DNA of 64,000 nt from Candidatus Thorarchaeota archaeon (GCA_004524445.1 SDNP01000001.1:32001-96000); one strand, 5' to 3'; positions 1 through 64,000 are shown, counted from the first letter of the stretch. The notes: generated by a model from the letters alone, not told the origin. A program made the numbers and translations.

Positions 1-703
1 ATCTGTTATTGGCGTTGCATTGGTAGCTCCAGCAGCGGGATTACTTGGCTGGGGCGTGGGAGCAATTGATTGGCAGGTCATGCTTCAGATTTTTCTGGGA
101 TGGGTCGTTTCTCCAATTATTGGATTCCTTATTTCAGGAGTCTTTATCTCACTCATAAGAAACATTCTCCGCAAAGCACGAGGATTTACGGGGCGAGAGC
201 GTATCGAGCAGATTGCTGCATATGGCCTTGCCGTATTTCTCATAGTCACAGGGCTTAGTAGAGGTGGAAACGATGTAGCAAATGCAGTGGCTCCTATGGT
301 AAACCTCGAAGGATTCCAGACCACGTTCAATGTTGGCCCTATCTCGATTCCTGGGGCGCTCATACCTCTAATTGTTGGCGGCTTGGGGATGGGTTTAGGG
401 CTGATTGTGGTGGGCAGGAAGGTCATAAGAACTCTAGCAACAGAAGTTGTAACTCTGGAACCAACGACAGCTCTGGCAGCTAGCATTTCTGTATCTCTAG
501 TTATGTTCATCGGAACTCTCTTGGGCTTTCCTCTGAGCGGTACCCATGTGCTTGTGGCTGCTCTCATTGCGGTTGGATATGTTGCGAAAACGCCTGTGAA
601 GATGAAACAGGTTCGTGATATTCTGATTTCTTGGGTCGTGACTGTGCCAATCTCTGCCTTCTTGGGTGCTATGGTCTTTGCCGTGGTAATAATGGTATTC
701 TAA
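1..703 (+). CDS. Inorganic phosphate transporter, PiT family (5'-truncated by window edge)
   Basis: GGNDVANAVAP and GFPLSGTH signature motifs; multi-TM. Confidence 0.85.
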   Translation, partial: SVIGVALVAPAAGLLGWGVGAIDWQVMLQIFLGWVVSPIIGFLISGVFISLIRNILRKARGFTGRERIEQIAAYGLAVFLIVTGLSRGGNDVANAVAPMVNLEGFQTTFNVGPISIPGALIPLIVGGLGMGLGLIVVGRKVIRTLATEVVTLEPTTALAASISVSLVMFIGTLLGFPLSGTHVLVAALIAVGYVAKTPVKMKQVRDILISWVVTVPISAFLGAMVFAVVIMVF

Positions 704-1587
704 ATGGTTTCTTCATAGGCTTCAAAGAAATCCATGGGGCCTCTCTTGACTGTGGTACGGAGTCTATCCCGACCCAGTGTTTCATCAATGCTCCGACACA
801 TTTCAGTGCCCGCGATATACCAGAGTCGTTCGTTTCGACCACTCATTCTCTCAATAATTTCATAATCCTTATCTTCAATTTTTTTCTCATCTAGACTTTC
901 AATTTGCTCCAAGAGATTCCAGTATGTGGCGCATCTATCAGATGTCTTCTCTGGATGATTAAGTGTTGAATAGTCTTGGTGCGAGAACCCTTTCTCTTTG
1001 CGCCTCGTCGCAAGAGGAGCATACGTTGCCAATCCTTCTAGATGCGTCGAATATCGGACAATATCGAGGAAATCCTTCATTGTGTTAAGGGTTGAAAATG
1101 AGTATATTGGATTGTAGTGAGTGTATCCAACATGATGACTCTCATGCATTGCGAAGTACAGTAATTCCCGTTTATCTTTTTCATAATGTCTGGCGGCTAA
1201 GTTCAGGAATGCATCCCCCTTGGAAACAATACCGATATCGTAGCCGACTATCCCATGGATTTTGAAGTTTAGATTAATGTCGGAGGGCAAGAATTGAGCC
1301 ACCTCTCGAAGGAGCGCGCGCAGATGCTGCTCATTCTTCTCTAGGTACTGCAGAGATGATTCGATTCTTTCTCTCACTTGTGAGCCATTCTGGAATACAT
1401 CGTTAAGTATTGATTTCCAGAACGAGATGAGCTCTTGAGTCGTATTATTGAAACGTGTTGCATGATGATGGACAGCTATTGCGGCCTTATGGTCCATTAA
1501 TTCTGCAAGAAGTGTTTCGGATGACTCCTTTCCATATCTCAGAACCAATTCAATAAAACTTGCATCAAAGGAGCCTGAGAACACCAC
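700..1587 (-). CDS. Putative Zn-dependent protease (DUF5700/DUF2268-like)
   Basis: HESHH (HExxH) followed by LEGLATY. Confidence 0.6.
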   Translation of the reverse strand: MVFSGSFDASFIELVLRYGKESSETLLAELMDHKAAIAVHHHATRFNNTTQELISFWKSILNDVFQNGSQVRERIESSLQYLEKNEQHLRALLREVAQFLPSDINLNFKIHGIVGYDIGIVSKGDAFLNLAARHYEKDKRELLYFAMHESHHVGYTHYNPIYSFSTLNTMKDFLDIVRYSTHLEGLATYAPLATRRKEKGFSHQDYSTLNHPEKTSDRCATYWNLLEQIESLDEKKIEDKDYEIIERMSGRNERLWYIAGTEMCRSIDETLGRDRLRTTVKRGPMDFFEAYEETI

Positions 1588-1600
1588 GAATCAATTCGCC

Positions 1601-2356
1601 TCATCCTGCTATTACATTTCTACCTGCTTCAGGCTTCTTGTGGATAATAAGATACTCCTTAGCTTTGGCTCCCAGTGATTTAGCTTCCATCTCCGTCAGA
1701 TGTACTCTTTTCTCTGGGTCAGGGTGTCGTTCATAAGTGGCCTCGATTATGGCAACGTCCGCATCCTCCACCAATTTTTCAGCGCTATCACACATCCTGG
1801 TATCACCTGTATATGAAACAACCGTTTGTCCTATCCCCACTCTGTATCCTACAGCTGGCATGAGAACTTCTCTATCAGATTGGTTCTCCATTCCATAATG
1901 TTCTACAGATAGTGATTTCAACTTGAAGAAATCGGTATCAAATCCTGAGTTGTGCTGCAAGCGAAAAATCCGAATTTGAAATGGGAGTGTTTCCGAGTAA
2001 GACTCCTTGAATGCACTCACTAGGTTGGACACCTCGTCGCATCCATTGGGAATGAGAATACGGAGAGGTTTCTTGCGACCCAACATTCTCAGGAAACCAA
2101 GAAGAGTCCATAGTCCTCCCATGTGATCAAAATGTCCGTGAGTGATGGCAATCAGATCTATCTCTGTTACGAAGTCTAATTCCCCTATTTCAACCAAATC
2201 CCGCACTGCGCCATCCCCTACATCAATGAGCAAAATCTTTCCCGTGAACTTAGATGTAACCACTATAGTAGTACCAATTCCAGCAGTGCTGTATGGAATA
2301 TCGACTGAAACTTCATCATTTTCCCAGCTAGCAGAATATTTCGTCATTGTTGGCAT
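1601..2356 (-). CDS. Metallo-beta-lactamase fold hydrolase (RNase Z-like)
   Basis: LIDVGDG, THGHFDHMGG, YTGDT, EAT, HL motifs; start refined to ATG 2356. Confidence 0.8.
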   Translation of the reverse strand: MPTMTKYSASWENDEVSVDIPYSTAGIGTTIVVTSKFTGKILLIDVGDGAVRDLVEIGELDFVTEIDLIAITHGHFDHMGGLWTLLGFLRMLGRKKPLRILIPNGCDEVSNLVSAFKESYSETLPFQIRIFRLQHNSGFDTDFFKLKSLSVEHYGMENQSDREVLMPAVGYRVGIGQTVVSYTGDTRMCDSAEKLVEDADVAIIEATYERHPDPEKRVHLTEMEAKSLGAKAKEYLIIHKKPEAGRNVIAG

Positions 2357-2487
2357 AGTTATCACATTATCCAGCAGGTACAATCCAATTCTTTCTGGAA
2401 TTGATTATGTTGCAACTGGACAGCAGGCAACAAAAACATGTCGTATCAAATGAACGGATCCTTGAAGAAAGTCATTTAATGAGAAGT

Positions 2488-2506
2488 GGCCCTCCCAAGG
2501 AGGGCC
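2488..2506 (-). terminator. GC-rich hairpin downstream of 2545..3678
   Basis: GGCCCTCC-CAA-GGAGGGCC perfect 8-bp stem. Confidence 0.45.
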
Positions 2507-2544
2507 CATTCCATCCGAATCGTTTTCTTACTGATTCCTTTTCA

Positions 2545-3678
2545 TTAGCCGCTGCCAAGTTCGGGAATTCGCGATAGCCAATTCATGAAGTAGGCGAAGA
2601 GAACTGATACTACAAGACCTGCTGTGGTAAGCAGAAGCATGTCAATTAGGCTGGGTGTTGCTCCGTAAAACAGCTGTTGCCAGCTGTAGTACATGGCTGA
2701 AAGAGTCATTCCCGCAAATGCCACCTTCATTAGTGGGACCTTCATGCTTTTGGTATGAAATATTCCCAGTGTAGTTAGGGCTGCTGCGAGAGCACCCGCC
2801 TTGTCCGGTCTGAGGCCGACTCGTTTTGCAAATTTTCCAACAGGCACTTTTGATTTTGGCGGCACTGCTCTCAATGCTTTTGGAGCATACTCTGCAATCT
2901 CATCCGAAAAGTCCGTGGCGGCGTTTCTTGTTCGTCTAATTAGTTCCTCTTTGCTAATCTTCTCCGCCTCACTCTTCTTGGGACTACGTCTAAGAACCAG
3001 CTCTTTCGGAAATATACCTACGTCCGACGCAGATTTTGCTCCTCTAACTTTCCTAGCAGACAGAATCGCTCCTTGAAAATTATCCAGTGAAAGAAGCAGA
3101 CTAAATACTCCCATTACTGTAAAGCCGACTGTCAATAATCCATTAAGTGAGGTCACTGCTGCCACGCCTTGCGGCCCAACTCTCAAAACGAAGTTTTCTT
3201 CTACTTGTGCATGCTCGTCAGGACTGGTGAGAAGCGAGTAATTGAATGTGAAAGTGCCAACTATTGACCCCGAAAAAAGATCTATTCCTTGCGGTCCGGA
3301 CAATGAACTCAAGTCCATTGATTCATTGAGTACAGGCACCGTTATGCCCGCTGGAACTATCTGGTCAATATCAAAAGACTGACCAAAGATAGGAATTCCA
3401 AGATATTCCATAGAGAAGGCACCTGAATGCAGGGTCATATTATTTTGAACATCAAGGGTCAATTCCAGGTCGATTGGAGTCGAAATATTAACTGGAATTG
3501 GGTTCGATGAATTTGAGTATGCTGCGGAAATGTCATTTACCTTAAGCAGAAAGGCGAGATTTTCGTCACCACTCCAACCCGGGGGCTGTGCATTTGCAGG
3601 CATTAACACCATTGACCAGAATAATACAGACATAGTCAAGATTAGTAGCTTGTGTGATATCTTCTTCTTCACGTTCAT
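2545..3678 (-). CDS. Membrane protein: signal peptide, beta-rich extracellular domain, TM, basic cytoplasmic wHTH-like domain, 2 TM
   Basis: Hydrophobic N-terminus; TM near aa 175-197; PVGKFAKRVGLRPDKAGALAAALTTLGIF. Confidence 0.65.
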   Translation of the reverse strand: MNVKKKISHKLLILTMSVLFWSMVLMPANAQPPGWSGDENLAFLLKVNDISAAYSNSSNPIPVNISTPIDLELTLDVQNNMTLHSGAFSMEYLGIPIFGQSFDIDQIVPAGITVPVLNESMDLSSLSGPQGIDLFSGSIVGTFTFNYSLLTSPDEHAQVEENFVLRVGPQGVAAVTSLNGLLTVGFTVMGVFSLLLSLDNFQGAILSARKVRGAKSASDVGIFPKELVLRRSPKKSEAEKISKEELIRRTRNAATDFSDEIAEYAPKALRAVPPKSKVPVGKFAKRVGLRPDKAGALAAALTTLGIFHTKSMKVPLMKVAFAGMTLSAMYYSWQQLFYGATPSLIDMLLLTTAGLVVSVLFAYFMNWLSRIPELGSG

Positions 3679-3751
3679 TGCCTCCTAGTTTTTGCAGGTT
3701 TTTACATATGCATGCAGCCCTTTAATTTCCATCTCGTCTGTTAACATGGGC

Positions 3752-4135
3752 TTATTCCTCATCACCTAATGCCTTCTTTATTTCTCGGTCGAAATCCTCG
3801 TCATTCTCTGGAGTAAAAATGATTGCTCGCTTTGGGATTTCTTCCGAATGCGTCCTCCAGTTTATCACCATGCCCAAAATTCCACCCCCTAAGAATGAGA
3901 GGATTGAAAGAATCACTAAATTCCAATCTACCGAAAGAGAGAGTGCGAATGACGCTGCAAGTATATAGCCTCCAACAATGGAGATGATTGGCATAGCAGT
4001 CATTTTCAAGATCTGACTGACTTCGGTCAATCCTCCCAAAGCGTACCCAGATCCTAATCCTATGAATAATGGAATCGACCAGAATTGAATTATTTGAATA
4101 TCAAATATTCCCTGCATAACTGCGACCTCTACCAA
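3752..4135 (-). CDS. Hypothetical 3-TM membrane protein with acidic tail
   Basis: Three hydrophobic segments; co-oriented with neighbours. Confidence 0.65.
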   Translation of the reverse strand: MVEVAVMQGIFDIQIIQFWSIPLFIGLGSGYALGGLTEVSQILKMTAMPIISIVGGYILAASFALSLSVDWNLVILSILSFLGGGILGMVINWRTHSEEIPKRAIIFTPENDEDFDREIKKALGDEE

Positions 4136-4179
4136 GTTAGCTCGTCTCGGGGACCAAGCTCTCTATCTGTTTGTTGGCA

Positions 4180-4728
4180 CTACCAGCCATCTCTATGGAC
4201 AATATCAGTGAATGCTTTGCGGGTTCTTGGCTTTCTCTCCTTTTCTTTGGTTCTTTCGTCCAATTTGTCGAAATCTCCCTCATATCCAATGAATATGACT
4301 GTGGCGATTCTATATTCATCAGGAATATTCAACATGTCTCTGAGAATTTGCTCATCCCATCCGGCTGTTGGATGTGCAAGCAATCCTAGATGGACAGCCT
4401 GCAACAAAATATTCTCCGTGGCCAATCCAACATCCATCATGTAATAGGGAAGTCCGTGTGATGTACAGCCCCCGCTTTGCTCAGTAACAACAAGCACCAT
4501 TACGGGTGCTCGTTTACCCCATGCATTTCCTCTGCTAAGTCCTTCATGTGCTTTACTCAGTGTTTCTTTATCTGTCAACACTACAAATTCCCAAGCCTGT
4601 GTATTTGAACAAGAGGGAGCCCATCTTCCCGCTTCAAGGATTGAGTCAATCATCTCTTCTGTGACAGGCTCATCTGAAAACGCTCGTCCACTCTTTCTAT
4701 TCTTTATCTCTTCTAACAGTTGCACCAT
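4180..4728 (-). CDS. Nitroreductase family protein
   Basis: RKSGRAF, AGRWAPSCSNTQAW, ENILLQAVHLGL motifs. Confidence 0.9.
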   Translation of the reverse strand: MVQLLEEIKNRKSGRAFSDEPVTEEMIDSILEAGRWAPSCSNTQAWEFVVLTDKETLSKAHEGLSRGNAWGKRAPVMVLVVTEQSGGCTSHGLPYYMMDVGLATENILLQAVHLGLLAHPTAGWDEQILRDMLNIPDEYRIATVIFIGYEGDFDKLDERTKEKERKPRTRKAFTDIVHRDGW

Positions 4729-4764
4729 TAAATCTCACCCCTACAAATGAGCTGACAGCCTAAA

Positions 4765-4932
4765 TCAGCTTCTAATTTTCATAGATTGCCCGCAATGTTC
4801 TGGTATTGGCTGATGGCCACAGGCTGAGCCCATCCAGCATACTAATTGATCATCTTCTTTATGCATTTCCTTTCCACAATGGACTGGAACTGACACTTCT
4901 TCTCCACAAATCTCGCACACAAGTTTTCCCAT
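4765..4932 (-). CDS. 55-aa tandem Cys/His metal-binding protein (desulforedoxin/Zn-ribbon-like); not in ORF track
   Basis: Manual translation MGKLVCEICGEEVSVPVHCGKEMHKEDDQLVCWMGSACGHQPIPEHCGQSMKIRS; GGTGA RBS upstream; internal repeat. Confidence 0.75.
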   Translation of the reverse strand: MGKLVCEICGEEVSVPVHCGKEMHKEDDQLVCWMGSACGHQPIPEHCGQSMKIRS

Positions 4933-5035
4933 TCATTTTCACCTTTAACTGAAAACAGCTTTTATGAGAGATAAATATTAACAATATTTAACCTTTGTTG
5001 AATGGAAACGGGTTGCCACTCGGTTTTACCCCACA

Positions 5036-6295
5036 CTAATCCGGCATGTATTTATCCGCTGGTTCAGTATACACCTTTTCCTCTGTCTTATGTGCTCCGG
5101 GCGTATCCAGTTCTATATCACGTTTAAGCGACTTGTCTTCATCTAGGATCTCATTGAAAACTTCATTTTGAATTATGAGTCGTTGTACTTCGTTGCTTCC
5201 AGTCCAGATTGATGCTAATCGGGCGTCACGATATAGCCTTTCAATTGGGTAAACATCCGTATATCCAATTCCGCCGAGTATTTGCATTGCTTCATGTACC
5301 GCCTTGAATCCCGCCTCTGTTGCATATGCCTTGGCCATTGAAACTTCTTTCCTGCACCACTTCCCTGTATCTGCGGCCTTAGCAGCTCTGTAAACAAGTC
5401 CCCTAGCTGCATCTAACTCGGTGGCACAATCTGCTACCTTGAAGCTGATTCCCTCAAATCTGCGGATTGGCCTCCCGAAGGCTTCTCTCTTATTTGAGTA
5501 TCGTACTGCGATTTCTAGGGCAGCCCTACCCATACCAATCGGCCCTGCAGCGGAAGTAATCCGCTCTGGGACCATCATAGCATTGAAGATGTCTGTTCCA
5601 CCATTGATTTCTCCAACCAGATTCTCTTCAGGAATCTCCGTATTTTCCATAACAATACGGGCCGCGCCCATTCCCCTGCAACCCATTAGCTCATATTCTT
5701 CCTCAACATCAACCCCGGCGTCTCGGTCGACAAGAAATGCACTAAGTGATTTATGGGGTGGCGCGTCGAAGTCAGTCTTGGCGTATACGATGAAATAATC
5801 GGCTCCAACTCCTCCCGCCACAAACCGCTTTTCTCCATTCAAAATATAGTTATCATCGCGGTGCACCGCAACAGTAATCGTTCCGAAGAAATCGGACCCA
5901 CCACGGGGTTCAGTCAGTCCCTCACCACATATCTTCTCACCAGAAAGGGTTGGTTTCAGATACTCCTTCTTTTGGTATTCAGAACCAAACTTGTCAATAG
6001 CCTCCCCCACAATGCTTGGGAGAGAATATGCACAGCCCAAAGCTATGCCGAGGACACCAACTTCCTCAAGGGCAATAATCTCTGAAACCCAATCGAGCTC
6101 TCTTCCACCGTATTCTTTTGGGAATCTCAAGCCTAGCAGATCAGCTTCTGCTGCTGCTTTGATGAATTCATATGGGTATTCCTTCTCCTTTGAGTCCATC
6201 GCAATCAATAGATCTGGGTCCACTTTGTCACGAACAAAAAATCTCACTTCGTCACGGAGCTTTTTCTCAGCTTCTGTAAGCAAAACATCAAACAT
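5036..6295 (-). CDS. Acyl-CoA dehydrogenase
   Basis: GLTEPRGGSD, LNGEKRF, REAFGRPI, QILGGIGY, IWTGSNEVQR. Confidence 0.93.
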   Translation of the reverse strand: MFDVLLTEAEKKLRDEVRFFVRDKVDPDLLIAMDSKEKEYPYEFIKAAAEADLLGLRFPKEYGGRELDWVSEIIALEEVGVLGIALGCAYSLPSIVGEAIDKFGSEYQKKEYLKPTLSGEKICGEGLTEPRGGSDFFGTITVAVHRDDNYILNGEKRFVAGGVGADYFIVYAKTDFDAPPHKSLSAFLVDRDAGVDVEEEYELMGCRGMGAARIVMENTEIPEENLVGEINGGTDIFNAMMVPERITSAAGPIGMGRAALEIAVRYSNKREAFGRPIRRFEGISFKVADCATELDAARGLVYRAAKAADTGKWCRKEVSMAKAYATEAGFKAVHEAMQILGGIGYTDVYPIERLYRDARLASIWTGSNEVQRLIIQNEVFNEILDEDKSLKRDIELDTPGAHKTEEKVYTEPADKYMPD

Positions 6296-6317
6296 TATCC
6301 GAACCTCGCTGGTATTT

Positions 6318-6659
6318 CTATGAAGAACCCCGTAATAAAGAGTCTAGGGTTTCTTGAGATCCTCCCTCTTGTATCACGGAAATGGCATCGGTGGGACAAA
6401 CCAACTCACATGCATTGCACAAAATACAATTCCTCTCATTTTCTGGAATTGCAATGATGTTTGCATCTTCTTCGGCCATTATAAAAACATCCGTTGGACA
6501 TGCCTCAATGCACTTCATGCACCCAATACAAGAAGAACCGTGAACTCCTACTCGAGTTCCATATATTTTGCCTTCTGACGCATCACTAGTCCAGACCTGA
6601 AGGCCTCTTATGACACCACTGGCACTCCAATTCGTGCGATATGATTTATCGATTGCCAC
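6318..6659 (-). CDS. 2x[4Fe-4S] ferredoxin with Zfx-like N-terminal extension
   Basis: CIGCMKCIEACP and CILCNACELVCP. Confidence 0.88.
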   Translation of the reverse strand: MAIDKSYRTNWSASGVIRGLQVWTSDASEGKIYGTRVGVHGSSCIGCMKCIEACPTDVFIMAEEDANIIAIPENERNCILCNACELVCPTDAISVIQEGGSQETLDSLLRGSS

Positions 6660-6745
6660 AGTCTGCTATTTTTCTAGCCCCTCTTATATCGTCTGTCTCA
6701 GGTTTCACTACACTAGCTATCTTCATGAAAACCTGCAATTGACAG

Positions 6746-7171
6746 TTACATATCGCCGAGTCGATTTTCGCCTTCAATTGATTTGAAGGGTGTTATGTTC
6801 ATCGATGCCTCTAAAGTCCCGAGATAATTTCCATCGCCATCCCTTATTGCATAATATCGTATGAGAATTTTCCTGGGATTACCATTTTCGGGCATATCAA
6901 TCCAAAAATCAATATGATCTCGTTCGCCACTTTTCAATAACGAGATGACCTCGTTTACCTTGTCAATGCTCTCTTTTGGGTGACACATTTGCACACTTCT
7001 ACCAATGACTCCAGGGCCTCGTGGAAACAAACGTTCTCCATGTTTGTTCCAGTAGAGAACTTCGTCATCTGCATCAATAACTGAGAATTCAACCGGTAGA
7101 GTATCATGAATATGTGCGAGTAATTCTATATCCATAGAACCAAGTGCATCTAGTAATGGCTTTATCAACAT
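6746..7171 (-). CDS. Stand-alone PAS domain protein (PAS_10 / DUF438 C-terminal type)
   Basis: DTLPVEFSVIDADD, RLFPRGPGVIGRSVQMCHPKES, YYAIRDGDGNYLGTLE. Confidence 0.8.
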   Translation of the reverse strand: MLIKPLLDALGSMDIELLAHIHDTLPVEFSVIDADDEVLYWNKHGERLFPRGPGVIGRSVQMCHPKESIDKVNEVISLLKSGERDHIDFWIDMPENGNPRKILIRYYAIRDGDGNYLGTLEASMNITPFKSIEGENRLGDM

Positions 7172-7294
7172 ATTTTCGCCTCAATATCCTCTAGGAATCA
7201 ACCCATAAATAAAGCAGATGGAAGCATCATTTCTGATGGTTTTGATTTTTCTCTGTCAGAGATGGTTTATACTGGGAGATACATGGCTACCATA

Positions 7295-7353
7295 ATGAGG
7301 GGAACCCCTGGAAGGGGCAACGATAATCCTTCCGAATGGACAATGGTTCTCAT
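7295..7353 (+). ncRNA. Candidate ~60-nt structured small RNA
   Basis: TTTATA at 7266-7271; terminal pairing ATGAG..GAACC / GGTTCTCAT; inner GGAAGG/CCTTCC stem. Confidence 0.3.
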
Positions 7354-7382
7354 CTCTATCTGCATGAACTCAGAACTCGGTT

Positions 7383-8765
7383 TCATTTGATATTGAGAGC
7401 TGCTCTTCTGACAATTTTGGAAAGAGAGGGGTGAATGTAAATCGAATCTCTCAGTGTCTGATAATTATTGTTGCCGCTGTATATGACATTGATAATTGAC
7501 TGCATGAGGATTGAAGCATGAGGTCCTATTATCGTGGCTCCCAGTATCCTATCGGTTCTCCTATCGACGATAATCCTACAGAATCCTTTAGGCTTCCCCA
7601 TTGCCTCTCCCATCACCACATGGGCGTATTCTTCTGTTCCGATGGCAAGCTCGTCATATTTCCCTTGAGCCTCCCTCAAAGTCATTCCAACTCTTGCTAC
7701 CTCTGGCTTGGTGAATAGTGCAAGAGGGATTGAGGAATAGTCCATTGCAATCAAATCACTCCTGCTCTCCAGAACTCTCTTAATATTCATCCATGCAATC
7801 CGGTTTTCTTCATCTGCAACATGCTTGAACATTGGATTCCCTGTTGCATCGCCAGTTGCCCAAATACGTTCCTTTGATGTTCGCATATACTCATCAACGA
7901 TAATGAACCCGTTGTCATTCGTTTTCACTCCAGTTTTCTCTGGTTGGGTGATGTCGGAACTCGGAGTTCTTCCCGTTGCTATCAGGATTGTATCACCCAT
8001 TAATTCTATTTCATCATTAGTTTCCATATCTCTGGCAATGACCTTCTTTGTTTCTCCATTGTGCAGTAGTTGCTTGGCTTCAAAGCCAGTGTATATCTGC
8101 ACTCGTTTTGACAACTCATTCTTGAGAAGCTGACATACATCACGGTCCTCACTCTTGATAAGGTGAGGGCTTCGTCCGATGATAGTCACATCAGTACCGA
8201 TTGCTGAGAAGAAATGTGCATATTCCACACCGATGTATCCCCCTCCAATGATGATTAGTTTGTTAGGCTGCTGCTTCAATTCAAGTAGAGTCCGATTTGT
8301 GAGGTAATCGACTTCCTCTATTCCATCAATTGGTGGTATTGACGGTCTTGCGCCGGTTGCGATGACTATCTGATCTGCTGTTAGAATTTCATCATTTACT
8401 TCCAGCTGATAATCATCAATAAAGACGCCTCTTCCTTCATAAAGGTCATAGCCCTCCTTTTCCCTGATACTATTCGTCTTAGCGGTGACAACTCTCTGAC
8501 GTCTGGCACGTATCCTTTCCATGAGTTGAGAGAAACGTACCTCTTGCAGACTCAACGATATATCTATTCTCTCGGCCTTTTGGGCATCCCGAATAACATC
8601 TGCTGGATGGATAAGCATCTTGCTTGGAACGCAACCCTCATTCACGCAGGTACCTAGGAGCGCGTCTTTCTCTATCAGGGCAGTATCAAGCCCGTTTTCG
8701 TGAGCCTTCTCTGCGATTTTATTGGCTGCTCCTCCTCCGACAACTAGAAGGTCATATTCTTTCAT
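7383..8765 (-). CDS. Class I pyridine nucleotide-disulfide oxidoreductase (dihydrolipoamide dehydrogenase / mycothione reductase-like)
   Basis: GTCVNEGCVPSK, IIGGGYIGVE, WATGD, HPSLSK. Confidence 0.88.
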   Translation of the reverse strand: MKEYDLLVVGGGAANKIAEKAHENGLDTALIEKDALLGTCVNEGCVPSKMLIHPADVIRDAQKAERIDISLSLQEVRFSQLMERIRARRQRVVTAKTNSIREKEGYDLYEGRGVFIDDYQLEVNDEILTADQIVIATGARPSIPPIDGIEEVDYLTNRTLLELKQQPNKLIIIGGGYIGVEYAHFFSAIGTDVTIIGRSPHLIKSEDRDVCQLLKNELSKRVQIYTGFEAKQLLHNGETKKVIARDMETNDEIELMGDTILIATGRTPSSDITQPEKTGVKTNDNGFIIVDEYMRTSKERIWATGDATGNPMFKHVADEENRIAWMNIKRVLESRSDLIAMDYSSIPLALFTKPEVARVGMTLREAQGKYDELAIGTEEYAHVVMGEAMGKPKGFCRIIVDRRTDRILGATIIGPHASILMQSIINVIYSGNNNYQTLRDSIYIHPSLSKIVRRAALNIK

Positions 8766-9004
8766 GGCAATTTTGAATGGTACCTACATGAGATAAAAAC
8801 CTGGGCTTGACACCAACAGAGGAATCTCTCTTCTTTACTGGCAGATATGAGGCCATTTGGGAACAAAATTCGATATTCTCCAGCTAATACGATATTTCTT
8901 AGCTTCATGCCCTTAAGTTGTTGAGTGCTGATTGCTATCTGAGTCCTTTGACTTTCACAACATCAACCAATCCAAAGAAACTCTCTGAACGCCAAATCAG
9001 AGAG

Positions 9005-9163
9005 ATGATTCATTGGTGTCCCGTCTGTGGGGCCTCTTGGAAAAAAGGGTCTCTCAAATGTAATAATGACCACTGTGGAGTTAAAATGAGGATTGAACCA
9101 CGTGCTTTGAATTGGTGGCTGTTCTATCCGTCCTGCAACGGTTGGGCTAAGCTGAAGGAATAG
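9005..9163 (+). CDS. Small Zn-ribbon protein (52 aa from ATG 9005)
   Basis: WCPVCG...CNNDHCG four-Cys pattern. Confidence 0.45.
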   Translation: MIHWCPVCGASWKKGSLKCNNDHCGVKMRIEPRALNWWLFYPSCNGWAKLKE

Positions 9164-9296
9164 ATAGGAAAAAGCACCATCAAGATATGCGTGCGAATGA
9201 AGAGCCGTAAAAAGCGAATTCTTAAGAGCCACAACTTCATTTCGCTAATCATTGATGTGTAATGGTCCCTATTCATAAAGGGGGAAATGCTGAGTC

Positions 9297-9800
9297 TTGG
9301 AGGATTTGTATGTGGATCAGGTATTGGTGAGATATTGCACAACCACTGGTATCGAGAATACAAGAAGAATCAGTATAAATGAAACCACAATAAACCTGGA
9401 CCTTAGAGATATCAAGTCCATTGACCTCTTACCCTTGATTTGGTGTTCGAAGCTACGCAAGCTCAGCCTTAGATGCAATCAAATCACAGATGTCAATTTG
9501 TCTCCTTTATCAAAATGTAAAAATCTTGAGAGTCTTCTGCTATCGAACAATCTTTTGGAAGAGATAGATTTCGACCCCCTCAGCGAATGTCCCCACCTAC
9601 AAGAGATTGATATAAGGAATAATAACATCCGCTCTGTTGATCTCTCTCCACTCTTTCATTGTTCTGAACTCACTAGTTTGAAGATGGACGAAGGCACTAC
9701 ACTGACAGCTGATCTCCTTCTCCGATCAATAGGAACATGGCCAGAGGTTTTGATAGACAAGTTTCATAAAATACTCTGGAAAGCTTCACCGGATGTCTAA
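9297..9800 (+). CDS. Short leucine-rich repeat protein
   Basis: Repeated LxxLxLxxNxIxxVDLxPL units. Confidence 0.88.
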   Translation: MEDLYVDQVLVRYCTTTGIENTRRISINETTINLDLRDIKSIDLLPLIWCSKLRKLSLRCNQITDVNLSPLSKCKNLESLLLSNNLLEEIDFDPLSECPHLQEIDIRNNNIRSVDLSPLFHCSELTSLKMDEGTTLTADLLLRSIGTWPEVLIDKFHKILWKASPDV

Positions 9801-10816
9801 CTGTTCATTATCTCGATGGCTCCAATTTCTTCCATATCGCCCATCACTTCAAGGCCAGCACTCGTTCCAATGCCCTCATATTTTTTCTCCCATCCGCTTC
9901 CTTTTCTGCGATAGAAATTCACACCTATTTTCGCATCAAGACTCTCCTCTATCCTACCAGTCATCAACCCTTGAACGGGAGAATGTAGGGTTGCTGATTT
10001 CGTCTTTCTAGCCTGGATATCGATAGCATAATCTCTATCCACTACCGTGAAGGTCACTGAATCTTTTGTCACCATTGGTTGTGAGATTCGTGCACCTGTG
10101 TAGGTGGTGAATCTATAGATCTCTCCCTCGTAAAGCAATCCTATTAAGTAGCCCACAAAGGAGTTTCCTAACCAGGGAATATTGGCAATGGATGATGTGA
10201 AAGATATTCCCGTTTCGTCAAAATGATTAGACTGCATCCAAATCCAAGCACTAGGAAACTCTCTTCCGAAGTCCTTCTCAATATACCCTCTTCCTCCGGT
10301 AAAATCAACTTGTTTTCCATCTATCTCCAATCTTCCTTTGATTTCGTGGTCAAAACTAACGATTCCATGTAGCGTTTGCATTCTTGGGACAAATCTGAAG
10401 GGCCCCATCGCTCCTGGTGAGAAGAAGCTTACCGGCCAAGGTTTGATGTTTCCAAACCTAAGAATCCCTTTGACCTCCTGAGAGTCATTTTGCAAATGTA
10501 GCTTGATGCCATTCTGGCTGAATTGATTATCACCAACTTTTACTAAGAATTGTGATTTGGAGCTCCAAAATTCATCGATTCCATAGCTATGATACTCAGA
10601 ACTTGCATCACACCCATTCATAATCTGAACAAACGAATGACTATCTTCCCCAATCCCACCAAAGGAAACCCCTGGGATTATTGCAAATGCATTTTCTTCT
10701 GAGGCATCGACGATTTTGAAATACCATCCTTCAAAATATCTAGTCATGCTCATGGATCCCTGATACATCTCGGGTTTCCATATTGCGCGAAGCTGATGTC
10801 CTCTCAATCTGTTCAC
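9797..10816 (-). CDS. Tocopherol cyclase-like family protein
   Basis: YFEGWYFK, GYIEKDFGREFPSAWIWMQSNHF, SIANIPWLG. Confidence 0.85.
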   Translation of the reverse strand: MNRLRGHQLRAIWKPEMYQGSMSMTRYFEGWYFKIVDASEENAFAIIPGVSFGGIGEDSHSFVQIMNGCDASSEYHSYGIDEFWSSKSQFLVKVGDNQFSQNGIKLHLQNDSQEVKGILRFGNIKPWPVSFFSPGAMGPFRFVPRMQTLHGIVSFDHEIKGRLEIDGKQVDFTGGRGYIEKDFGREFPSAWIWMQSNHFDETGISFTSSIANIPWLGNSFVGYLIGLLYEGEIYRFTTYTGARISQPMVTKDSVTFTVVDRDYAIDIQARKTKSATLHSPVQGLMTGRIEESLDAKIGVNFYRRKGSGWEKKYEGIGTSAGLEVMGDMEEIGAIEIMNS

Positions 10817-10909
10817 CTAGTGCTATACTCTGATAATAGCAATCGAGCATATGTGTTATTTGGAAGAGAATTGTAATAGCAGCTGCTCAGAAAGGAGCTA
10901 TTGAAGGTT

Positions 10910-11713
10910 ATGAAAACTGGACTCATAAACAAACACGTGCTTATTACTGGAGCCTCTGGAGGCATCGGTATCCAGACAGTGAAATCACTTCTCAAAGAAA
11001 GATCCGAAGTATCTGCATGCTACCACACCAGAAGGCGTCAGCTGAATCAATTATCGGACAAATATCCGGATTCATTGAATTTGGTGAAGGCTGATGTGAA
11101 ACACGAAGATGAGGTAGCCGCTCTGTACGAATCCGCAGTATCTCGATTTGGAAGAGTGGATGTATCCATCGCAAATGCAGGTATTGCAAACGCGACTCCA
11201 GTTGGAATCCATGAAATGACGGTTGAGCAGTGGGACAATACACTCAGAGTGAATCTTCGAGGCGCCTTTCTGACAGCAAAATATTTCTTCAAGAATCTAG
11301 AGGATAATCCGGACGAAGATGCCTCGCTTATTTTAGTGGGATCCACTGCAGGGGTTTTTGGCGAGGCTTGGTTTGCCGACTATTCAACGTCAAAGGCTGG
11401 AATGACCGGTCTCATGATGAGTTTGAAAAATGAGATAGTTCAAATTGCACCACGCGGTCGGGTAAACATCGTAAACCCTGGTTGGACGTCAACCCCCATG
11501 GCTGAGGAAGCGCTTGAAGACAGAAACAGATTGTCCAGCATATTGCAGACAATTCCAATGAGGAAGGTGGCAACTCCAAGTGACATAACTAATGCAATAC
11601 TCTACTTGGCATCAGATACGCTCTCGGGTCATGTCAGTGGTCAGACCATAACGGTGGCTGGCGGAATGGAAGGCAGAGTCTTGTTCTCGAAGGAGGACGC
11701 GGTCCGGGATTAA
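10910..11713 (+). CDS. Short-chain dehydrogenase/reductase
   Basis: TGASGGIG, ANAGI, YSTSK, VNPGW. Confidence 0.9.
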   Translation: MKTGLINKHVLITGASGGIGIQTVKSLLKERSEVSACYHTRRRQLNQLSDKYPDSLNLVKADVKHEDEVAALYESAVSRFGRVDVSIANAGIANATPVGIHEMTVEQWDNTLRVNLRGAFLTAKYFFKNLEDNPDEDASLILVGSTAGVFGEAWFADYSTSKAGMTGLMMSLKNEIVQIAPRGRVNIVNPGWTSTPMAEEALEDRNRLSSILQTIPMRKVATPSDITNAILYLASDTLSGHVSGQTITVAGGMEGRVLFSKEDAVRD

Positions 11714-11765
11714 CTCGCTGATTTGCATTTTTCAGACCTAGAACACAGTTTATATACCATATAAT

Positions 11766-11797
11766 ATATAGACTATCTACATGTTACATAACAACAT
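11766..11797 (+). promoter_or_regulatory. Tandem 17-bp palindromic boxes (candidate PadR operator)
   Basis: ATATAGACTATCTACAT and ATGTTACATAACAACAT, just downstream of TTTATA at 11749. Confidence 0.45.
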
Positions 11798-11809
11798 ATT
11801 GGTGATTTT

Positions 11810-12304
11810 ATGGCAAATCTACTCTTACTTGGCTTGATGAAATTCCTTCACGACCTCTTCACGGTTCTGTGGATTGGTGGCATGCTGACTCTCGGAGTTG
11901 TTGTATTACCTTCTCTACGCAATACACTGGGAAAGGGCCCCGAAATGAAGAATATCACTGAGGCTATCAGAATACGGCTAAGCCGTGTTGCTTTAGTTAG
12001 TATCGTGGGTCTATTTATCACGGGCGTTTTTATCAGCAATTCATCACCCCTATTTGGGGGTTATATTTCATTTAGCAACACCTATTCAATGCTCCTGGCA
12101 ATCAAACACATACTGATTGGAATCATGGTGGTGATTTCATTGATTCGGAACAAGTTACTATCCCGAATGACCCCAGAAACAATGCAAAAACAAGAAAAAT
12201 TGGGAACGGTCCTGCTGCTGTTGAATATTATTCTTGGTATTTCCGTTCTATTGCTCAGCGGTTATACTGCTGCTCTCAGTACCATAGAAGCTTTGCCGCG
12301 GTAG
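11810..12304 (+). CDS. 4-TM CopD/DUF4149-like membrane protein
   Basis: FLHDLFTVLWIGGM, LLAIKHIL. Confidence 0.7.
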   Translation: MANLLLLGLMKFLHDLFTVLWIGGMLTLGVVVLPSLRNTLGKGPEMKNITEAIRIRLSRVALVSIVGLFITGVFISNSSPLFGGYISFSNTYSMLLAIKHILIGIMVVISLIRNKLLSRMTPETMQKQEKLGTVLLLLNIILGISVLLLSGYTAALSTIEALPR

Positions 12305-12381
12305 AATGGCAACTCTCAAGTGTGATAAAAAACAAGGAATCCTATACAAGCAGTAAATGTGTGAATAAGGAGAGCAAAAGA

Positions 12382-12741
12382 ATGACAGAATCTGATAGAA
12401 GTCCACTGGAACCATTGCCTCTTGTTAGAGCTCTCCTTCTCGCTTCCATTTGGCATAATCCTGACTCAACGGGTTATGACTTGATGGGGATAGTTTCAGA
12501 GTTCACGGATGAACGGGTTGAGCTAAAATCTGGAACAATATATGCAGAACTCCGTACTCTTGAAAGAGAAGGGCTTGTACAATCTATAAGAGAAGAAACT
12601 GGCCGGCGACGTAGATCCTACAGGATAACCAAAGAAGGAAGGGAGAATCTAATGCAACTGGCCGAAGAAATCAGATTCAGAACTGAACATATTCTAGGCC
12701 CACTTCTCTCTAAGGTGAACTCCTTGAAGACTGATCGCTAG
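12382..12741 (+). CDS. PadR family transcriptional regulator
   Basis: GYDLM, SGTIYAELRTLEREGLV, RRSYRITKEGRE. Confidence 0.9.
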   Translation: MTESDRSPLEPLPLVRALLLASIWHNPDSTGYDLMGIVSEFTDERVELKSGTIYAELRTLEREGLVQSIREETGRRRRSYRITKEGRENLMQLAEEIRFRTEHILGPLLSKVNSLKTDR

Positions 12742-12754
12742 AAGAGGGACTCAT

Positions 12755-13540
12755 ATGGACAAGTTGTCAGCTTTTGATTTATTCGCTAAATCTTATGATA
12801 GGTCAATTGATTGGAATGCCCGTTTGGAACATGAGATGCCCTTCATATTGGACTCGATTAAGAGTGAAAAAGCGTGCCGTGTCCTAGATATTGCATGTGG
12901 TACTGGACGTCATGCAATTGCGCTCTCAGCGGAGGGAATGAACGTCATTGGCTTGGACAACAGCAAGCAAATGATTGCTCAAGCACGAAAATATAGCAAA
13001 GAATACGGGCATCCAGTCAAGTTCATCCATGATGATATGACGAATTTGGCTAGTATATTTGATGAAGAATTCGATTTGATTATCTGCTTGGGCAATTCCT
13101 TATCCCTTCTACCTTCTCTGGAAACCGTTGAGAGAGTTCTAATTGATGCGGCGAGGCTTATTTCAGATGAGGGCTCGCTGGTCTTCCAAGTCCTTAACTT
13201 CGAGGCTATACGAAGAGCGCGCGATCGGTTCTTTCCTCTGAAGGGCGGGAAACTGGACGATGGCAAAGAGGTGATCTTTGCTCGCTTCTTTGAACATTTG
13301 AAGGAAACTGCAACTACTACCCTTGTATTGACGGCATTGATTGAAGCTAGTGAAAGCTGGAAGCCAATGGTATCTAGAAGACAGCTTATACAGATGGATA
13401 TGCCAACGACAATGAGTTTGCTCGAATCTGCTGGGCTTGGCGTCGTTGAAATCTATCAAGACTATGACAAATCCGATTTTAATCCAATAACATCAAGGAA
13501 TATTGTTGTCAGAGCCAGAAAAACACCCACGAAGAAATAG
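12755..13540 (+). CDS. Class I SAM-dependent methyltransferase
   Basis: VLDIACGTG, GLDNS, FDLIICLGNSL. Confidence 0.9.
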   Translation: MDKLSAFDLFAKSYDRSIDWNARLEHEMPFILDSIKSEKACRVLDIACGTGRHAIALSAEGMNVIGLDNSKQMIAQARKYSKEYGHPVKFIHDDMTNLASIFDEEFDLIICLGNSLSLLPSLETVERVLIDAARLISDEGSLVFQVLNFEAIRRARDRFFPLKGGKLDDGKEVIFARFFEHLKETATTTLVLTALIEASESWKPMVSRRQLIQMDMPTTMSLLESAGLGVVEIYQDYDKSDFNPITSRNIVVRARKTPTKK

Positions 13541-13544
13541 CCGG

Positions 13545-14135
13545 TTATCCGTTAATATCAGTGGGATGCTCGCCTACCAAAAGTCCATACCAAATACCTC
13601 TGTCTTTTTCCTCCAATATGATTAGGAACCAGAGTGCGCTCATTATGGTATTCAGAAGGGCATTGGCTAGAAGAAATCCTGTAGATTTGACACTCCCATC
13701 CAGCGCGAAGACGATAGCAAGCGGCCCCACTACAAGCAAAGGATCGACTATTGGCCAGAAAATGGGGTTATACCAATGATAGGTCACATCCAAGAGAAGA
13801 TGACTGAGTATGCCTATAATTGCAGATACTACCACAATGCCCGTGATTTTTGATTCCTCATTTGCTAGTTCCCGTTCTATTCCGAATATATTCGAAGCAA
13901 TTGGAGCATAGAGATATCGAACTGTGAGGAGTGATATGCCAAGTCCCAGAGTTAGGGCACCCAGTAGACTGTGAAGAATGAAATGATCCAAGAATACGCC
14001 GCGAAAGAAGAAAAATAATATGGGGACCTCTAAATCGGGGATGACCGCTCCAACCGCCATTGCAGGGAGGGAAAGACGCGAGTTTACACGCTTCAACAAA
14101 TAAGAAATCGGGTAGTGTAGCGGAGTGACTGGCAC
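13545..14135 (-). CDS. DUF4184 / membrane metal-dependent hydrolase
   Basis: MPxTPLH, IPDLE, HSLLG, SHLLLD. Confidence 0.75.
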   Translation of the reverse strand: MPVTPLHYPISYLLKRVNSRLSLPAMAVGAVIPDLEVPILFFFFRGVFLDHFILHSLLGALTLGLGISLLTVRYLYAPIASNIFGIERELANEESKITGIVVVSAIIGILSHLLLDVTYHWYNPIFWPIVDPLLVVGPLAIVFALDGSVKSTGFLLANALLNTIMSALWFLIILEEKDRGIWYGLLVGEHPTDING

Positions 14136-14235
14136 CTATTCATCTCACCTTGCTTATTGTCTATCAAGTTCCCTCAAATACCTTTCAATATTCTTATAGA
14201 TGGGATATTGTACCTCGTTTTTTGGTGTTTGAATA

Positions 14236-14754
14236 ATGGGACTTCATGAATTTGATGGCAAAACCCCACAAGCGGACCCCGATGCCTACATATCCCCACG
14301 AGCCTCTATTATCGGCGATGTCAAAATCGGTCCCGATAGCAGTATTTGGGAATTTGCTGTGCTGCGCGGAGATATGAATCATATCAGAATTGGGCGAGGA
14401 ACCTCTATTCAGGATAATGCAACTATTCATACTGAGTTCATGAATCCCACAGAGATTGGTGACTATGTTACAGCTGGTCACAACTGTGTGATTCATGGTG
14501 CCAAAATCGAGGACTATGTTGTCGTCGGTATTGGCTCTATTGTGTTGTCGGGTTCAAAAATAGGACATAATAGCGTGATTGGTGCGGGTGCTGTAGTTAC
14601 TGAGAATACCGAGATACCTCCCAACTCTCTCGTACTTGGAATTCCAGGTAAAGTTGTCAGAGAGGTACCGGAGGCCTTGAAGGAGTCGTTCAAGAATAAT
14701 GCCGAGCTCTACATCGAACTTGGTAGACAGCATAAGAAACTTCTAGATGACTAG
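14236..14754 (+). CDS. Gamma carbonic anhydrase family protein (YrdA/PaaY-like)
   Basis: Hexapeptide repeats; LRGD, IQDNATIH, GHNCVIHG. Confidence 0.92.
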   Translation: MGLHEFDGKTPQADPDAYISPRASIIGDVKIGPDSSIWEFAVLRGDMNHIRIGRGTSIQDNATIHTEFMNPTEIGDYVTAGHNCVIHGAKIEDYVVVGIGSIVLSGSKIGHNSVIGAGAVVTENTEIPPNSLVLGIPGKVVREVPEALKESFKNNAELYIELGRQHKKLLDD

Positions 14755-14847
14755 ATAGAGCAATAGACGTTGTCAACAAATCTTACTCATCTCGCATATA
14801 GAGGTCCAGGTTTTTTGGTCATAAAAAAAGGAAATAGGCTGACCGAT

Positions 14848-16599
14848 TCAGTCAACCATTCCTCTCTTCTCAAGTTCCTGTTTTCGAAGCTCCCGTCTCA
14901 AGACTTTGCCGACTTGACTTAGCGGAAGTGAATCAACGATATCAACTTCTCGAGGCCTCTTGTATCCTGCCATCCGCTCCCGTGCCCACTCTATGAACTC
15001 CTCTGAACTAACATCGACATTATCCTTTGGTACAATGAATGCTTTTACATACTCATTGGATGGGTCGTCTTCACGTGGGACGCCAATGGCTGCAGCCATG
15101 GCTATCTTAGGATGTTCATAAAACACATCCTCAATCTCACGGGGGTATGCCTTCAATCCGCCTACGTTAATCATATCCTTTTTTCGATCCGAAATAACAA
15201 AGTACCCCTCGCTATCCATATGCCCAATGTCGCCAGTAAGGAAGAACCGTTTGCCTTCGAACTCTCGCATTACATTCTCAGTTTCTTCCGGTTTTCCGTA
15301 GTAACCCATCATGACTTGTGGTCCGTGTATGGCTATTTCTCCGGTTTCTCCGACGCTCAGTTCGCTTGTACCAGTATCAGCGTCAACAATCTTCGCTATT
15401 GTATCAGGCACTGGCAAACCAATGGAGCCAAATCGTCTATCACGCTTATTTGTCGGATTGATATGGGTGACTGGTGAGGTTTCACTGAGCCCGTAGCCCT
15501 CAAATAGGATGGCACCTGTGACATCCTCGAAGTTTTTCGCTAGCTCAGGTGGCAAAGGTGCCGCTCCAGAGCTGCATATTTTGATGGATGTCAAATCATA
15601 ATCATCTACGTGGGGGTGGTTAACAATCCCCGCGTACAACGCAGGAACACAATTGAGAATTGTCCCTCTATACTTCTCCAAGTCCCTGAGTAAATCAGAT
15701 AATGGAGGATCTCCCGCACGTGGGTCTGGAATGCAGACCAATTGACCTGCCAAGTACGTGCTCATCAACAGCGTAAGCGTCAGACCGTAGCTGTGGTACC
15801 AAGGAAGTGCACCAACGAAGACCTCCTCTCCATAGATAATCTTCTTCGGAGCGTCTATATCCTCTGGTGATAAATTCACCCATTCATTGATTTGAAGTAC
15901 GTTTGCAAGGAGATTCCTATGCCTGAGTGCTGCTCCTTTGGGCGTTCCAGTAGTACCTCCCGTATAGAGAATCAGTGCCAAATCATCTGGGTCTACCTCT
16001 ACATCGGGTGATTTTGCTTCATACTCGTCAATTATGTCATCATAGAAATACGTGATACTATCTTTGTAGTACGGACTCTTAGGGATTTTGCCCAAAAGAC
16101 CGCCAATGATACCCTTGAGTTTTGGTAGAAATCCCTTCACGCCGCATACAATCACAGTATCAACATCTGTGCCTTCTATAGCCTCGAAACAAGTGGGAGT
16201 GAACTTAGGATGATCCATTACAAATACTACGGTTGCCCCTGTGTCATTGAGTTGGTAGTTCAGTTCACGCGCTTTGTACATTGGATTGCAGGTGACAACG
16301 GTTGCTCCGGTCTTTAACGAACCAAAAAAGACTGGAGGGAAATGAGGAAGATTTGGTAGAAATAGCGCTACCTTATCATTAGGTCCTATTCCTTTGCTTG
16401 CTAAGAAATTAGCAATTTTGTCTGCACTTGCTTTCACTTCTGAAAACGTATGAGAAACTCCTGCCCAAACTGTATACGGTCTATCTCCACTCTCTTCTGC
16501 TGCTCTGTCAAGCATCGCAAACAATGGCTCATCCGGATACTCCAACTCCTTTCGAGCATCCTCCGGCCATCGATGTTTATGCCATAGATATTCTTTCAT
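14848..16599 (-). CDS. Long-chain acyl-CoA ligase (AMP-forming)
   Basis: YTGGTTGTPKG, EGYGLSE, TGDIG, DRKKDMI, GKVLRR. Confidence 0.93.
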   Translation of the reverse strand: MKEYLWHKHRWPEDARKELEYPDEPLFAMLDRAAEESGDRPYTVWAGVSHTFSEVKASADKIANFLASKGIGPNDKVALFLPNLPHFPPVFFGSLKTGATVVTCNPMYKARELNYQLNDTGATVVFVMDHPKFTPTCFEAIEGTDVDTVIVCGVKGFLPKLKGIIGGLLGKIPKSPYYKDSITYFYDDIIDEYEAKSPDVEVDPDDLALILYTGGTTGTPKGAALRHRNLLANVLQINEWVNLSPEDIDAPKKIIYGEEVFVGALPWYHSYGLTLTLLMSTYLAGQLVCIPDPRAGDPPLSDLLRDLEKYRGTILNCVPALYAGIVNHPHVDDYDLTSIKICSSGAAPLPPELAKNFEDVTGAILFEGYGLSETSPVTHINPTNKRDRRFGSIGLPVPDTIAKIVDADTGTSELSVGETGEIAIHGPQVMMGYYGKPEETENVMREFEGKRFFLTGDIGHMDSEGYFVISDRKKDMINVGGLKAYPREIEDVFYEHPKIAMAAAIGVPREDDPSNEYVKAFIVPKDNVDVSSEEFIEWARERMAGYKRPREVDIVDSLPLSQVGKVLRRELRKQELEKRGMVD

Positions 16600-16766
16600 T
16601 TTTTATTCACGCCTTATCTCTTTTTTCCCGACTCAATACATCGAGATATCACTGCTCCATATATGCAGCATAGCAAATATGTCCTTCTACTAGCTGCAAA
16701 TTGCTCTTTTTGACACGATAGATATACATTCCATCTTACACAACAAATAAGACGGGAAAAAACCAT

Positions 16767-18005
16767 GTGTGTTTTGTTGTCCAATATTATTCACAGTCCA
16801 GGAGACCATCTTCGTTGACCCATGGTGAGGTAATAGAATATTCTGCACAGTTAGTAGGTTCGCAGAAAGACACCGAAGAAGACGTTATGGGGTATATATA
16901 TCCGCACTGTCCTGTAGAGATTCTCGCGGCGCATGGTTTCACCGCTTCCCTTCTGAAGGCAGTTCCCGAGATAAAGGGGGGTTTTGAGTCCAGCCTCCAG
17001 ACGTTTGCTTGTTCGTTGACTAGAAACCTCTTCTCACAACGTCAGAATGGTACACTTCCCCCTTTAGATGGCATCCTCTTTCCTGGGAATACTTGTGACT
17101 CCCTCCAGAATGTGGGTGATGTCTGGAAAAAACGGTTTCCAGAAGACAAGGTGTTTCGCCTCACTTATCCAGCTATCATTGACAGAAACGCAGCAATTGA
17201 ATTCCTTAGCAGCGAACTGAGGCTCCTGAGTAACAAGCTCGAGATTCGTTATGGGCGGGCGCTGTCCGAAACAAAATTATCAGATGCTATCTCTTTATGG
17301 AATCAGTTCAGGAATATGACACAATTTGCTTATGCGGCAAGGATTTTGAACCCCACTGTTGTTTCTTATAGTACTCTTTCAAGAAGGGCCCGGAATTTTC
17401 TAAGTCATCCATCACTTCGCAATTTGGACCCCCTGAGAAAACTAGTCACGAAAATCGAACGCGAGATGGATTTAGAGGCTGTGAAGCGGCTTCAGAACGG
17501 ATTGTTGAAAGAACGTCTGTCTGGACTAGATTTCACATTTGATGATTCAAAAACCAGACTGCTTGTGGCTGGTGGGATGGTAGAACCCGCTGCAATATCA
17601 GAGCTTCTTGAACCCTCTCAGAAGCTACAAGATGTTGACATTGTGCTAGACTTGCTGAGTTATGGATTCAAAACTGTCTTTACACCTCCCATCCATGAGG
17701 AAAATCTATTCGATTCAACAGCAAAATCAATGCTTCATTCGCCTCTGGAACCTACACAAGAAGGGCTAACTCGAAGAATGGAGATGCTGAAAGAATATCT
17801 CACGCAACTAAAAATCGATGGCATTGTAGTCTGCGAGCAATCATTTTGTGATCCCGATCAATTTGAAGCACCATCCATGATTCGAGTCGCCAGAAAGCTG
17901 AGTATACCTGCTACGAGGTTGCCTCTCGATCCTGAATTATCAGATAGGTCTCGCATTGAAGGAAGACTGCAAACATTGGTTGAGAGCATTCATGGGGGGA
18001 AATGA
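16767..18005 (+). CDS. 2-hydroxyacyl-CoA dehydratase / class I benzoyl-CoA reductase family subunit (beta-type); start uncertain
   Basis: PVEIL, FACSL, NTCDSLQ, SFCDPDQFE. Confidence 0.8.
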   Translation: MCFVVQYYSQSRRPSSLTHGEVIEYSAQLVGSQKDTEEDVMGYIYPHCPVEILAAHGFTASLLKAVPEIKGGFESSLQTFACSLTRNLFSQRQNGTLPPLDGILFPGNTCDSLQNVGDVWKKRFPEDKVFRLTYPAIIDRNAAIEFLSSELRLLSNKLEIRYGRALSETKLSDAISLWNQFRNMTQFAYAARILNPTVVSYSTLSRRARNFLSHPSLRNLDPLRKLVTKIEREMDLEAVKRLQNGLLKERLSGLDFTFDDSKTRLLVAGGMVEPAAISELLEPSQKLQDVDIVLDLLSYGFKTVFTPPIHEENLFDSTAKSMLHSPLEPTQEGLTRRMEMLKEYLTQLKIDGIVVCEQSFCDPDQFEAPSMIRVARKLSIPATRLPLDPELSDRSRIEGRLQTLVESIHGGK

Positions 18006-18010
18006 CATAG

Positions 18011-19228
18011 ATGGTTGATAATGAAGATACGAACAAAGCATATCGTCGCCTAAAAACTAGCCAGCTACTGCAACGGGTCATGTTCAGATACATGCTGGAA
18101 GGGCATGCAGCGAGTGAAGAGGGAAACCTTGCATATGTCACTTCTGGTTTTCCGGTGGAGATTCCTGTTGCGATGGGTGTAACACCCACCTATCCAGAGC
18201 AATATGGTGCTGTTGTGGGGTCACAAAAGGTGGGCCCGATGATCTGTGGATTTGCTGAGGAGATGGGGTATTCACAAGAGCTATGTTCTTATGCACGATC
18301 AGGAATTGGCTCAGTCAAAAACCCGGGAGCGAGCCCCTTGGAGGGTCTTCCCCGCCCTCAGGCTCTCCTTGCATGCAATAATATCTGTGGAACAGTTTTG
18401 AGATGGTATGATGCAGTAGCTGAGATTACTGGTGCTCCAGTGTTCCTACTAGATACCCCTCCCATGGAGGGGGAACAACTTCCACACCATCGAGAGTATG
18501 TTAAGAAGGGCCTTGATGAACTGGTTGCCTTTCTCTCAAAGACCTTCAAGACTGCTCTTGAGGAAATCAAGCTTCGAGAAGTAGCAGCACTCTCTTCAAA
18601 GGCAATAGATCTGTGGACACAAAGCCTTGAGGCGTGCAAGGCCATCCCCAGTCCTCTAAATTGTGCTGATAGATTTCTCACAATGGCACCTGTTGTGTCT
18701 ATGCGGGGTACAGAACATATTCTTGAATTCTATGAGAAACTACTAGAAGAGGTAAAGACCAGAGTATCTAATGGCATCGGAGCTATCCGTGATGAGAAAA
18801 TCCGTCTTCTCTGGGACAATATCCCTCCCTGGTTTCAGATATTCAAATTCTTCAATGGACTTGCAAAGAGAGGGGTAGTATTTCCAGCTGATACTTACAC
18901 TCACGCTTGGTCGGGCTCAATCAGGGGCGGGAACTTGTATGATAGCATCGCAGATATCTATAGCAACGTATACCTTAACAAGGGTCTGGATGCAAAAATT
19001 GACAAAATGTGTGAATTAATAGAAGATTATCGCCTTGATGGATTTGTGATGTTTTCAGTTAGATCTTGCAAGAGGTATTCCATCGGTCAGCTTGTGTCTA
19101 AAGAAGTGGTCACTGAAAGAACAGGCATACCCGGAGTTGTGATTGAAGGTGATATGGTAGATAGCAGACTATTCAATGATGCTCAAATACAAACTCGGGT
19201 TGATGCACTACTTGAAATGTTCATATGA
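18011..19228 (+). CDS. 2-hydroxyacyl-CoA dehydratase / BCR family subunit (alpha-type)
   Basis: YPEQ, ELCSYAR, CNNICG, RSCKRYS, IEGDMVD. Confidence 0.88.
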   Translation: MVDNEDTNKAYRRLKTSQLLQRVMFRYMLEGHAASEEGNLAYVTSGFPVEIPVAMGVTPTYPEQYGAVVGSQKVGPMICGFAEEMGYSQELCSYARSGIGSVKNPGASPLEGLPRPQALLACNNICGTVLRWYDAVAEITGAPVFLLDTPPMEGEQLPHHREYVKKGLDELVAFLSKTFKTALEEIKLREVAALSSKAIDLWTQSLEACKAIPSPLNCADRFLTMAPVVSMRGTEHILEFYEKLLEEVKTRVSNGIGAIRDEKIRLLWDNIPPWFQIFKFFNGLAKRGVVFPADTYTHAWSGSIRGGNLYDSIADIYSNVYLNKGLDAKIDKMCELIEDYRLDGFVMFSVRSCKRYSIGQLVSKEVVTERTGIPGVVIEGDMVDSRLFNDAQIQTRVDALLEMFI

Positions 19229-20026
19229 GTGGATCGCATGGATGAGCCGCAAGAAGTCGCAGTAGGAATCGATGTGGGTTCAACCACAACCAAAGGAGTC
19301 ATGCTCGATGCCAACTCCACCCTAATTGCCTCCTATCTGCTTCCCACTGGTGCATCTGCATTATCATCTGCCTTGAAATGTCTATCTAAATTATCCTCGG
19401 AATCCGGTGTTTCTGCGGATGATACCACAATAGTCAGTACCGGGTATGGGCGGTTACTTGTTGACTTTGCTCATACGCAGGTAACCGAAATAACATGTCA
19501 TAGTATAGGTGTCCATCACCTCAATCCAGGAATTCGCCTACTAATCGATGTTGGGGGACAGGACTCTAAGGTGATTCGCATTGGAAAGAATGGCAAACCC
19601 ACAGACTTCGAGCTCAATGACAAATGCAGTGCTGGTACCGGTCGTTTCCTAGAAGTCATGGCACGAGTCCTAGAAGTATCAATTGATGAGCTCGGACCTT
19701 TGGCATTGAAATCTGACTCGCCCTCCACAATAAGTAGCACATGTACGGTATTTGCGGAGAGCGAAGTGATAGGTCATATTGGTGACGGGGCTAGTCCAGA
19801 GGATATCGCGGCGGGCGTGCATCAATCAATGGCATCCAAAATCAGTACCTTATCTAGACGAGTGGGTATTGTTCCACCAATTGGCCTGACCGGCGGTGTG
19901 GCTCTGAACCCAGCATTTCGGCATTATTTGGGCAAACAGATGAAAGCTGAATTATGGTGCCCTGAAACTCCGCAACATACTGGAGCTTTAGGTGCAGCAC
20001 TTTTGGCAATGAGAACTCTATCGTGA
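19229..20026 (+). CDS. ATP-dependent activase (HgdC/BadFG, ASKHA family)
   Basis: GIDVGSTTTK, TGYGR, IDVGGQDSK, NDKCSAGTGRFLE, STCTVFAESE. Confidence 0.93.
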   Translation: MDRMDEPQEVAVGIDVGSTTTKGVMLDANSTLIASYLLPTGASALSSALKCLSKLSSESGVSADDTTIVSTGYGRLLVDFAHTQVTEITCHSIGVHHLNPGIRLLIDVGGQDSKVIRIGKNGKPTDFELNDKCSAGTGRFLEVMARVLEVSIDELGPLALKSDSPSTISSTCTVFAESEVIGHIGDGASPEDIAAGVHQSMASKISTLSRRVGIVPPIGLTGGVALNPAFRHYLGKQMKAELWCPETPQHTGALGAALLAMRTLS

Positions 20027-20036
20027 AAGATACTAC

Positions 20037-20597
20037 TTAGGCTACCATTTCTGGTTCTGCTTTCTTACCTGCCTCAATTCCGAGTTCCAAGGCCTTCAAA
20101 TTAGTTTCGACAAATCTTGGCCAGCGTTCCTTTATTTGTTGTCTCAGACCATCTTCTGTCACAAGCCCAGTGATGGACGCCAGTGCTCCCAACATCACAA
20201 CATTAGTAGACAATTTGCTGCCTACTTCTTCATCCGCAATTCGTGTGGCTGGGATTTTGAAGACCTTAACCCCGTCAGGAACATTCCCCTCTATATCCAC
20301 TAAGTCTTGATCAACAATCAGTGTCCCGCCCTCTTTCAAACCATCTATGTATTCCAAGTAAGCAGCTCTGCTCATTGCAATGAAAACATCAGGTTCCTGT
20401 ACTTTTGGGTAGTCCACTTCTTCATCATCGATGACTATCTCGCTCTTACTTGCTCCGCCTCTTGCTTCTGGACCGTAACTTTGCGTCTGTACGCATTGCT
20501 TTTTTTCGACCAGAGAAAGGGTTTCTCCTAGGACAACCGCCATGGTAACGATTCCTTGCCCTCCGAACCCACCAATTCTAACTTCGTACCTTGCCAT
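20037..20597 (-). CDS. korC: 2-oxoacid:ferredoxin oxidoreductase gamma subunit
   Basis: GGFGGQG, QSYGPEARGGAS, NVVMLGA. Confidence 0.9.
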   Translation of the reverse strand: MARYEVRIGGFGGQGIVTMAVVLGETLSLVEKKQCVQTQSYGPEARGGASKSEIVIDDEEVDYPKVQEPDVFIAMSRAAYLEYIDGLKEGGTLIVDQDLVDIEGNVPDGVKVFKIPATRIADEEVGSKLSTNVVMLGALASITGLVTEDGLRQQIKERWPRFVETNLKALELGIEAGKKAEPEMVA

Positions 20598-20603
20598 TCT
20601 TCT

Positions 20604-21458
20604 TCAGTCCTGGACTTTCTTATGAGCTTCTCTCAAGACCTTTGTGTACTCGGGCTTCTCGACGTTTACAAACTCACCACAGATAATCTTGCTATCGTAA
20701 TGCAACTCTGCCTCGTGTGGGGGAAGTCCGTTTTGAATCTCGGCAACTTCTAGGAGATGCTGATGCATCTGTACACCCGCTCCAAGTCGATTCATTCTTC
20801 CATATGCTGTTGGACATGCTCCTACAATTTCTATGAAAGAGAAACCATCTTTCGCGATTCCTTTCTCAATCGATTTGGTGGCTCTTCTCGCTTGCACTGC
20901 GGTCCACCGAGATACATATGTTGCTCCTGACGATGCCGCTAGCTTCACTAGATTGAAAGGATGCTCGATGTTCCCAATTGGTCGAGGAGAGGTCTGTGAA
21001 TACCTTTCATGCTCAGTTGTAGGACCAAATTGGCCGCCTGTCATTCCATAATTGAAATTGTTCACGCAGACCACAGTCATGTCGATATTGCGTCTACAGG
21101 CATGGATGAGGTGATTTCCACCAATGGCAGCGATATCGCCATCACCTGAAACCACAATCACTTCCAGTTCAGGGTTGGCAATCTTGACGCCCTCTGCAAA
21201 AGCAATCGCTCTTCCATGGGTAGTGTGAAACGTTCCAGTTTTGAAGTAACCAGAAGTGCGTCCAGTGCAGCCAATTCCCGAAACAACAACAACATTGTTC
21301 CAGTCAAGTTCAAGGCTATCTACTGCACGGGCAATCATTTGGGTAACAATACCTATTGAACAACCCGGACAGTAAATCCAAGGTTGTCGGTCTTCCCTGA
21401 CATACTTAGCCATAGGATGCTTCAGGGTGCTTTGTGTTGTAGTTGCCAGTGGTACCAC
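20604..21458 (-). CDS. korB: 2-oxoacid:ferredoxin oxidoreductase beta subunit
   Basis: CPGC, SGIGC, HGRA, GDGD, IGGNH, NYGMTGGQ. Confidence 0.92.
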   Translation of the reverse strand: MVPLATTTQSTLKHPMAKYVREDRQPWIYCPGCSIGIVTQMIARAVDSLELDWNNVVVVSGIGCTGRTSGYFKTGTFHTTHGRAIAFAEGVKIANPELEVIVVSGDGDIAAIGGNHLIHACRRNIDMTVVCVNNFNYGMTGGQFGPTTEHERYSQTSPRPIGNIEHPFNLVKLAASSGATYVSRWTAVQARRATKSIEKGIAKDGFSFIEIVGACPTAYGRMNRLGAGVQMHQHLLEVAEIQNGLPPHEAELHYDSKIICGEFVNVEKPEYTKVLREAHKKVQD

Positions 21459-21545
21459 CGAGTGGAGAAAAGGCGGTTATGATAAAAGAGTTGTTGTAAG
21501 AGACATGGACACAATCACTCTGGAAATACAGCAATCCCTTGTTCT

Positions 21546-21776
21546 CTATCTTGCGCTCCTAGCTTTGAGTCTTTTTCTCTCTAGCACTATAGCCAGTATT
21601 CCTCCCGCTAACAGGATAAGGGAAGTCAATACACCTACTGCTACTGTAGAAGCGGTTGTCCACCAAGGATAGCCAGCGGCAATCTGCTCTTCAATAATCC
21701 AATTTGTAAGAATCAATGGAAGAATTGACGATGACACTACCAGAATTCCTATCAACGTCTGTCTTGTGATTTCCAT
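21546..21776 (-). CDS. Small 2-TM hypothetical protein
   Basis: Two hydrophobic helices and a basic tail. Confidence 0.55.
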   Translation of the reverse strand: MEITRQTLIGILVVSSSILPLILTNWIIEEQIAAGYPWWTTASTVAVGVLTSLILLAGGILAIVLERKRLKARSAR

Positions 21777-21833
21777 GGGGAAACTCGCCTACTACAACTT
21801 ATGTCACACCTCCTGATTAGGGCATTGGATAAG

Positions 21834-21864
21834 AAAAAAAAAGAGGAGAGGGGATAATCCCCTC
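21834..21864 (-). terminator. Hairpin plus U-tract terminator after SBP gene
   Basis: GAGGGGA-TTA-TCCCCTC then TCCTC and T9 on minus strand. Confidence 0.65.
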
Positions 21865-21874
21865 CTTGATTTTA

Positions 21875-23695
21875 CTATTGTCGCATGAGAATGTATCCGC
21901 CAATTAGAATGACTACAGCGGCACCAACTGCTCCTGCGATTATTGCAAGAGCCAGATTCGATGGTATACCTGGGCCCTCAGGACCTGTAGCCTCGTAATC
22001 GAAAGCATAGAAGTAGTCTTCAAAGCGGGTCATCTCCGTGAATTCACCGGCTACATAGTCCGAAACATTGAATGGCCCGGAAGTCACCATGGCGTCCTCA
22101 GGGGGTAATGGATTGTACTGATTCCACGCATTGACCCCCACTTCTTCAAATATGTGCTTAGGAATAATGGGTTTGTAGCCTATGGTGTGCAGATGCCAGT
22201 ATGACTCGGTGTCAAACTCTACAACAAGACTGTAGGTAGTTGGTGCATAGGCAGCTGTCATTTCAGTGAGGTCATTGCCATAGATGTTGCCCGGTGCATC
22301 CCGGAAGTAGTTCAGGCTAAATGCAATATCTTCTGCTGTTATTGGTGTACTATCAGTCCAGGTGGCATTCTGAAGGATATCAAAAGTAATCCTGGTGTAG
22401 CCATCTGGTACTGCAGGGTTATCTTCGTGAGTTTCTGCATTATATGACTCAGCCAACCAATTAACATCTAAACCATCAGGATCCTGAACGATAAGCGAAT
22501 CGTACATCATCTGCAAGATATTGATGGAATACTGAGAGCTCGTCGCCATAAGATTGAAGGTATCAATATCAAGAGGATTACTCCAACGGAATGACCCACC
22601 AAAGGGTCCACCTAGTTCATCTTTGAGATGAACCCTGTAGTTGGTCCAGAATCCTGGAACTCCATCGCTGACATCGTTCACGAATCCCTCGAATCTATCG
22701 GTCCTATATGCAGAAAGCAGGACGTTCTCATAGCAGATGATATATGGACATTCATGGACCACAATCCTTTGCATCTCGATTGCTGCCTCATAGACTTCCT
22801 CATATTCAGTAGAATGGAGCAATTGGTCTCTCCAAGCATCATATGATGAGTTGGCGAAATTAGCGAAGTTCCAGAATGGTTCGTCCTTGTACCCACTCCA
22901 GTATTCATATGCCAACCAATCAACATCGAAGTTGTTGAAACTCGACCCTAGGAAGACAATGTCGTAGTCTCCATGGTAGTAGAGTCTCTGTAGATACTCG
23001 TAGAAGTCAGTGGGAATTGACCTTGCATCAACACCCAGTTCCTGCAGAGCAGTAGCAACAACCTGACCTACTTCAATTGCTATGGATGAAGATTGAGCAC
23101 ACTCAATGAGAATATCAAAGTCTTCTCCGTTAGGTGCCTCACGGATGCCGTCATCATCAACATCGAGAAAGCCAGCATCATCAAGCATCTGATTTCCAAG
23201 TTCAACATTTGCCTCATAGTAGGTGTAAGGCAACTGTCCCTCAATTGAGAAGGGGTTGACCTGCGGCACGGGACTGTCCTGTGGAACAGATAGTCCATCC
23301 CAGACATCGTCTGAGATTCTCTCCTTGTCAACAGCAAACGCGAGCGCCCGCCTGAAGGCTGTTATGTTCATCGGATACTTATCTGTATTGAGTGTCACAT
23401 ATCCATATCCATTTCGTAGCACATTTGCCACGTCGATATCCTCAGCTTCAGTCAGGGTGTCAAGAAACTGCGGGTCGACCATGTCACCGATGAGGTCTAT
23501 CTCATCGTTTTGTAGGGCAAGAACCTGCTGATCATCGCCCTCTATCACATTGAACACAAGTTTCTCAATAAAGGGGCCATTCTTAGAACTGCCCGGAAGA
23601 GTATCTTGTGCCGGCACAAAAAGCGGTGAGAGTGCCATCAATGTAATAACTAGAACGAATGAAAGAGCAAGAATTCGCCTCGACTCTATATTCAT
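21875..23695 (-). CDS. Family 5 (OppA/DppA-like) solute-binding protein, circularly permuted, C-terminal TM anchor
   Basis: FRRALAFAVDK, WLAES, WTDSTPITAEDIAFS, SGPF; N-terminal signal and C-terminal TM. Confidence 0.85.
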   Translation of the reverse strand: MNIESRRILALSFVLVITLMALSPLFVPAQDTLPGSSKNGPFIEKLVFNVIEGDDQQVLALQNDEIDLIGDMVDPQFLDTLTEAEDIDVANVLRNGYGYVTLNTDKYPMNITAFRRALAFAVDKERISDDVWDGLSVPQDSPVPQVNPFSIEGQLPYTYYEANVELGNQMLDDAGFLDVDDDGIREAPNGEDFDILIECAQSSSIAIEVGQVVATALQELGVDARSIPTDFYEYLQRLYYHGDYDIVFLGSSFNNFDVDWLAYEYWSGYKDEPFWNFANFANSSYDAWRDQLLHSTEYEEVYEAAIEMQRIVVHECPYIICYENVLLSAYRTDRFEGFVNDVSDGVPGFWTNYRVHLKDELGGPFGGSFRWSNPLDIDTFNLMATSSQYSINILQMMYDSLIVQDPDGLDVNWLAESYNAETHEDNPAVPDGYTRITFDILQNATWTDSTPITAEDIAFSLNYFRDAPGNIYGNDLTEMTAAYAPTTYSLVVEFDTESYWHLHTIGYKPIIPKHIFEEVGVNAWNQYNPLPPEDAMVTSGPFNVSDYVAGEFTEMTRFEDYFYAFDYEATGPEGPGIPSNLALAIIAGAVGAAVVILIGGYILMRQ

Positions 23696-23856
23696 TGTTA
23701 TTCTATCTCCTCATTCCGAGTCGAGCCGGATGGTATTACCTAGGTACATTATTAGTTAGGGCTATTGCTCAAAGCATTGATTGAATAAAAAGAATCCAAA
23801 GCGAACCAGTTGTGTATCGGAGCCCCTTCGTATCTGAAACGACTTAGTGAGCGGTT

Positions 23857-24987
23857 TTAGGATACCTGTCTAATCGTCTGGAGAATTTCACTAGGTAACT
23901 GAGGCATGCCGGCAGGCTTTGCCATAAGATGAACAGGGGTCGTTCCTGCCTCGGGTCGGACACTGTGATACACCTGTCCTAGGTTCTGCTCCGGCACAAT
24001 AATCTGATTGACTTGGGTTGCTAGGTCTGCTACCAGCTTTGCTGGAAACGGCCAAACGGTCTTAAGCCTTAGCAGTCCTGCCTTGATGCCTTCTTCTCTG
24101 GCACTCTTGATGGCCTTCTTAGCGCTTCGTGAGGGTGTACCGTAGGCAATGACTGCGATTTCAGCATCATCCAGCATGAATCTTTCATATTCTGAGATTT
24201 CATCTATGTTATTCAAAATCTTGTTATTCAGTCGAGTAACGAGTTCAATCTGAGGTCTCTCTTTGTCCGTAGGGTATCCTCTCTCATCATGTGTCAGGCC
24301 TGTTGCATAAAACTGGTATTTCGAACCGAAGAGTGCCATGGGGGGGACTAAATCATCATCCGGTTTGAATGGAAAATAATCCTCTGGATCAACAGTTGGC
24401 TGTTTTCTATTCACAATCTCGATATCTTTCTCATCTGGAATAACAAGTCGCTCTCGCATGTGTCCAACAGTTTCGTCCGCTAGTACGAATACAGGTGTCC
24501 TGTATTTTTCTGCCAGATTGAATGCCTTTACAGTCTGGTCAAACATCTCCTGTACAGATGCGGGCGTTAGCGCTATAATCTGATAATCACCATGACTTCC
24601 CCACTTTGCCTGCATGACATCTCCCTGCTGGCCCCTTGTTGGTTGTCCGGTACTTGGCCCACCTCGCATGATGTTTACCAATACCAAGGGAGTTTCAGTC
24701 ATCACTGCAAGTCCAATCGCTTCTAGCATTAAACTGACTCCGGGACCTGAGGTGGCAGTCATTGCTTTTGCTCCGGTCCAGGATGCACCGATGACACTTG
24801 TAATAGATGCAATCTCGTCTTCGTATTGGACATATGCACCTCCTAGCTCAGGCATCCGCTGGGACATCCATTCTGCTATCTCTGTTGCTGGTGTAATTGG
24901 GTAGCCCCCAAAGTAACGACAACCAGCGGCTAGTGCTCCTTCCGCACACGCAACATCCCCCATTGTAAACATTTCACGTTTGGGCAT
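23857..24987 (-). CDS. korA: 2-oxoacid:ferredoxin oxidoreductase alpha subunit
   Basis: GYPITPATE, EDEIAS, TATSGPG, MRGGPSTG. Confidence 0.93.
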   Translation of the reverse strand: MPKREMFTMGDVACAEGALAAGCRYFGGYPITPATEIAEWMSQRMPELGGAYVQYEDEIASITSVIGASWTGAKAMTATSGPGVSLMLEAIGLAVMTETPLVLVNIMRGGPSTGQPTRGQQGDVMQAKWGSHGDYQIIALTPASVQEMFDQTVKAFNLAEKYRTPVFVLADETVGHMRERLVIPDEKDIEIVNRKQPTVDPEDYFPFKPDDDLVPPMALFGSKYQFYATGLTHDERGYPTDKERPQIELVTRLNNKILNNIDEISEYERFMLDDAEIAVIAYGTPSRSAKKAIKSAREEGIKAGLLRLKTVWPFPAKLVADLATQVNQIIVPEQNLGQVYHSVRPEAGTTPVHLMAKPAGMPQLPSEILQTIRQVS

Positions 24988-24988
24988 G

Positions 24989-25336
24989 CTAGTCTTCCTC
25001 CTCTTCCTCTTGCTCCATCAATTCAGGAATGAGGGTATTCTCCTCGAGAGCACCATCATCAATGGCTCTTTGAGCCTCCTCCTTGTCAGCAAGAAAGATT
25101 GCCATGTCCGGACATATGCGCTCACAGAATCCACAATTAACACAAGCATCGATGTCACAGGCAGTTACCGGATGGTATCCCTTCTTATTGTACTTCGACA
25201 TGTCAAAGCATAGAACATTCTTCGGGCAGAATGTTATGCATAGCTCGCACTGCTTGCATTGCTCCTGCAGTATGACGAGTACCTTTTGCCGTGTGCGTCT
25301 GGGTTTTGGTGTAATTGGCTTACGTGCCGTTGACAT
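24989..25336 (-). CDS. korD: 2-oxoacid:ferredoxin oxidoreductase delta (ferredoxin) subunit
   Basis: CKQCELCITFCP, CVNCGFCERICPDMAI; GAGGAG RBS before ATG 25336. Confidence 0.88.
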   Translation of the reverse strand: MSTARKPITPKPRRTRQKVLVILQEQCKQCELCITFCPKNVLCFDMSKYNKKGYHPVTACDIDACVNCGFCERICPDMAIFLADKEEAQRAIDDGALEENTLIPELMEQEEEEED

Positions 25337-25345
25337 CGCTAACTT

Positions 25346-25395
25346 CTCCTCGAGCAACACGGACAGCTCCACGAGCCGCCGTCCATGACCCGGAG
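25346..25395 (-). promoter_or_regulatory. Long GC-rich 5'-leader hairpin covering the korD RBS
   Basis: Minus strand CTCCGGGTCATGGACGGC...GCTGTCCGTGTTGCTCGAGGAG; TAAATA at about 25451-25446. Confidence 0.5.
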
Positions 25396-25552
25396 CGTTT
25401 ACCAAGACAATTGCCAGTCTGGCTGAGGTTGGCCTGAATGCTCAAGTATTTAGACCTTGCCTTGGGGGATATGAGATTTCCAAATGGTTTTTGTAGTTTC
25501 TATATCTGATATGCGATATTCAACATGAGCAGAGTTAAAGGAACTCCCACAT

Positions 25553-26053
25553 ATGTCGGGAGTGTCAGAATTGGAGGAGCAAAACTTGTCGGATGATGAT
25601 AAATTGTCAGAAACCGAACTGGCAAAACAGATCAAAGGCAAGACATTGCGCGTATATTGGTATATGCTCCGCCACCCACAACCGATGACTGCGCGAGAGA
25701 TACAACACGGCACGAATCTTTCCAGCCCATCGCTTTCTATGCATCATCTGGAGAAGATGAAAAATCTGGGGGTTGTAGAGAAGGATGTACATGGACAATA
25801 TACCATCAAGAGGGATGTTCGTGTTGGCTTGCTGAACCTTTTCATTGGTCGAGGTAGGCTGTTGGTTCCCCGATTTCTGTTCTATGCAACCTTCTTCACG
25901 TCAGCAACTGCAGCTCTATCAACCATGCTCTGGCAATTTCTTGAATGGTACTCTGTCATTCTGATATTACTACTGGTCCTAGCTTGCATCATACTCTGGT
26001 ATGAAGCACTTACTATTTGGAGAGAACAACCATTTCCGGAGGGAAGCGAATGA
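25553..26053 (+). CDS. Membrane-anchored winged-HTH transcription factor (N-terminal HTH plus 2 TM)
   Basis: AREIQHGTNLSSPSLSMHHLEKMKNLGVVEKDVHGQY; two C-terminal TMs. Confidence 0.8.
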   Translation: MSGVSELEEQNLSDDDKLSETELAKQIKGKTLRVYWYMLRHPQPMTAREIQHGTNLSSPSLSMHHLEKMKNLGVVEKDVHGQYTIKRDVRVGLLNLFIGRGRLLVPRFLFYATFFTSATAALSTMLWQFLEWYSVILILLLVLACIILWYEALTIWREQPFPEGSE

Positions 26054-27045
26054 GTTCTAAAACTAGAACTATTTACCTAAACTATACTAAAAATGCTAAG
26101 CGATCAAGAATGAATTCCTTCAAGCGCCTGAGTAACCAATTTGACTTGAAGACAGGGACGCTACACTCTGGTTTGGCTATTCTCCTTGTCATCTCATTAT
26201 CGCTATCATTGATATCTGGGACTAGCTTATGTTTTCAATCTCCACAGAGCCAAGAAAAAGAACAAATACTTGCTGCTGAACTACCGACACTTAGCCTATT
26301 TTACTATTCGAACTGGAATGATACACTCTTACCCCTAGATTCGGGAGATAGAATCTCGGGCGATCATATTACTCTCAATGCCACATGGAGTCCTTCGGAG
26401 AATGCTAATGGTTCACTCATTGAGGTTAATGCTACGGCGATCCCGATGGTAATCGCGGCATCAAACAACGAATCATCTGTTGAAATCGACACCAGAGCAT
26501 TGGGAAATAATGCCACCGTGACAATCAACTGCACGACATGGCTAACAAATGGCACACCCATCTCACAGTTGATTGAGAATGTATTCTTAGGCAACTTTTT
26601 CAAGCCACATATAGAGATTGTGAGCCCTAACGGGGGCGAAGTATGGACTGGAGTCCATAACATCACTTGGCAGGCTTGGGATAACAACACACAAGAATCC
26701 TTGACGTTTGAAGTCTTACTATCTGCGGACGGAGGAAAAACGTTTCAATTGCTGGAGTCTGACCTTACAACAACATGGGTCGAATGGGATACTACTGGAT
26801 TCTCCAATCTCTCTACATATATGGTCCAAGTGCGTGCAAGTGATGGGATATATGTTGAAGATGACACTTCCGACTCGACCTTCACAGCTGGAGATGTAGC
26901 TACGGGTCCACCCAATTCCACTACAACAGATACTACCACGAATGGCAATGAAGACCTCCGAACTGCTCTCTTCATTGCTGCAGCGATTATTCTTAGTGCC
27001 TTCTTTGCGGTGATAGTGTACTATCTAGCTAAGAGAGAATTCTAG
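26050..27045 (+). CDS. Cell-surface protein with Ig/FN3-like domains and C-terminal TM anchor
   Basis: VSPNGGEVWTG..ITW, SADGG, WDTT, VRASDG; Thr-rich linker; many NxS/T; ATGA overlap with the HTH gene. Confidence 0.75.
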   Translation: MSSKTRTIYLNYTKNAKRSRMNSFKRLSNQFDLKTGTLHSGLAILLVISLSLSLISGTSLCFQSPQSQEKEQILAAELPTLSLFYYSNWNDTLLPLDSGDRISGDHITLNATWSPSENANGSLIEVNATAIPMVIAASNNESSVEIDTRALGNNATVTINCTTWLTNGTPISQLIENVFLGNFFKPHIEIVSPNGGEVWTGVHNITWQAWDNNTQESLTFEVLLSADGGKTFQLLESDLTTTWVEWDTTGFSNLSTYMVQVRASDGIYVEDDTSDSTFTAGDVATGPPNSTTTDTTTNGNEDLRTALFIAAAIILSAFFAVIVYYLAKREF

Positions 27046-27944
27046 TGGTTTTGCAGTGCCTTTTCAAGAAATGGATTAGTATTGATGACATGCTTATGTA
27101 GACCCAAGCTCTCTGGATCCAAACCAAGCGCCAGACCAAGTAGTTGTGTATAATATATGACAGGAATTTGGTATTTCTTCTCGCCCAGCTCTTTGTTCAG
27201 TTGCGCCTGTGATGCCTCATATTGAAGATGACAGAATGAACATACGTTGACCAAGCAGTCAACACCTTCGTCAATCAGTATATCCAGCTTATCTTTTGCA
27301 ATGTCCACTGAAACAGGAACATTGCTACCTCTCACGCCACCGCCAGCACCACAACAGATGTACTTGTCGCGATATTTGATGCTCTCCGCTCCCGTCGCCT
27401 CAACAAGCTCGTCCAGAAAGACATGCCGGTATTTACTCTCCCAAGGACGAAGCTTGCTAGGTTTCAATAGATGACAGCCATAATGTACTGCCGCCCTGAT
27501 ATTCTCTAGCGGATGAGTTACGAGCTCTCTAATTTGCTCATGTCCGATTTCATAAATCAGTTCAATAAGATGCCTGGCTTCAACTTTGGCACGATACTTG
27601 AGGCCAATTTCCTTCAGATGTTTTTGCACTTCATCGAGGCGTTTAGGTTGATCACGGACAATATGAAGTGCTTCCTTGAATGTACCATAGCAACCATTGC
27701 ATCCAGTTACAATATCGTGACCGGCGTTTTCAGCCAATGCTAGATTTCGAGATGCCAAAGCCAACCACGTTGGTTCGTTGAATGACCTTATGACCCCTGG
27801 AGCTGGGCAACAGCTTGCTCCCTCTAGCTCTTCTAGTTCGATACCAAGATGAGGAAGGACCGTTCTGATGCTCTTCTCGATATTTGGGAATCTGTTCGGC
27901 ATTACACACCCCAAGAAGAATGAATATGTTTGCCTCTCTGACAT
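27042..27944 (-). CDS. hdrB: Heterodisulfide reductase subunit B (copy 1)
   Basis: FLGC, CCPAPG, CNGC, HYGCH, CCGAGGG, CSFCH. Confidence 0.92.
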   Translation of the reverse strand: MSERQTYSFFLGCVMPNRFPNIEKSIRTVLPHLGIELEELEGASCCPAPGVIRSFNEPTWLALASRNLALAENAGHDIVTGCNGCYGTFKEALHIVRDQPKRLDEVQKHLKEIGLKYRAKVEARHLIELIYEIGHEQIRELVTHPLENIRAAVHYGCHLLKPSKLRPWESKYRHVFLDELVEATGAESIKYRDKYICCGAGGGVRGSNVPVSVDIAKDKLDILIDEGVDCLVNVCSFCHLQYEASQAQLNKELGEKKYQIPVIYYTQLLGLALGLDPESLGLHKHVINTNPFLEKALQNH

Positions 27945-27947
27945 CTA

Positions 27948-28493
27948 TTACTCCTCCCTGCCTTGACGCTCAATCAACTTCTTGAAGCCGGTTATGTCCA
28001 TGAGTTTCTGTACATCTTTCAATGCCTTTCTGTGAGAATGGACTGTTTCGGGGACCTCGTCCAGTCCCAATTCCTTTCTCATCTCTTGATTAGCATCATC
28101 CAAGGGGACTGCGTGTCCTGTATCCAATAGCTTCTGCGAGACTTTCTTATGTTGTGGAAGCATATATCCCTCTTGGACAGCCATATTCCGCATAATGATT
28201 ATTGCATCTGTGACCTTGATCTGTCTGGGGCACCTCTCAAGACATGTCAGACAAGTTGAACATAACCATAGGTCTGGACTAGATAATACCTCATCCTTCA
28301 AGCCCAAAATTGCCTTCCTCATCAACTCCCTCGTTCTGAATGCAGTTCTCCGGCCACTTGGGCAAACACTTGAGCAAGTTCCACACTGAATGCATGTCTT
28401 GATTCTATCTGCTCCAGCATCAACCACTCTGTCCACAAAATCAGGGTCAAATCTATCGGAGTCGATTGATTGGCGTTTGATCGAGTCGGTCAT
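27948..28493 (-). CDS. hdrC: Heterodisulfide reductase subunit C (copy 1)
   Basis: CIQCGTCSSVCP, LWLCSTCLTCLERCP, GHAVP. Confidence 0.92.
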   Translation of the reverse strand: MTDSIKRQSIDSDRFDPDFVDRVVDAGADRIKTCIQCGTCSSVCPSGRRTAFRTRELMRKAILGLKDEVLSSPDLWLCSTCLTCLERCPRQIKVTDAIIIMRNMAVQEGYMLPQHKKVSQKLLDTGHAVPLDDANQEMRKELGLDEVPETVHSHRKALKDVQKLMDITGFKKLIERQGREE

Positions 28494-28586
28494 TGGAAAT
28501 CCTCAGACTGCCTTTTCGATACCGGCCCAGACGTAAAGAGTGTTATAAGAATGGTGCTTATGACAAAACAGCTATTGATAAAATTC

Positions 28587-29654
28587 CTAATCGTAGGCAT
28601 ATTTTGCATTAGATAGAAGGGCTCGGTTTCCAATCCTGACATTGGTCAATCCTGAATCCTTTGCAACACATAACGCAATATCAGCATGTTTCTTATTTGT
28701 TCGTGGCAAATCCCTCATGTGAAGATGAGGCATAAATCCTAGGAGTGCTGTTGGAATAGTTTCATCGAGAGATGCAATGAACTCTGTCAATTTCCGCACC
28801 TCGCTTGCTCCAATATATCCCGGAATGAGAAGGATACTAGCAACTAAGAATTCACCTTCACGGTCCCTACCTATCTGAGCAAGCCTTCTGAAATTCCTGA
28901 TTACTGTGGTGTTAGATACACCAGTTAGGGCTGTATATAGGCTGGGAGTCATAGCCTTGAGGTCAATCTTTATCGTACCACCAGAGCCTCTGACAATGTC
29001 TGCTATGTTTTGTAGGTGTTTTCCTGAAATATTTCCATTTGATTCGTAGCAGACAGCTATATCCCCCTTTTCCAGCAGAAGTTGTGCTGTCTTCAGTGAA
29101 TGCTGCGGATTGCAGGAGGGGTCGCCCCCAAAGAAGCAGATACAGGCTGTTCTGCTATCTGCTTTATCTGCAAGTTGTTCCGGACTCGATAGAGGTTCTC
29201 CCAGCTTCATCATTCTTCTATAGCTTTGATTTTGGCAGAAGAGGCAGTCCGAATTACAGGAGCCATAGAAGACAGCTAGGCTATTCATTCCAAATCCACA
29301 TCTACCTCTCACGGGACAGATCCAATCCGCGACACAATTTGTTGGCAATGGGTCAAAATACCACGTAACTGGTGCTTCATCCGAATACTTTCTGACCACT
29401 TCCGAATCAACGACCTCTCTTAGATGACAGAATCCTGTATCGTCTTCTGTCATCTTACAATGATTTCCACAGTCAGGACACACTACCTGTCCGTTCGAGG
29501 GAACTTCAGGAACCAAACCTGCTCGTGTCCGAGTTTCTCTATGTGCTACAACCGCCTTTTCTATAAGACGTGGGTTTCTAGAAATGCAAGAGCCGCAGTA
29601 CCCAATCGAAACTGATGCTAGCACACTATCTTTATCATGATTCGGGCATCTCAT
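28587..29654 (-). CDS. Radical SAM enzyme (AmmeMemoRadiSAM / PFL-activase-like)
   Basis: CNSDCLFCQN, FFGGDP, ESNG, IDLK; N-terminal CPDCGNHC..FC; start refined to ATG 29654. Confidence 0.85.
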   Translation of the reverse strand: MRCPNHDKDSVLASVSIGYCGSCISRNPRLIEKAVVAHRETRTRAGLVPEVPSNGQVVCPDCGNHCKMTEDDTGFCHLREVVDSEVVRKYSDEAPVTWYFDPLPTNCVADWICPVRGRCGFGMNSLAVFYGSCNSDCLFCQNQSYRRMMKLGEPLSSPEQLADKADSRTACICFFGGDPSCNPQHSLKTAQLLLEKGDIAVCYESNGNISGKHLQNIADIVRGSGGTIKIDLKAMTPSLYTALTGVSNTTVIRNFRRLAQIGRDREGEFLVASILLIPGYIGASEVRKLTEFIASLDETIPTALLGFMPHLHMRDLPRTNKKHADIALCVAKDSGLTNVRIGNRALLSNAKYAYD

Positions 29655-29772
29655 TAAATGAACTACTTCTCGAAACACAATGAATCTTGTCATTGTATGT
29701 GTCAAAAAAGGTTGATTTGACAATGGATTTAAGGCAAGATTCCAAGCGCAGACCCGTAGTCGGTGCATCAAT

Positions 29773-30324
29773 GTGACAACAGCCGAAGAGAAGTCAGCAA
29801 TATCAATTGATGATCTCAATTCTGACTTTGTTGAAATGGTCAAAAGAGCGGGCGGTCCGAACATACAGAGCTGCTACCAGTGTGGAACTTGCAGCGGCAG
29901 TTGTCCCGCTGGAGCACGGACAAATTTTCTAGTTCGTGGAATCATTCGAAAAGCACTGCTGGGACTAAAAGAAGAGTGTCTGACTGCACCAGAGCTTTGG
30001 TATTGTACTACTTGTTACACCTGTACCGACCGATGTCCGCAGGATGTGACGCCTACTGAGGTTATCAAGGCGATTCGCAATATCGCTGTAGCTGAGGGTC
30101 ACATGCTCGAACCACATCAGAAAGTCGCTCAAAAAGTCCTAGAGTCCGGTCATGCGGTACCCCTAGATAAAGACAGTTGGGCAAAATTACGAGAAAATGT
30201 TGGCCTACCAAGTAGACCTCCGAATGCCAGTACTCATCCTGAAGCCATTGAGGAGGTTCAGAAACTAGCTAAGAAGACGGGATTTGATATTCTCGTAGAA
30301 GATAAACCAGAGGATGAAGAGTGA
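29773..30324 (+). CDS. hdrC: Heterodisulfide reductase subunit C (copy 2)
   Basis: CYQCGTCSGSCP, LWYCTTCYTCTDRCP, GHAVP. Confidence 0.92.
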   Translation: MTTAEEKSAISIDDLNSDFVEMVKRAGGPNIQSCYQCGTCSGSCPAGARTNFLVRGIIRKALLGLKEECLTAPELWYCTTCYTCTDRCPQDVTPTEVIKAIRNIAVAEGHMLEPHQKVAQKVLESGHAVPLDKDSWAKLRENVGLPSRPPNASTHPEAIEEVQKLAKKTGFDILVEDKPEDEE

Positions 30325-30327
30325 TTT

Positions 30328-31275
30328 TTGATGGCTAAGAAACCAAAATTCATGCATTTTTTGGGCTGCATAATCCCCCATAGATATCCAAGCATTCAGA
30401 AGGCAACGGAGCTGGTCTTTGAGGACTTAGATATGGAACTTCTGGATATGGAGTCAGCCACGTGTTGTCCTGCGCCTGGCGTATTCGGCTCATTCGACAA
30501 AGAAACATGGGCAACTATTGCGGCAAGAAATCTTACCATTGCAGAAGAGGCGAACGCTGCCATCACGACTGGTTGCAATGGCTGCTTTGCTAGTCTGTGG
30601 GATGCAAACCACGAGTTGAAGCATGATGATGAGCTACGAGCAAAAGTCAACGATAATCTTGCAGTGATTGGGCGTGAATTTAAAGGCACAATCGAAGTGA
30701 CCCATTACGTCGATGCGTTGGTAGACACTGCTGGTCTAGAGAAGATCCGAAAGCGAGTGACGAAACCGCTGGAAGGCGTTCGGATGGCACTCCACCCTGG
30801 TTGCCATTGGATGCGTCCCAAGGCTGTCAAACAGAAGGACGATTCGGAACGACCACACATCTTCCGAGAGCTCTGCGAAACGACTGGCGCCACGTATGTG
30901 CCATATAAAGATGAACTCATGTGTTGTGGTGCAGGTGGAGCAGTTAGGACTGCTGATATAGAGGTCGCTCTCGATTTCACGAAGCAGAAGTTCGATAGTA
31001 TTGAAGCGGCTGGAGGTGCTGACCTCATTGTTACACCTTGCCCATTTTGTGAATTGCAACTGGATTTGGGTCAAGTGGAGATTCAGAAGCATTTTGACAT
31101 TGAATACATCTATGATGTGCTTCATGTTACAGAACTACTTGCATTGGCTTTCGGACATGACCCAGATGAGTTTGGTCTAACAACACATCTCCAATATATG
31201 CAGCGAAAGAGTCAACCAAACTGGCAGAAAATTGGATTGCCTGAGATGCTTAAGACCACTGAGTCAGCAGACTAG
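30328..31275 (+). CDS. hdrB: Heterodisulfide reductase subunit B (copy 2)
   Basis: FLGC, CCPAPG, CNGC, HPGCH, CCGAGG, CPFC. Confidence 0.92.
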   Translation: MMAKKPKFMHFLGCIIPHRYPSIQKATELVFEDLDMELLDMESATCCPAPGVFGSFDKETWATIAARNLTIAEEANAAITTGCNGCFASLWDANHELKHDDELRAKVNDNLAVIGREFKGTIEVTHYVDALVDTAGLEKIRKRVTKPLEGVRMALHPGCHWMRPKAVKQKDDSERPHIFRELCETTGATYVPYKDELMCCGAGGAVRTADIEVALDFTKQKFDSIEAAGGADLIVTPCPFCELQLDLGQVEIQKHFDIEYIYDVLHVTELLALAFGHDPDEFGLTTHLQYMQRKSQPNWQKIGLPEMLKTTESAD

Positions 31276-31374
31276 ATGTTGCCTGCAACTAAACTCACTT
31301 GATATATTACTGTCTAGTTGACTCTTTACAATCTAACCATGTTTTGATAGGGTATGGGCAACAGTATTTGGTGT

Positions 31375-32388
31375 TCAGGGATTCTCGATGAGATGAACTA
31401 TATTTTCACGCCCTTCTTTGAATCGCTTGACCACTCCTCTCTCCTCAAGTCCTGTAAGAATCATACTGACCATGGACTGCGAAAGGTCTAGTTCTTCATA
31501 TATCACTCTTTGTGGACAAGTTCCATCTTTCTTCGCTATTAACCGAAGGATTTGCTCCTCATGTTTGGTTGACCCATTAACGGAATATACCTGCGGCTGA
31601 AAGCTGCGTATGAATTCTGGAATCCTTTGTAGAATCAAAACGGCAGTAGCTCCGCCGAAACCAGCCAGCAACAAGAACAAAGGCCAGTAGACCGAGTCTG
31701 AAGATCCCATCCTTATTGTCACAGGAACACCAAACTTCACAATAAAGACTCTCTCCTGACTAGGAAAAATTCGTTCTATTTTCCATGTGAAACCCATTGA
31801 CGTGCCATCTGTATAGTTTGCATCTGGTTTCGGGAACAGCGGTGTGGTCTGCTCACTGACCAATATGGCATGTCGCCGTAGGGCAAGCAAAAATGTTAGG
31901 TTACGATACTCGTTTACCGGTCTCAGATAGTATATCATCTGATACAGTTCCAGTGTCCCATTATCTCCCAATCCAACATTCTCTTCTAAAACACTGCTGG
32001 AGAGCTCTATTTCAACAATTTTCGACTCTTGTGACTCTATGGGTTGTTGTGTCGTTAATCGAAGGATCGTGTATCTGTCAGCCGGCTGTAATGTTCCTGT
32101 CACATTCTCATTCCCTACCTTCGCAGAGTGAAATACAGCATGTCTTAGGTCAAAGCGAAATTCAAGATTCTGGAGGCTCTCTTCCCTCGTATTTGTGAAA
32201 TTACCTCTTAGCCGAATTAGGCCATCCTCCTCAGCGGACAAATCCACCTCAATCTCAGCATCATTAACTATATTGAATGGTTCAAGAGATTGTGCAGAAG
32301 CACCATGCGAGTACAGGGGAGATGAGAGTGCTAGATGCAGAACTATCACAAAAAAGATCAAGGGTACCTTCTTTGTGGCTTTATCCAT
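31375..32388 (-). CDS. Membrane-associated transcriptional regulator (extracellular domain, TM, C-terminal wHTH; COG2512-like)
   Basis: Signal peptide; TM near aa 233-253; QRVIYEELDLSQSMVSMILTGLEERGVVKRFKEGRENIV. Confidence 0.8.
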   Translation of the reverse strand: MDKATKKVPLIFFVIVLHLALSSPLYSHGASAQSLEPFNIVNDAEIEVDLSAEEDGLIRLRGNFTNTREESLQNLEFRFDLRHAVFHSAKVGNENVTGTLQPADRYTILRLTTQQPIESQESKIVEIELSSSVLEENVGLGDNGTLELYQMIYYLRPVNEYRNLTFLLALRRHAILVSEQTTPLFPKPDANYTDGTSMGFTWKIERIFPSQERVFIVKFGVPVTIRMGSSDSVYWPLFLLLAGFGGATAVLILQRIPEFIRSFQPQVYSVNGSTKHEEQILRLIAKKDGTCPQRVIYEELDLSQSMVSMILTGLEERGVVKRFKEGRENIVHLIENP

Positions 32389-32434
32389 GTCATATCACAC
32401 TCCATCCATATTCATGTTTTTAGAGAAATAATGC

Positions 32435-32459
32435 AAGGGAGGATGAGTATTCCCCCCTT
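32435..32459 (-). terminator. Purine/pyrimidine hairpin after acidic protein gene
   Basis: Minus strand AAGGGGGGAAT-ACTC-ATCCTCCCTT. Confidence 0.35.
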
Positions 32460-32465
32460 CTTACT

Positions 32466-33758
32466 TTATCGTTTACGTATCGCAACTGCCGCTCCTATTA
32501 CTGCAATTACACCAATAATAGAAACCCCCAAAAGAATATTGATAGGCACACCAGTAAAAATATGCGTCGGTCCCGTGATTGGAGATGACTCTTTCAATAA
32601 TTTAAGCGATGGATCATGTACCAAAGTTCCATCATCGAAATAGGGGTATGCTAGGAATAACAATAGAGCCTCGCCTGTAGTGAAGTATGACACCTTAACA
32701 TCCACTGCATTAGTCGTTGCATTTGGCAATTCAATTATTGCCTTATGCAGCCACGTGTAAAACGCCCTTGTTTGGTTGGTAGAATCTTCGACTAGCGAAA
32801 TCGTCTGGACATCGTCAGCCTCCCCATCGCCATCTTCATCCAGATTCTCAAAGATTTCAACAATGTCATCTTCAAACTCCCATTCATCTTCGGACTCAAT
32901 CTCATGTTCTCCATCTTCTTCATGCAGTCGGAACTTGTAATCTGCGTCCTCATCCGAAGCAATGTCTTCTTGAAGGAAGTTAAGCAATGTCACCTTCGAT
33001 GTATTTGATGAGAACGGAAAGTTGCCAATCTCAATGTCTATTTTTAATTCAGTGCCTCCAGTAATCGAATAATTGGCCTGTACTCCCTCGTCATCAGTGA
33101 CAGACCCATTGTAGTCATTTAGGTAAATATGAGCATATAGCTGAACCGTCGTTTCTTCATAGATAGTAAGATCCAATTCCTCTTCATCAAAGTCATCCTC
33201 CTCGTCATCAGCATAAGCCAATGGCTCATCATCTTCCTCATCTTCATCATCATCTTCACCTGCCCCTGGCATCCAATCCTCATACCAATCATCTTCCCAA
33301 TCTTCCCCTGTTAGTCCTCCCTTAGTATAAGATGCGTACACCTCTTCGTGGAATCCCTTGTCATTTGTAATTGCTCCAGTTTGGAGTGTCCATTCAAATG
33401 CCTCTAATGGAATATATGAAAGAGTTTCATTCAATTGATAGGCTCCATCCCCATTGTCGTCCTCAAATTCCACCATCATCGGATATGCCACACGAAATCG
33501 CGCTAAGCTCCCATTTTCGTCAGCAGTGTACCAGTATTGATATGCAGGGAGATTCGGATCTAGCATCACAGTCATCCAACCAGTTTGTATCCAAACCGTA
33601 CCAGACTCATCCCTCTCATACTCAGGTTCGTCCTCTTCATCATAGTCATCATCGCTATCTTCGCCCTCCTCTTGCGCATATGCAGTAGTGATCGATGTGA
33701 ATAGAAGAACGAGTACAGCAACCATCATAATCCGTCTAAACACGCTTGGTCTGGTCAT
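32466..33758 (-). CDS. Highly acidic secreted, membrane-anchored surface protein
   Basis: Signal peptide, D/E tracts, DDNGDG and DEDGDG Ca-binding-like loops, C-terminal TM ending RKR. Confidence 0.8.
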   Translation of the reverse strand: MTRPSVFRRIMMVAVLVLLFTSITTAYAQEEGEDSDDDYDEEDEPEYERDESGTVWIQTGWMTVMLDPNLPAYQYWYTADENGSLARFRVAYPMMVEFEDDNGDGAYQLNETLSYIPLEAFEWTLQTGAITNDKGFHEEVYASYTKGGLTGEDWEDDWYEDWMPGAGEDDDEDEEDDEPLAYADDEEDDFDEEELDLTIYEETTVQLYAHIYLNDYNGSVTDDEGVQANYSITGGTELKIDIEIGNFPFSSNTSKVTLLNFLQEDIASDEDADYKFRLHEEDGEHEIESEDEWEFEDDIVEIFENLDEDGDGEADDVQTISLVEDSTNQTRAFYTWLHKAIIELPNATTNAVDVKVSYFTTGEALLLFLAYPYFDDGTLVHDPSLKLLKESSPITGPTHIFTGVPINILLGVSIIGVIAVIGAAVAIRKR

Positions 33759-34377
33759 TGTTCATCGAGGTATCTTCTCTCTGTAGATATATAACAAACA
33801 TGAATCAGTAAACCGAAATGAACATAAAAAAAGGCATCATATCGCTTAAAATCTTCTCTAACGACCTATGGTAGTTCAGGATACTTCAATAATCCCATAG
33901 AGCGAAGAACATTCATTTAAATCTCAAGATATTACAAATATCTGGGCTTAGGTTCTAAATGAAGTTTCAATATCTATATCACAAGAAGAAGCCAAATCAG
34001 GAGGAATGCAGTACTCCGGAGTCTATGATGAAGCAGGTTCTGTATCAAAACGAATCTCAATATCGCTCATGTCATCAATCTGTTTGTTGTTCTCCCTCGA
34101 ACGAATCCGCGTCAAATATGCGCGTGTATATAACCGAGCTGCCTTCATACTATCCCTGTATTATCTGGGCAATATATAACTCCCACAGTTTTTTGCTAAT
34201 CATACAAGAGTGTTTCGCGCCATTCATTGTCGAATAATCGAGTCTCCCTTTTCTTTCGTGACCAGTTGGCTCATCTGTGGAGGCATTATATCATCGACCG
34301 AATCTACGCGCAATGACAAACATTTTATCATACAGGTAGAGCTTGCCTCGCCTAACAGCCATGGAGTGAAATCAGGA

Positions 34378-37300
34378 ATGACAAAGGCTGAACATAAGCC
34401 AGTAGTGATAGTCGGTGCAGGTATCGCAGGAATGCGTTCTGCGCTGGATTTGGCAGATATGGGTGCGAAAGTGTACCTTGTTGAGAAGAAGCCTTCTATT
34501 GGTGGGCATATGTCTCAACTGGACAAAACCTTTCCCACTTTAGATTGCGCCATGTGTATTCAGGGCCCTTGGATGGTTGACTGTTCTCGGCATCCAAATA
34601 TTGAGATTCTAGCATATTCGGAAGTCACCAATGTGACGGGTAAGAAGGGCAATTTCACCGTAGAGGTGCTCAAGCATACACGGCGCGTGGATCCTGAGAA
34701 ATGCACTGGCTGTGGAGATTGCCAGCGAGTGTGCCCAATCGAGGTTCCAAATGAATACGATGAGGGCCTCAAGATGCGAAAGGCTTCATACATTCCGTTT
34801 CCCCAAGCAGTGCCTAACATAGCAACAATTGACATAGAAAATTGTATTCAGTGTATGACTTGTGCGAAGTCGTGCAAGGCCGAGGCCATTAATTTCGCAA
34901 TTGAAGATGAAACTGTTGAGATTAATGCTGGCACAATAATTCTTGCCACTGGATATGAGCTTCTTGATCCTTCCTCAGTTCCGGAATATGGTTTCGGAAG
35001 GATTCCAAACGTTGTGAGTGCTCTTGAGTATGAGCGGATGGTATCTGCAAGTGGTCCTACTGAAGGAGTTGTCATGCGCCCCTCAGATAGCAAAGAGCCT
35101 CACCGCATTGCATTCATTCAATGTGTCGGTTCTCGAGATGTAAATCATTGTGCATATTGTTCGAAGATATGCTGCACCTATGCAACAAAAGAGGCAATCA
35201 TAACCAAAGAACATGCACCGGAAACTCAAATCGATATTTTGTACAATGACATGCGCGCCTTCGGAAAGGGCTTTGAGGAATTCCTCGTTCGGGGCGAAGA
35301 AGAATACGAGGTCAACTACGTGAAAGGTCTGCCCAGTGAGGTTCATGAAGACCCGTCTACAGGTGACCTGTTGGTACGACACAGCAATCAGAGTGGCCAT
35401 GAGGTTCTAGAAGACCGATATGATTTGGTGGTCTTATGTCCTGCAATGGTGCCTTCCCACGACACAGCAATTTATGAACAGCTGGGAATCGATGTGGATG
35501 AATACGGATTCCTGCACAACTCTGGCAACCAGTTAGAGAGTTCCTCTTCTGGAATTCCAGGTGTTCATATATGCGGAGCCTGTGAATCACCAAAAGATAT
35601 CCCTGACTCAGTGGCACAAGGCAGTGCTGCTGCAGCGCTTGCGGCATTGGACATTTCTATTCCATCGCCTGACGAAACCGAGGCAATAACGGAAGATGAC
35701 CTTGTGTTGATGGCATCAGAACCCAGAATTGGAATCTTTGTCTGCTCTTGCGGCGTCAATATTGCTGGGACAGTTGATGTTGAACAGGTCACAGAATATG
35801 CAAGCAAGTTGCCCGATGTTGTACATGCTGAGAATCTCTTATACTCCTGTTCTTCAGACGCTCAGGAGGTCATCAAAGAAGCAATCAAAGAAAATAATCT
35901 GAATAGAGTAATTGTTGCCTCCTGCACACCACGAACCCATGAACCGCTTTTCCGAGCAACCATCGAAGAGGCTGGTCTCAATAAATACCTGTTTGAACTT
36001 GCCAATATTCGTGAACATTGTTCTTGGGTACATCAAAATACTAAGGATGAGGCAACATCGAAGGCGATGGATTTAGTGAGAATGGCAGCCGCACGCTCGA
36101 AACTATTAGAGCCCCAAGAAGAGGCAATCACACAAATAGAGCCAGCAGCATTAGTCATCGGAGCGGGCGTAGCCGGCATGGCAGCAGCAGATGCCATTGC
36201 ATGCAAAGGATATCAAGTGTACCTTGTGGAAAAGGAAGACAAGGTTGGGGGCTTTCTGAACGAACTTCACACTGTGAACTTTGATAATAGACCCACGTCG
36301 GAAATAATATCTGAGTACAGGGAAAAAATCAACGACCATTCAAACATCGATTTGATGTTGAATTCCGAGGTGGTGGATGCTAAGGGTTCTATAGGTGATT
36401 TCGACGTCACAATTCGTCAGGATGAAGAAGAACAGGAATTGAAAGTTGGTGTTGTCATTGTTGCAACGGGTGCGGTCGCGCTTGAAGAGGAAGGTCTCTA
36501 TGGTTACAAGCAGCTTCCCGAAGTAATGACTATGCCAGAGTTCAATAGACGCATCGTAGAGAAAGATGGCTTACAAGATGGGGAGACATTCGCAGTCATA
36601 CATTGTGCAGGTTCTAGAGAAGACCAGAGCTTGGAGGGTTCACGAACTTGGTGCTCAAGTATTTGCTGCACAGTTGCACTGGAACATTCCCTCGAATTAC
36701 TTGAGGCATATCCAAACTCCCGTGTATTCCATCTTTATCGCGATATTAGGGTATTCTACTCAGCTGAAGACAAGTACCGAGAAGCTAGAAAGAAGGGAGT
36801 AGTCTTTGTGCGATTTGATCAAGACAGCCCCCCTGAAGTAAAGGATGGAAAGAACAAGGAATTGCAGGTATCTGTGAAGGATCAAATCCTCGGTGCTGTT
36901 CTAAATCTCAATGTCGACCATGTTGTCTTAGCGACGGCTACTGTCCCACGAGAAGGCAACAAAGGGCTCTCGGAGGCATTCAAGATTCCAATGAATCTGT
37001 CTGGATTCTTTATGGAGGCGCACCCGAAGCTTAGACCTATAGACTTCCAAACGGATGGTGTCTATGTTGCAGGTTCTGCTACAGCACCAAAGGGAATAGC
37101 AGAATCAGTAGCTCAAGGTCGTGGTGCTGCAGCCAGAGCACTTACTCCTCTCATTCGGGGAATACGGAAGGCAGAAGCCATAGTGTCAGTAGTTGACCCT
37201 GAGGTTTGTGTGGGTTGTGGAACCTGTGAAATCAATTGTTCATATAATGCCATCGAGGTAATACCTGGTGATGGTGGTCATGATTATGCAGAGAGTAATC

Positions 37301-37836
37301 CCGTTCTCTGTCAGGGCTGCGGGAAATGTGCTGCAGGATGTCCTGCGGGCGCAATAACCATGAAACACTTCACGGACGATCAAATACTTGCCCAAATTCG
37401 TACCGCCTTGAAAGATGTTCCACCGACCGAACCCAGGATTCTCACTGTCATGTGTAACTGGTGTACCTATGCAGGTGCTGACCAAGCGGGTGTTTCAAGA
37501 CTACAACAACCAACCACTGTTCGCGATATTCGTGTCATGTGTACTGGTCGTGTGAGCGTCCCTCATATCTTGGAGGCATTTCGGCAGGGAGCCGATATGG
37601 TCTGGATTTCGGGTTGCCATATTGGTGATTGTCACTACGTGGACGGTAACATAGCATTTGAACGAAGATATGCAATCGCCAAGAAAATTATTGAGAAAGC
37701 TGGACTCGAACCCGAGCGACTCCAATTCACACATATCAGCGCTAGCGAGGGTGCCGTATGGGCTGAGAAGGTAAAGGAGTTCACTGAATTAGTTGAAAAG
37801 CTAGGACCAAGTCCGCTAAGACAAGGGGGGCGATAG
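34378..37836 (+). CDS. hdrA: Tandem-FAD HdrA fused to an MvhD [2Fe-2S] domain
   Basis: GAGIAG, DKTFPTLDC, ferredoxin insert, CVGSRD..CSKICC; second module FVCSCG, CTPRTHE, GAGVAG; C-terminal ferredoxin; CNWCTYAGAD, RVMCTGR, GCHIGDCHY; start refined to ATG 34378. Confidence 0.92.
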   Translation: MTKAEHKPVVIVGAGIAGMRSALDLADMGAKVYLVEKKPSIGGHMSQLDKTFPTLDCAMCIQGPWMVDCSRHPNIEILAYSEVTNVTGKKGNFTVEVLKHTRRVDPEKCTGCGDCQRVCPIEVPNEYDEGLKMRKASYIPFPQAVPNIATIDIENCIQCMTCAKSCKAEAINFAIEDETVEINAGTIILATGYELLDPSSVPEYGFGRIPNVVSALEYERMVSASGPTEGVVMRPSDSKEPHRIAFIQCVGSRDVNHCAYCSKICCTYATKEAIITKEHAPETQIDILYNDMRAFGKGFEEFLVRGEEEYEVNYVKGLPSEVHEDPSTGDLLVRHSNQSGHEVLEDRYDLVVLCPAMVPSHDTAIYEQLGIDVDEYGFLHNSGNQLESSSSGIPGVHICGACESPKDIPDSVAQGSAAAALAALDISIPSPDETEAITEDDLVLMASEPRIGIFVCSCGVNIAGTVDVEQVTEYASKLPDVVHAENLLYSCSSDAQEVIKEAIKENNLNRVIVASCTPRTHEPLFRATIEEAGLNKYLFELANIREHCSWVHQNTKDEATSKAMDLVRMAAARSKLLEPQEEAITQIEPAALVIGAGVAGMAAADAIACKGYQVYLVEKEDKVGGFLNELHTVNFDNRPTSEIISEYREKINDHSNIDLMLNSEVVDAKGSIGDFDVTIRQDEEEQELKVGVVIVATGAVALEEEGLYGYKQLPEVMTMPEFNRRIVEKDGLQDGETFAVIHCAGSREDQSLEGSRTWCSSICCTVALEHSLELLEAYPNSRVFHLYRDIRVFYSAEDKYREARKKGVVFVRFDQDSPPEVKDGKNKELQVSVKDQILGAVLNLNVDHVVLATATVPREGNKGLSEAFKIPMNLSGFFMEAHPKLRPIDFQTDGVYVAGSATAPKGIAESVAQGRGAAARALTPLIRGIRKAEAIVSVVDPEVCVGCGTCEINCSYNAIEVIPGDGGHDYAESNPVLCQGCGKCAAGCPAGAITMKHFTDDQILAQIRTALKDVPPTEPRILTVMCNWCTYAGADQAGVSRLQQPTTVRDIRVMCTGRVSVPHILEAFRQGADMVWISGCHIGDCHYVDGNIAFERRYAIAKKIIEKAGLEPERLQFTHISASEGAVWAEKVKEFTELVEKLGPSPLRQGGR

Positions 37837-37839
37837 CAA

Positions 37840-38358
37840 ATGGCTGACAGTTGGGGCTCACTGGATAGTTTTGAAGGGAAAGAATTCAACACATTGGATC
37901 CTGAATTCACGAAAAAGGTGACCAAACTTATTGGTGGTCAGGATCTCACGACCTGTTTTCAGTGTTCGAAATGCAGTGCAGGATGTCCCGTAAGTGACAA
38001 AGTCAATATCCAGATCCATGAAGTCATGCGGATGCTCCTGTTCGGATTGAAAGAGGTTCTTGATTCCGATATGGTTTGGCTGTGTACAACTTGTTACCAG
38101 TGTCAAGAGCGGTGCCCACAAGGCATCGATATAACAGATATTCTCTTTGGATTGAAGAATATGGCATTCAGAAAAGGTATTCGGCCGCAGGGGTATGCCT
38201 CGGCAAGACAGAATCTCTATGATAATGGCAAACTCTATGCACCCACCGACTGGGAACGAGAGGATCTCGAACTAGATCCTGTACCCGAATTTGATATCAA
38301 TGATACCAAGAAGTTGTTCGATAAGAATAAGCTTCTCTCACTTGAGGAGGAAGAGTAA
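37840..38358 (+). CDS. hdrC: Heterodisulfide reductase subunit C (copy 3)
   Basis: CFQCSKCSAGCP, WLCTTCYQCQERCP. Confidence 0.88.
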   Translation: MADSWGSLDSFEGKEFNTLDPEFTKKVTKLIGGQDLTTCFQCSKCSAGCPVSDKVNIQIHEVMRMLLFGLKEVLDSDMVWLCTTCYQCQERCPQGIDITDILFGLKNMAFRKGIRPQGYASARQNLYDNGKLYAPTDWEREDLELDPVPEFDINDTKKLFDKNKLLSLEEEE

Positions 38359-39234
38359 TTGACCCAGCAATACGAAGTGTTTCTAGGTTGTGCAATCCCG
38401 AATCGTTTCAATAATTATGAGAGTTCAATGCGTTTAGTTGCCAAAGAGCTGGATATAGAGCTCCTAGACTTTGATGGCGCATCATGTTGCGGCACTGTTG
38501 TGCTCAAATCTATAGATGAGAACAATTGGCTTGGCCTATCAGGGAGAAACATAGCTCTCGCAGAGAATCGTAATCATGACATCGTAACGCCGTGCAACGG
38601 ATGCTACGGATCTCTAAGAGATGTGGATCATCTGCTTCATGAAGATGAATCCTATAGGGAATTCCTCAATGAAACTTTGTCTGAGGTTGGATTGGAATAT
38701 AAGGGGAGTTCTAAGATTCTCCATTTTGTGGAAGTTCTTTATGAACTGAAAGACACGATTAGAGAAAAAATTGTACACCGCCTCGATGGTCTTAGAGTGG
38801 CATTTCATCCTGGGTGTCATCTTATACGACCATCTACCGTAGCGGGTTTTGATGACCCAGAACTTCCTAGAAAGGTGGACGAGCTAATTGAGCTCACAGG
38901 AGCAAAGAGCGTTCCTTGGAACCTCAAGCTTCGATGTTGTGGGTCGCCATTACTGATTGCAAGTGAACAAGTTGCAACAGATATATTGAGAGAAAAGATG
39001 CAGTCTGCGATAGAAGCAGGAGCCAACTGTGTTGTAACAAATTGTCCCGCCTGCCATACACAATTTGATGTGCAGGTTCTGGGCCTTAAGAATGATGAAG
39101 GTGAGTCCTTAGAGCTTCCAGCATTGTTTGTAACGCAAGTACTTGGTGCCGCAATGGGTCTGGATTCAGAACTGCTTGGATTTGATCTGAATAGAGTACC
39201 CCTTGACGACATCAGTAATATTCTAGGAATATGA
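38359..39234 (+). CDS. hdrB: Heterodisulfide reductase subunit B (copy 3, divergent)
   Basis: FLGC, CCGT, CNGC, HPGCH, CCGS, CPACH. Confidence 0.88.
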   Translation: MTQQYEVFLGCAIPNRFNNYESSMRLVAKELDIELLDFDGASCCGTVVLKSIDENNWLGLSGRNIALAENRNHDIVTPCNGCYGSLRDVDHLLHEDESYREFLNETLSEVGLEYKGSSKILHFVEVLYELKDTIREKIVHRLDGLRVAFHPGCHLIRPSTVAGFDDPELPRKVDELIELTGAKSVPWNLKLRCCGSPLLIASEQVATDILREKMQSAIEAGANCVVTNCPACHTQFDVQVLGLKNDEGESLELPALFVTQVLGAAMGLDSELLGFDLNRVPLDDISNILGI

Positions 39235-39268
39235 TTGTAGTAACTCGGCTTCATAGGGGGCATGAATA

Positions 39269-41047
39269 TTGACCAGACCGACTGGCAACGAATATGAAGA
39301 AGAATGGTGCCAGTTTTTCTTTCAGGATGCGCCCGTCGGATTAGCAAGAAGCCGCTTAAACACTGGCGAAATCTTAGACTGCAATCAGCGCCTCGTTGAC
39401 ATATTTGGGTATTCGAATAAGGATGAATTCATGCAATCCGTGAAGGTCTCTGAATTTTATGTCAGTCTTGAAGAGCGGGCTCGGATTCTAGATGAACTTC
39501 GACAAAAGCAAAGAATATCCGGCATCGATTTGAAGCTCAAGAGAAAGAACGGACAAGAGTTCTGGGGACGATTTGCTGCCAAACTCATTCCAAATGAGAA
39601 TCAGCTGCAAATAGCAATCATTGATGTAACGAAAGAACGGGAAATATTCGAAAAGTTAACAGAGAGCGAACAGAAGTATAGGGCTCTCTTCGAATCTTTA
39701 GGTGATGCTGTCTTCATTCATGACCTAGAAGGTCATTTTCTTGAAGTCAATGATGTGGCTTGCGAAAGACTTGGCTATTCGAAGGAGGAGCTCTTGAATC
39801 TATCACCTATGGATATTGACGCAGAAGAATTTGCTCCGAAAGTACCGGGGCGAATCAGAGAACTAGAAGAGAAGGGGCATGTCTTCTATGAAACAGTGCA
39901 TATCGCAAAGGATGGAACGAGGTTTCCCACTGAATTGAGTAGCAGAGCAGTGAACCTGGGCGGAGAAACAGTAATTGTAACGGTTGCGCGTGATATCTCT
40001 CAGAGACTTGAAACCCAAAGGCAGCTCCAAGAACAGAAGAACTTCCTAGAAAAGGTAATCAACTCCCTGAATCATCCCTTTTTCGTTATAGATGTTGATA
40101 CACACGAAATACAACTGACAAATGAGGCAACTAGACGTCAATATGGAGATGTAGGTAACACTTGCTACGAAATCGCACACGGAAGAATTGACCCCTGCGC
40201 CGCTAATGATCATATCTGTCCCCTGAATGAGATGAGAAACAGTAGAGAACATGTAGCTGTAGAACATACTCACATCACAAAAAGTGGGGACGAGCGGATT
40301 TTCGAGGTTCATGCTCATCCTATCTTCAATGATTCAGGATATCTCACTCAGATGATAGAGTACTCTTTGGATATCACTGACCGCAAGAGAGCTGAAACTG
40401 AGCGAGTCCGACAGCAACGTGAACTAGAGCTATACGCATCTCTATTGAAGCATGATTTATCGAATGACCTTCAAATCATAATCGGGGCAATTGATATCGC
40501 CAGTGGCTCTATTGATGAAGAAGACAAGGAATTGCAGGAATTACTTGAAACAGGGGTTGCAGCTGCAAAGAGAATGTCCTATCTTCTCTCCGTACTAGGT
40601 AGCCCTGAGGAAGATGCAGACCATAATCTGATTCATATTTTGAATAGGGAATTGGAGGAGGCTGCTGAAGTTCATAGCAATTTCAGTTTTGAATTGAACC
40701 CTCCTGATGACAAGAAGGAAGTCAGAATAAGAAGATCGAAGTTACTACCGATGGTCTTTGAGAATATCTTTAGAAATGCGGCTCAACATGCGGGAAAGAA
40801 GCCTCATGTCCAGGTCGATGTCACTCTACAAGAAGAGTTAGTACATGTTGACATTATTGATAATGGGCCTGGAATCCCAAAGAAATTGAGAAACGAGATA
40901 TTTCAGAGAAAATCATCAGAAAAGACCGGATTTGGCCTCTATTTAGCAAAGGAGATTCTGCGTATGTTAGAAGGTGACATCACACTACTAGACTCTCAAG
41001 AAGATGCTGGGGCCGCCTTCCGAGTTTCCCTTGTCCTTGAAAAGTAG
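39269..41047 (+). CDS. Soluble multi-PAS sensor histidine kinase
   Basis: Three PAS domains; HDLSNDL H-box, ENIFRNA, DNGPGIP, GFGLYL. Confidence 0.9.
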   Translation: MTRPTGNEYEEEWCQFFFQDAPVGLARSRLNTGEILDCNQRLVDIFGYSNKDEFMQSVKVSEFYVSLEERARILDELRQKQRISGIDLKLKRKNGQEFWGRFAAKLIPNENQLQIAIIDVTKEREIFEKLTESEQKYRALFESLGDAVFIHDLEGHFLEVNDVACERLGYSKEELLNLSPMDIDAEEFAPKVPGRIRELEEKGHVFYETVHIAKDGTRFPTELSSRAVNLGGETVIVTVARDISQRLETQRQLQEQKNFLEKVINSLNHPFFVIDVDTHEIQLTNEATRRQYGDVGNTCYEIAHGRIDPCAANDHICPLNEMRNSREHVAVEHTHITKSGDERIFEVHAHPIFNDSGYLTQMIEYSLDITDRKRAETERVRQQRELELYASLLKHDLSNDLQIIIGAIDIASGSIDEEDKELQELLETGVAAAKRMSYLLSVLGSPEEDADHNLIHILNRELEEAAEVHSNFSFELNPPDDKKEVRIRRSKLLPMVFENIFRNAAQHAGKKPHVQVDVTLQEELVHVDIIDNGPGIPKKLRNEIFQRKSSEKTGFGLYLAKEILRMLEGDITLLDSQEDAGAAFRVSLVLEK

Positions 41048-41064
41048 CTCCAAAAACCTGCGAA

Positions 41065-41952
41065 TCAAATATCAGGTAGGGGTTCTCTCTTTGAAATCCA
41101 CTTATTTGGAATTCCATCTCCTCCGACATGACATGCTACTATTCCACCGACCATTGCGCATGTTGTGTCCATGTCCCCGCCGCCGCTGACTGTCTGCCAA
41201 AGTGCCTCTTCGAAGTCATTCAAGTATCTACTTGCACACCAAATCACGTAAGGTACGGTATCCTGAACCGTGATTCTATGGCCAGCTCCAAGTAATTTTG
41301 CCACTGCCTTGGTTTCCATATTATTGCACTCAAGAGCTTGCCTTAATCCATTCTTCACATCGCCTTCAGGAACATGAGTCACAAGTTCCTCGATGAACTC
41401 ATTAGGCTTAAGTGGTGTTTGTCTTGTTTGATATGCAATTGCGGCCCCAACGGCCACAGCGATCGCGCCTGCAGTGGCCTCTGGATGCTGATGTGTGACT
41501 TGTGCTGAAAGCGTCGCATTCTCGACGACTAAATCGAGGTCTTTGGCGAAGTAGGCTCCCACTGGAGCTACGCGCATTGCAGCTCCGTTACCGAATGAAC
41601 CCTCTCCACCAAAGAGTGAACCAAAAAGCACCCTCCAATCTTCACCTCTTTTAATTCTAGGTAATGTTGAATACATGGATGGACCGTAGCCTCTTGCTGG
41701 ATCGAAGGACTGTGCAAACCTCATTGCCAATTCATCTTGAATAACCCTGTCATATTCCAGAAGTATCTCTGCAATTGAGATGGCCGTGATTGTATCATCT
41801 GTATACCGCCAAATTCCCGGTGGAAGTTCTCTCTTTGCTTCCCATCCTCCAATTATCTTTCTAGCATCAAAGAAATTCTGACCGAATGCATCTCCAACAG
41901 AGAGTCCCTCAAGTGCCTCCATGAGCCTCTCTTTTTTCCTATCCATAGTCAT
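41065..41952 (-). CDS. ADP-ribosylglycohydrolase (DraG/ARH family)
   Basis: GLSVGDAFG, YTDDT, GNGAAMRVAP, GGDMDT. Confidence 0.92.
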   Translation of the reverse strand: MTMDRKKERLMEALEGLSVGDAFGQNFFDARKIIGGWEAKRELPPGIWRYTDDTITAISIAEILLEYDRVIQDELAMRFAQSFDPARGYGPSMYSTLPRIKRGEDWRVLFGSLFGGEGSFGNGAAMRVAPVGAYFAKDLDLVVENATLSAQVTHQHPEATAGAIAVAVGAAIAYQTRQTPLKPNEFIEELVTHVPEGDVKNGLRQALECNNMETKAVAKLLGAGHRITVQDTVPYVIWCASRYLNDFEEALWQTVSGGGDMDTTCAMVGGIVACHVGGDGIPNKWISKREPLPDI

Positions 41953-42037
41953 AGTGTACGCAGTCCTATTCTCACTCTAGTATTCTGGAATCTAATTGAG
42001 TTTTCTGTGGTTGAGTGCAAGAACTCTGAAAAATATC

Positions 42038-42604
42038 TTACCCCAACCTATTCTCTCCGTAGAATAGCTCACCAAGGGTTTTCATAGCTTTTCTGACACA
42101 TTCCTTCTCACCGCTGACTTGTAGATGTCGTTTTCCATCCAACTGAATTAGGACTCCACAATCTTCTGCAACAGCACCGACTGTTTCCACTGGGATGTCT
42201 TCTGGGAGCTTGATTCGAAAGAAACTAACATCCTTTTCACGAGGAAGGTCTGAGATGGAGGTCATTGGTTCAACCGTTGGCGGGTCAATTAACTCATGAA
42301 GGGCATCTTCGAATTTTCCCTCCCACTTTTTTCGATATTCCACTCCTTTGGCATTCTCTGCCCAAGCTAGGAGTGTTTCTCGTAAGCTTAGGATTTTATT
42401 CTCCATGTCTTGTCGTAGCTGTAAGTCCGCATTCTCCTGCCTTCTGATATCCTCATTGAATGAGCGGAGATATTCCAAGACCATCTTGGAGTTTCTGAAG
42501 TCTGCATGAGTTATACTGGGTATATCAACACCCTCTCTGCGGAGTTCTCCCATCAAATCATTAAGAACCATCCAACTAGCATATAACCCATCAAGAGTGA
42601 CCAA
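42038..42604 (-). CDS. DUF2096 family protein
   Basis: WMVLNDLMGELRREGVDIP N-terminus and LPREKD..RIKLPE C-terminal block, recognised from memory. Confidence 0.65.
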   Translation of the reverse strand: MVTLDGLYASWMVLNDLMGELRREGVDIPSITHADFRNSKMVLEYLRSFNEDIRRQENADLQLRQDMENKILSLRETLLAWAENAKGVEYRKKWEGKFEDALHELIDPPTVEPMTSISDLPREKDVSFFRIKLPEDIPVETVGAVAEDCGVLIQLDGKRHLQVSGEKECVRKAMKTLGELFYGENRLG

Positions 42605-42611
42605 TACTATC

Positions 42612-45600
42612 CTACTCCCTCAGCATCTCTTCGATTTGGTCGAGGAAACTCTTCTCACGCCACCAACGGAGGTCTCTGGCTCCAGTTGGACATATTGCAC
42701 AGCATGCACCACAGCCCTCACATCTCATCTCATCGGTCACGCTCTTCTTAACACCAGGCTCAACTTCTACCATACTCACTGCATCATAGGGGCAGATCTC
42801 AGAGTAATGGCATAGATCGCAACCTACACAGAGATCTTGATCAACTTCCGCAGTCAATAGTTCGATCTCTACAGTACCGAGTGTTAATGGTATTGAGGCC
42901 TGACTTGCTGCACCTCTTGACTGATTTATCGAGTCGGCAACATTCTTTGCATATGTTACACCCAAGAAGATTCCCGGTACAGTTGTTTCAACAGGTCTGA
43001 ACTTCATGTGCATCTCTGCTAGAAAACCATCTTGACTCTTGTTAATGCCTAAGGCTTTAACCAGTTCATTGACATCATGTGGGGCTTCAAGTCCCACAGC
43101 AAGAACTACCATGTCGGATTGAATCTTCAGAGTTTCTTGAGACAATGTGTCGTAAATTGTTACAATCGCCTCATCACTGTCTTCTGCCTTTTCAACTGTG
43201 ATGGGATTCTCCCTGACCCAGCGAAGGTATGAAACGCCATTTTGCCTATTCTCTCTCCACATCTCTTCCATATTGTTGGCGTAGGGACGGATGTGTTCTT
43301 TATAGGCAGAGAAGATCCTAATATCTGGAAACCTCTCTCTTAGCTCTTTCTGCATAGCAATGACTGCAGAGCAACAGACACGAGAACAGTACTTATTCCC
43401 CTCACCAGGCGTCTGCCTTGAACCTACGCAATGAATAAAGACCGGGTTCTTTGGAGGCTTCTTAATTTCACCAGCTTTGAGTTTCTCTTCTAGGTCTTGA
43501 GTTGTAATGACTGCTGGAGTTTCTTCCCAACCATATTCGCCCTTCTCCGGCTCGTATGTATCATTCCCAACTGCAACCACCATCGAACCTATGGTATGTG
43601 TGGTTTCCTCCCCAGTTTTCAGATTCCTCACCGTCATATCATAGTTTCCGTAGGATCCATCTCGTTCAACGACTTTGGAGTTCAGAAGCACCTTGATTCT
43701 CTTTTCCTTTTCTACTCTTGAGGTCAGGTCCTTCACAATATCCTCTGCGTTCTCCATATTGGGAAATACATGATAGAGCCTGTTCAGACGACCGCCCAAT
43801 TTGTCTTCTTTTTCCACGAGAATGACATCAAATCCCTTGCTAGCTAAATCTAGGGCTGCACTCATTCCAGAAACTCCGCCACCAACTACCATGGAGGTGA
43901 GGGTTACTTCTACTCTCTCGACAGGAACAAATTCATTATTAATTGCCTTAGCAACACCGCTCCTGATCAGGTCTTGGGCCTTTTCTTGCCGCACCTCTGG
44001 AGGTGCATTGGCATTAACCAAGGCTAGATGCTCTCGTAGACCCACGGGCCCAACAAGGTAGTATCCTGAAAGACCTGCGGCTCTCAAAGCAGACCTGAAG
44101 GTGGCTTCATGTTGAAGCGGCGAACACGAACCGACAACAACTCTGTTGAGGTTATGTTCCTTTATTGCCTCAGTAATCATTTCTTGCCCCGGATCACTGC
44201 ACATGAATAGATAATCAGTACTGTACGCTACTCCTGGGATGTCTTTTGCCCACTCCGCTAATGCTGGCGCGTCAATGACGTTTCCGATAATTCCCCCACA
44301 GTGGCAGACAAAGACACCAACTCTTGCTTCCTCTCCCTCCGGAAGTGGAGCAATTTTGTCCGGTGGTTCGCTTTCAGGTATGGGTAAGTAATTATGAGCT
44401 GCCAGTGCTGCTCCTTTACCTTCATTCACAGTATCAGTGCCATCTTTCGGGCCATGGATGCATCCAGCCATGAAAATGCCTGGTCGGGTCGTTTCCAAGG
44501 CTGCCTGATTGGGATGTTTCTCCTTGAGCCATCCTGTATCTCCCAACTCAATATTCAGAGTCTTGGCCAGTTTCTCATGCCCTTCATTAGGTCTAAAACT
44601 ACAGTTGAGAACTACCATGGATACATCTTCAATCTCCATGATTTCTCCCGTATCGGTATCCTCCATCTTCACTGATAGGTCATGAGTGTCTAGGTCTTCA
44701 GAGATTTCAGCAACTCTCCCTCTGATGAAGTCTATACCGTGGTTATGTTGACTATCCCAAAGAAACTCTTCGAGTGCCTTGCCCGCCGTCCTCATATCCA
44801 TATAGGTGTAAATGATCTCACAGTGGTCCTCGGGATAATGCATCCTGGTGGCTTGTGCAAGCTTGAGTCCGAAAGAACAACAGACGCGATTACAATGATC
44901 GCTATAGCCCTGTACCACTTCTCTTACATCTCTGCTCCCTACACAATTGACAAATAGGACTTTTTCGGGCTCTCTTCCATCAGAAGGTCTGACCATATGT
45001 GCATCGGTCGGTCCTGTTGGATGGGTCTGACGATCATACTCTAACGAAGTAACCACGTTTGGAAATACACCATAACCATACTCGCCATAATCAACCGGTT
45101 TGTATTCTTGGAATCCAGTGGCAACAATAATGGAGCCAACATTGAGATCGAATACCTTATCCTCATCTTCGTAATTGATACAATCCTGAGGGCACACTCC
45201 GGCACACGTGCCGCAACCAATACAAGCGTCTCTATCAATGGTGGCAACAAGCGGAATCTGCTGTGGGAAATTCAAGTAAATCGCTTTTCTAGTCGAGAGA
45301 CCGAAGTCATAGGGATTTGGCACCTCGACTGGACAGTTTCTGATACACATCTTGCAGCCAGTACACTTGTCTTCATCGACATATCTGGCCTTTTTGCGCA
45401 CTGAAACAGTGAAGTCGCCCGCTCGACCCTTTACCTTCTCAACTTCCGAGAGAGCATGAATTGTGATATTCGGATGCTTTCCAACGAATGATGTCAGAGG
45501 GGTCATAACACAGGCTGAACATTCGAGCATCGGGAATATCTTATAGATCGCAACGTAGTTTCCGCCGATATTCACTGTCTTCTCGATGATGTGAGCATGA

Positions 45601-45716
45601 TGTCCAGCATCTGCCAAATCCAATGCTGCGCTGATGCCAGCCATGCCGCCGCCTATGATGGCAACATCTGTGGGTTTTTGTTTGTCTGAGGTCTTCATTG
45701 CTGAGTCACTGGTCAT
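42612..45716 (-). CDS. hdrA: Second tandem-FAD HdrA-like protein (no MvhD)
   Basis: GGGMAG, FPMLECSAC, ferredoxin insert, CVGSRD..CNRVCC; VFVCHCG, GGGVSG, CSRVCC; C-terminal 2x[4Fe-4S]. Confidence 0.9.
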   Translation of the reverse strand: MTSDSAMKTSDKQKPTDVAIIGGGMAGISAALDLADAGHHAHIIEKTVNIGGNYVAIYKIFPMLECSACVMTPLTSFVGKHPNITIHALSEVEKVKGRAGDFTVSVRKKARYVDEDKCTGCKMCIRNCPVEVPNPYDFGLSTRKAIYLNFPQQIPLVATIDRDACIGCGTCAGVCPQDCINYEDEDKVFDLNVGSIIVATGFQEYKPVDYGEYGYGVFPNVVTSLEYDRQTHPTGPTDAHMVRPSDGREPEKVLFVNCVGSRDVREVVQGYSDHCNRVCCSFGLKLAQATRMHYPEDHCEIIYTYMDMRTAGKALEEFLWDSQHNHGIDFIRGRVAEISEDLDTHDLSVKMEDTDTGEIMEIEDVSMVVLNCSFRPNEGHEKLAKTLNIELGDTGWLKEKHPNQAALETTRPGIFMAGCIHGPKDGTDTVNEGKGAALAAHNYLPIPESEPPDKIAPLPEGEEARVGVFVCHCGGIIGNVIDAPALAEWAKDIPGVAYSTDYLFMCSDPGQEMITEAIKEHNLNRVVVGSCSPLQHEATFRSALRAAGLSGYYLVGPVGLREHLALVNANAPPEVRQEKAQDLIRSGVAKAINNEFVPVERVEVTLTSMVVGGGVSGMSAALDLASKGFDVILVEKEDKLGGRLNRLYHVFPNMENAEDIVKDLTSRVEKEKRIKVLLNSKVVERDGSYGNYDMTVRNLKTGEETTHTIGSMVVAVGNDTYEPEKGEYGWEETPAVITTQDLEEKLKAGEIKKPPKNPVFIHCVGSRQTPGEGNKYCSRVCCSAVIAMQKELRERFPDIRIFSAYKEHIRPYANNMEEMWRENRQNGVSYLRWVRENPITVEKAEDSDEAIVTIYDTLSQETLKIQSDMVVLAVGLEAPHDVNELVKALGINKSQDGFLAEMHMKFRPVETTVPGIFLGVTYAKNVADSINQSRGAASQASIPLTLGTVEIELLTAEVDQDLCVGCDLCHYSEICPYDAVSMVEVEPGVKKSVTDEMRCEGCGACCAICPTGARDLRWWREKSFLDQIEEMLRE

Positions 45717-45889
45717 TGACCATACCTCTTAGGGCTTTGCGCCAACGCGACCGTTGACAGCTTGGACGATATAATCTTTCTGTCGTGGCGAAGAGCGTTA
45801 CACCACCTCCAAATAATGTCCGCGAAAGGAAAGACATTTCAATCCCTAATAGCACTGATTTAACCAAGAGGAGATCTAGAGGGTATATC

Positions 45890-46378
45890 ATGCCTGAAAT
45901 ACAGGAACCTCATCAATGGGTGCCTGCTGCCTTGCTTTTGTTGATTCTCCTATTCTTTCCCTTTATGCTCCAGATCCAACGTGATTTTGTTTATTCGGAC
46001 TTGAATTTCTCTTGGTGGGCTTGGGTCTATACAATATACTCCGACGGAATTCGAATCACGTCGCTTTGGAGCTTTCTTGGTAAATCATATGATACGATTC
46101 TCTATCTAGCTTTCATTATCGCGCTTGAGAGATATTACATGAGGAAATCAAGCCTAAGAGTGGTCAAGATTCTTGGAGTGGTCAGCATATTTCCCCGTCT
46201 TCTTCCAACTATATCTAATCTTCTGATTTCGGTACTCAGCTTCGGTGGAGATTATCTGCTTATTGGCATTCCTTTGCCATTGCCCGTCATAGTTGGATCT
46301 ATTTTTCTGCACTGCAAGCCTTTGCCTCCATCAGAGCATGAGTGGCTAGAAGAGGCAAAACACCACTGGGAATCTTGA
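45890..46378 (+). CDS. Hypothetical 4-TM membrane protein
   Basis: Hydrophobic segments; IPLPLP motif; probable start ATG 45890. Confidence 0.6.
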   Translation: MPEIQEPHQWVPAALLLLILLFFPFMLQIQRDFVYSDLNFSWWAWVYTIYSDGIRITSLWSFLGKSYDTILYLAFIIALERYYMRKSSLRVVKILGVVSIFPRLLPTISNLLISVLSFGGDYLLIGIPLPLPVIVGSIFLHCKPLPPSEHEWLEEAKHHWES

Positions 46379-46516
46379 TAATTAGAGTTCATACTCTTGC
46401 ATCTGTTTCCTGTTTTACACATACCGTGTAGTAGAATGCGCTATGTTAACAGGTATATGTCATATTGAATCATGCTAGCAAACTGACCCTACCAGATTGA
46501 TTGTAGAATCAATATC

Positions 46517-47287
46517 CTATGATTTCTTTCTGTAATATGCTTCCCAAGATATTGGGTCAGAATAACCTAGCTTTTCTGCGAGTCTTATTGATGCTAAATT
46601 AGAGGCATCCCAGTGAGGAACCATGTCATTCTCGAGGGCATACTCGATAAGAGTTGCTGAAACAGCGGTTGCAAGCCCTCTTCTCCTATAAGAGGGATCA
46701 TCCACTGTATCAACCTGAACCTCAAATTCATCAATAAATGGAAATGCAGAATATGCCAAGCTGACAATCCGTTTTCCATAGACCGCACAAAATCCGACTC
46801 CCTGTTTGAGCAGCCCGTTTATGCTTCCGAAATGGAGGTCTATGGTTCTGCGAACTGCCGGATATACAGTTCGAAGATTATCACGGTTTATCCTCTGCAA
46901 GTCAACCTCTGCAGGAATCTTCTGCTTCAAGTGGCGAATTTCTGTGAGATCAAGCGAATCCGGACTAAATCTCGTTCTTTTTTGTATTCGCAACTCATCT
47001 CCGTACTTCTCCTTAACAAGTGAGTTCCAATCTTCAGTTGGCACAATTATGATGTTTAGATACGGAATCCTATCTACAAGCAGATGAGATTCTTCAGAGT
47101 GGGCGATTCCGGCTAGGAAATTAATCGGATGATAATGAAACCACGCCACGTTTGGATTGGCCTGAGAATCCACTCTCACATAGCCAAGACCCAGCCTCAT
47201 GAGCTGAAACAAGATTGCTCTTGCATTGTCATGTTCAGCAAATAGGTGTTCAATTTTACTTCTCTCTTGCATCCATACTTCAAACAA
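46517..47287 (-). CDS. GNAT family acetyltransferase
   Basis: YRRRGLATAV, PHWDASNLASIRLAEKLGY. Confidence 0.88.
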   Translation of the reverse strand: MFEVWMQERSKIEHLFAEHDNARAILFQLMRLGLGYVRVDSQANPNVAWFHYHPINFLAGIAHSEESHLLVDRIPYLNIIIVPTEDWNSLVKEKYGDELRIQKRTRFSPDSLDLTEIRHLKQKIPAEVDLQRINRDNLRTVYPAVRRTIDLHFGSINGLLKQGVGFCAVYGKRIVSLAYSAFPFIDEFEVQVDTVDDPSYRRRGLATAVSATLIEYALENDMVPHWDASNLASIRLAEKLGYSDPISWEAYYRKKS

Positions 47288-47469
47288 ATTAGGGTCCTCA
47301 ATGTATCAGTGAAAATCCTAGCATTATGATGTAATCACTGTTCTCTGTGTCATAATTTATTTCTTTTGACGTGTTTTTGAGCTATGCACAGCTATGTACA
47401 TATGCACGGCTTTATTTAAAAATCGGGAAATATCACCCTGTATCCAAAAATATGTGGGTGTTGTGGTGC

Positions 47470-48498
47470 ATGCGTTATATCAAGATATCAAAAGAGAATA
47501 CATACAAGTTCCTAGAGCGACTCAAGGAGGTGGGAACTCTTCATGCCCCAATGAAGATTTCAGAGAAGTTCTATGATTTTTGCGAAGTTGATGATGTAAA
47601 GGAAGTTGCCTTCGAATACAATCGAACCATCAGACCCCCTCGTCGCTTTTTCTACCCTGAAGAGGAGGTTATGTTCAAATTTGACACAGCTCGGGTGGAA
47701 ATGTATGAAAACACCCCGCGAGACGAGAGAGTAATCCTATTTGGAGTGCATAATTGTGACATTGTTGGTCTACGAATTATGGACTCTGTATTCATGGACG
47801 AGCAACCGGACCCCTACTATCAAAAAAGGAGAAAGAATGGCATAATCATTGGGCTGTCTTGCCTTCCAGATGAATACTGTTTCTGCAATGTGAGACGCAT
47901 TGAATTTGTGGACGCAGGTTTTGACTTGTTTTTCCATGAGCTGCCCGATGGATATTTGGTGAGGGTTGGAACTGTGACTGGTCACAAGCTAGTAGATCCT
48001 CATCCCGAACTCTTTGAGGAAATCACCAAAGAGGACACCAAAAACCTGGAAGAATTCGAAGCGAAAAAGGCAAGCATGTGGACGGTGAAGGGCAACTGGG
48101 ATGACCTGAGATACTTTCTTGAGATGCGAATGGATCATGAAATGTATGACCGAGAGAGCGATAAATGCCTAGGTTGTGGGAATTGTACTCTAACCTGTCC
48201 AACTTGTCGCTGTCACACGTATAGGGATATCCCAAGTATTGATGGACGTACGGGTGAGAGAATGAAATACTGGGACTCCTGTCAGTTCCGTTCACACGGG
48301 CTTGTTGCGGGGCCTCACAATTTCCGACCCACCAAGAAGTCGAGATTCTTTAATCGCTATCAGTGCAAGAATGCATATTGTCCCGATACAACTACTGCGT
48401 ACTGTGTAGGATGCGGAAGATGCACCTATTTCTGTCCTGCTGAAATCAACTTCAAGAAAAACCTCATGGAGATTGGTGGCTATACGGAGGCGATCTAA
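47470..48498 (+). CDS. hydB: Group 3b [NiFe] sulfhydrogenase beta subunit
   Basis: FGVHNCD, CFC, CLGCGNCTLTCPTCRC, CVGCGRCTYFCP; start refined to ATG 47470. Confidence 0.88.
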   Translation: MRYIKISKENTYKFLERLKEVGTLHAPMKISEKFYDFCEVDDVKEVAFEYNRTIRPPRRFFYPEEEVMFKFDTARVEMYENTPRDERVILFGVHNCDIVGLRIMDSVFMDEQPDPYYQKRRKNGIIIGLSCLPDEYCFCNVRRIEFVDAGFDLFFHELPDGYLVRVGTVTGHKLVDPHPELFEEITKEDTKNLEEFEAKKASMWTVKGNWDDLRYFLEMRMDHEMYDRESDKCLGCGNCTLTCPTCRCHTYRDIPSIDGRTGERMKYWDSCQFRSHGLVAGPHNFRPTKKSRFFNRYQCKNAYCPDTTTAYCVGCGRCTYFCPAEINFKKNLMEIGGYTEAI

Positions 48499-49365
48499 TT
48501 GACTAATAACAATGGCTCTAAGGAGAATATTTACGATACAAACAAGTGTAGGCTACTCAGAAGATATCCCCTGACTGAACAAGAGGATCTGTTCTTATTT
48601 CGCTTTGAAGATTCTGAAGTTGCACAGAACTGGCGCTTTAAGCCCGGTCAATTTGTTCAGGTTTCTCTACTTGGTCTTGGAGAAGTGCCAATATCTATCT
48701 GCTCATCGGCGAGAAGGATGGGCTTCTTTGAATTGTGCATACGAAATGCGGGAAAGGTCACTTCACAAATCCATGAGCTAGAACCAGGCGACCTGGTTGG
48801 TATCAGAGGACCATATGGAAACGGATTTCCTATGGAGCAGTTCCACGGACGAGACCTACTGTGCGTAGCTGCAGGACTTGGAATGGCACCACTACGGTCA
48901 GTATTTCTCTATGCTATTGATAACCGATGGCAATTTGGAAACATCACCATAATCAATACTGCAAAGTATGGCAAGGAATTGCTGTTTGAAAAAGAACTGG
49001 AAGCAATGAAGGATATTGCTACCGCTGAGAATATTGCGATTGTTCAAAGCGTCACGAGAGACCCCGAGTACCCAAGCCTGCATGGAAGAGCGACCGAACA
49101 TATGGACAAGGCCAATGTCGATCCCAATAATTGTGCTGTGGCAATGTGTGGTCCACCTGCAATGTATCGCGGCATGTTTGACCACTTGGTTGAGTCTGGT
49201 TACGATCCACGCTACATATGGGTCACTCTAGAGCGAAAAATGTACTGTGGGACTGGAAAATGTGGACACTGTAACATCGGTACGGCGACCTCATGGAAGT
49301 ATGCCTGTAAGGATGGTCCGGTGTTTGACTACTATGCAATAAATTCGATTCCGGGGTTGATATGA
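48499..49365 (+). CDS. hydG: Sulfhydrogenase gamma subunit (FAD/NAD(P)-binding)
   Basis: PGQF, GEVPISI, RGPYGNGF, AGLGMAP, CGPP, ERKMYCGTGKCGHC, CKDGPVF. Confidence 0.9.
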   Translation: MTNNNGSKENIYDTNKCRLLRRYPLTEQEDLFLFRFEDSEVAQNWRFKPGQFVQVSLLGLGEVPISICSSARRMGFFELCIRNAGKVTSQIHELEPGDLVGIRGPYGNGFPMEQFHGRDLLCVAAGLGMAPLRSVFLYAIDNRWQFGNITIINTAKYGKELLFEKELEAMKDIATAENIAIVQSVTRDPEYPSLHGRATEHMDKANVDPNNCAVAMCGPPAMYRGMFDHLVESGYDPRYIWVTLERKMYCGTGKCGHCNIGTATSWKYACKDGPVFDYYAINSIPGLI

Positions 49366-49366
49366 G

Positions 49367-50185
49367 ATGGCCATAATTGACGAATGCAGAACTGATTGCA
49401 AACCAAGGGTCGGTGTATACGGGCTTACTTCTTGTTATGGTTGTCAGCTGAAGCTAGCTACCGTTCAGAAGATAATGGAGATAGCAGATGCTGTTCAAAT
49501 CGAGAGCTTCTATATGATGTCCAGCAATAGCAAGATTCCCGCAGATGTGGATATCGCTTTTGTTGAGGGGTCCGTTTCGACCGAGAAGGATCTGAACGAA
49601 TTGATAGAAATACGAAAACACTCACGCGTTCTTGTCGCATTGGGCGCTTGTGCGGTCCATGGGGGTGTACAGAGTTGGGCGGAAGGAGAGATGGACATTG
49701 ATAAACTCCACTCAACCGTTTACGGTGATGCTGAAATAAACATGAAGCCGCTTCAAGCAACTCCAATAGAACAACATGTTGAGGTCGACTATTCTCTTCC
49801 CGGTTGCCCGCCCGAGGAAGATGAGTTGATGTATTTCATCTCTGCCTTCTTGTTTGGCACCTATCCGGAGCCAAAGGACTATCCGGTCTGTGCTGAGTGT
49901 CGCCTTGCAGGAAATCCTTGCATCCTTATTGAGCGAGATGCTCCCTGTTTAGGGCCTGTCATCACTGCAGGGTGCAAGGCAAGGTGTCCTTCATTCAATG
50001 TGCCATGTGTAGGTTGTAGAGGTCCAGTACCATATGAAACAGCCTGGTTTGACTCCTTGGCTAAGACATTTCGGATGAAAGGGATGGATGAGGAATTCAT
50101 CCGGGATAGAATGCGTGTATTTGGGGCACATAATCCCAATCTTGAGCCTATGCTCAAAAGAATATTCGGAGAGGAGAAAGAATGA
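49367..50185 (+). CDS. hydD: Sulfhydrogenase delta (small) subunit
   Basis: LTSCYGCQ, EGSV, GACAVHGG, PGCPP, CAEC, CLGP. Confidence 0.9.
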   Translation: MAIIDECRTDCKPRVGVYGLTSCYGCQLKLATVQKIMEIADAVQIESFYMMSSNSKIPADVDIAFVEGSVSTEKDLNELIEIRKHSRVLVALGACAVHGGVQSWAEGEMDIDKLHSTVYGDAEINMKPLQATPIEQHVEVDYSLPGCPPEEDELMYFISAFLFGTYPEPKDYPVCAECRLAGNPCILIERDAPCLGPVITAGCKARCPSFNVPCVGCRGPVPYETAWFDSLAKTFRMKGMDEEFIRDRMRVFGAHNPNLEPMLKRIFGEEKE

Positions 50186-51519
50186 CATCCACTGAAAAGA
50201 AGAAATCAAGTAAGAAATCGAAACTAACTCGTCCAATCAATGTTGATCACATTGCCCGAATTGAGGGAAAGGCTGGCATTGAGGTCATTTATGACGGAAA
50301 GGATGTTGAAGTTGTAAATGTGAATGTCTTCGAGGGACCACGGTACTTCGAGGCCATAACACTGGGCAAGCCTCTCGAAGAAGCTGCAGCTGTCTTTCCC
50401 CGAGTCTGTTCGTTTTGTGCTGCAGCACACAAGATTACTGCAGTTGAAGCAATAGAGGATGCCATCGGCCTAGATTCTACAGAACAGACGAAAAAATTCC
50501 GAGAACTGTTATACATAGGCGACTATCTTGAGAGCCATGCACTCCATCTCTTCCTACTGGTCTTACCAGACTTTCTTGGATACCCTGATGCCTTCACAAT
50601 GGCAAAGGACTATCCTGATACTGTGAAGGCTGGAATGAAAATGAAAGACATCGGCGCAGATATCCAGACCATTATTGGTTCTCGGTATATCCATCAGGAA
50701 AATCTACTCATTGGCGGTTTCGGTTCTCTCCCCACAAAGAGCAAGCTCCTCGCTCTAGCCAGTAGATTGAAATATCTGCGAAATGAATCTGAAGAGGCCC
50801 TGGAACACCTTCTCAGCTATCGTAATTGGCCTGAAGTTAAAGCTTCTCGCAATCATCTTGCTCTGCAACCTCGAGGTAAGCACTATACAATGTTTGGGAA
50901 CGAAATCCACTCAACTGATGGTGGAAAGTTCAAGAATGATGCATATAAGATGAGAATTTCAGAATCTGTGGTTCCACATTCGTTTGCAAAGCATTCTCAC
51001 TATAATAATGCTCCATTCATGACTGGCGCACTATCTCGATATACACTCTTCAATGGCATGCTTGAGGGGCGAGCGAAAGAACTCGCAGGAATGTACGAAA
51101 CTTATCTTGATCCAGATAATCCAATGTCCAACAATTTCGCTCAGGCTATCGAACTCGTCTATTACACTCATAAGGCAGAAGCTATTAGTCGCGATTTAGC
51201 TGATAATTTGAAACGCTATGAGCAGCGGATAAAACCGAGGATTGTACCTGGAACAGGAGTATCTGTAACAGAGGCTCCAAGGGGGCTATTGGCATATACA
51301 ATAGGGGTTGACAAAAACGGGAGAGTCAACAAATGTGATATCATAACGCCCACTGCCATGTTTCTCCCTATAATGGAGGAGGATCTTCAACGGATGTCCC
51401 AAGGGCTGCTGAATAAGGGTCTGAAAGATACCAAAGAGATTGGCGAGAAATTGGAGACTGTTGTCCGCTCTTACGACCCATGTGTATCTTGTAGTGTGCA
51501 TGTGACTGAATTAAAGTGA
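50182..51519 (+). CDS. hydA: [NiFe] hydrogenase large (alpha) subunit, group 3b
   Basis: RIEG, RVCSFCAAAH (L1), EAPRG, DPCVSCSVH (L2). Confidence 0.93.
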   Translation: MTSTEKKKSSKKSKLTRPINVDHIARIEGKAGIEVIYDGKDVEVVNVNVFEGPRYFEAITLGKPLEEAAAVFPRVCSFCAAAHKITAVEAIEDAIGLDSTEQTKKFRELLYIGDYLESHALHLFLLVLPDFLGYPDAFTMAKDYPDTVKAGMKMKDIGADIQTIIGSRYIHQENLLIGGFGSLPTKSKLLALASRLKYLRNESEEALEHLLSYRNWPEVKASRNHLALQPRGKHYTMFGNEIHSTDGGKFKNDAYKMRISESVVPHSFAKHSHYNNAPFMTGALSRYTLFNGMLEGRAKELAGMYETYLDPDNPMSNNFAQAIELVYYTHKAEAISRDLADNLKRYEQRIKPRIVPGTGVSVTEAPRGLLAYTIGVDKNGRVNKCDIITPTAMFLPIMEEDLQRMSQGLLNKGLKDTKEIGEKLETVVRSYDPCVSCSVHVTELK

Positions 51520-51546
51520 TGCAATAGATTGTGAGGTCAGGGACTC

Positions 51547-53331
51547 ATGCATGGTTACATGGGGAAAATACTCACTGTTAACCTCACAAAAGCAGTAGTC
51601 TCGGAGATCCTGATAGAACCCGCAATCGCTTCATCGTTCATAGGGGGAAGTGGCTATGCAGCACGGTTACTCTATGACTACCTTGATTCAAATGTACACC
51701 CCCTGGCCCCTGAAAATCCCCTTCTATTCATGACTGGCCCCCTGACTGGGACCTTGGCTCCCTGTACGGGACGTCATGTAGTTTGCTCACGTTCTCCCCT
51801 GACTGGACAATGGGGTGAGGCAAATGCCGGTGGTCACTTCGGAGCGAAATTGAAGTCATCGGGGTTTGACGGGATTTTAATTGTAGGTCGGGCATCGTCT
51901 CCAAAATATCTACATCTGTCCGAGGGTGCCTGTAGCATTGAGGACGCAACCAACCTGTGGGGAAAGACTACTGATATTGTTCAGCATGAGTTGCGTGATG
52001 CAATATCTAAGGCAGAATTTGCAGTTATTGGTCCTGCTGGAGAGAACTTAGTACGGTTTGCATCTATTGTAAACGATGAGCGAGTTGCTGCAAGATGCGG
52101 CATGGGCACCATCATGGGATCAAAAAATCTGAAGGCTATAGCTGTTGAAGGAATCTTACGTCCATCAATCCATGACGAGGACTCATTCCGGGATCTCGCT
52201 CTTTCAACAGCAAAAGAGTTGCGCAAGAATCAAACAACACTCTCGGAACAAGGGACTGCGATGTATGTCCAAAGAGGGATGATTGCCAATGATATGCCAG
52301 TGAAATACTTCCAAGAAACAGAGTTTGATGTGGATTCCATTGATGGAGATGCTCTGCGTAGACTACTAACACGCAGATATGCCTGTCATTCGTGCCCAAT
52401 AGGCTGTGGTCGTGTAATATCATTGGAAGAAGCAGGGCTAGACGGAATAGCAGGTCCAGAATACCAGACGATTGCAGCTTTTGGCACCAACTTGAAGATG
52501 TCAGATTTGAAAGAAATATCAGTTATGAACCTACTATGCAATTCTCTAGGTATGGACACAATTAGTTGCGGCAGTATGGTTGCCTTTGCAACTCACCTTT
52601 GTGAATTAGGAAGGCTAGATTGGAATCTCGAATGGAATGACCCGGAGCGCACCCGTTCTTTGATTGAAGATATTGCATATCGCAGAGGACCGGGGAATGA
52701 ACTTGCTGAAGGCTCGCTTAGATTTGCCTCAAAATATGGAGTTGAAAATCTAGCTCTTCAGGTCAACGGGCTGGAGATTCCCAATCATGATCCACGAGCA
52801 TTCGTTGGCTTGGGACTGGTCTATGCGGTATCCGCTCGAGGGGCAAGTCATACGGAAGCCGATATGCACACTGTCGACGTAGGTGTTGATGTTCCCCAAC
52901 TGGGCATTCATGCATCCGATAGGCTTGCTAATGCAGGAAAGGGTGTGACAGTAGCTAAGTGTCAAGATTTTCGAGCATTTCATGATTCGCTGATAATGTG
53001 TCATTTTCCTGAGGTTCCCCCGGATGTGCTTGTCAAGCTCCTCAATTACGGCACTGGGTCTGCATTCTGTACCCAGGACATATTGATGGTTGGTTCTAGA
53101 ATAGTGAATACTAAGCGTCTGTTCAATCTTCGGTGTGGTTTGAAAGTAGAGAACGAGAAACTTCCCCCTCCTTTACTAAAACCTCTAGATGGCAGCATTC
53201 CCGGAGGTATTGTACCGGACATGTCGGCTATGATGAATGAATACTATCAATATCGAGAATGGGATGTGAATACAGGAAAACCATCGTCAAACAAACTGAG
53301 AGAACTCGATTTGAAGATGCATGGTGACTGA
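51547..53331 (+). CDS. aor: Tungsten aldehyde:ferredoxin oxidoreductase family enzyme
   Basis: GYMGKIL, SPLTG, IGPAGE, MGSKNLKAI, CHSCPIGC, MDTIS, HDPR, RGASH. Confidence 0.9.
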   Translation: MHGYMGKILTVNLTKAVVSEILIEPAIASSFIGGSGYAARLLYDYLDSNVHPLAPENPLLFMTGPLTGTLAPCTGRHVVCSRSPLTGQWGEANAGGHFGAKLKSSGFDGILIVGRASSPKYLHLSEGACSIEDATNLWGKTTDIVQHELRDAISKAEFAVIGPAGENLVRFASIVNDERVAARCGMGTIMGSKNLKAIAVEGILRPSIHDEDSFRDLALSTAKELRKNQTTLSEQGTAMYVQRGMIANDMPVKYFQETEFDVDSIDGDALRRLLTRRYACHSCPIGCGRVISLEEAGLDGIAGPEYQTIAAFGTNLKMSDLKEISVMNLLCNSLGMDTISCGSMVAFATHLCELGRLDWNLEWNDPERTRSLIEDIAYRRGPGNELAEGSLRFASKYGVENLALQVNGLEIPNHDPRAFVGLGLVYAVSARGASHTEADMHTVDVGVDVPQLGIHASDRLANAGKGVTVAKCQDFRAFHDSLIMCHFPEVPPDVLVKLLNYGTGSAFCTQDILMVGSRIVNTKRLFNLRCGLKVENEKLPPPLLKPLDGSIPGGIVPDMSAMMNEYYQYREWDVNTGKPSSNKLRELDLKMHGD

Positions 53332-53367
53332 TTCTTTGTCCTCATCCGTTAGCTTCATTCGGGGGGG

Positions 53368-54321
53368 TTGTCAGGGCAGAAAATGGAGTGGCACTTAATG
53401 CAGCAATGGATTGACTTAGCCTGGCGCCTCGCAGTGTTCTATGTCTTCATCGTGCTAGGTATTCTCATATCAAGAAAGTTGCAGGAAAATGATACTGTAG
53501 AGCGATTTGTCACACAACTACTCATCAACGTCATGCTCCCGCTTCTCATGATTGATACTCTTTTGGACACCGCAGGGGAATTGCTATCAGAAGTTGCTAT
53601 AATCGTTCCAATTGCTGTGCTGGCTCACGTTCTTGGACTACTGATATTCTATCCTCGTGTGAGAGGCCTTGATTTAGACAATTCGAAAAAAGGGGCTCTG
53701 CTTCTCTGTGTGACCTTCAATAATGCAGTCTTTCTTCCTGTCCCCTTGGTATTGATGTTTATGGGTGACGTAGGAATACCCGTCATCGCCCTTTATGCAG
53801 TCGTAGAAATGATCTTATTGGCGATAGTTGGCACTGCTTTGGGAGCTGCCTATAATGTTAGCGAGGCAAAGCGGCTCGAGATGATAAAAAAAGCACTCCT
53901 ATTTCCACCTCTACTCGCTGTTTTGCTCGGACTGTTCTTGGCGAGTCTTGGACTTCAAATTCCGTCCATATTTAGTCCAATAACATCCGCAAATAGTACT
54001 GCCATAACATATCTCGCTCTATTGGCAGTGGGACTAAGCCTTGGAAGAAATATTGCATCCTCCGAAATCAGAACTGCACTGGAAGCGGTTGGAGTAAGAC
54101 AGGTTCTTGTGCCCTTGGTGATGTGGGTCATACTTGCTTTTGCGATGGTTTCGGACACTACACGCAGTGTCTTGCTTCTGGAAGCAATGATGCCCCCTGC
54201 GGTCTTCACCGTTATCTATGCCTCCGCACTGAAATTGGACTCGGAAACTGCAGCTAGTGTAGTGACTATTGGAACTCTGTTTTTGCTTCCGGTGGTTCCA
54301 TTTCTTGCATTCATCATCTGA
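53368..54321 (+). CDS. AEC (auxin efflux carrier) family transporter
   Basis: FNNAVFLPVP, EAMMPPA; about 10 TM. Confidence 0.85.
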   Translation: MSGQKMEWHLMQQWIDLAWRLAVFYVFIVLGILISRKLQENDTVERFVTQLLINVMLPLLMIDTLLDTAGELLSEVAIIVPIAVLAHVLGLLIFYPRVRGLDLDNSKKGALLLCVTFNNAVFLPVPLVLMFMGDVGIPVIALYAVVEMILLAIVGTALGAAYNVSEAKRLEMIKKALLFPPLLAVLLGLFLASLGLQIPSIFSPITSANSTAITYLALLAVGLSLGRNIASSEIRTALEAVGVRQVLVPLVMWVILAFAMVSDTTRSVLLLEAMMPPAVFTVIYASALKLDSETAASVVTIGTLFLLPVVPFLAFII

Positions 54322-54378
54322 GAGTGTATCTTCTTACTATCTCAAATAATATAACAGATAAAGAAAACATGTAGATTC

Positions 54379-54702
54379 GTGTTCAAGTTGCCAGAGAATG
54401 AAAAAGACCCTGAAGCAATTAGAGATTCCCTTGATGATATTGTAGAAAAGCTTGACCAGACAACATCTTCCAGTCAGCAATGGGGAGAAACAATGAGCAC
54501 CAATAGAGAGCGTTGGGAGGAGCTGAAGGCGCAAATTCACAGTAGGCAGAAGCGCTTGAAGGAACTGGTTCTTGAGAAGAAGGCTGGAAATATAGGTAAG
54601 GAAGAGTTTGATGAAAAATACCAGAAGATACAGAAGGAACTAACCGCTTTGGAATTTCAAATATACAATCTTCGACTGGGCACCGAGGTTGAAGTTGAAT
54701 AG
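54379..54702 (+). CDS. Hypothetical coiled-coil protein
   Basis: Charged helical ORF; AGNIGKEEFDEK SHOCT-like segment. Confidence 0.6.
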   Translation: MFKLPENEKDPEAIRDSLDDIVEKLDQTTSSSQQWGETMSTNRERWEELKAQIHSRQKRLKELVLEKKAGNIGKEEFDEKYQKIQKELTALEFQIYNLRLGTEVEVE

Positions 54703-54743
54703 TTCTTTTGGGCAATCGTTAATGCAACAACTGAGGTTTGTAA

Positions 54744-55790
54744 TCAATCTATACTTGATTTTCGCAGCAGCAGAACTGCTTCAGCAATTGCAAAAATTGC
54801 AAGAATTGATGCCAAACCAACTAGTGCATAAGTGACTATTGGATTGATTCCTCTTTGCTGCTCACTTTCAAGGGCAGAAGATATTGCTCCAAGATTATAG
54901 GTCATAACAGAGAGATAGTCAGACATTCCGGAGAAGAAAATAACCCGCCACCAAACTACTTGTGTAGACGTATCCTCGCCCAATTGTCTAGCGAATTCTC
55001 CACCTGCTTGAAGCCTTGCAATATCTGATCCTATAATCAAGTCGATGGTACCATTTGCCAATGCCAATTGAACTTGGAGAAGTTCTGCTCCTGAGATGAA
55101 TACATTCTCTCCCTCTTGCAATACACCCACGACCTCTATCCCGAAAGCTTCTGCTACATATGCCTCCGCTGGAAACACTACCACTGCCTTTAACGAGGAA
55201 AAACCTAGTTCATCATCGGTATCGCCAACAAGTTCGAGGAATCGTTCAATTCGTTCTACAAAATCATCGAACATTGACTGCCAGAACCAATCAAGACTAG
55301 GATACAATTCACTCAAGGAACTCCTCGTTGCGTTCGCTATCGCTCTGGCATTCTTAGGAAGGAGCCAATAAGAATGTGGATTGCCGTCCTCATGGTCATG
55401 ACCGTCTTCCTCATGTTCTGCATCTCCTGGAATCGGAGATAGTTCTGCGCCATAGTCCTCGTAGTCTTCCAATGAGATGTAGGGTTTTCCGGTTTGGTTA
55501 ATGAGGTCTTCCTCCCACGGAAAATGCCCTGTGAGGATGAGGAGGTCCGCATTATTTGCTGCCTCAACAGATGATTGTGGTAGTTGAGAAGCATGTGGTT
55601 CAATACCTTCAGGCAGAAGTACAGTGGTTTCAACATATGACCCGCCTATGTCATCAACTATACCTGCTAGCGGGGCAACAGCCACTGCGAGCTGAAGTAC
55701 TGGCCCCTCCTGAGCAATGACCGGGATTGAGAGAGCACTGTATGCGGAAAGTAGGAGAAGAACCAAAATCGCATTTCTTGATAGCTTCAT
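54744..55790 (-). CDS. znuA: Zn/Mn ABC transporter solute-binding protein with C-terminal TM
   Basis: PEGIEPH, HEEDGHDHED loop, NPHSYWL; start refined to ATG 55790. Confidence 0.85.
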   Translation of the reverse strand: MKLSRNAILVLLLLSAYSALSIPVIAQEGPVLQLAVAVAPLAGIVDDIGGSYVETTVLLPEGIEPHASQLPQSSVEAANNADLLILTGHFPWEEDLINQTGKPYISLEDYEDYGAELSPIPGDAEHEEDGHDHEDGNPHSYWLLPKNARAIANATRSSLSELYPSLDWFWQSMFDDFVERIERFLELVGDTDDELGFSSLKAVVVFPAEAYVAEAFGIEVVGVLQEGENVFISGAELLQVQLALANGTIDLIIGSDIARLQAGGEFARQLGEDTSTQVVWWRVIFFSGMSDYLSVMTYNLGAISSALESEQQRGINPIVTYALVGLASILAIFAIAEAVLLLRKSSID

Positions 55791-55808
55791 GAACGGTATC
55801 CTCTTGGT

Positions 55809-55836
55809 TATTAACACCAACCGGTACATGTTAATA
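55809..55836. promoter_or_regulatory. Symmetric divergent promoter / operator TATTAACA-N12-TGTTAATA
   Basis: Perfect 8-bp inverted repeat between znuA and znuC. Confidence 0.5.
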
Positions 55837-55861
55837 TCTTTCTACATAGGTGTCAATCGAG

Positions 55862-56662
55862 ATGAAGTCAGCTCCGTTGCTCGAAGCTAACAATGTATCT
55901 GTGAGATATGCTAATGGAGAAGTTGCTCTGCGCAACCTAACCTTCCAAGTCGACCAACCATCTTTTGTGGCGATAGTCGGTCCGAATGGTTCAGGCAAGA
56001 GTACGCTTCTGAAGACCGCTCTTGGCCTCTTAGAACCATATCAAGGTGATATGCGTGTGTTGGGTTTCGACACAATTTCGCAGAGTGCGAGTATCCGGAA
56101 GAGAGTTCGATATGTACCACAGCGTGATCGTATTCAGCTCACCGTGCCGCTAAAAGTCAAAGATATTGCAGTTATGGGCCGTTTGCTTAAGAAATCTCCT
56201 CCAAGGTCAGCCTCCGATGAGGACATAAACCGGACCCATGAGGCTCTAGAGATGGTAAATATGGATGAGCTTTCGGATAGACCCTTCAACGAGTTATCTG
56301 GCGGGCAGAGACAGAGGGTTCTTGTCGCCCGTGCTCTTGCAGGGGAAGGTCCTCTAATGATGCTTGACGAGCCCCTTGCTGGGACAGATGCAGAAAGCCA
56401 GAATCTCATTGTGGATGCGTTGGGAGAATATCACAAAGATACGGGAGTGAACGTAATCATGGTTACGCATGATCTCAACCCCATCCATACTCTTGTCAAA
56501 GATGTGTTGATGATGAAGAACTCGCTTGTTGGCATTGGGACCCCCTGCGATGTGATGGATCCAAAAGTACTCGAAAAAGTCTATGGACCGGGTGCTAGAG
56601 TGTTAGAATATGCAGGACATCGCTACTGTGTAACCCGTGATTCAGGAGTTGATAGACATTGA
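55862..56662 (+). CDS. znuC: Zn/Mn ABC transporter ATPase
   Basis: GPNGSGKST, YVPQ, LSGGQRQR, LDEP, VTHD. Confidence 0.9.
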   Translation: MKSAPLLEANNVSVRYANGEVALRNLTFQVDQPSFVAIVGPNGSGKSTLLKTALGLLEPYQGDMRVLGFDTISQSASIRKRVRYVPQRDRIQLTVPLKVKDIAVMGRLLKKSPPRSASDEDINRTHEALEMVNMDELSDRPFNELSGGQRQRVLVARALAGEGPLMMLDEPLAGTDAESQNLIVDALGEYHKDTGVNVIMVTHDLNPIHTLVKDVLMMKNSLVGIGTPCDVMDPKVLEKVYGPGARVLEYAGHRYCVTRDSGVDRH

Positions 56663-57600
56663 TTGATTTGCTGATTCAGCTCCTATCTACCCCCTTCATT
56701 CAGCGTGCCCTAATAGGTGCAATCCTTGTTGCAGTAGTTGCCTCTGCAAGTGGCACATTCTTAGTCTTCAGAGGGCTCTCTTTCATGACGACCGGTGTTG
56801 CGCATGCTGCTCTGGGTGGTGCAGCATTGGGTCTATTTCTGCAGTATACAGGAATAGCTCCTTGGTTCGACCCCCTTCTGGGTGCAATTGTCTTCAGCAT
56901 ATTTGTAGCTATGATAACCGGTTATGCAGGAGAGAAAGGGGTTGCTCAAAAAATGGAGGTTGCGGTCGGAGTTTCCTTCGCTTTATCGATGAGCATTGCT
57001 GTCTTTCTAATGTACTACATCCCTCCAACTCAGGTACCTCAAATATGGGGATATCTCATCGGCGATATTTTGTTACTTGATAATCTGGATATCGTGCTAT
57101 TGGCGGGTACTGCCGTCATACTCGTGATTATCACACTTATTTTCAACAAGGAATTCATCTATGTCAGCGTGGATATGGAAGGCGCAACTGCACATGGACT
57201 GAACAGCCGCGCCTACCACTATCTAATGCTTATTACTTCGGCCTTGGCTATTTCATTTGCGACAAAAGCGGTCGGCGCGATTCTCGTGTATGCAATTATG
57301 GTGGCGCCAGCTGCAGCTTCAAATGAATTAGTCAGTTCTGTTCGGGGAGTATTCATCTCTGTATTTGCCATTGCGTTACTATCTGAGTTTGTTGGAATTG
57401 CTGCATCATTTACCGTTCAAGCCTCACCAAGTGCCATAGCTGGAATAATTGCAGCACTGTCCTATGTAATAGCAATGCAAGTGAAAAAGATGCGTGACCG
57501 AGCTCAAACAATGAAACAGGCGGAAACTGATGCGTCTAAACAACAGGACACAGTCAAGCAGTCTTTACATTCTCATCCAGGGCATGATCCAGCTCATTAG
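56659..57600 (+). CDS. znuB: Zn/Mn ABC transporter permease
   Basis: QRALIGA, GVAHAALGG, YLIGDIL; His-rich tail. Confidence 0.9.
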   Translation: MIDLLIQLLSTPFIQRALIGAILVAVVASASGTFLVFRGLSFMTTGVAHAALGGAALGLFLQYTGIAPWFDPLLGAIVFSIFVAMITGYAGEKGVAQKMEVAVGVSFALSMSIAVFLMYYIPPTQVPQIWGYLIGDILLLDNLDIVLLAGTAVILVIITLIFNKEFIYVSVDMEGATAHGLNSRAYHYLMLITSALAISFATKAVGAILVYAIMVAPAAASNELVSSVRGVFISVFAIALLSEFVGIAASFTVQASPSAIAGIIAALSYVIAMQVKKMRDRAQTMKQAETDASKQQDTVKQSLHSHPGHDPAH

Positions 57601-57681
57601 ACATTACACAAACCTTCTCATGTCGGTATCTTTAAGTGGGGTTGCTAAACTTCGACGAATTCGAGGTCGGTGTGAACGACA

Positions 57682-58074
57682 TTGAGCAATGAGATTCCTG
57701 AACGCGATGAGGTACTTCGATCCACAATCATTACCGTTGTATTGTCAGCTATATTTCTTGCATTAGCTATCACATTCTGGGCATGGTCTGCTCCTGATAT
57801 TACAACACCACTAACTGCCCTCAATGATATCAACCCGTTTATTGCCCCCTTGTTAGAAACTCTATTCATGCTTGTGACATTCATATTCCTTACCGTGACC
57901 GTCGTGAATCTGAGGTTGTATCTTACCAAAGTACGTGCAGGCTGGACTGAAATCATATTGATGTTGATTTTCATCGGCGTTGCATCTTATGTGATGTTTG
58001 AGTATGCAGTTGCCATAGCTACCGTTGTTCTCTGTCTGGGATTTGTAGCATATCTTTACCTGTTGCAGGAATAG
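57682..58074 (+). CDS. Hypothetical membrane protein
   Basis: Four hydrophobic segments. Confidence 0.6.
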   Translation: MSNEIPERDEVLRSTIITVVLSAIFLALAITFWAWSAPDITTPLTALNDINPFIAPLLETLFMLVTFIFLTVTVVNLRLYLTKVRAGWTEIILMLIFIGVASYVMFEYAVAIATVVLCLGFVAYLYLLQE

Positions 58075-58149
58075 CAAAACTGCCGGAATGCATTACGCGT
58101 AGGAACTGCACCAGAAGCTTTATGAGCTTACTACAGGGTAGTCGATACA

Positions 58150-58250
58150 AGGCTGAAGGCAATCATGCCCAGGCCGATTGAATACGGTGATTCTCAGCGA
58201 ACGTCTGGAACTGTCAGTCAAGCCCACAACTTGAGGGTCTGGCTTCCAGA
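58150..58250 (+). promoter_or_regulatory. Structured 5' leader of proteasome alpha gene
   Basis: TCTGGAA/TTCCAGA, GTCAG/CTGGC, TCAAG/CTTGA nested stems; GGCA/TGCC hairpin. Confidence 0.4.
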
Positions 58251-58283
58251 AGTCTACTGGGTTTCGCTTGGAGGAAAATTACT

Positions 58284-59024
58284 ATGTTTGGCGTTTCAGG
58301 CAAGGGTTACGATACCAGTACAAGTATCTTCAGTCCCGAAGGTCGCATTTTTGCCGCAGAATATGCAAAGAAAGCTGTGGAGCAAGGGGCGACTACTCTT
58401 GGCGTACAGGTCAAGGAGGGTGTGATACTTCTTGCCGAAAAGAAGCTACAGCCCTTGCAGGAACCGGACAGTATCGAAAAGATTGCAAAGGTCGATGATC
58501 ATATTGGAGTATCGACATCTGGCTTTATGGCAGACGCAAGGCAACTCATTCAGGAGGCTCGAGTTAAGGCTCAGTCCTATTGGCTGACTTACGAAGAGCC
58601 AATTCCTGGTGAAGCGCTTGCAGAACACATCTGCAATGTTAAGGTAACCCGCCTCTCACTTGATATGAGACAGGGTGGGCGTCCTTACGGTGTTGCCATG
58701 CTCATCGCATCTGTTGATCATGATGGCACTCCACGACTCTTTGTGACCGATCCTGTTGCAACTTACCGTGGCTATCTTGCTGCAGTCATTGGACGTGGCA
58801 GCGATATCGCTGGAGAGTATTTGCAGAAGAACTACAAGAGAACAAAGAAGATGGACTCAGCCATACATTTAGCGCTCGCAGCTCTACGAGAAGCGAGTGA
58901 TAGCGAACTAGATTCTGAAAACGTCGAGATTGCAACGATTCCTGTGAAGACACACAAGTTTGAGAAGCTCTCCAATGAGGAGATAGCGGAGATTCTCGCC
59001 GAAGAAACTAGTAAGAATAAGTAG
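58284..59024 (+). CDS. psmA: Proteasome alpha subunit
   Basis: GYD..SIFSPEGR, EKI..VDDHI, SG..ADAR, RPYGV. Confidence 0.93.
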   Translation: MFGVSGKGYDTSTSIFSPEGRIFAAEYAKKAVEQGATTLGVQVKEGVILLAEKKLQPLQEPDSIEKIAKVDDHIGVSTSGFMADARQLIQEARVKAQSYWLTYEEPIPGEALAEHICNVKVTRLSLDMRQGGRPYGVAMLIASVDHDGTPRLFVTDPVATYRGYLAAVIGRGSDIAGEYLQKNYKRTKKMDSAIHLALAALREASDSELDSENVEIATIPVKTHKFEKLSNEEIAEILAEETSKNK

Positions 59025-59040
59025 GAGTTGACAGGTAAAC

Positions 59041-59772
59041 ATGGTTGGCGGCGGTTCAGGTCAAAAAACAGGCGATAAGTGGCTCGACCTTGATGCAGTT
59101 GTTGTGGGCATTCAGAAAGGTCATATGAGATTCGAGCTGTTTGTAGACCCTGACTTGGCTTTTAGGTATCGAAGAGGTGAGAATATCCCTCTGCAAGATA
59201 TTCTGAAGAGCTATGAAGTCTACGAAGATGCCAGAAGAGGAGAGAGGGCTACAGAAACCCTCGTTGAAGATGCTTTTGGGTCCGACGATGTATTTGACAT
59301 TGCACCTGAGATTCTCCAGTATGGAGAATTCAAGCTTACACATGAACAGAGAAAGCAACTAACTGAAGAGAAGAGAGAAGAAATTGTTCACAATATCTCC
59401 AAGCGGGCAATGAATCCCCAGACGGGGCATCCCCATCCGCCAGACCGAATTCGGCAGGCGATGGAGGAGGCAAAGATACGTATTGATCCATTCATAAGTG
59501 CTGAAGAACAGGTTCCGGGAATTGTAAAATCACTCCGAGTGATTATTCCTATATCCTTCGAAAGCGTGAAAGTGAGAATCTCAATCCCAGCATCATATGC
59601 GGGCAAAGGCTACAATCTTGTTGCCAACGCTGGAGTCATTAAATCTGACGACTGGGAACCTGATGGATCATGGAAGGGGCTCGTTGAAATTCCCGCATCA
59701 AAAAGACAAGAACTTTACGACGACCTGAACAAGTTAACCAAGGGTCAGGTCAAATTAGAAATAGTACGTTAA
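59041..59772 (+). CDS. Ribosome maturation factor SBDS/Sdo1
   Basis: RFELFVDP, NPQTGHPHPPDRI, LTKG; superoperon position. Confidence 0.93.
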   Translation: MVGGGSGQKTGDKWLDLDAVVVGIQKGHMRFELFVDPDLAFRYRRGENIPLQDILKSYEVYEDARRGERATETLVEDAFGSDDVFDIAPEILQYGEFKLTHEQRKQLTEEKREEIVHNISKRAMNPQTGHPHPPDRIRQAMEEAKIRIDPFISAEEQVPGIVKSLRVIIPISFESVKVRISIPASYAGKGYNLVANAGVIKSDDWEPDGSWKGLVEIPASKRQELYDDLNKLTKGQVKLEIVR

Positions 59773-59838
59773 GATACAGGCCCGGATTAGAGGGTCTTTC
59801 ATTAAAAAATAAGATAGAAGAATTAGAGAGGGAACACA

Positions 59839-60642
59839 TTGGCAGTTTACTTTGAAAAAAGAGAAATAGTTGTTCCTGGACAGCTCTTGGCCGAGGGTCG
59901 ATACAGAGCCTCCGTCGGGACTTACATGGAGGGTGAGAATGTTTACTCAACCATCATGGGTCTGGCAGAGCTTAAAGGAAATACAGTAAGAGTCGTGCCC
60001 CTTCAGGGAGTTTATATCCCTCGTGAAGGAGATTTAGTACTTGGCACAATAACCTACGTGGCGGGAAATAACTGGAAGGTTGACATTGGTGGACCTTACC
60101 AGGCTTCGATACATGCAAACAACGCCCTGAGAAGACCCTATGATGACGACATATCAAAATACATGGATGTCGGAGATGTCATAGCGGCAGAGGTTTCAGC
60201 TTTTGATCGAGTTACTGGGCCCTATCTCACTATGAAGGGAAGAGGTCTGAGAAAGCTCGAAGGCGGAATGGTTGTACGTGTGAGTCCGGCTAAGATTCCA
60301 CGCATCATTGGCCGAAAGGGCTCAATGATCAAGATGATTATGGATACGCTGAAAATCAAGGTCATGGTCGGGCAGAATGGCAGGATTTGGGTCGATGCGC
60401 CAACGATTGATGTTATGCGCTTGGCCAGAAAAGCCTTCAGAATGATTGAAGATCAGTCACACACATCCAATTTGACCAATAGAGTCGAAGAGATGCTGAA
60501 GGAAGAGATGGCCAAACTTGAAGAGGCTGAAGAATCTGACGAGGCCGACGAAGAAGAGTCTACTGAAGATTCAGAAGAATTAGACGAAGAAGAAGAAACA
60601 GAAGAAGAAGATATTGAAGAAGAGGAAGTGAATGAAGAATGA
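59839..60642 (+). CDS. rrp4: Exosome RNA-binding subunit Rrp4 (acidic tail)
   Basis: VVPGQ, YIPREGDLVLG (S1), PRIIGRKGSM and VGQNGRIW (KH). Confidence 0.93.
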   Translation: MAVYFEKREIVVPGQLLAEGRYRASVGTYMEGENVYSTIMGLAELKGNTVRVVPLQGVYIPREGDLVLGTITYVAGNNWKVDIGGPYQASIHANNALRRPYDDDISKYMDVGDVIAAEVSAFDRVTGPYLTMKGRGLRKLEGGMVVRVSPAKIPRIIGRKGSMIKMIMDTLKIKVMVGQNGRIWVDAPTIDVMRLARKAFRMIEDQSHTSNLTNRVEEMLKEEMAKLEEAEESDEADEEESTEDSEELDEEEETEEEDIEEEEVNEE

Positions 60643-61439
60643 GTCAAGAAACAAAGCCCGATTATTTGATTAATCCAGAGGGGCTAAGACTTGATGGACG
60701 CAGGCCAGATGAAATGAGGCCTGTGGAAATGAAGGTAGGTGTCCTTAAGCAGGCAGATGGATCTGCCTCAATACGTCAAGGCAAAACCTACATCATAGCA
60801 GCAGTATATGGACCCAGAGAACTACACCCAAGGCACCTTACATTGAACGATAGGGCATATCTTAGGGTGGCATATCGAATGACCACGTTCTCTGTTCCGG
60901 ACAGGAAACGACCAGCACCCTCTCGAAGAGAGAGAGAAATTTCGATGGTCATTGCAAACGCATTAAGCCCTGCTATATTCCTTGAGGAATTTCCCAAGGC
61001 AGTAATCGACGTCTATGTTACCGTTATCCAAGCTGATGGCGGAACGCGGTGTGCTGCAACAAATGCAGCCTCCTTGGCATTGGCTGATGCAGGGATTCCC
61101 ATGAGAAGCTTGGTTCCGTCAATTGCTGTAGGAAAAGCGGAAGGAAAACTCCTAGTTGATCTCGGTGACCAGGAAGACAAATACGGTGGAGGCGACATTC
61201 CTTTGGCGATACTACCAGAAAATGAAGAAATTGTGCTTTTACAGCAGGATGGTTCCTTCACTCGCGAGGAGATTGTTGAAGCAATCAAGATGGGCATCAA
61301 TTCATGCAAGTATTTGCATGAACTTCAGAAAGATGCTCTGAAAATGGCCTATTCTAAGAAGGCCCCCGCGGATGATGAAGACTACGAGGATGACTTAGAA
61401 CATGTCCCTGGTGAAGATTTTCCGGAGGAGGATGAGTAG
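60639..61439 (+). CDS. rrp41: Exosome subunit Rrp41
   Basis: RLDGR, ADGSA, VYGPRE, DGGTRCA, EDKYGGGD. Confidence 0.95.
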   Translation: MSQETKPDYLINPEGLRLDGRRPDEMRPVEMKVGVLKQADGSASIRQGKTYIIAAVYGPRELHPRHLTLNDRAYLRVAYRMTTFSVPDRKRPAPSRREREISMVIANALSPAIFLEEFPKAVIDVYVTVIQADGGTRCAATNAASLALADAGIPMRSLVPSIAVGKAEGKLLVDLGDQEDKYGGGDIPLAILPENEEIVLLQQDGSFTREEIVEAIKMGINSCKYLHELQKDALKMAYSKKAPADDEDYEDDLEHVPGEDFPEEDE

Positions 61440-61441
61440 AA

Positions 61442-62269
61442 ATGGGTGACTTTAGTGGTGAAGTAATTAGCCACATTGATAGAGAATACGTTCGTCAGCT
61501 ATTGGACAATGGTGAACGCATTGATGGCCGTGCCTTTGATGAATATCGACCGGTCGAAATAGAACTCAACGTAGTTCCTGCTAAAGCAGAGGGTTCTGCC
61601 CTAGTCAACATTGGTGATACCAGTGTAGTTGCAGGCGTCAAAGTATTAGTTGGAGATCCATACCCAGACACACCTGATCAGGGAGTTACTGTGGTCACTG
61701 CTGAGCTACCACCATTGGCATCACCAATGTTCGAACTTGGTCCACCACGACAAGATGCCATTGAGTTGGCACGTGTTGTGGATAGAGGTGTACGCGAGTC
61801 TGAGAGCGTTAACGTTTCTAAGCTCGTTATTGAGTCTGGAAAGAAAGTCTACCTAATCTTCTGTGACGTTTATCCACTAGAATATGATGGGAACTTGATT
61901 GATGCATCCTCATTGGCTGTGAACGCCGCACTGGGTTCAGCTCAGTATCCTGAGATGAAGCTCGAAGACGGTGATCTGGTCGAGACCGGAAAAATACTCA
62001 AAGTGCCCGTCGAAAATCACGCCATCGAGTGCACAATTGGCAAGATTGGCAAGCACCTGGTCATTGACCCTCATATCAAGGAGGAGATGGTTCAGGACAG
62101 CCGGTTAACGGTGGCTGTAGATGAGTCTCAGAATCTTACCGCAATCCAGAAGGGTGGTGGAGTCGGCCCGATGACATTGGATGAAATAGACCAATCCATG
62201 GGAATGGCGCTTGAAGGTTCAAAGCAGCTCCGAGAGATTCTAGAGCAGGCTTTGAAAGAAGTAGAATAG
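61442..62269 (+). CDS. rrp42: Exosome subunit Rrp42
   Basis: RIDGR..EYR, AEGSA, PYPDTP, ELARVVDRGVRES, DGNLID, AIQKGG. Confidence 0.95.
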   Translation: MGDFSGEVISHIDREYVRQLLDNGERIDGRAFDEYRPVEIELNVVPAKAEGSALVNIGDTSVVAGVKVLVGDPYPDTPDQGVTVVTAELPPLASPMFELGPPRQDAIELARVVDRGVRESESVNVSKLVIESGKKVYLIFCDVYPLEYDGNLIDASSLAVNAALGSAQYPEMKLEDGDLVETGKILKVPVENHAIECTIGKIGKHLVIDPHIKEEMVQDSRLTVAVDESQNLTAIQKGGGVGPMTLDEIDQSMGMALEGSKQLREILEQALKEVE

Positions 62270-62286
62270 CGGAATAATGAGGTGGA

Positions 62287-62310
62287 GAGAGGGATTTTCC
62301 CTCTCCTCTT
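62287..62310 (+). terminator. Hairpin after rrp42
   Basis: GAGAGGGA-TTT-TCCCTCTC-CTCTT. Confidence 0.5.
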
Positions 62311-62423
62311 CAGCCGCTAAATAGGTATGCTAATAAGGCTAACCGAGGGCGACTGCCTGACTTCATCAGCGCTCTCATAAGCTATTGTTTTGAAGTCAAA
62401 TTATCACGCGAGGCGAACATCAG

Positions 62424-62852
62424 ATGGGAAGAACAAAGAAAGTTGGAACCACAGGCCGACTTGGAGCTAGATACGGTGCAAAACTTCGTAGGACTGTTCT
62501 CGATATTGAGAAGCGAGGGGATGAGCCCCATCGCTGTCCATCTTGTGCAACAAGAGCACTCAAGAGAAAGGCAGCTGGTCTTTGGGAATGCCGCAAGTGT
62601 GAGCTAATTTTTGCTGGTGGCGCATATGTACCATATACGGACGCTGGTAGAGCGGCACGGAGAGCCATTGCACAACGTGTAGCCGGTGACTTCCTCTCGC
62701 TCCGTGAAGAAGAAGATGTAGAGTCATTGGAGTTCCTGCCTAATGTAGAGGAAAGGCCTGTAATTGAGGCAACTGATGTTATGGAAGGCGAAGAAGAAAT
62801 CGAAGAACCTATTGAGAATTTTTCCGAAGAACCGCCTGAAGACGAATTCTAG
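62424..62852 (+). CDS. rpl37ae: 50S ribosomal protein L37ae (eL43) with acidic C-terminal extension
   Basis: TKKVG..GRLGARYG..LR, CPSC, WECRKC, FAGGAY. Confidence 0.95.
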   Translation: MGRTKKVGTTGRLGARYGAKLRRTVLDIEKRGDEPHRCPSCATRALKRKAAGLWECRKCELIFAGGAYVPYTDAGRAARRAIAQRVAGDFLSLREEEDVESLEFLPNVEERPVIEATDVMEGEEEIEEPIENFSEEPPEDEF

Positions 62853-62863
62853 GACGGACACCG

Positions 62864-63421
62864 TTGGCTTCGGTTTTGTTGACCACTAGTAGAAGAACCT
62901 CAGATAGAGTACGTTCATTCGTAAGAGATTTGGCGCATTCAATTCCGGACTCTGTTCGATTCAATCGCGGCAGTATGAATATGGTTCAGCTTCAAGCACG
63001 AATAAAACAAGTCGAAGCGAATGCGGCCATTATTGTTTCTATGTTCAGAGGAAATCCGGGCGAACTCAGCTTTATTGACGATTCAGGAGGTGAGATTCTG
63101 AATATACGCATGGAGAGTGCGGCATTGCGCAGAGAAGTTTCGCCCGATTCTAGTACCAAGAACATCTCTTGTTTGGGTGTAGCTGTTAAAGAAGACAGTA
63201 GTAAACATACACTTGGTTTAGCCAAGGAGTTAGCAGACTTGTTTAATGTGCAGTTTCAGCTGATTGCTTCTCCATACGATGTCACAACTAACCATTCAAG
63301 GCATAGCTTCCTTTGGTTCGAGGACCTCAACAAGGGCAAAATTCTTTGGACACATTATGTAACAGATCGGCATACAGAAATTGGTCCAAGAATCAGAATA
63401 TCATCCCTGAGACGTGGCTAA
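62864..63421 (+). CDS. Brix/Imp4 domain ribosome biogenesis protein
   Basis: LTTSRRTSDRVRSF..DL, NRG, GNPG, GPRI. Confidence 0.85.
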   Translation: MASVLLTTSRRTSDRVRSFVRDLAHSIPDSVRFNRGSMNMVQLQARIKQVEANAAIIVSMFRGNPGELSFIDDSGGEILNIRMESAALRREVSPDSSTKNISCLGVAVKEDSSKHTLGLAKELADLFNVQFQLIASPYDVTTNHSRHSFLWFEDLNKGKILWTHYVTDRHTEIGPRIRISSLRRG

Positions 63422-63695
63422 GATGGCAGAATTATCAACCGGAGGCACTGTTATAATCGAGATTGAAACCGCTTCAGCCGAGGAAGCGAGCATTCTGCTT
63501 AGATCAGTGCAACCAGAAACCTACTCAGCTCCATCTGATAGAGCACGGGTTCAGATATCCCAGACTGGTCCGACGTTGCGGATAGAAATCAGCGCAGATG
63601 ATTTCGTTGCTCTACGCGCAGCGACCAATTCATACCTTGCTTGGACGTCCGCCAGTATTGCCGCTCGGCAAACTCTGCTAGGCGAAAGTCCTTAA
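63414..63695 (+). CDS. pcc1: KEOPS complex subunit Pcc1
   Basis: SVQPE, IEISADDFVALRAATNSYL. Confidence 0.88.
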   Translation: MAKMAELSTGGTVIIEIETASAEEASILLRSVQPETYSAPSDRARVQISQTGPTLRIEISADDFVALRAATNSYLAWTSASIAARQTLLGESP

Positions 63696-63755
63696 GTCTC
63701 AGACTTGACCCGATGATAGAGAATTCACCACTTTTAGACTTGGAGTAAGAAAAAG

Positions 63756-64000
63756 ATGGCACAGAGCATTCCTCCCGCCTTGGAGCAGGAATTAAGAAAG
63801 TTTGAGAACCTTAGGAAGCAATACGAGTCATTTCAGATGACAAACCAGACGATGCAACAAGAGCTGAATGAAGTAAATGCAACTCTGGATGAATTAAAGA
63901 AGCAACCGGATGATGTGACAACCTACAAGTCGGTTGGGAGCGTTATGTTTGAGGTTGATAAGTCCAAACTCATGGATGACCTAGATGATCGTCAGAAGAC
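63756..64000 (+). CDS. pfdB: Prefoldin beta subunit (3'-truncated; not in ORF track)
   Basis: Manual translation MAQSIPPALEQELRKFENL...ELKKQPDDVTTYKSVGSVMFEVDK; superoperon position. Confidence 0.88.
   Translation, partial: MAQSIPPALEQELRKFENLRKQYESFQMTNQTMQQELNEVNATLDELKKQPDDVTTYKSVGSVMFEVDKSKLMDDLDDRQK

What the first reader, a model, noticed from the sequence alone, without database searches (positions are those of the whole stretch)
27042..53331. Multi-Hdr redox hub: 3 HdrCB, 2 tandem HdrA, group 3b hydrogenase and AOR, with no mcr or mvhAG
Seen: within about 26 kb, three distinct hdrCB pairs, hdrA-mvhD, a second hdrA, hydBGDA and aor, with kor just outside. No mvhAG, fdh, flx, mcr or apr/dsr is in the window. 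Established: HdrABC-MvhD bifurcates electrons from a docked donor module. Inference: a modular, non-methanogenic bifurcation or confurcation system with interchangeable HdrBC arms for different disulfides; the partner docking on MvhD could be the 3b hydrogenase or AOR. This is the best candidate for an undescribed system here.
Basis: partly seen in the sequence, partly recalled or inferred. Interest (0 to 1): 0.75.

Follow-up and report, generated by a model that had tools for sequence, protein, structure and literature searches.

The report
Conserved Thorarchaeota multi-Hdr gene cluster
This Asgard (Thorarchaeota) archaeon carries a class-wide conserved cluster of three HdrBC pairs and two double-length HdrA proteins, built from already described part types; the neighbouring hydrogenase and aldehyde oxidoreductase are optional neighbours, and the cluster's substrate and electron partner remain unknown.

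Summary
The window lies in a Thorarchaeota MAG (2.79 Mb, about 90% complete).

- **Core.** The core is 27042-45716: hdrB1C1 with a radical SAM gene, hdrC2B2, hdrAA-mvhD-hdrC3B3, and hdrAA2-DUF2096. This order recurs in about 45 Thorarchaeota species at 70-85% protein identity. The hdrAA-mvhD orthologue is in 84 of 87 genomes of the class.
- **The two giant HdrA.** Both are "type II" fused HdrA, a published class. One half has Cys197, the inserted ferredoxin domain and the flavin-stabilising lysine. The other half has the N-terminal and C-terminal Fe-S domains but not that lysine.
- **"No mvhAG" holds only for the window.** The genome has two Mvh/Vhu-type hydrogenases elsewhere.
- **No hydrogenase is obligatory.** Three relatives that are 92-93% complete keep the Hdr cluster with no group-3 hydrogenase found.
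- **Neighbours.** The 3b hydrogenase is an ancestral cassette divergent from hdrAA2, kept in about 26 of 87 genomes. The AOR was seen beside hydA only in this window and is a standard Pyrococcus-type enzyme.
- **Not found.** McrA, ComA, DsrC, CofD and a true FdhA; metVF lies on another contig.

Verdict: a real, conserved, Hdr-rich locus of a known kind, with partner and disulfide unknown. DUF2096 is a candidate Hdr accessory. Earlier notes of this scan concern this same stretch, not other DNA.

The parts
27042..27944 (-). hdrB1 (300 aa), methanogen-type HdrB
   Evidence: Pfam CCG, two stretches. TIGR03288 gives 382 bits against a cut-off of 345. It scores 337 bits to 5odc_B, with about 55% identity in the first alignment block. 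Both Cys motifs are intact.
27948..28493 (-). hdrC1 (181 aa)
   Evidence: Pfam Fer4_8 and Fer4_17. Two CxxCxxCxxxC motifs. Only 4 nt separate it from hdrB1.
28587..29864 (-). Radical SAM gene conserved upstream of hdrC1B1; generic PFL-activase-like; role unknown
   Evidence: Pfam Radical_SAM. Weak AmmeMemoRadiSam and activase matches. Present in most Thorarchaeota loci. The Atlas structure match covers residues 71-425, so the true start is probably later than the ORF start.
29773..30324 (+). hdrC2 (183 aa)
   Evidence: Pfam Fer4_8. Two CxxCxxCxxxC motifs. 47% identical to HdrC1.
30328..31275 (+). hdrB2 (315 aa), methanogen-type HdrB
   Evidence: Pfam CCG, two stretches. TIGR03288 gives 378 bits against a cut-off of 345. 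It scores 326 bits to 8rvu_b. 39% identical to HdrB1.
34378..37836 (+). hdrAA-mvhD: type II fused HdrA with a C-terminal MvhD domain (ORF from 34210; probable start M57)
   Evidence: Against 5odc_A, residues 65-419 match 146-501, residues 503-659 match 2-158, and residues 931-1069 match 515-652. MvhD covers 1073-1205. FlpD and Pyr_redox_2 by Pfam. Start inferred. Orthologue found in 84 of 87 class genomes.
37840..38358 (+). hdrC3 (172 aa), same operon as hdrAA-mvhD
   Evidence: Pfam. Cys motifs intact. 4-nt gap to the gene upstream.
38359..39234 (+). hdrB3 (291 aa)
   Evidence: Pfam CCG, two stretches. TIGR03288 gives 282 bits, below the cut-off. 47% identical to the HdrB of the C33 set.
42038..42604 (-). 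DUF2096 gene directly downstream of hdrAA2; candidate Hdr accessory
   Evidence: Pfam DUF2096_N plus a KH-like C-terminal domain. Adjacent to hdrAA2 in nearly all Thorarchaeota loci. A second copy lies beside hdrC on C16. In another archaeal phylum, 8 of 27 DUF2096_N loci have hdrA or hdrB alongside.
42612..45716 (-). hdrAA2: type II fused HdrA without MvhD (1034 aa)
   Evidence: Pfam and PDB sequence search. AF2 model has pLDDT 85.8 and pTM 0.87. Residues 13-447 match the HdrA core at Z 33.8, and residues 464-1034 match full-length HdrA at Z 31.9. Invariant Cys and Gly residues listed.
47371..51519 (+). hydBGDA, group 3b NiFe hydrogenase: a facultative ancestral neighbour cassette, not a core part
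   Evidence: Pfam. sulfhyd_HydA 467 bits. Orthologues at 60% identity or more occur in about 26 of 87 genomes, mostly 3-6 kb from hdrAA2. Divergent arrangement with 133-390 bp between the starts in L018, L035 and L037; absent in L032, L033 and L048.
51547..53331 (+). aor, canonical aldehyde:ferredoxin oxidoreductase: a neighbour seen only in this window, not a core part
   Evidence: AFOR_N and AFOR_C. 362 and 359 bits to 9mqx and 1aor, but only 137 bits to BamB 4z3w. No AOR after hydA in L018, nor after hdrAA2 in L032, L033 and L048; L009 ends inside hydB and L035 inside hydA.

Best explanation
The stretch holds a class-wide conserved Thorarchaeota Hdr cluster (27042-45716). It is made of known module types and most likely encodes two or more co-located complexes for flavin-based electron bifurcation or confurcation, not one novel machine.

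**Shown**
- Each giant HdrA is a type II fused HdrA that folds as an intramolecular HdrA pseudo-dimer.
- The N-half carries the Cys194/Cys197 pair, the inserted ferredoxin domain, the HA4 cluster motif and the Lys409-type flavin site.
- hdrAA-mvhD-hdrC3-hdrB3 is a tight operon.

**Inferred**
- Each HdrAA has one bifurcating flavin, one ferredoxin exit and one entry path, which runs through the C-terminal ferredoxin domain and, in HdrAA-MvhD, the MvhD [2Fe-2S] cluster.
- HdrAA-MvhD/HdrC3B3 couples a mid-potential donor or acceptor docked at MvhD to ferredoxin and to an unidentified disulfide. That partner would be MvhAG where the genome has it, and otherwise another module such as MetVF or the NADPH module of the neighbouring 3b hydrogenase.
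- HdrAA2, with DUF2096, and possibly the orphan canonical HdrA on C49, use HdrB1C1 and HdrB2C2.
- The 3b hydrogenase and the AOR are ordinary stand-alone redox enzymes that share the ferredoxin/NADPH pools, not subunits.
For: - **Gene calls and motifs:**
- **Domain map against 5ODC HdrA:**. MAFFT of all HdrA pieces in the genome shows the complementary halves, and the same split appears as two separate genes on C16 and C33.
- **Conservation in a 62-sequence alignment:** 32 invariant Cys and both GxGxxG motifs. The Lys409 equivalent is invariant in the N-half (62 of 62) but is A/T/S or E/T in the C-half of all 41 Thorarchaeota sequences.
- **Structure:** AF2 pTM 0.87. Both halves match solved HdrA at Z 32-34.
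- **Synteny:** about 45 species. The orthologue is in 84 of 87 class genomes.
- **Paralogue age:** paralogues are 30-50% identical while orthologues are 70-85%, so the paralogues predate the class.
- **Genome count:** six HdrB and six HdrC against six HdrA-type units.
- **Mvh:** Mvh/Vhu-type hydrogenases on C16 and C23. Thermoplasmata arrays of type II hdrA with mvhD end in mvhGA.
- **Published framework:** fused or tandem HdrA as heterodimer-like units (PMC9012536), type II HdrA (PMC12054007), Thorarchaeota double HdrA with MvhD (PMC11237513), MetFV-HdrABC-MvhD with 2 FAD in HdrA (PMC5861303).
Against: - No partner matches the cluster's distribution. MvhA is in 64 of 87 genomes, the Hdr-linked 3b HydA in about 26 of 87, and MetF in 75 of 87.
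- The disulfide substrate is unknown: no McrA, ComA or DsrC hit.
- Which HdrBC binds which HdrA is inference from gene order and counting only.
- Unrelated flanking genes (kor, ZnuA) are just as syntenic, so conserved order alone does not prove that the sub-clusters work together.
- Unrelated gene pairs (a transcription factor with a surface protein) and, in this genus, a PAS kinase and a DraG-like gene sit between the hdr units.
- No expression or biochemical data exist.
Confidence: 0.55

Rival explanations
1. One reading: one modular machine in which the 3b hydrogenase docks on MvhD and several HdrBC arms are exchanged. The docking part could be the HydB/HydG NADPH module, by analogy with FlxABCD-HdrABC.
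For: - In roughly 20 of the 25 relatives that keep this HydA orthologue, it lies on the hdrAA contig, mostly 3-6 kb from hdrAA2.
- hydB and hdrAA2 start 133-390 bp apart on opposite strands in L018, L035 and L037.
- Flx shows that an NAD(P)H flavoprotein module can feed Hdr (Ramos 2015, as cited in PMC4759654). That FlxD is MvhD-like is my own recollection.
- Both halves of each HdrAA keep the HA4 motif, so two HdrC docking sites per HdrAA are conceivable.
Against: - The cassette is missing from about 60 of 87 genomes that keep the Hdr cluster, including three 92-93% complete genomes with no group-3 hydrogenase detected.
- hydBGDA is a complete stand-alone sulfhydrogenase-type set.
- The hydrogenase lies beside hdrAA2, which has no MvhD, not beside hdrAA-mvhD.
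- I did not test homology of HydB/HydG to Flx subunits.
Confidence: 0.15
2. A MetVF-coupled methylene-H4MPT/H4F reductase of the Wood-Ljungdahl pathway, like MetFV-HdrABC-MvhD of Moorella thermoacetica.
For: - The only purified complex with a double HdrA plus MvhD plus HdrBC is the Moorella one (PMC5861303; the nature of its HdrA is described in PMC9012536).
- The genome has metV-metF beside mtrH-mtrA-mtrH on C19.
- MetF is in 75 of 87 class genomes, including the three without hydrogenase.
Against: - metVF is on another contig and is never seen next to the hdr cluster.
- MetF was not found in the two single-contig genomes G010 and G059, nor in G014, all of which keep the hdr cluster.
Confidence: 0.2
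3. The clustering is inherited synteny of old paralogues with separate functions, and there is no functional unit beyond the individual operons.
For: - Unrelated flanks (korA, HTH166, unk342, unk107, ZnuA) are as conserved in order as the hdr genes.
- Unrelated genes sit between the units, and their content varies.
- The paralogues are only 30-50% identical.
- Three further hdr sets lie elsewhere in the genome.
Against: - The hdr units stay neighbours although intervening genes come and go across 16 of the 17 genera sampled.
- Three of the six hdrBC pairs and both fused hdrA lie in 19 kb.
- hdrAA2 has no hdrBC of its own, while two hdrCB pairs lack an hdrA.
Confidence: 0.3
4. The AOR docks on MvhD, as the AOR-family BamB works with HdrA-like BamE in class II benzoyl-CoA reductase.
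For: - AOR genes lie near Hdr or Mvh genes three times in this genome: in the window, on C23 (aor, small ORF, mvhDGA) and on C16 (hdrA-838, aor, hdrC).
- Some bacterial loci put an AOR-family gene beside a type II hdrA (L066, L086).
- The composition of the Bam complex is from my own knowledge.
Against: - The window's AOR is of the Pyrococcus furiosus type, 362 bits against 137 for BamB.
- None of the four other loci that show the relevant stretch has an AOR there.
- The genome has ten AOR paralogues, so some adjacency is expected by chance.
Confidence: 0.03

Closest known systems
Type II (fused double) HdrA of ANME, methanogens and Moorella (HdrA3/4 of Chadwick et al. 2022, PMC9012536; 'type II' of PMC12054007)
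   Same: - Two TrxR-like modules in one chain.
- Complementary presence of the N-terminal cluster domain and Cys197.
- Optional MvhD fusion.
- hdrBC in the same cluster.
   Different: - The domain order is reversed relative to the ANME HdrA3/4 description: here the half with Cys197 comes first.
- The second flavin site lacks Lys409 in all 41 Thorarchaeota sequences, whereas PMC12054007 reports both key residues in 75% of type II sequences.
- No FdhB or molybdopterin genes are alongside.
- The host has no Mcr.
MvhADG-HdrABC of methanogens (PDB 5ODC)
   Same: - HdrB1 and HdrB2 are about 50-55% identical to methanogen HdrB and pass TIGR03288.
- All cofactor motifs of HdrA, HdrB, HdrC and MvhD are present.
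- The genome encodes two Mvh/Vhu-type hydrogenases.
   Different: - HdrA is a fused pseudo-heterodimer instead of a homodimer.
- mvhAG is not in the cluster and is absent from some relatives.
- No CoM synthesis gene (ComA) and no Mcr were found, so the substrate is not known to be CoM-S-S-CoB.
MetFV-HdrABC-MvhD of Moorella thermoacetica
   Same: - A double HdrA with 2 FAD, plus MvhD, plus HdrBC, without a hydrogenase.
- The host carries a Wood-Ljungdahl-type metVF.
   Different: - metVF is on another contig.
- MetF was not found in three relatives that keep the cluster.
FlxABCD-HdrABC of Desulfovibrio
   Same: - An Hdr core next to an NAD(P)H-type flavoprotein/Fe-S module, here HydB/HydG of the 3b hydrogenase.
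- An MvhD-like connector is present in both.
   Different: - Here the neighbour is a full hydrogenase and is optional.
- No DsrC was found.
- Homology of HydB/HydG to Flx subunits was not tested.
HdrA2B2C2 of Methanosarcina acetivorans (HdrA-MvhD fusion, F420H2-dependent)
   Same: - MvhD fused to HdrA.
- Works without a hydrogenase.
- The 1208-aa ORF scores 1174 bits on NF040770, above the cut-off of 1100.
   Different: - That score is inflated by the two HdrA modules.
- The Methanosarcina enzyme has a single HdrA module.
- No CofD (F420 synthesis) was found in this genome.

Membership tests
Soluble HdrABC heterodisulfide reductase | HdrB with two CCG-type Cys motifs (ligands of the non-cubane clusters) | tested here: met
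   All three HdrB have both CX(31-39)CCX(35-36)CXXC motifs and two Pfam CCG stretches.
Soluble HdrABC heterodisulfide reductase | HdrC with two [4Fe-4S] binding motifs | tested here: met
   Two CxxCxxCxxxC motifs in HdrC1, HdrC2 and HdrC3.
Soluble HdrABC heterodisulfide reductase | HdrB passes the curated equivalog model TIGR03288 | tested here: met
   HdrB1 scores 382 bits and HdrB2 378 bits against a cut-off of 345. HdrB3 scores 282 bits and is below it.
Soluble HdrABC heterodisulfide reductase | The organism makes and uses CoM-S-S-CoB (Mcr, CoM synthesis) | tested here: not met
   No McrA hit and no ComA hit. The best ComE-like hit is 115 bits against a cut-off of 221. The genome is about 90% complete, so absence is likely but not proven.
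Type II (fused) HdrA | Two thioredoxin-reductase-like modules in one polypeptide | tested here: met
   Shown. Structure matches cover residues 13-447 (Z 33.8) and 464-1034 (Z 31.9).
Type II (fused) HdrA | Complementary halves: one has Cys197 and no N-terminal domain, the other the reverse | tested here: met
   MAFFT alignment. C66/C69 and C471/C473/C506/C531 are invariant in 62 sequences.
Type II (fused) HdrA | Both flavin sites keep the Lys409/Glu356 bifurcation signature | tested here: not met
   The Lys is invariant in the N-half (62 of 62). In the C-half it is A/T/S in the 28 HdrAA2-type rows and E/T in the 13 HdrAA-MvhD-type rows. It is kept in 13 of 21 distant homologues.
MvhADG-HdrABC | mvhA and mvhG encoded with hdr or mvhD | tested here: not met
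   The only NiFe large subunit in the window is the 3b HydA. Vhu-type pairs lie on C16 and C23.
MvhADG-HdrABC | Hydrogenase co-occurs with the Hdr core across relatives | tested here: not met
   MvhA is in 64 of 87 genomes and HdrAA-MvhD in 84 of 87. G044, G046 and G061 keep Hdr but gave no group-3 hit with three different queries.
MetFV-HdrABC-MvhD | metF and metV in the hdr cluster | tested here: not met
   metV-metF lies on C19:70806-72484 and is absent from all hdr loci examined.
MetFV-HdrABC-MvhD | Co-distribution of MetF with the Hdr core | tested here: inconclusive
   MetF is in 75 of 87 genomes. It was not found in G010, G059 or G014, which keep the cluster.
FlxABCD-HdrABC | FlxA-type NAD(P)H flavoprotein and FlxBC Fe-S subunits next to hdr | not tested
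   hydB/hydG lie beside hdrAA2 in about 26 genomes, but no Flx reference sequence was available for comparison.
Group 3b [NiFe] hydrogenase (sulfhydrogenase type) | Four-gene hydBGDA set, with a large subunit closest to HydA/ShyA | tested here: met
   Pfam. sulfhyd_HydA scores 467 bits against VhuA 126 bits. This is below the equivalog cut-off of 880, so it shows family-level membership only.
Aldehyde:ferredoxin oxidoreductase (AOR) | AFOR_N plus AFOR_C domains, closest to characterised AOR | tested here: met
   Pfam scores of 245 and 341 bits. 9mqx_D scores 362 bits and 1aor_A 359 bits.
Class II benzoyl-CoA reductase (BamB-type AOR with HdrA-like BamE) | The AOR-family subunit is of BamB type | tested here: not met
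   4z3w_A (BamB) scores only 137 bits, and only over the N-terminal 200 residues.

The most novel reading that the evidence does not exclude
The cluster is a hydrogenase-independent core machine of Thorarchaeota. In this reading, two single-flavin type II HdrA scaffolds each carry two different HdrBC arms on their two HA4 sites and so connect ferredoxin to two or three distinct, still unknown disulfides. DUF2096 acts as a previously unrecognised Hdr accessory or assembly factor shared with other archaeal phyla.
Probability: 0.15. Interest if true: 0.7.

Novelty: new member of a known kind. Interest (0 to 1): 0.4.

Why it matters
What Hdr complexes do in archaea without methanogenesis, and which disulfide they reduce, is an old open question. 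It also bears on models of Asgard hydrogen and syntrophic metabolism.

This locus gives a well-defined target that is near-universal in Thorarchaeota:
- an operon-encoded HdrAA-MvhD/HdrC3B3 core;
- a second scaffold, HdrAA2, with DUF2096;
- two methanogen-like HdrBC pairs.

These persist in relatives where no group-3 hydrogenase was found and in relatives where MetF was not found, and this genome gave no ComA or DsrC hit.

It does not reveal a new kind of system. The parts are known classes, and the hydrogenase and AOR neighbours are incidental or optional.

Tried and rejected
- **F420H2 as donor:** no CofD hit. A CofE-like ligase domain does exist on C19, so this is weakened, not excluded.
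- **Formate as donor:** no true FdhA. There are only weak hits on C9 of 41 bits or less, which I took, without checking, to be Fwd-type.
- **DsrC as acceptor:** no hit.
- **CoM-S-S-CoB as substrate:** no McrA or ComA hit, and ComE is below the cut-off.
- **BamB-like role for the AOR:** rejected.
- **DUF2096 fold:** AF2 gave pLDDT 74.6 and pTM 0.57. The wide structure search gave only generic helical bundles (Z 9.9 or less) and KH-like matches (Z about 7), so it is uninformative. A homologue search returned almost only Thorarchaeota-type proteins. No paper in the library mentions DUF2096.
- **unk430 (32466-33758):** no Pfam or NCBIfam match, and the Atlas gave only hypothetical proteins. I treat it, with HTH337, as an unrelated variable insert.
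- **Radical SAM gene:** generic activase-like; nothing links it to Hdr except position.
- **Packing of the two HdrAA halves:** model coordinates are not exposed, so I could not test directly whether the halves pack like the 5ODC HdrA dimer. Only pTM 0.87 speaks for a fixed arrangement.
- **HdrB tree:** no tree with methanogen references was built, because no reference sequences were available as files. I used PDB bit scores and pairwise identities instead.

Full report
**Observation.** ORF listing and Pfam/NCBIfam scans confirm the reported genes at the reported coordinates:
- hdrB1 and hdrC1 (27042-28493, minus strand), preceded by a radical SAM gene
- hdrC2 and hdrB2 (29773-31275, plus strand)
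- a 1208-aa ORF (34210-37836) with two HdrA-like modules and a C-terminal MvhD domain, followed within 4 nt by hdrC3 and hdrB3
- a 1034-aa double HdrA on the minus strand (42612-45716), followed after 7 nt by a DUF2096 gene
- hydBGDA (47371-51519) and aor (51547-53331)

Between them lie genes with no evident link to Hdr: an HTH protein with an acidic unknown protein, a PAS histidine kinase, an ADP-ribosylglycohydrolase and a GNAT. All three HdrB keep both Cys-rich motifs, and all three HdrC keep two ferredoxin-type motifs. The first 56 codons of the 1208-aa ORF are not conserved, so the likely start is M57 at 34378.

**Organism and genome context.** The window is contig C24:32001-96000 of a 2.79-Mb, 64-contig genome estimated 90% complete. 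Relatives of the giant HdrA come overwhelmingly from Thorarchaeota MAGs.

A genome-wide BLAST shows a very Hdr-rich organism: six HdrB, six HdrC and six HdrA-type units. The HdrA-type units are:
- the two fused ones in the window
- two sets with the same two halves as separate genes: C16 (hdrC-hdrB-hdrA_N-hdrA_C-mvhD) and C33 (hdrC-hdrB-hdrA_N-hdrA_C/mvhD)
- a canonical 653-aa HdrA on C49
- an 838-aa HdrA-MvhD on C16

The genome also has five NiFe large subunits. Two are Vhu/Mvh-type with matching small subunits. One sits in an mvhD-G-A operon on C23. The other is about 5 kb from the C16 hdr set (VhuA 488 and 503 bits). So 'no mvhAG' is true of the window only.

**Anatomy of the two giant HdrA.** Against the solved HdrA of PDB 5ODC, the 1208-aa ORF aligns in three pieces:
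- residues 65-419 match the TrxR core with the inserted ferredoxin domain (146-501)
- residues 503-659 match the N-terminal domain (2-158)
- residues 931-1069 match the end of the core plus the C-terminal ferredoxin domain
- residues 1073-1205 match MvhD

An alignment of all HdrA pieces of the genome shows the same rule in all four two-part sets. The first part has Cys194/Cys197, the inserted ferredoxin domain and the HA4 motif, but no N-terminal or C-terminal domain. [quoted passage not shown]

In a 62-sequence alignment (Thorarchaeota, Thermoplasmata, Desulfobacterales and others) the 32 cluster-binding Cys and both GxGxxG motifs are invariant. PMC12054007 treats Lys409 as a mark of a bifurcating flavin. 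Its equivalent is invariant in the first half. In the second half of all 41 Thorarchaeota sequences it is replaced by A/T/S or E/T, although 13 of 21 distant homologues keep it.

An AF2 model of the 1034-aa protein is confident as a whole (pLDDT 85.8, pTM 0.87). Residues 13-447 superpose on the HdrA core (Z 33.8, rmsd 1.3 A). Residues 464-1034 superpose on full-length HdrA (Z 31.9, rmsd 2.8 A).

This is the fused pseudo-heterodimer described for ANME and Moorella (PMC9012536) and classed as type II HdrA (PMC12054007). It has already been noted in Thorarchaeota and Lokiarchaeota, often with MvhD attached (PMC11237513). The Thorarchaeota detail I add is that only one of the two flavin sites keeps the bifurcation signature.

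**Conservation.** In about 45 Thorarchaeota species the order below recurs at 70-85% protein identity:

korA / HTH / unknown / hdrB1C1-rSAM / hdrC2B2 / (HTH-unknown) / hdrAA-mvhD-hdrC3B3 / DUF2096-hdrAA2

An hdrAA-type match is found in 84 of 87 genomes of the class. Rows with 70% identity or more to hdrAA-mvhD are listed for about 75 of them, and HdrAA2 usually lies 2-6 kb away on the same contig. Paralogues within the genome are only 30-50% identical, so the paralogues are older than the class. The caveat is that unrelated flanking genes are equally syntenic, so conserved order is weaker evidence for joint function than it looks.

**The hydrogenase and the AOR.** Orthologues of the window's HydA (60% identity or more) occur in about 26 of 87 genomes. 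In roughly 20 of the 25 relatives they are on the hdrAA contig, mostly 3-6 kb from hdrAA2 and up to about 19 kb away.
- In L018, L035 and L037, hydB and hdrAA2 start 133-390 bp apart on opposite strands.
- In L032, L033 and L048 the cassette is absent, and the genes that otherwise follow it (MemTrans or unk107, then ZnuA) come right after hdrAA2.

So hydBGDA is an ancestral, divergently oriented neighbour that has been lost many times while the Hdr cluster stayed. It is a complete sulfhydrogenase-type set.

In the four other loci that show the stretch after hydA or after hdrAA2 (L018, L032, L033, L048), none has an AOR there. The same-genus locus L009 ends inside hydB and L035 ends inside hydA, so they cannot say. 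The window's AOR is a canonical Pyrococcus-type enzyme, 362 bits against 137 for BamB.

**Which partner docks on MvhD?** MvhA homologues are in 64 of 87 class genomes. Three genomes that are 92-93% complete (G044, G046, G061) keep both giant HdrA but gave no group-3 NiFe hit with a VhuA model, an MvhA query or a HydA query. No hydrogenase is therefore an obligatory partner.

Other candidates:
- CofD, a true FdhA, DsrC, ComA and McrA were not found.
- metV-metF lies with mtrH-mtrA-mtrH on C19.
- MetF is in 75 of 87 genomes, including the three without hydrogenase, but was not found in G010, G059 (both single contigs) or G014.
- In Thermoplasmata, arrays of type II hdrA and mvhD end in mvhG-mvhA, so Mvh docking on this kind of HdrA is natural where Mvh exists.

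The best reading is a partner-flexible core, as is known for the methanogen enzyme, which binds either a hydrogenase or a formate dehydrogenase (PMC9012536). The actual partners here remain unknown.

**HdrBC arms.** HdrB1 and HdrB2 pass the curated CoB-CoM HdrB model (382 and 378 bits against 345). They score higher against methanogen HdrB (337 and 326 bits, about 55% identity in the first alignment block) than their 39% mutual identity would suggest. HdrB3 is more divergent and groups with the C33 HdrB.

Six HdrBC pairs for six HdrA-type units would allow one-to-one pairing. The surplus pairs in the window would then serve HdrAA2 and the orphan canonical HdrA on C49. Both halves of each HdrAA keep the HA4 motif, so two arms per scaffold are also possible. 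Both pairings are inference.

**DUF2096.** This gene follows hdrAA2 in nearly all Thorarchaeota loci. A second DUF2096_N gene lies beside an orphan hdrC on C16. In 38 genomes of another archaeal phylum, reached through a Hydrothermarchaeales locus, 8 of 27 DUF2096_N loci have hdrA or hdrB within 1.5 kb. I expect well under one by chance, although the genomes are related and so not independent. Fold and literature searches gave nothing. It is a candidate Hdr accessory.

**Verdict.** The locus is a genuine, class-wide conserved multi-Hdr cluster built from published module types. It fits the published picture of Asgard archaea with HdrABC, group 3b/3c hydrogenases and many AORs acting on an 'unidentified heterodisulfide' (PMC11291895, PMC9723677). 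It is not a categorically new system. Its value is as a defined, hydrogenase-independent target for finding the substrate and partners of non-methanogenic Hdr.

Noticed in passing
window 42038-42604; G000:C16:45835-46356 (L088:10835-11356); L099, L102-L106, L111, L125: DUF2096-family genes sit next to hdr genes in three settings: after hdrAA2 in Thorarchaeota, beside an orphan hdrC on C16, and beside hdrA or hdrB in 8 of 27 loci of another archaeal phylum. No paper in the library mentions DUF2096.
   Followed up: partly
G000:C33:9911-18343 (L091): A further set, hdrC-hdrB-hdrA_N-hdrA_C/mvhD, is followed on the same strand by a 760-aa Fe-S protein with no other Pfam domain and by an acyl-CoA dehydrogenase. 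This may be an Hdr module linked to acyl-CoA oxidation or reduction.
   Followed up: no
G000:C19:70806-78769 (L098): A gene run of metV, metF, an mtrH-like gene, mtrA, mtrH, DUF2114, a CofE-like F420 ligase domain protein and a LarC-like nickel insertion protein. It occurs in a genome where no McrA or CofD was found.
   Followed up: no
G000:C23:3061-8635 (L090); G000:C16:39683-47030 (L088): AOR paralogues, each with a small poly-ferredoxin gene, lie next to mvhDGA on C23. On C16 they lie between an 838-aa HdrA-MvhD (with a 288-aa poly-ferredoxin) and an orphan hdrC. The genome has ten AOR paralogues.
   Followed up: partly
L063, L069, L070 (Thermoplasmata MAG contigs): Long same-strand arrays hold two or three type II hdrA, split hdrA halves and several mvhD-containing genes, and end in mvhG-mvhA. 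These are multi-Hdr clusters comparable to, or larger than, the one in the window.
   Followed up: no
G044, G046, G061 (Thorarchaeota genomes, 92-93% complete): No group-3 NiFe hydrogenase large subunit was found with three different queries, although the full hdrAA pair and MetF are present. Some Thorarchaeota may lack cytosolic hydrogenases altogether.
   Followed up: partly
window 25553-27045 and 31375-33758: Two pairs, each an HTH protein with an unknown protein that has no Pfam match, flank the hdrCB block. The second pair is present in only about half of the related loci.
   Followed up: no
window 39269-41047 and G000:C16:60646-62397: A PAS histidine kinase follows the hdr operon both in the window and in the C16 hdr set. 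In the window's case it is found only in this genus.
   Followed up: no
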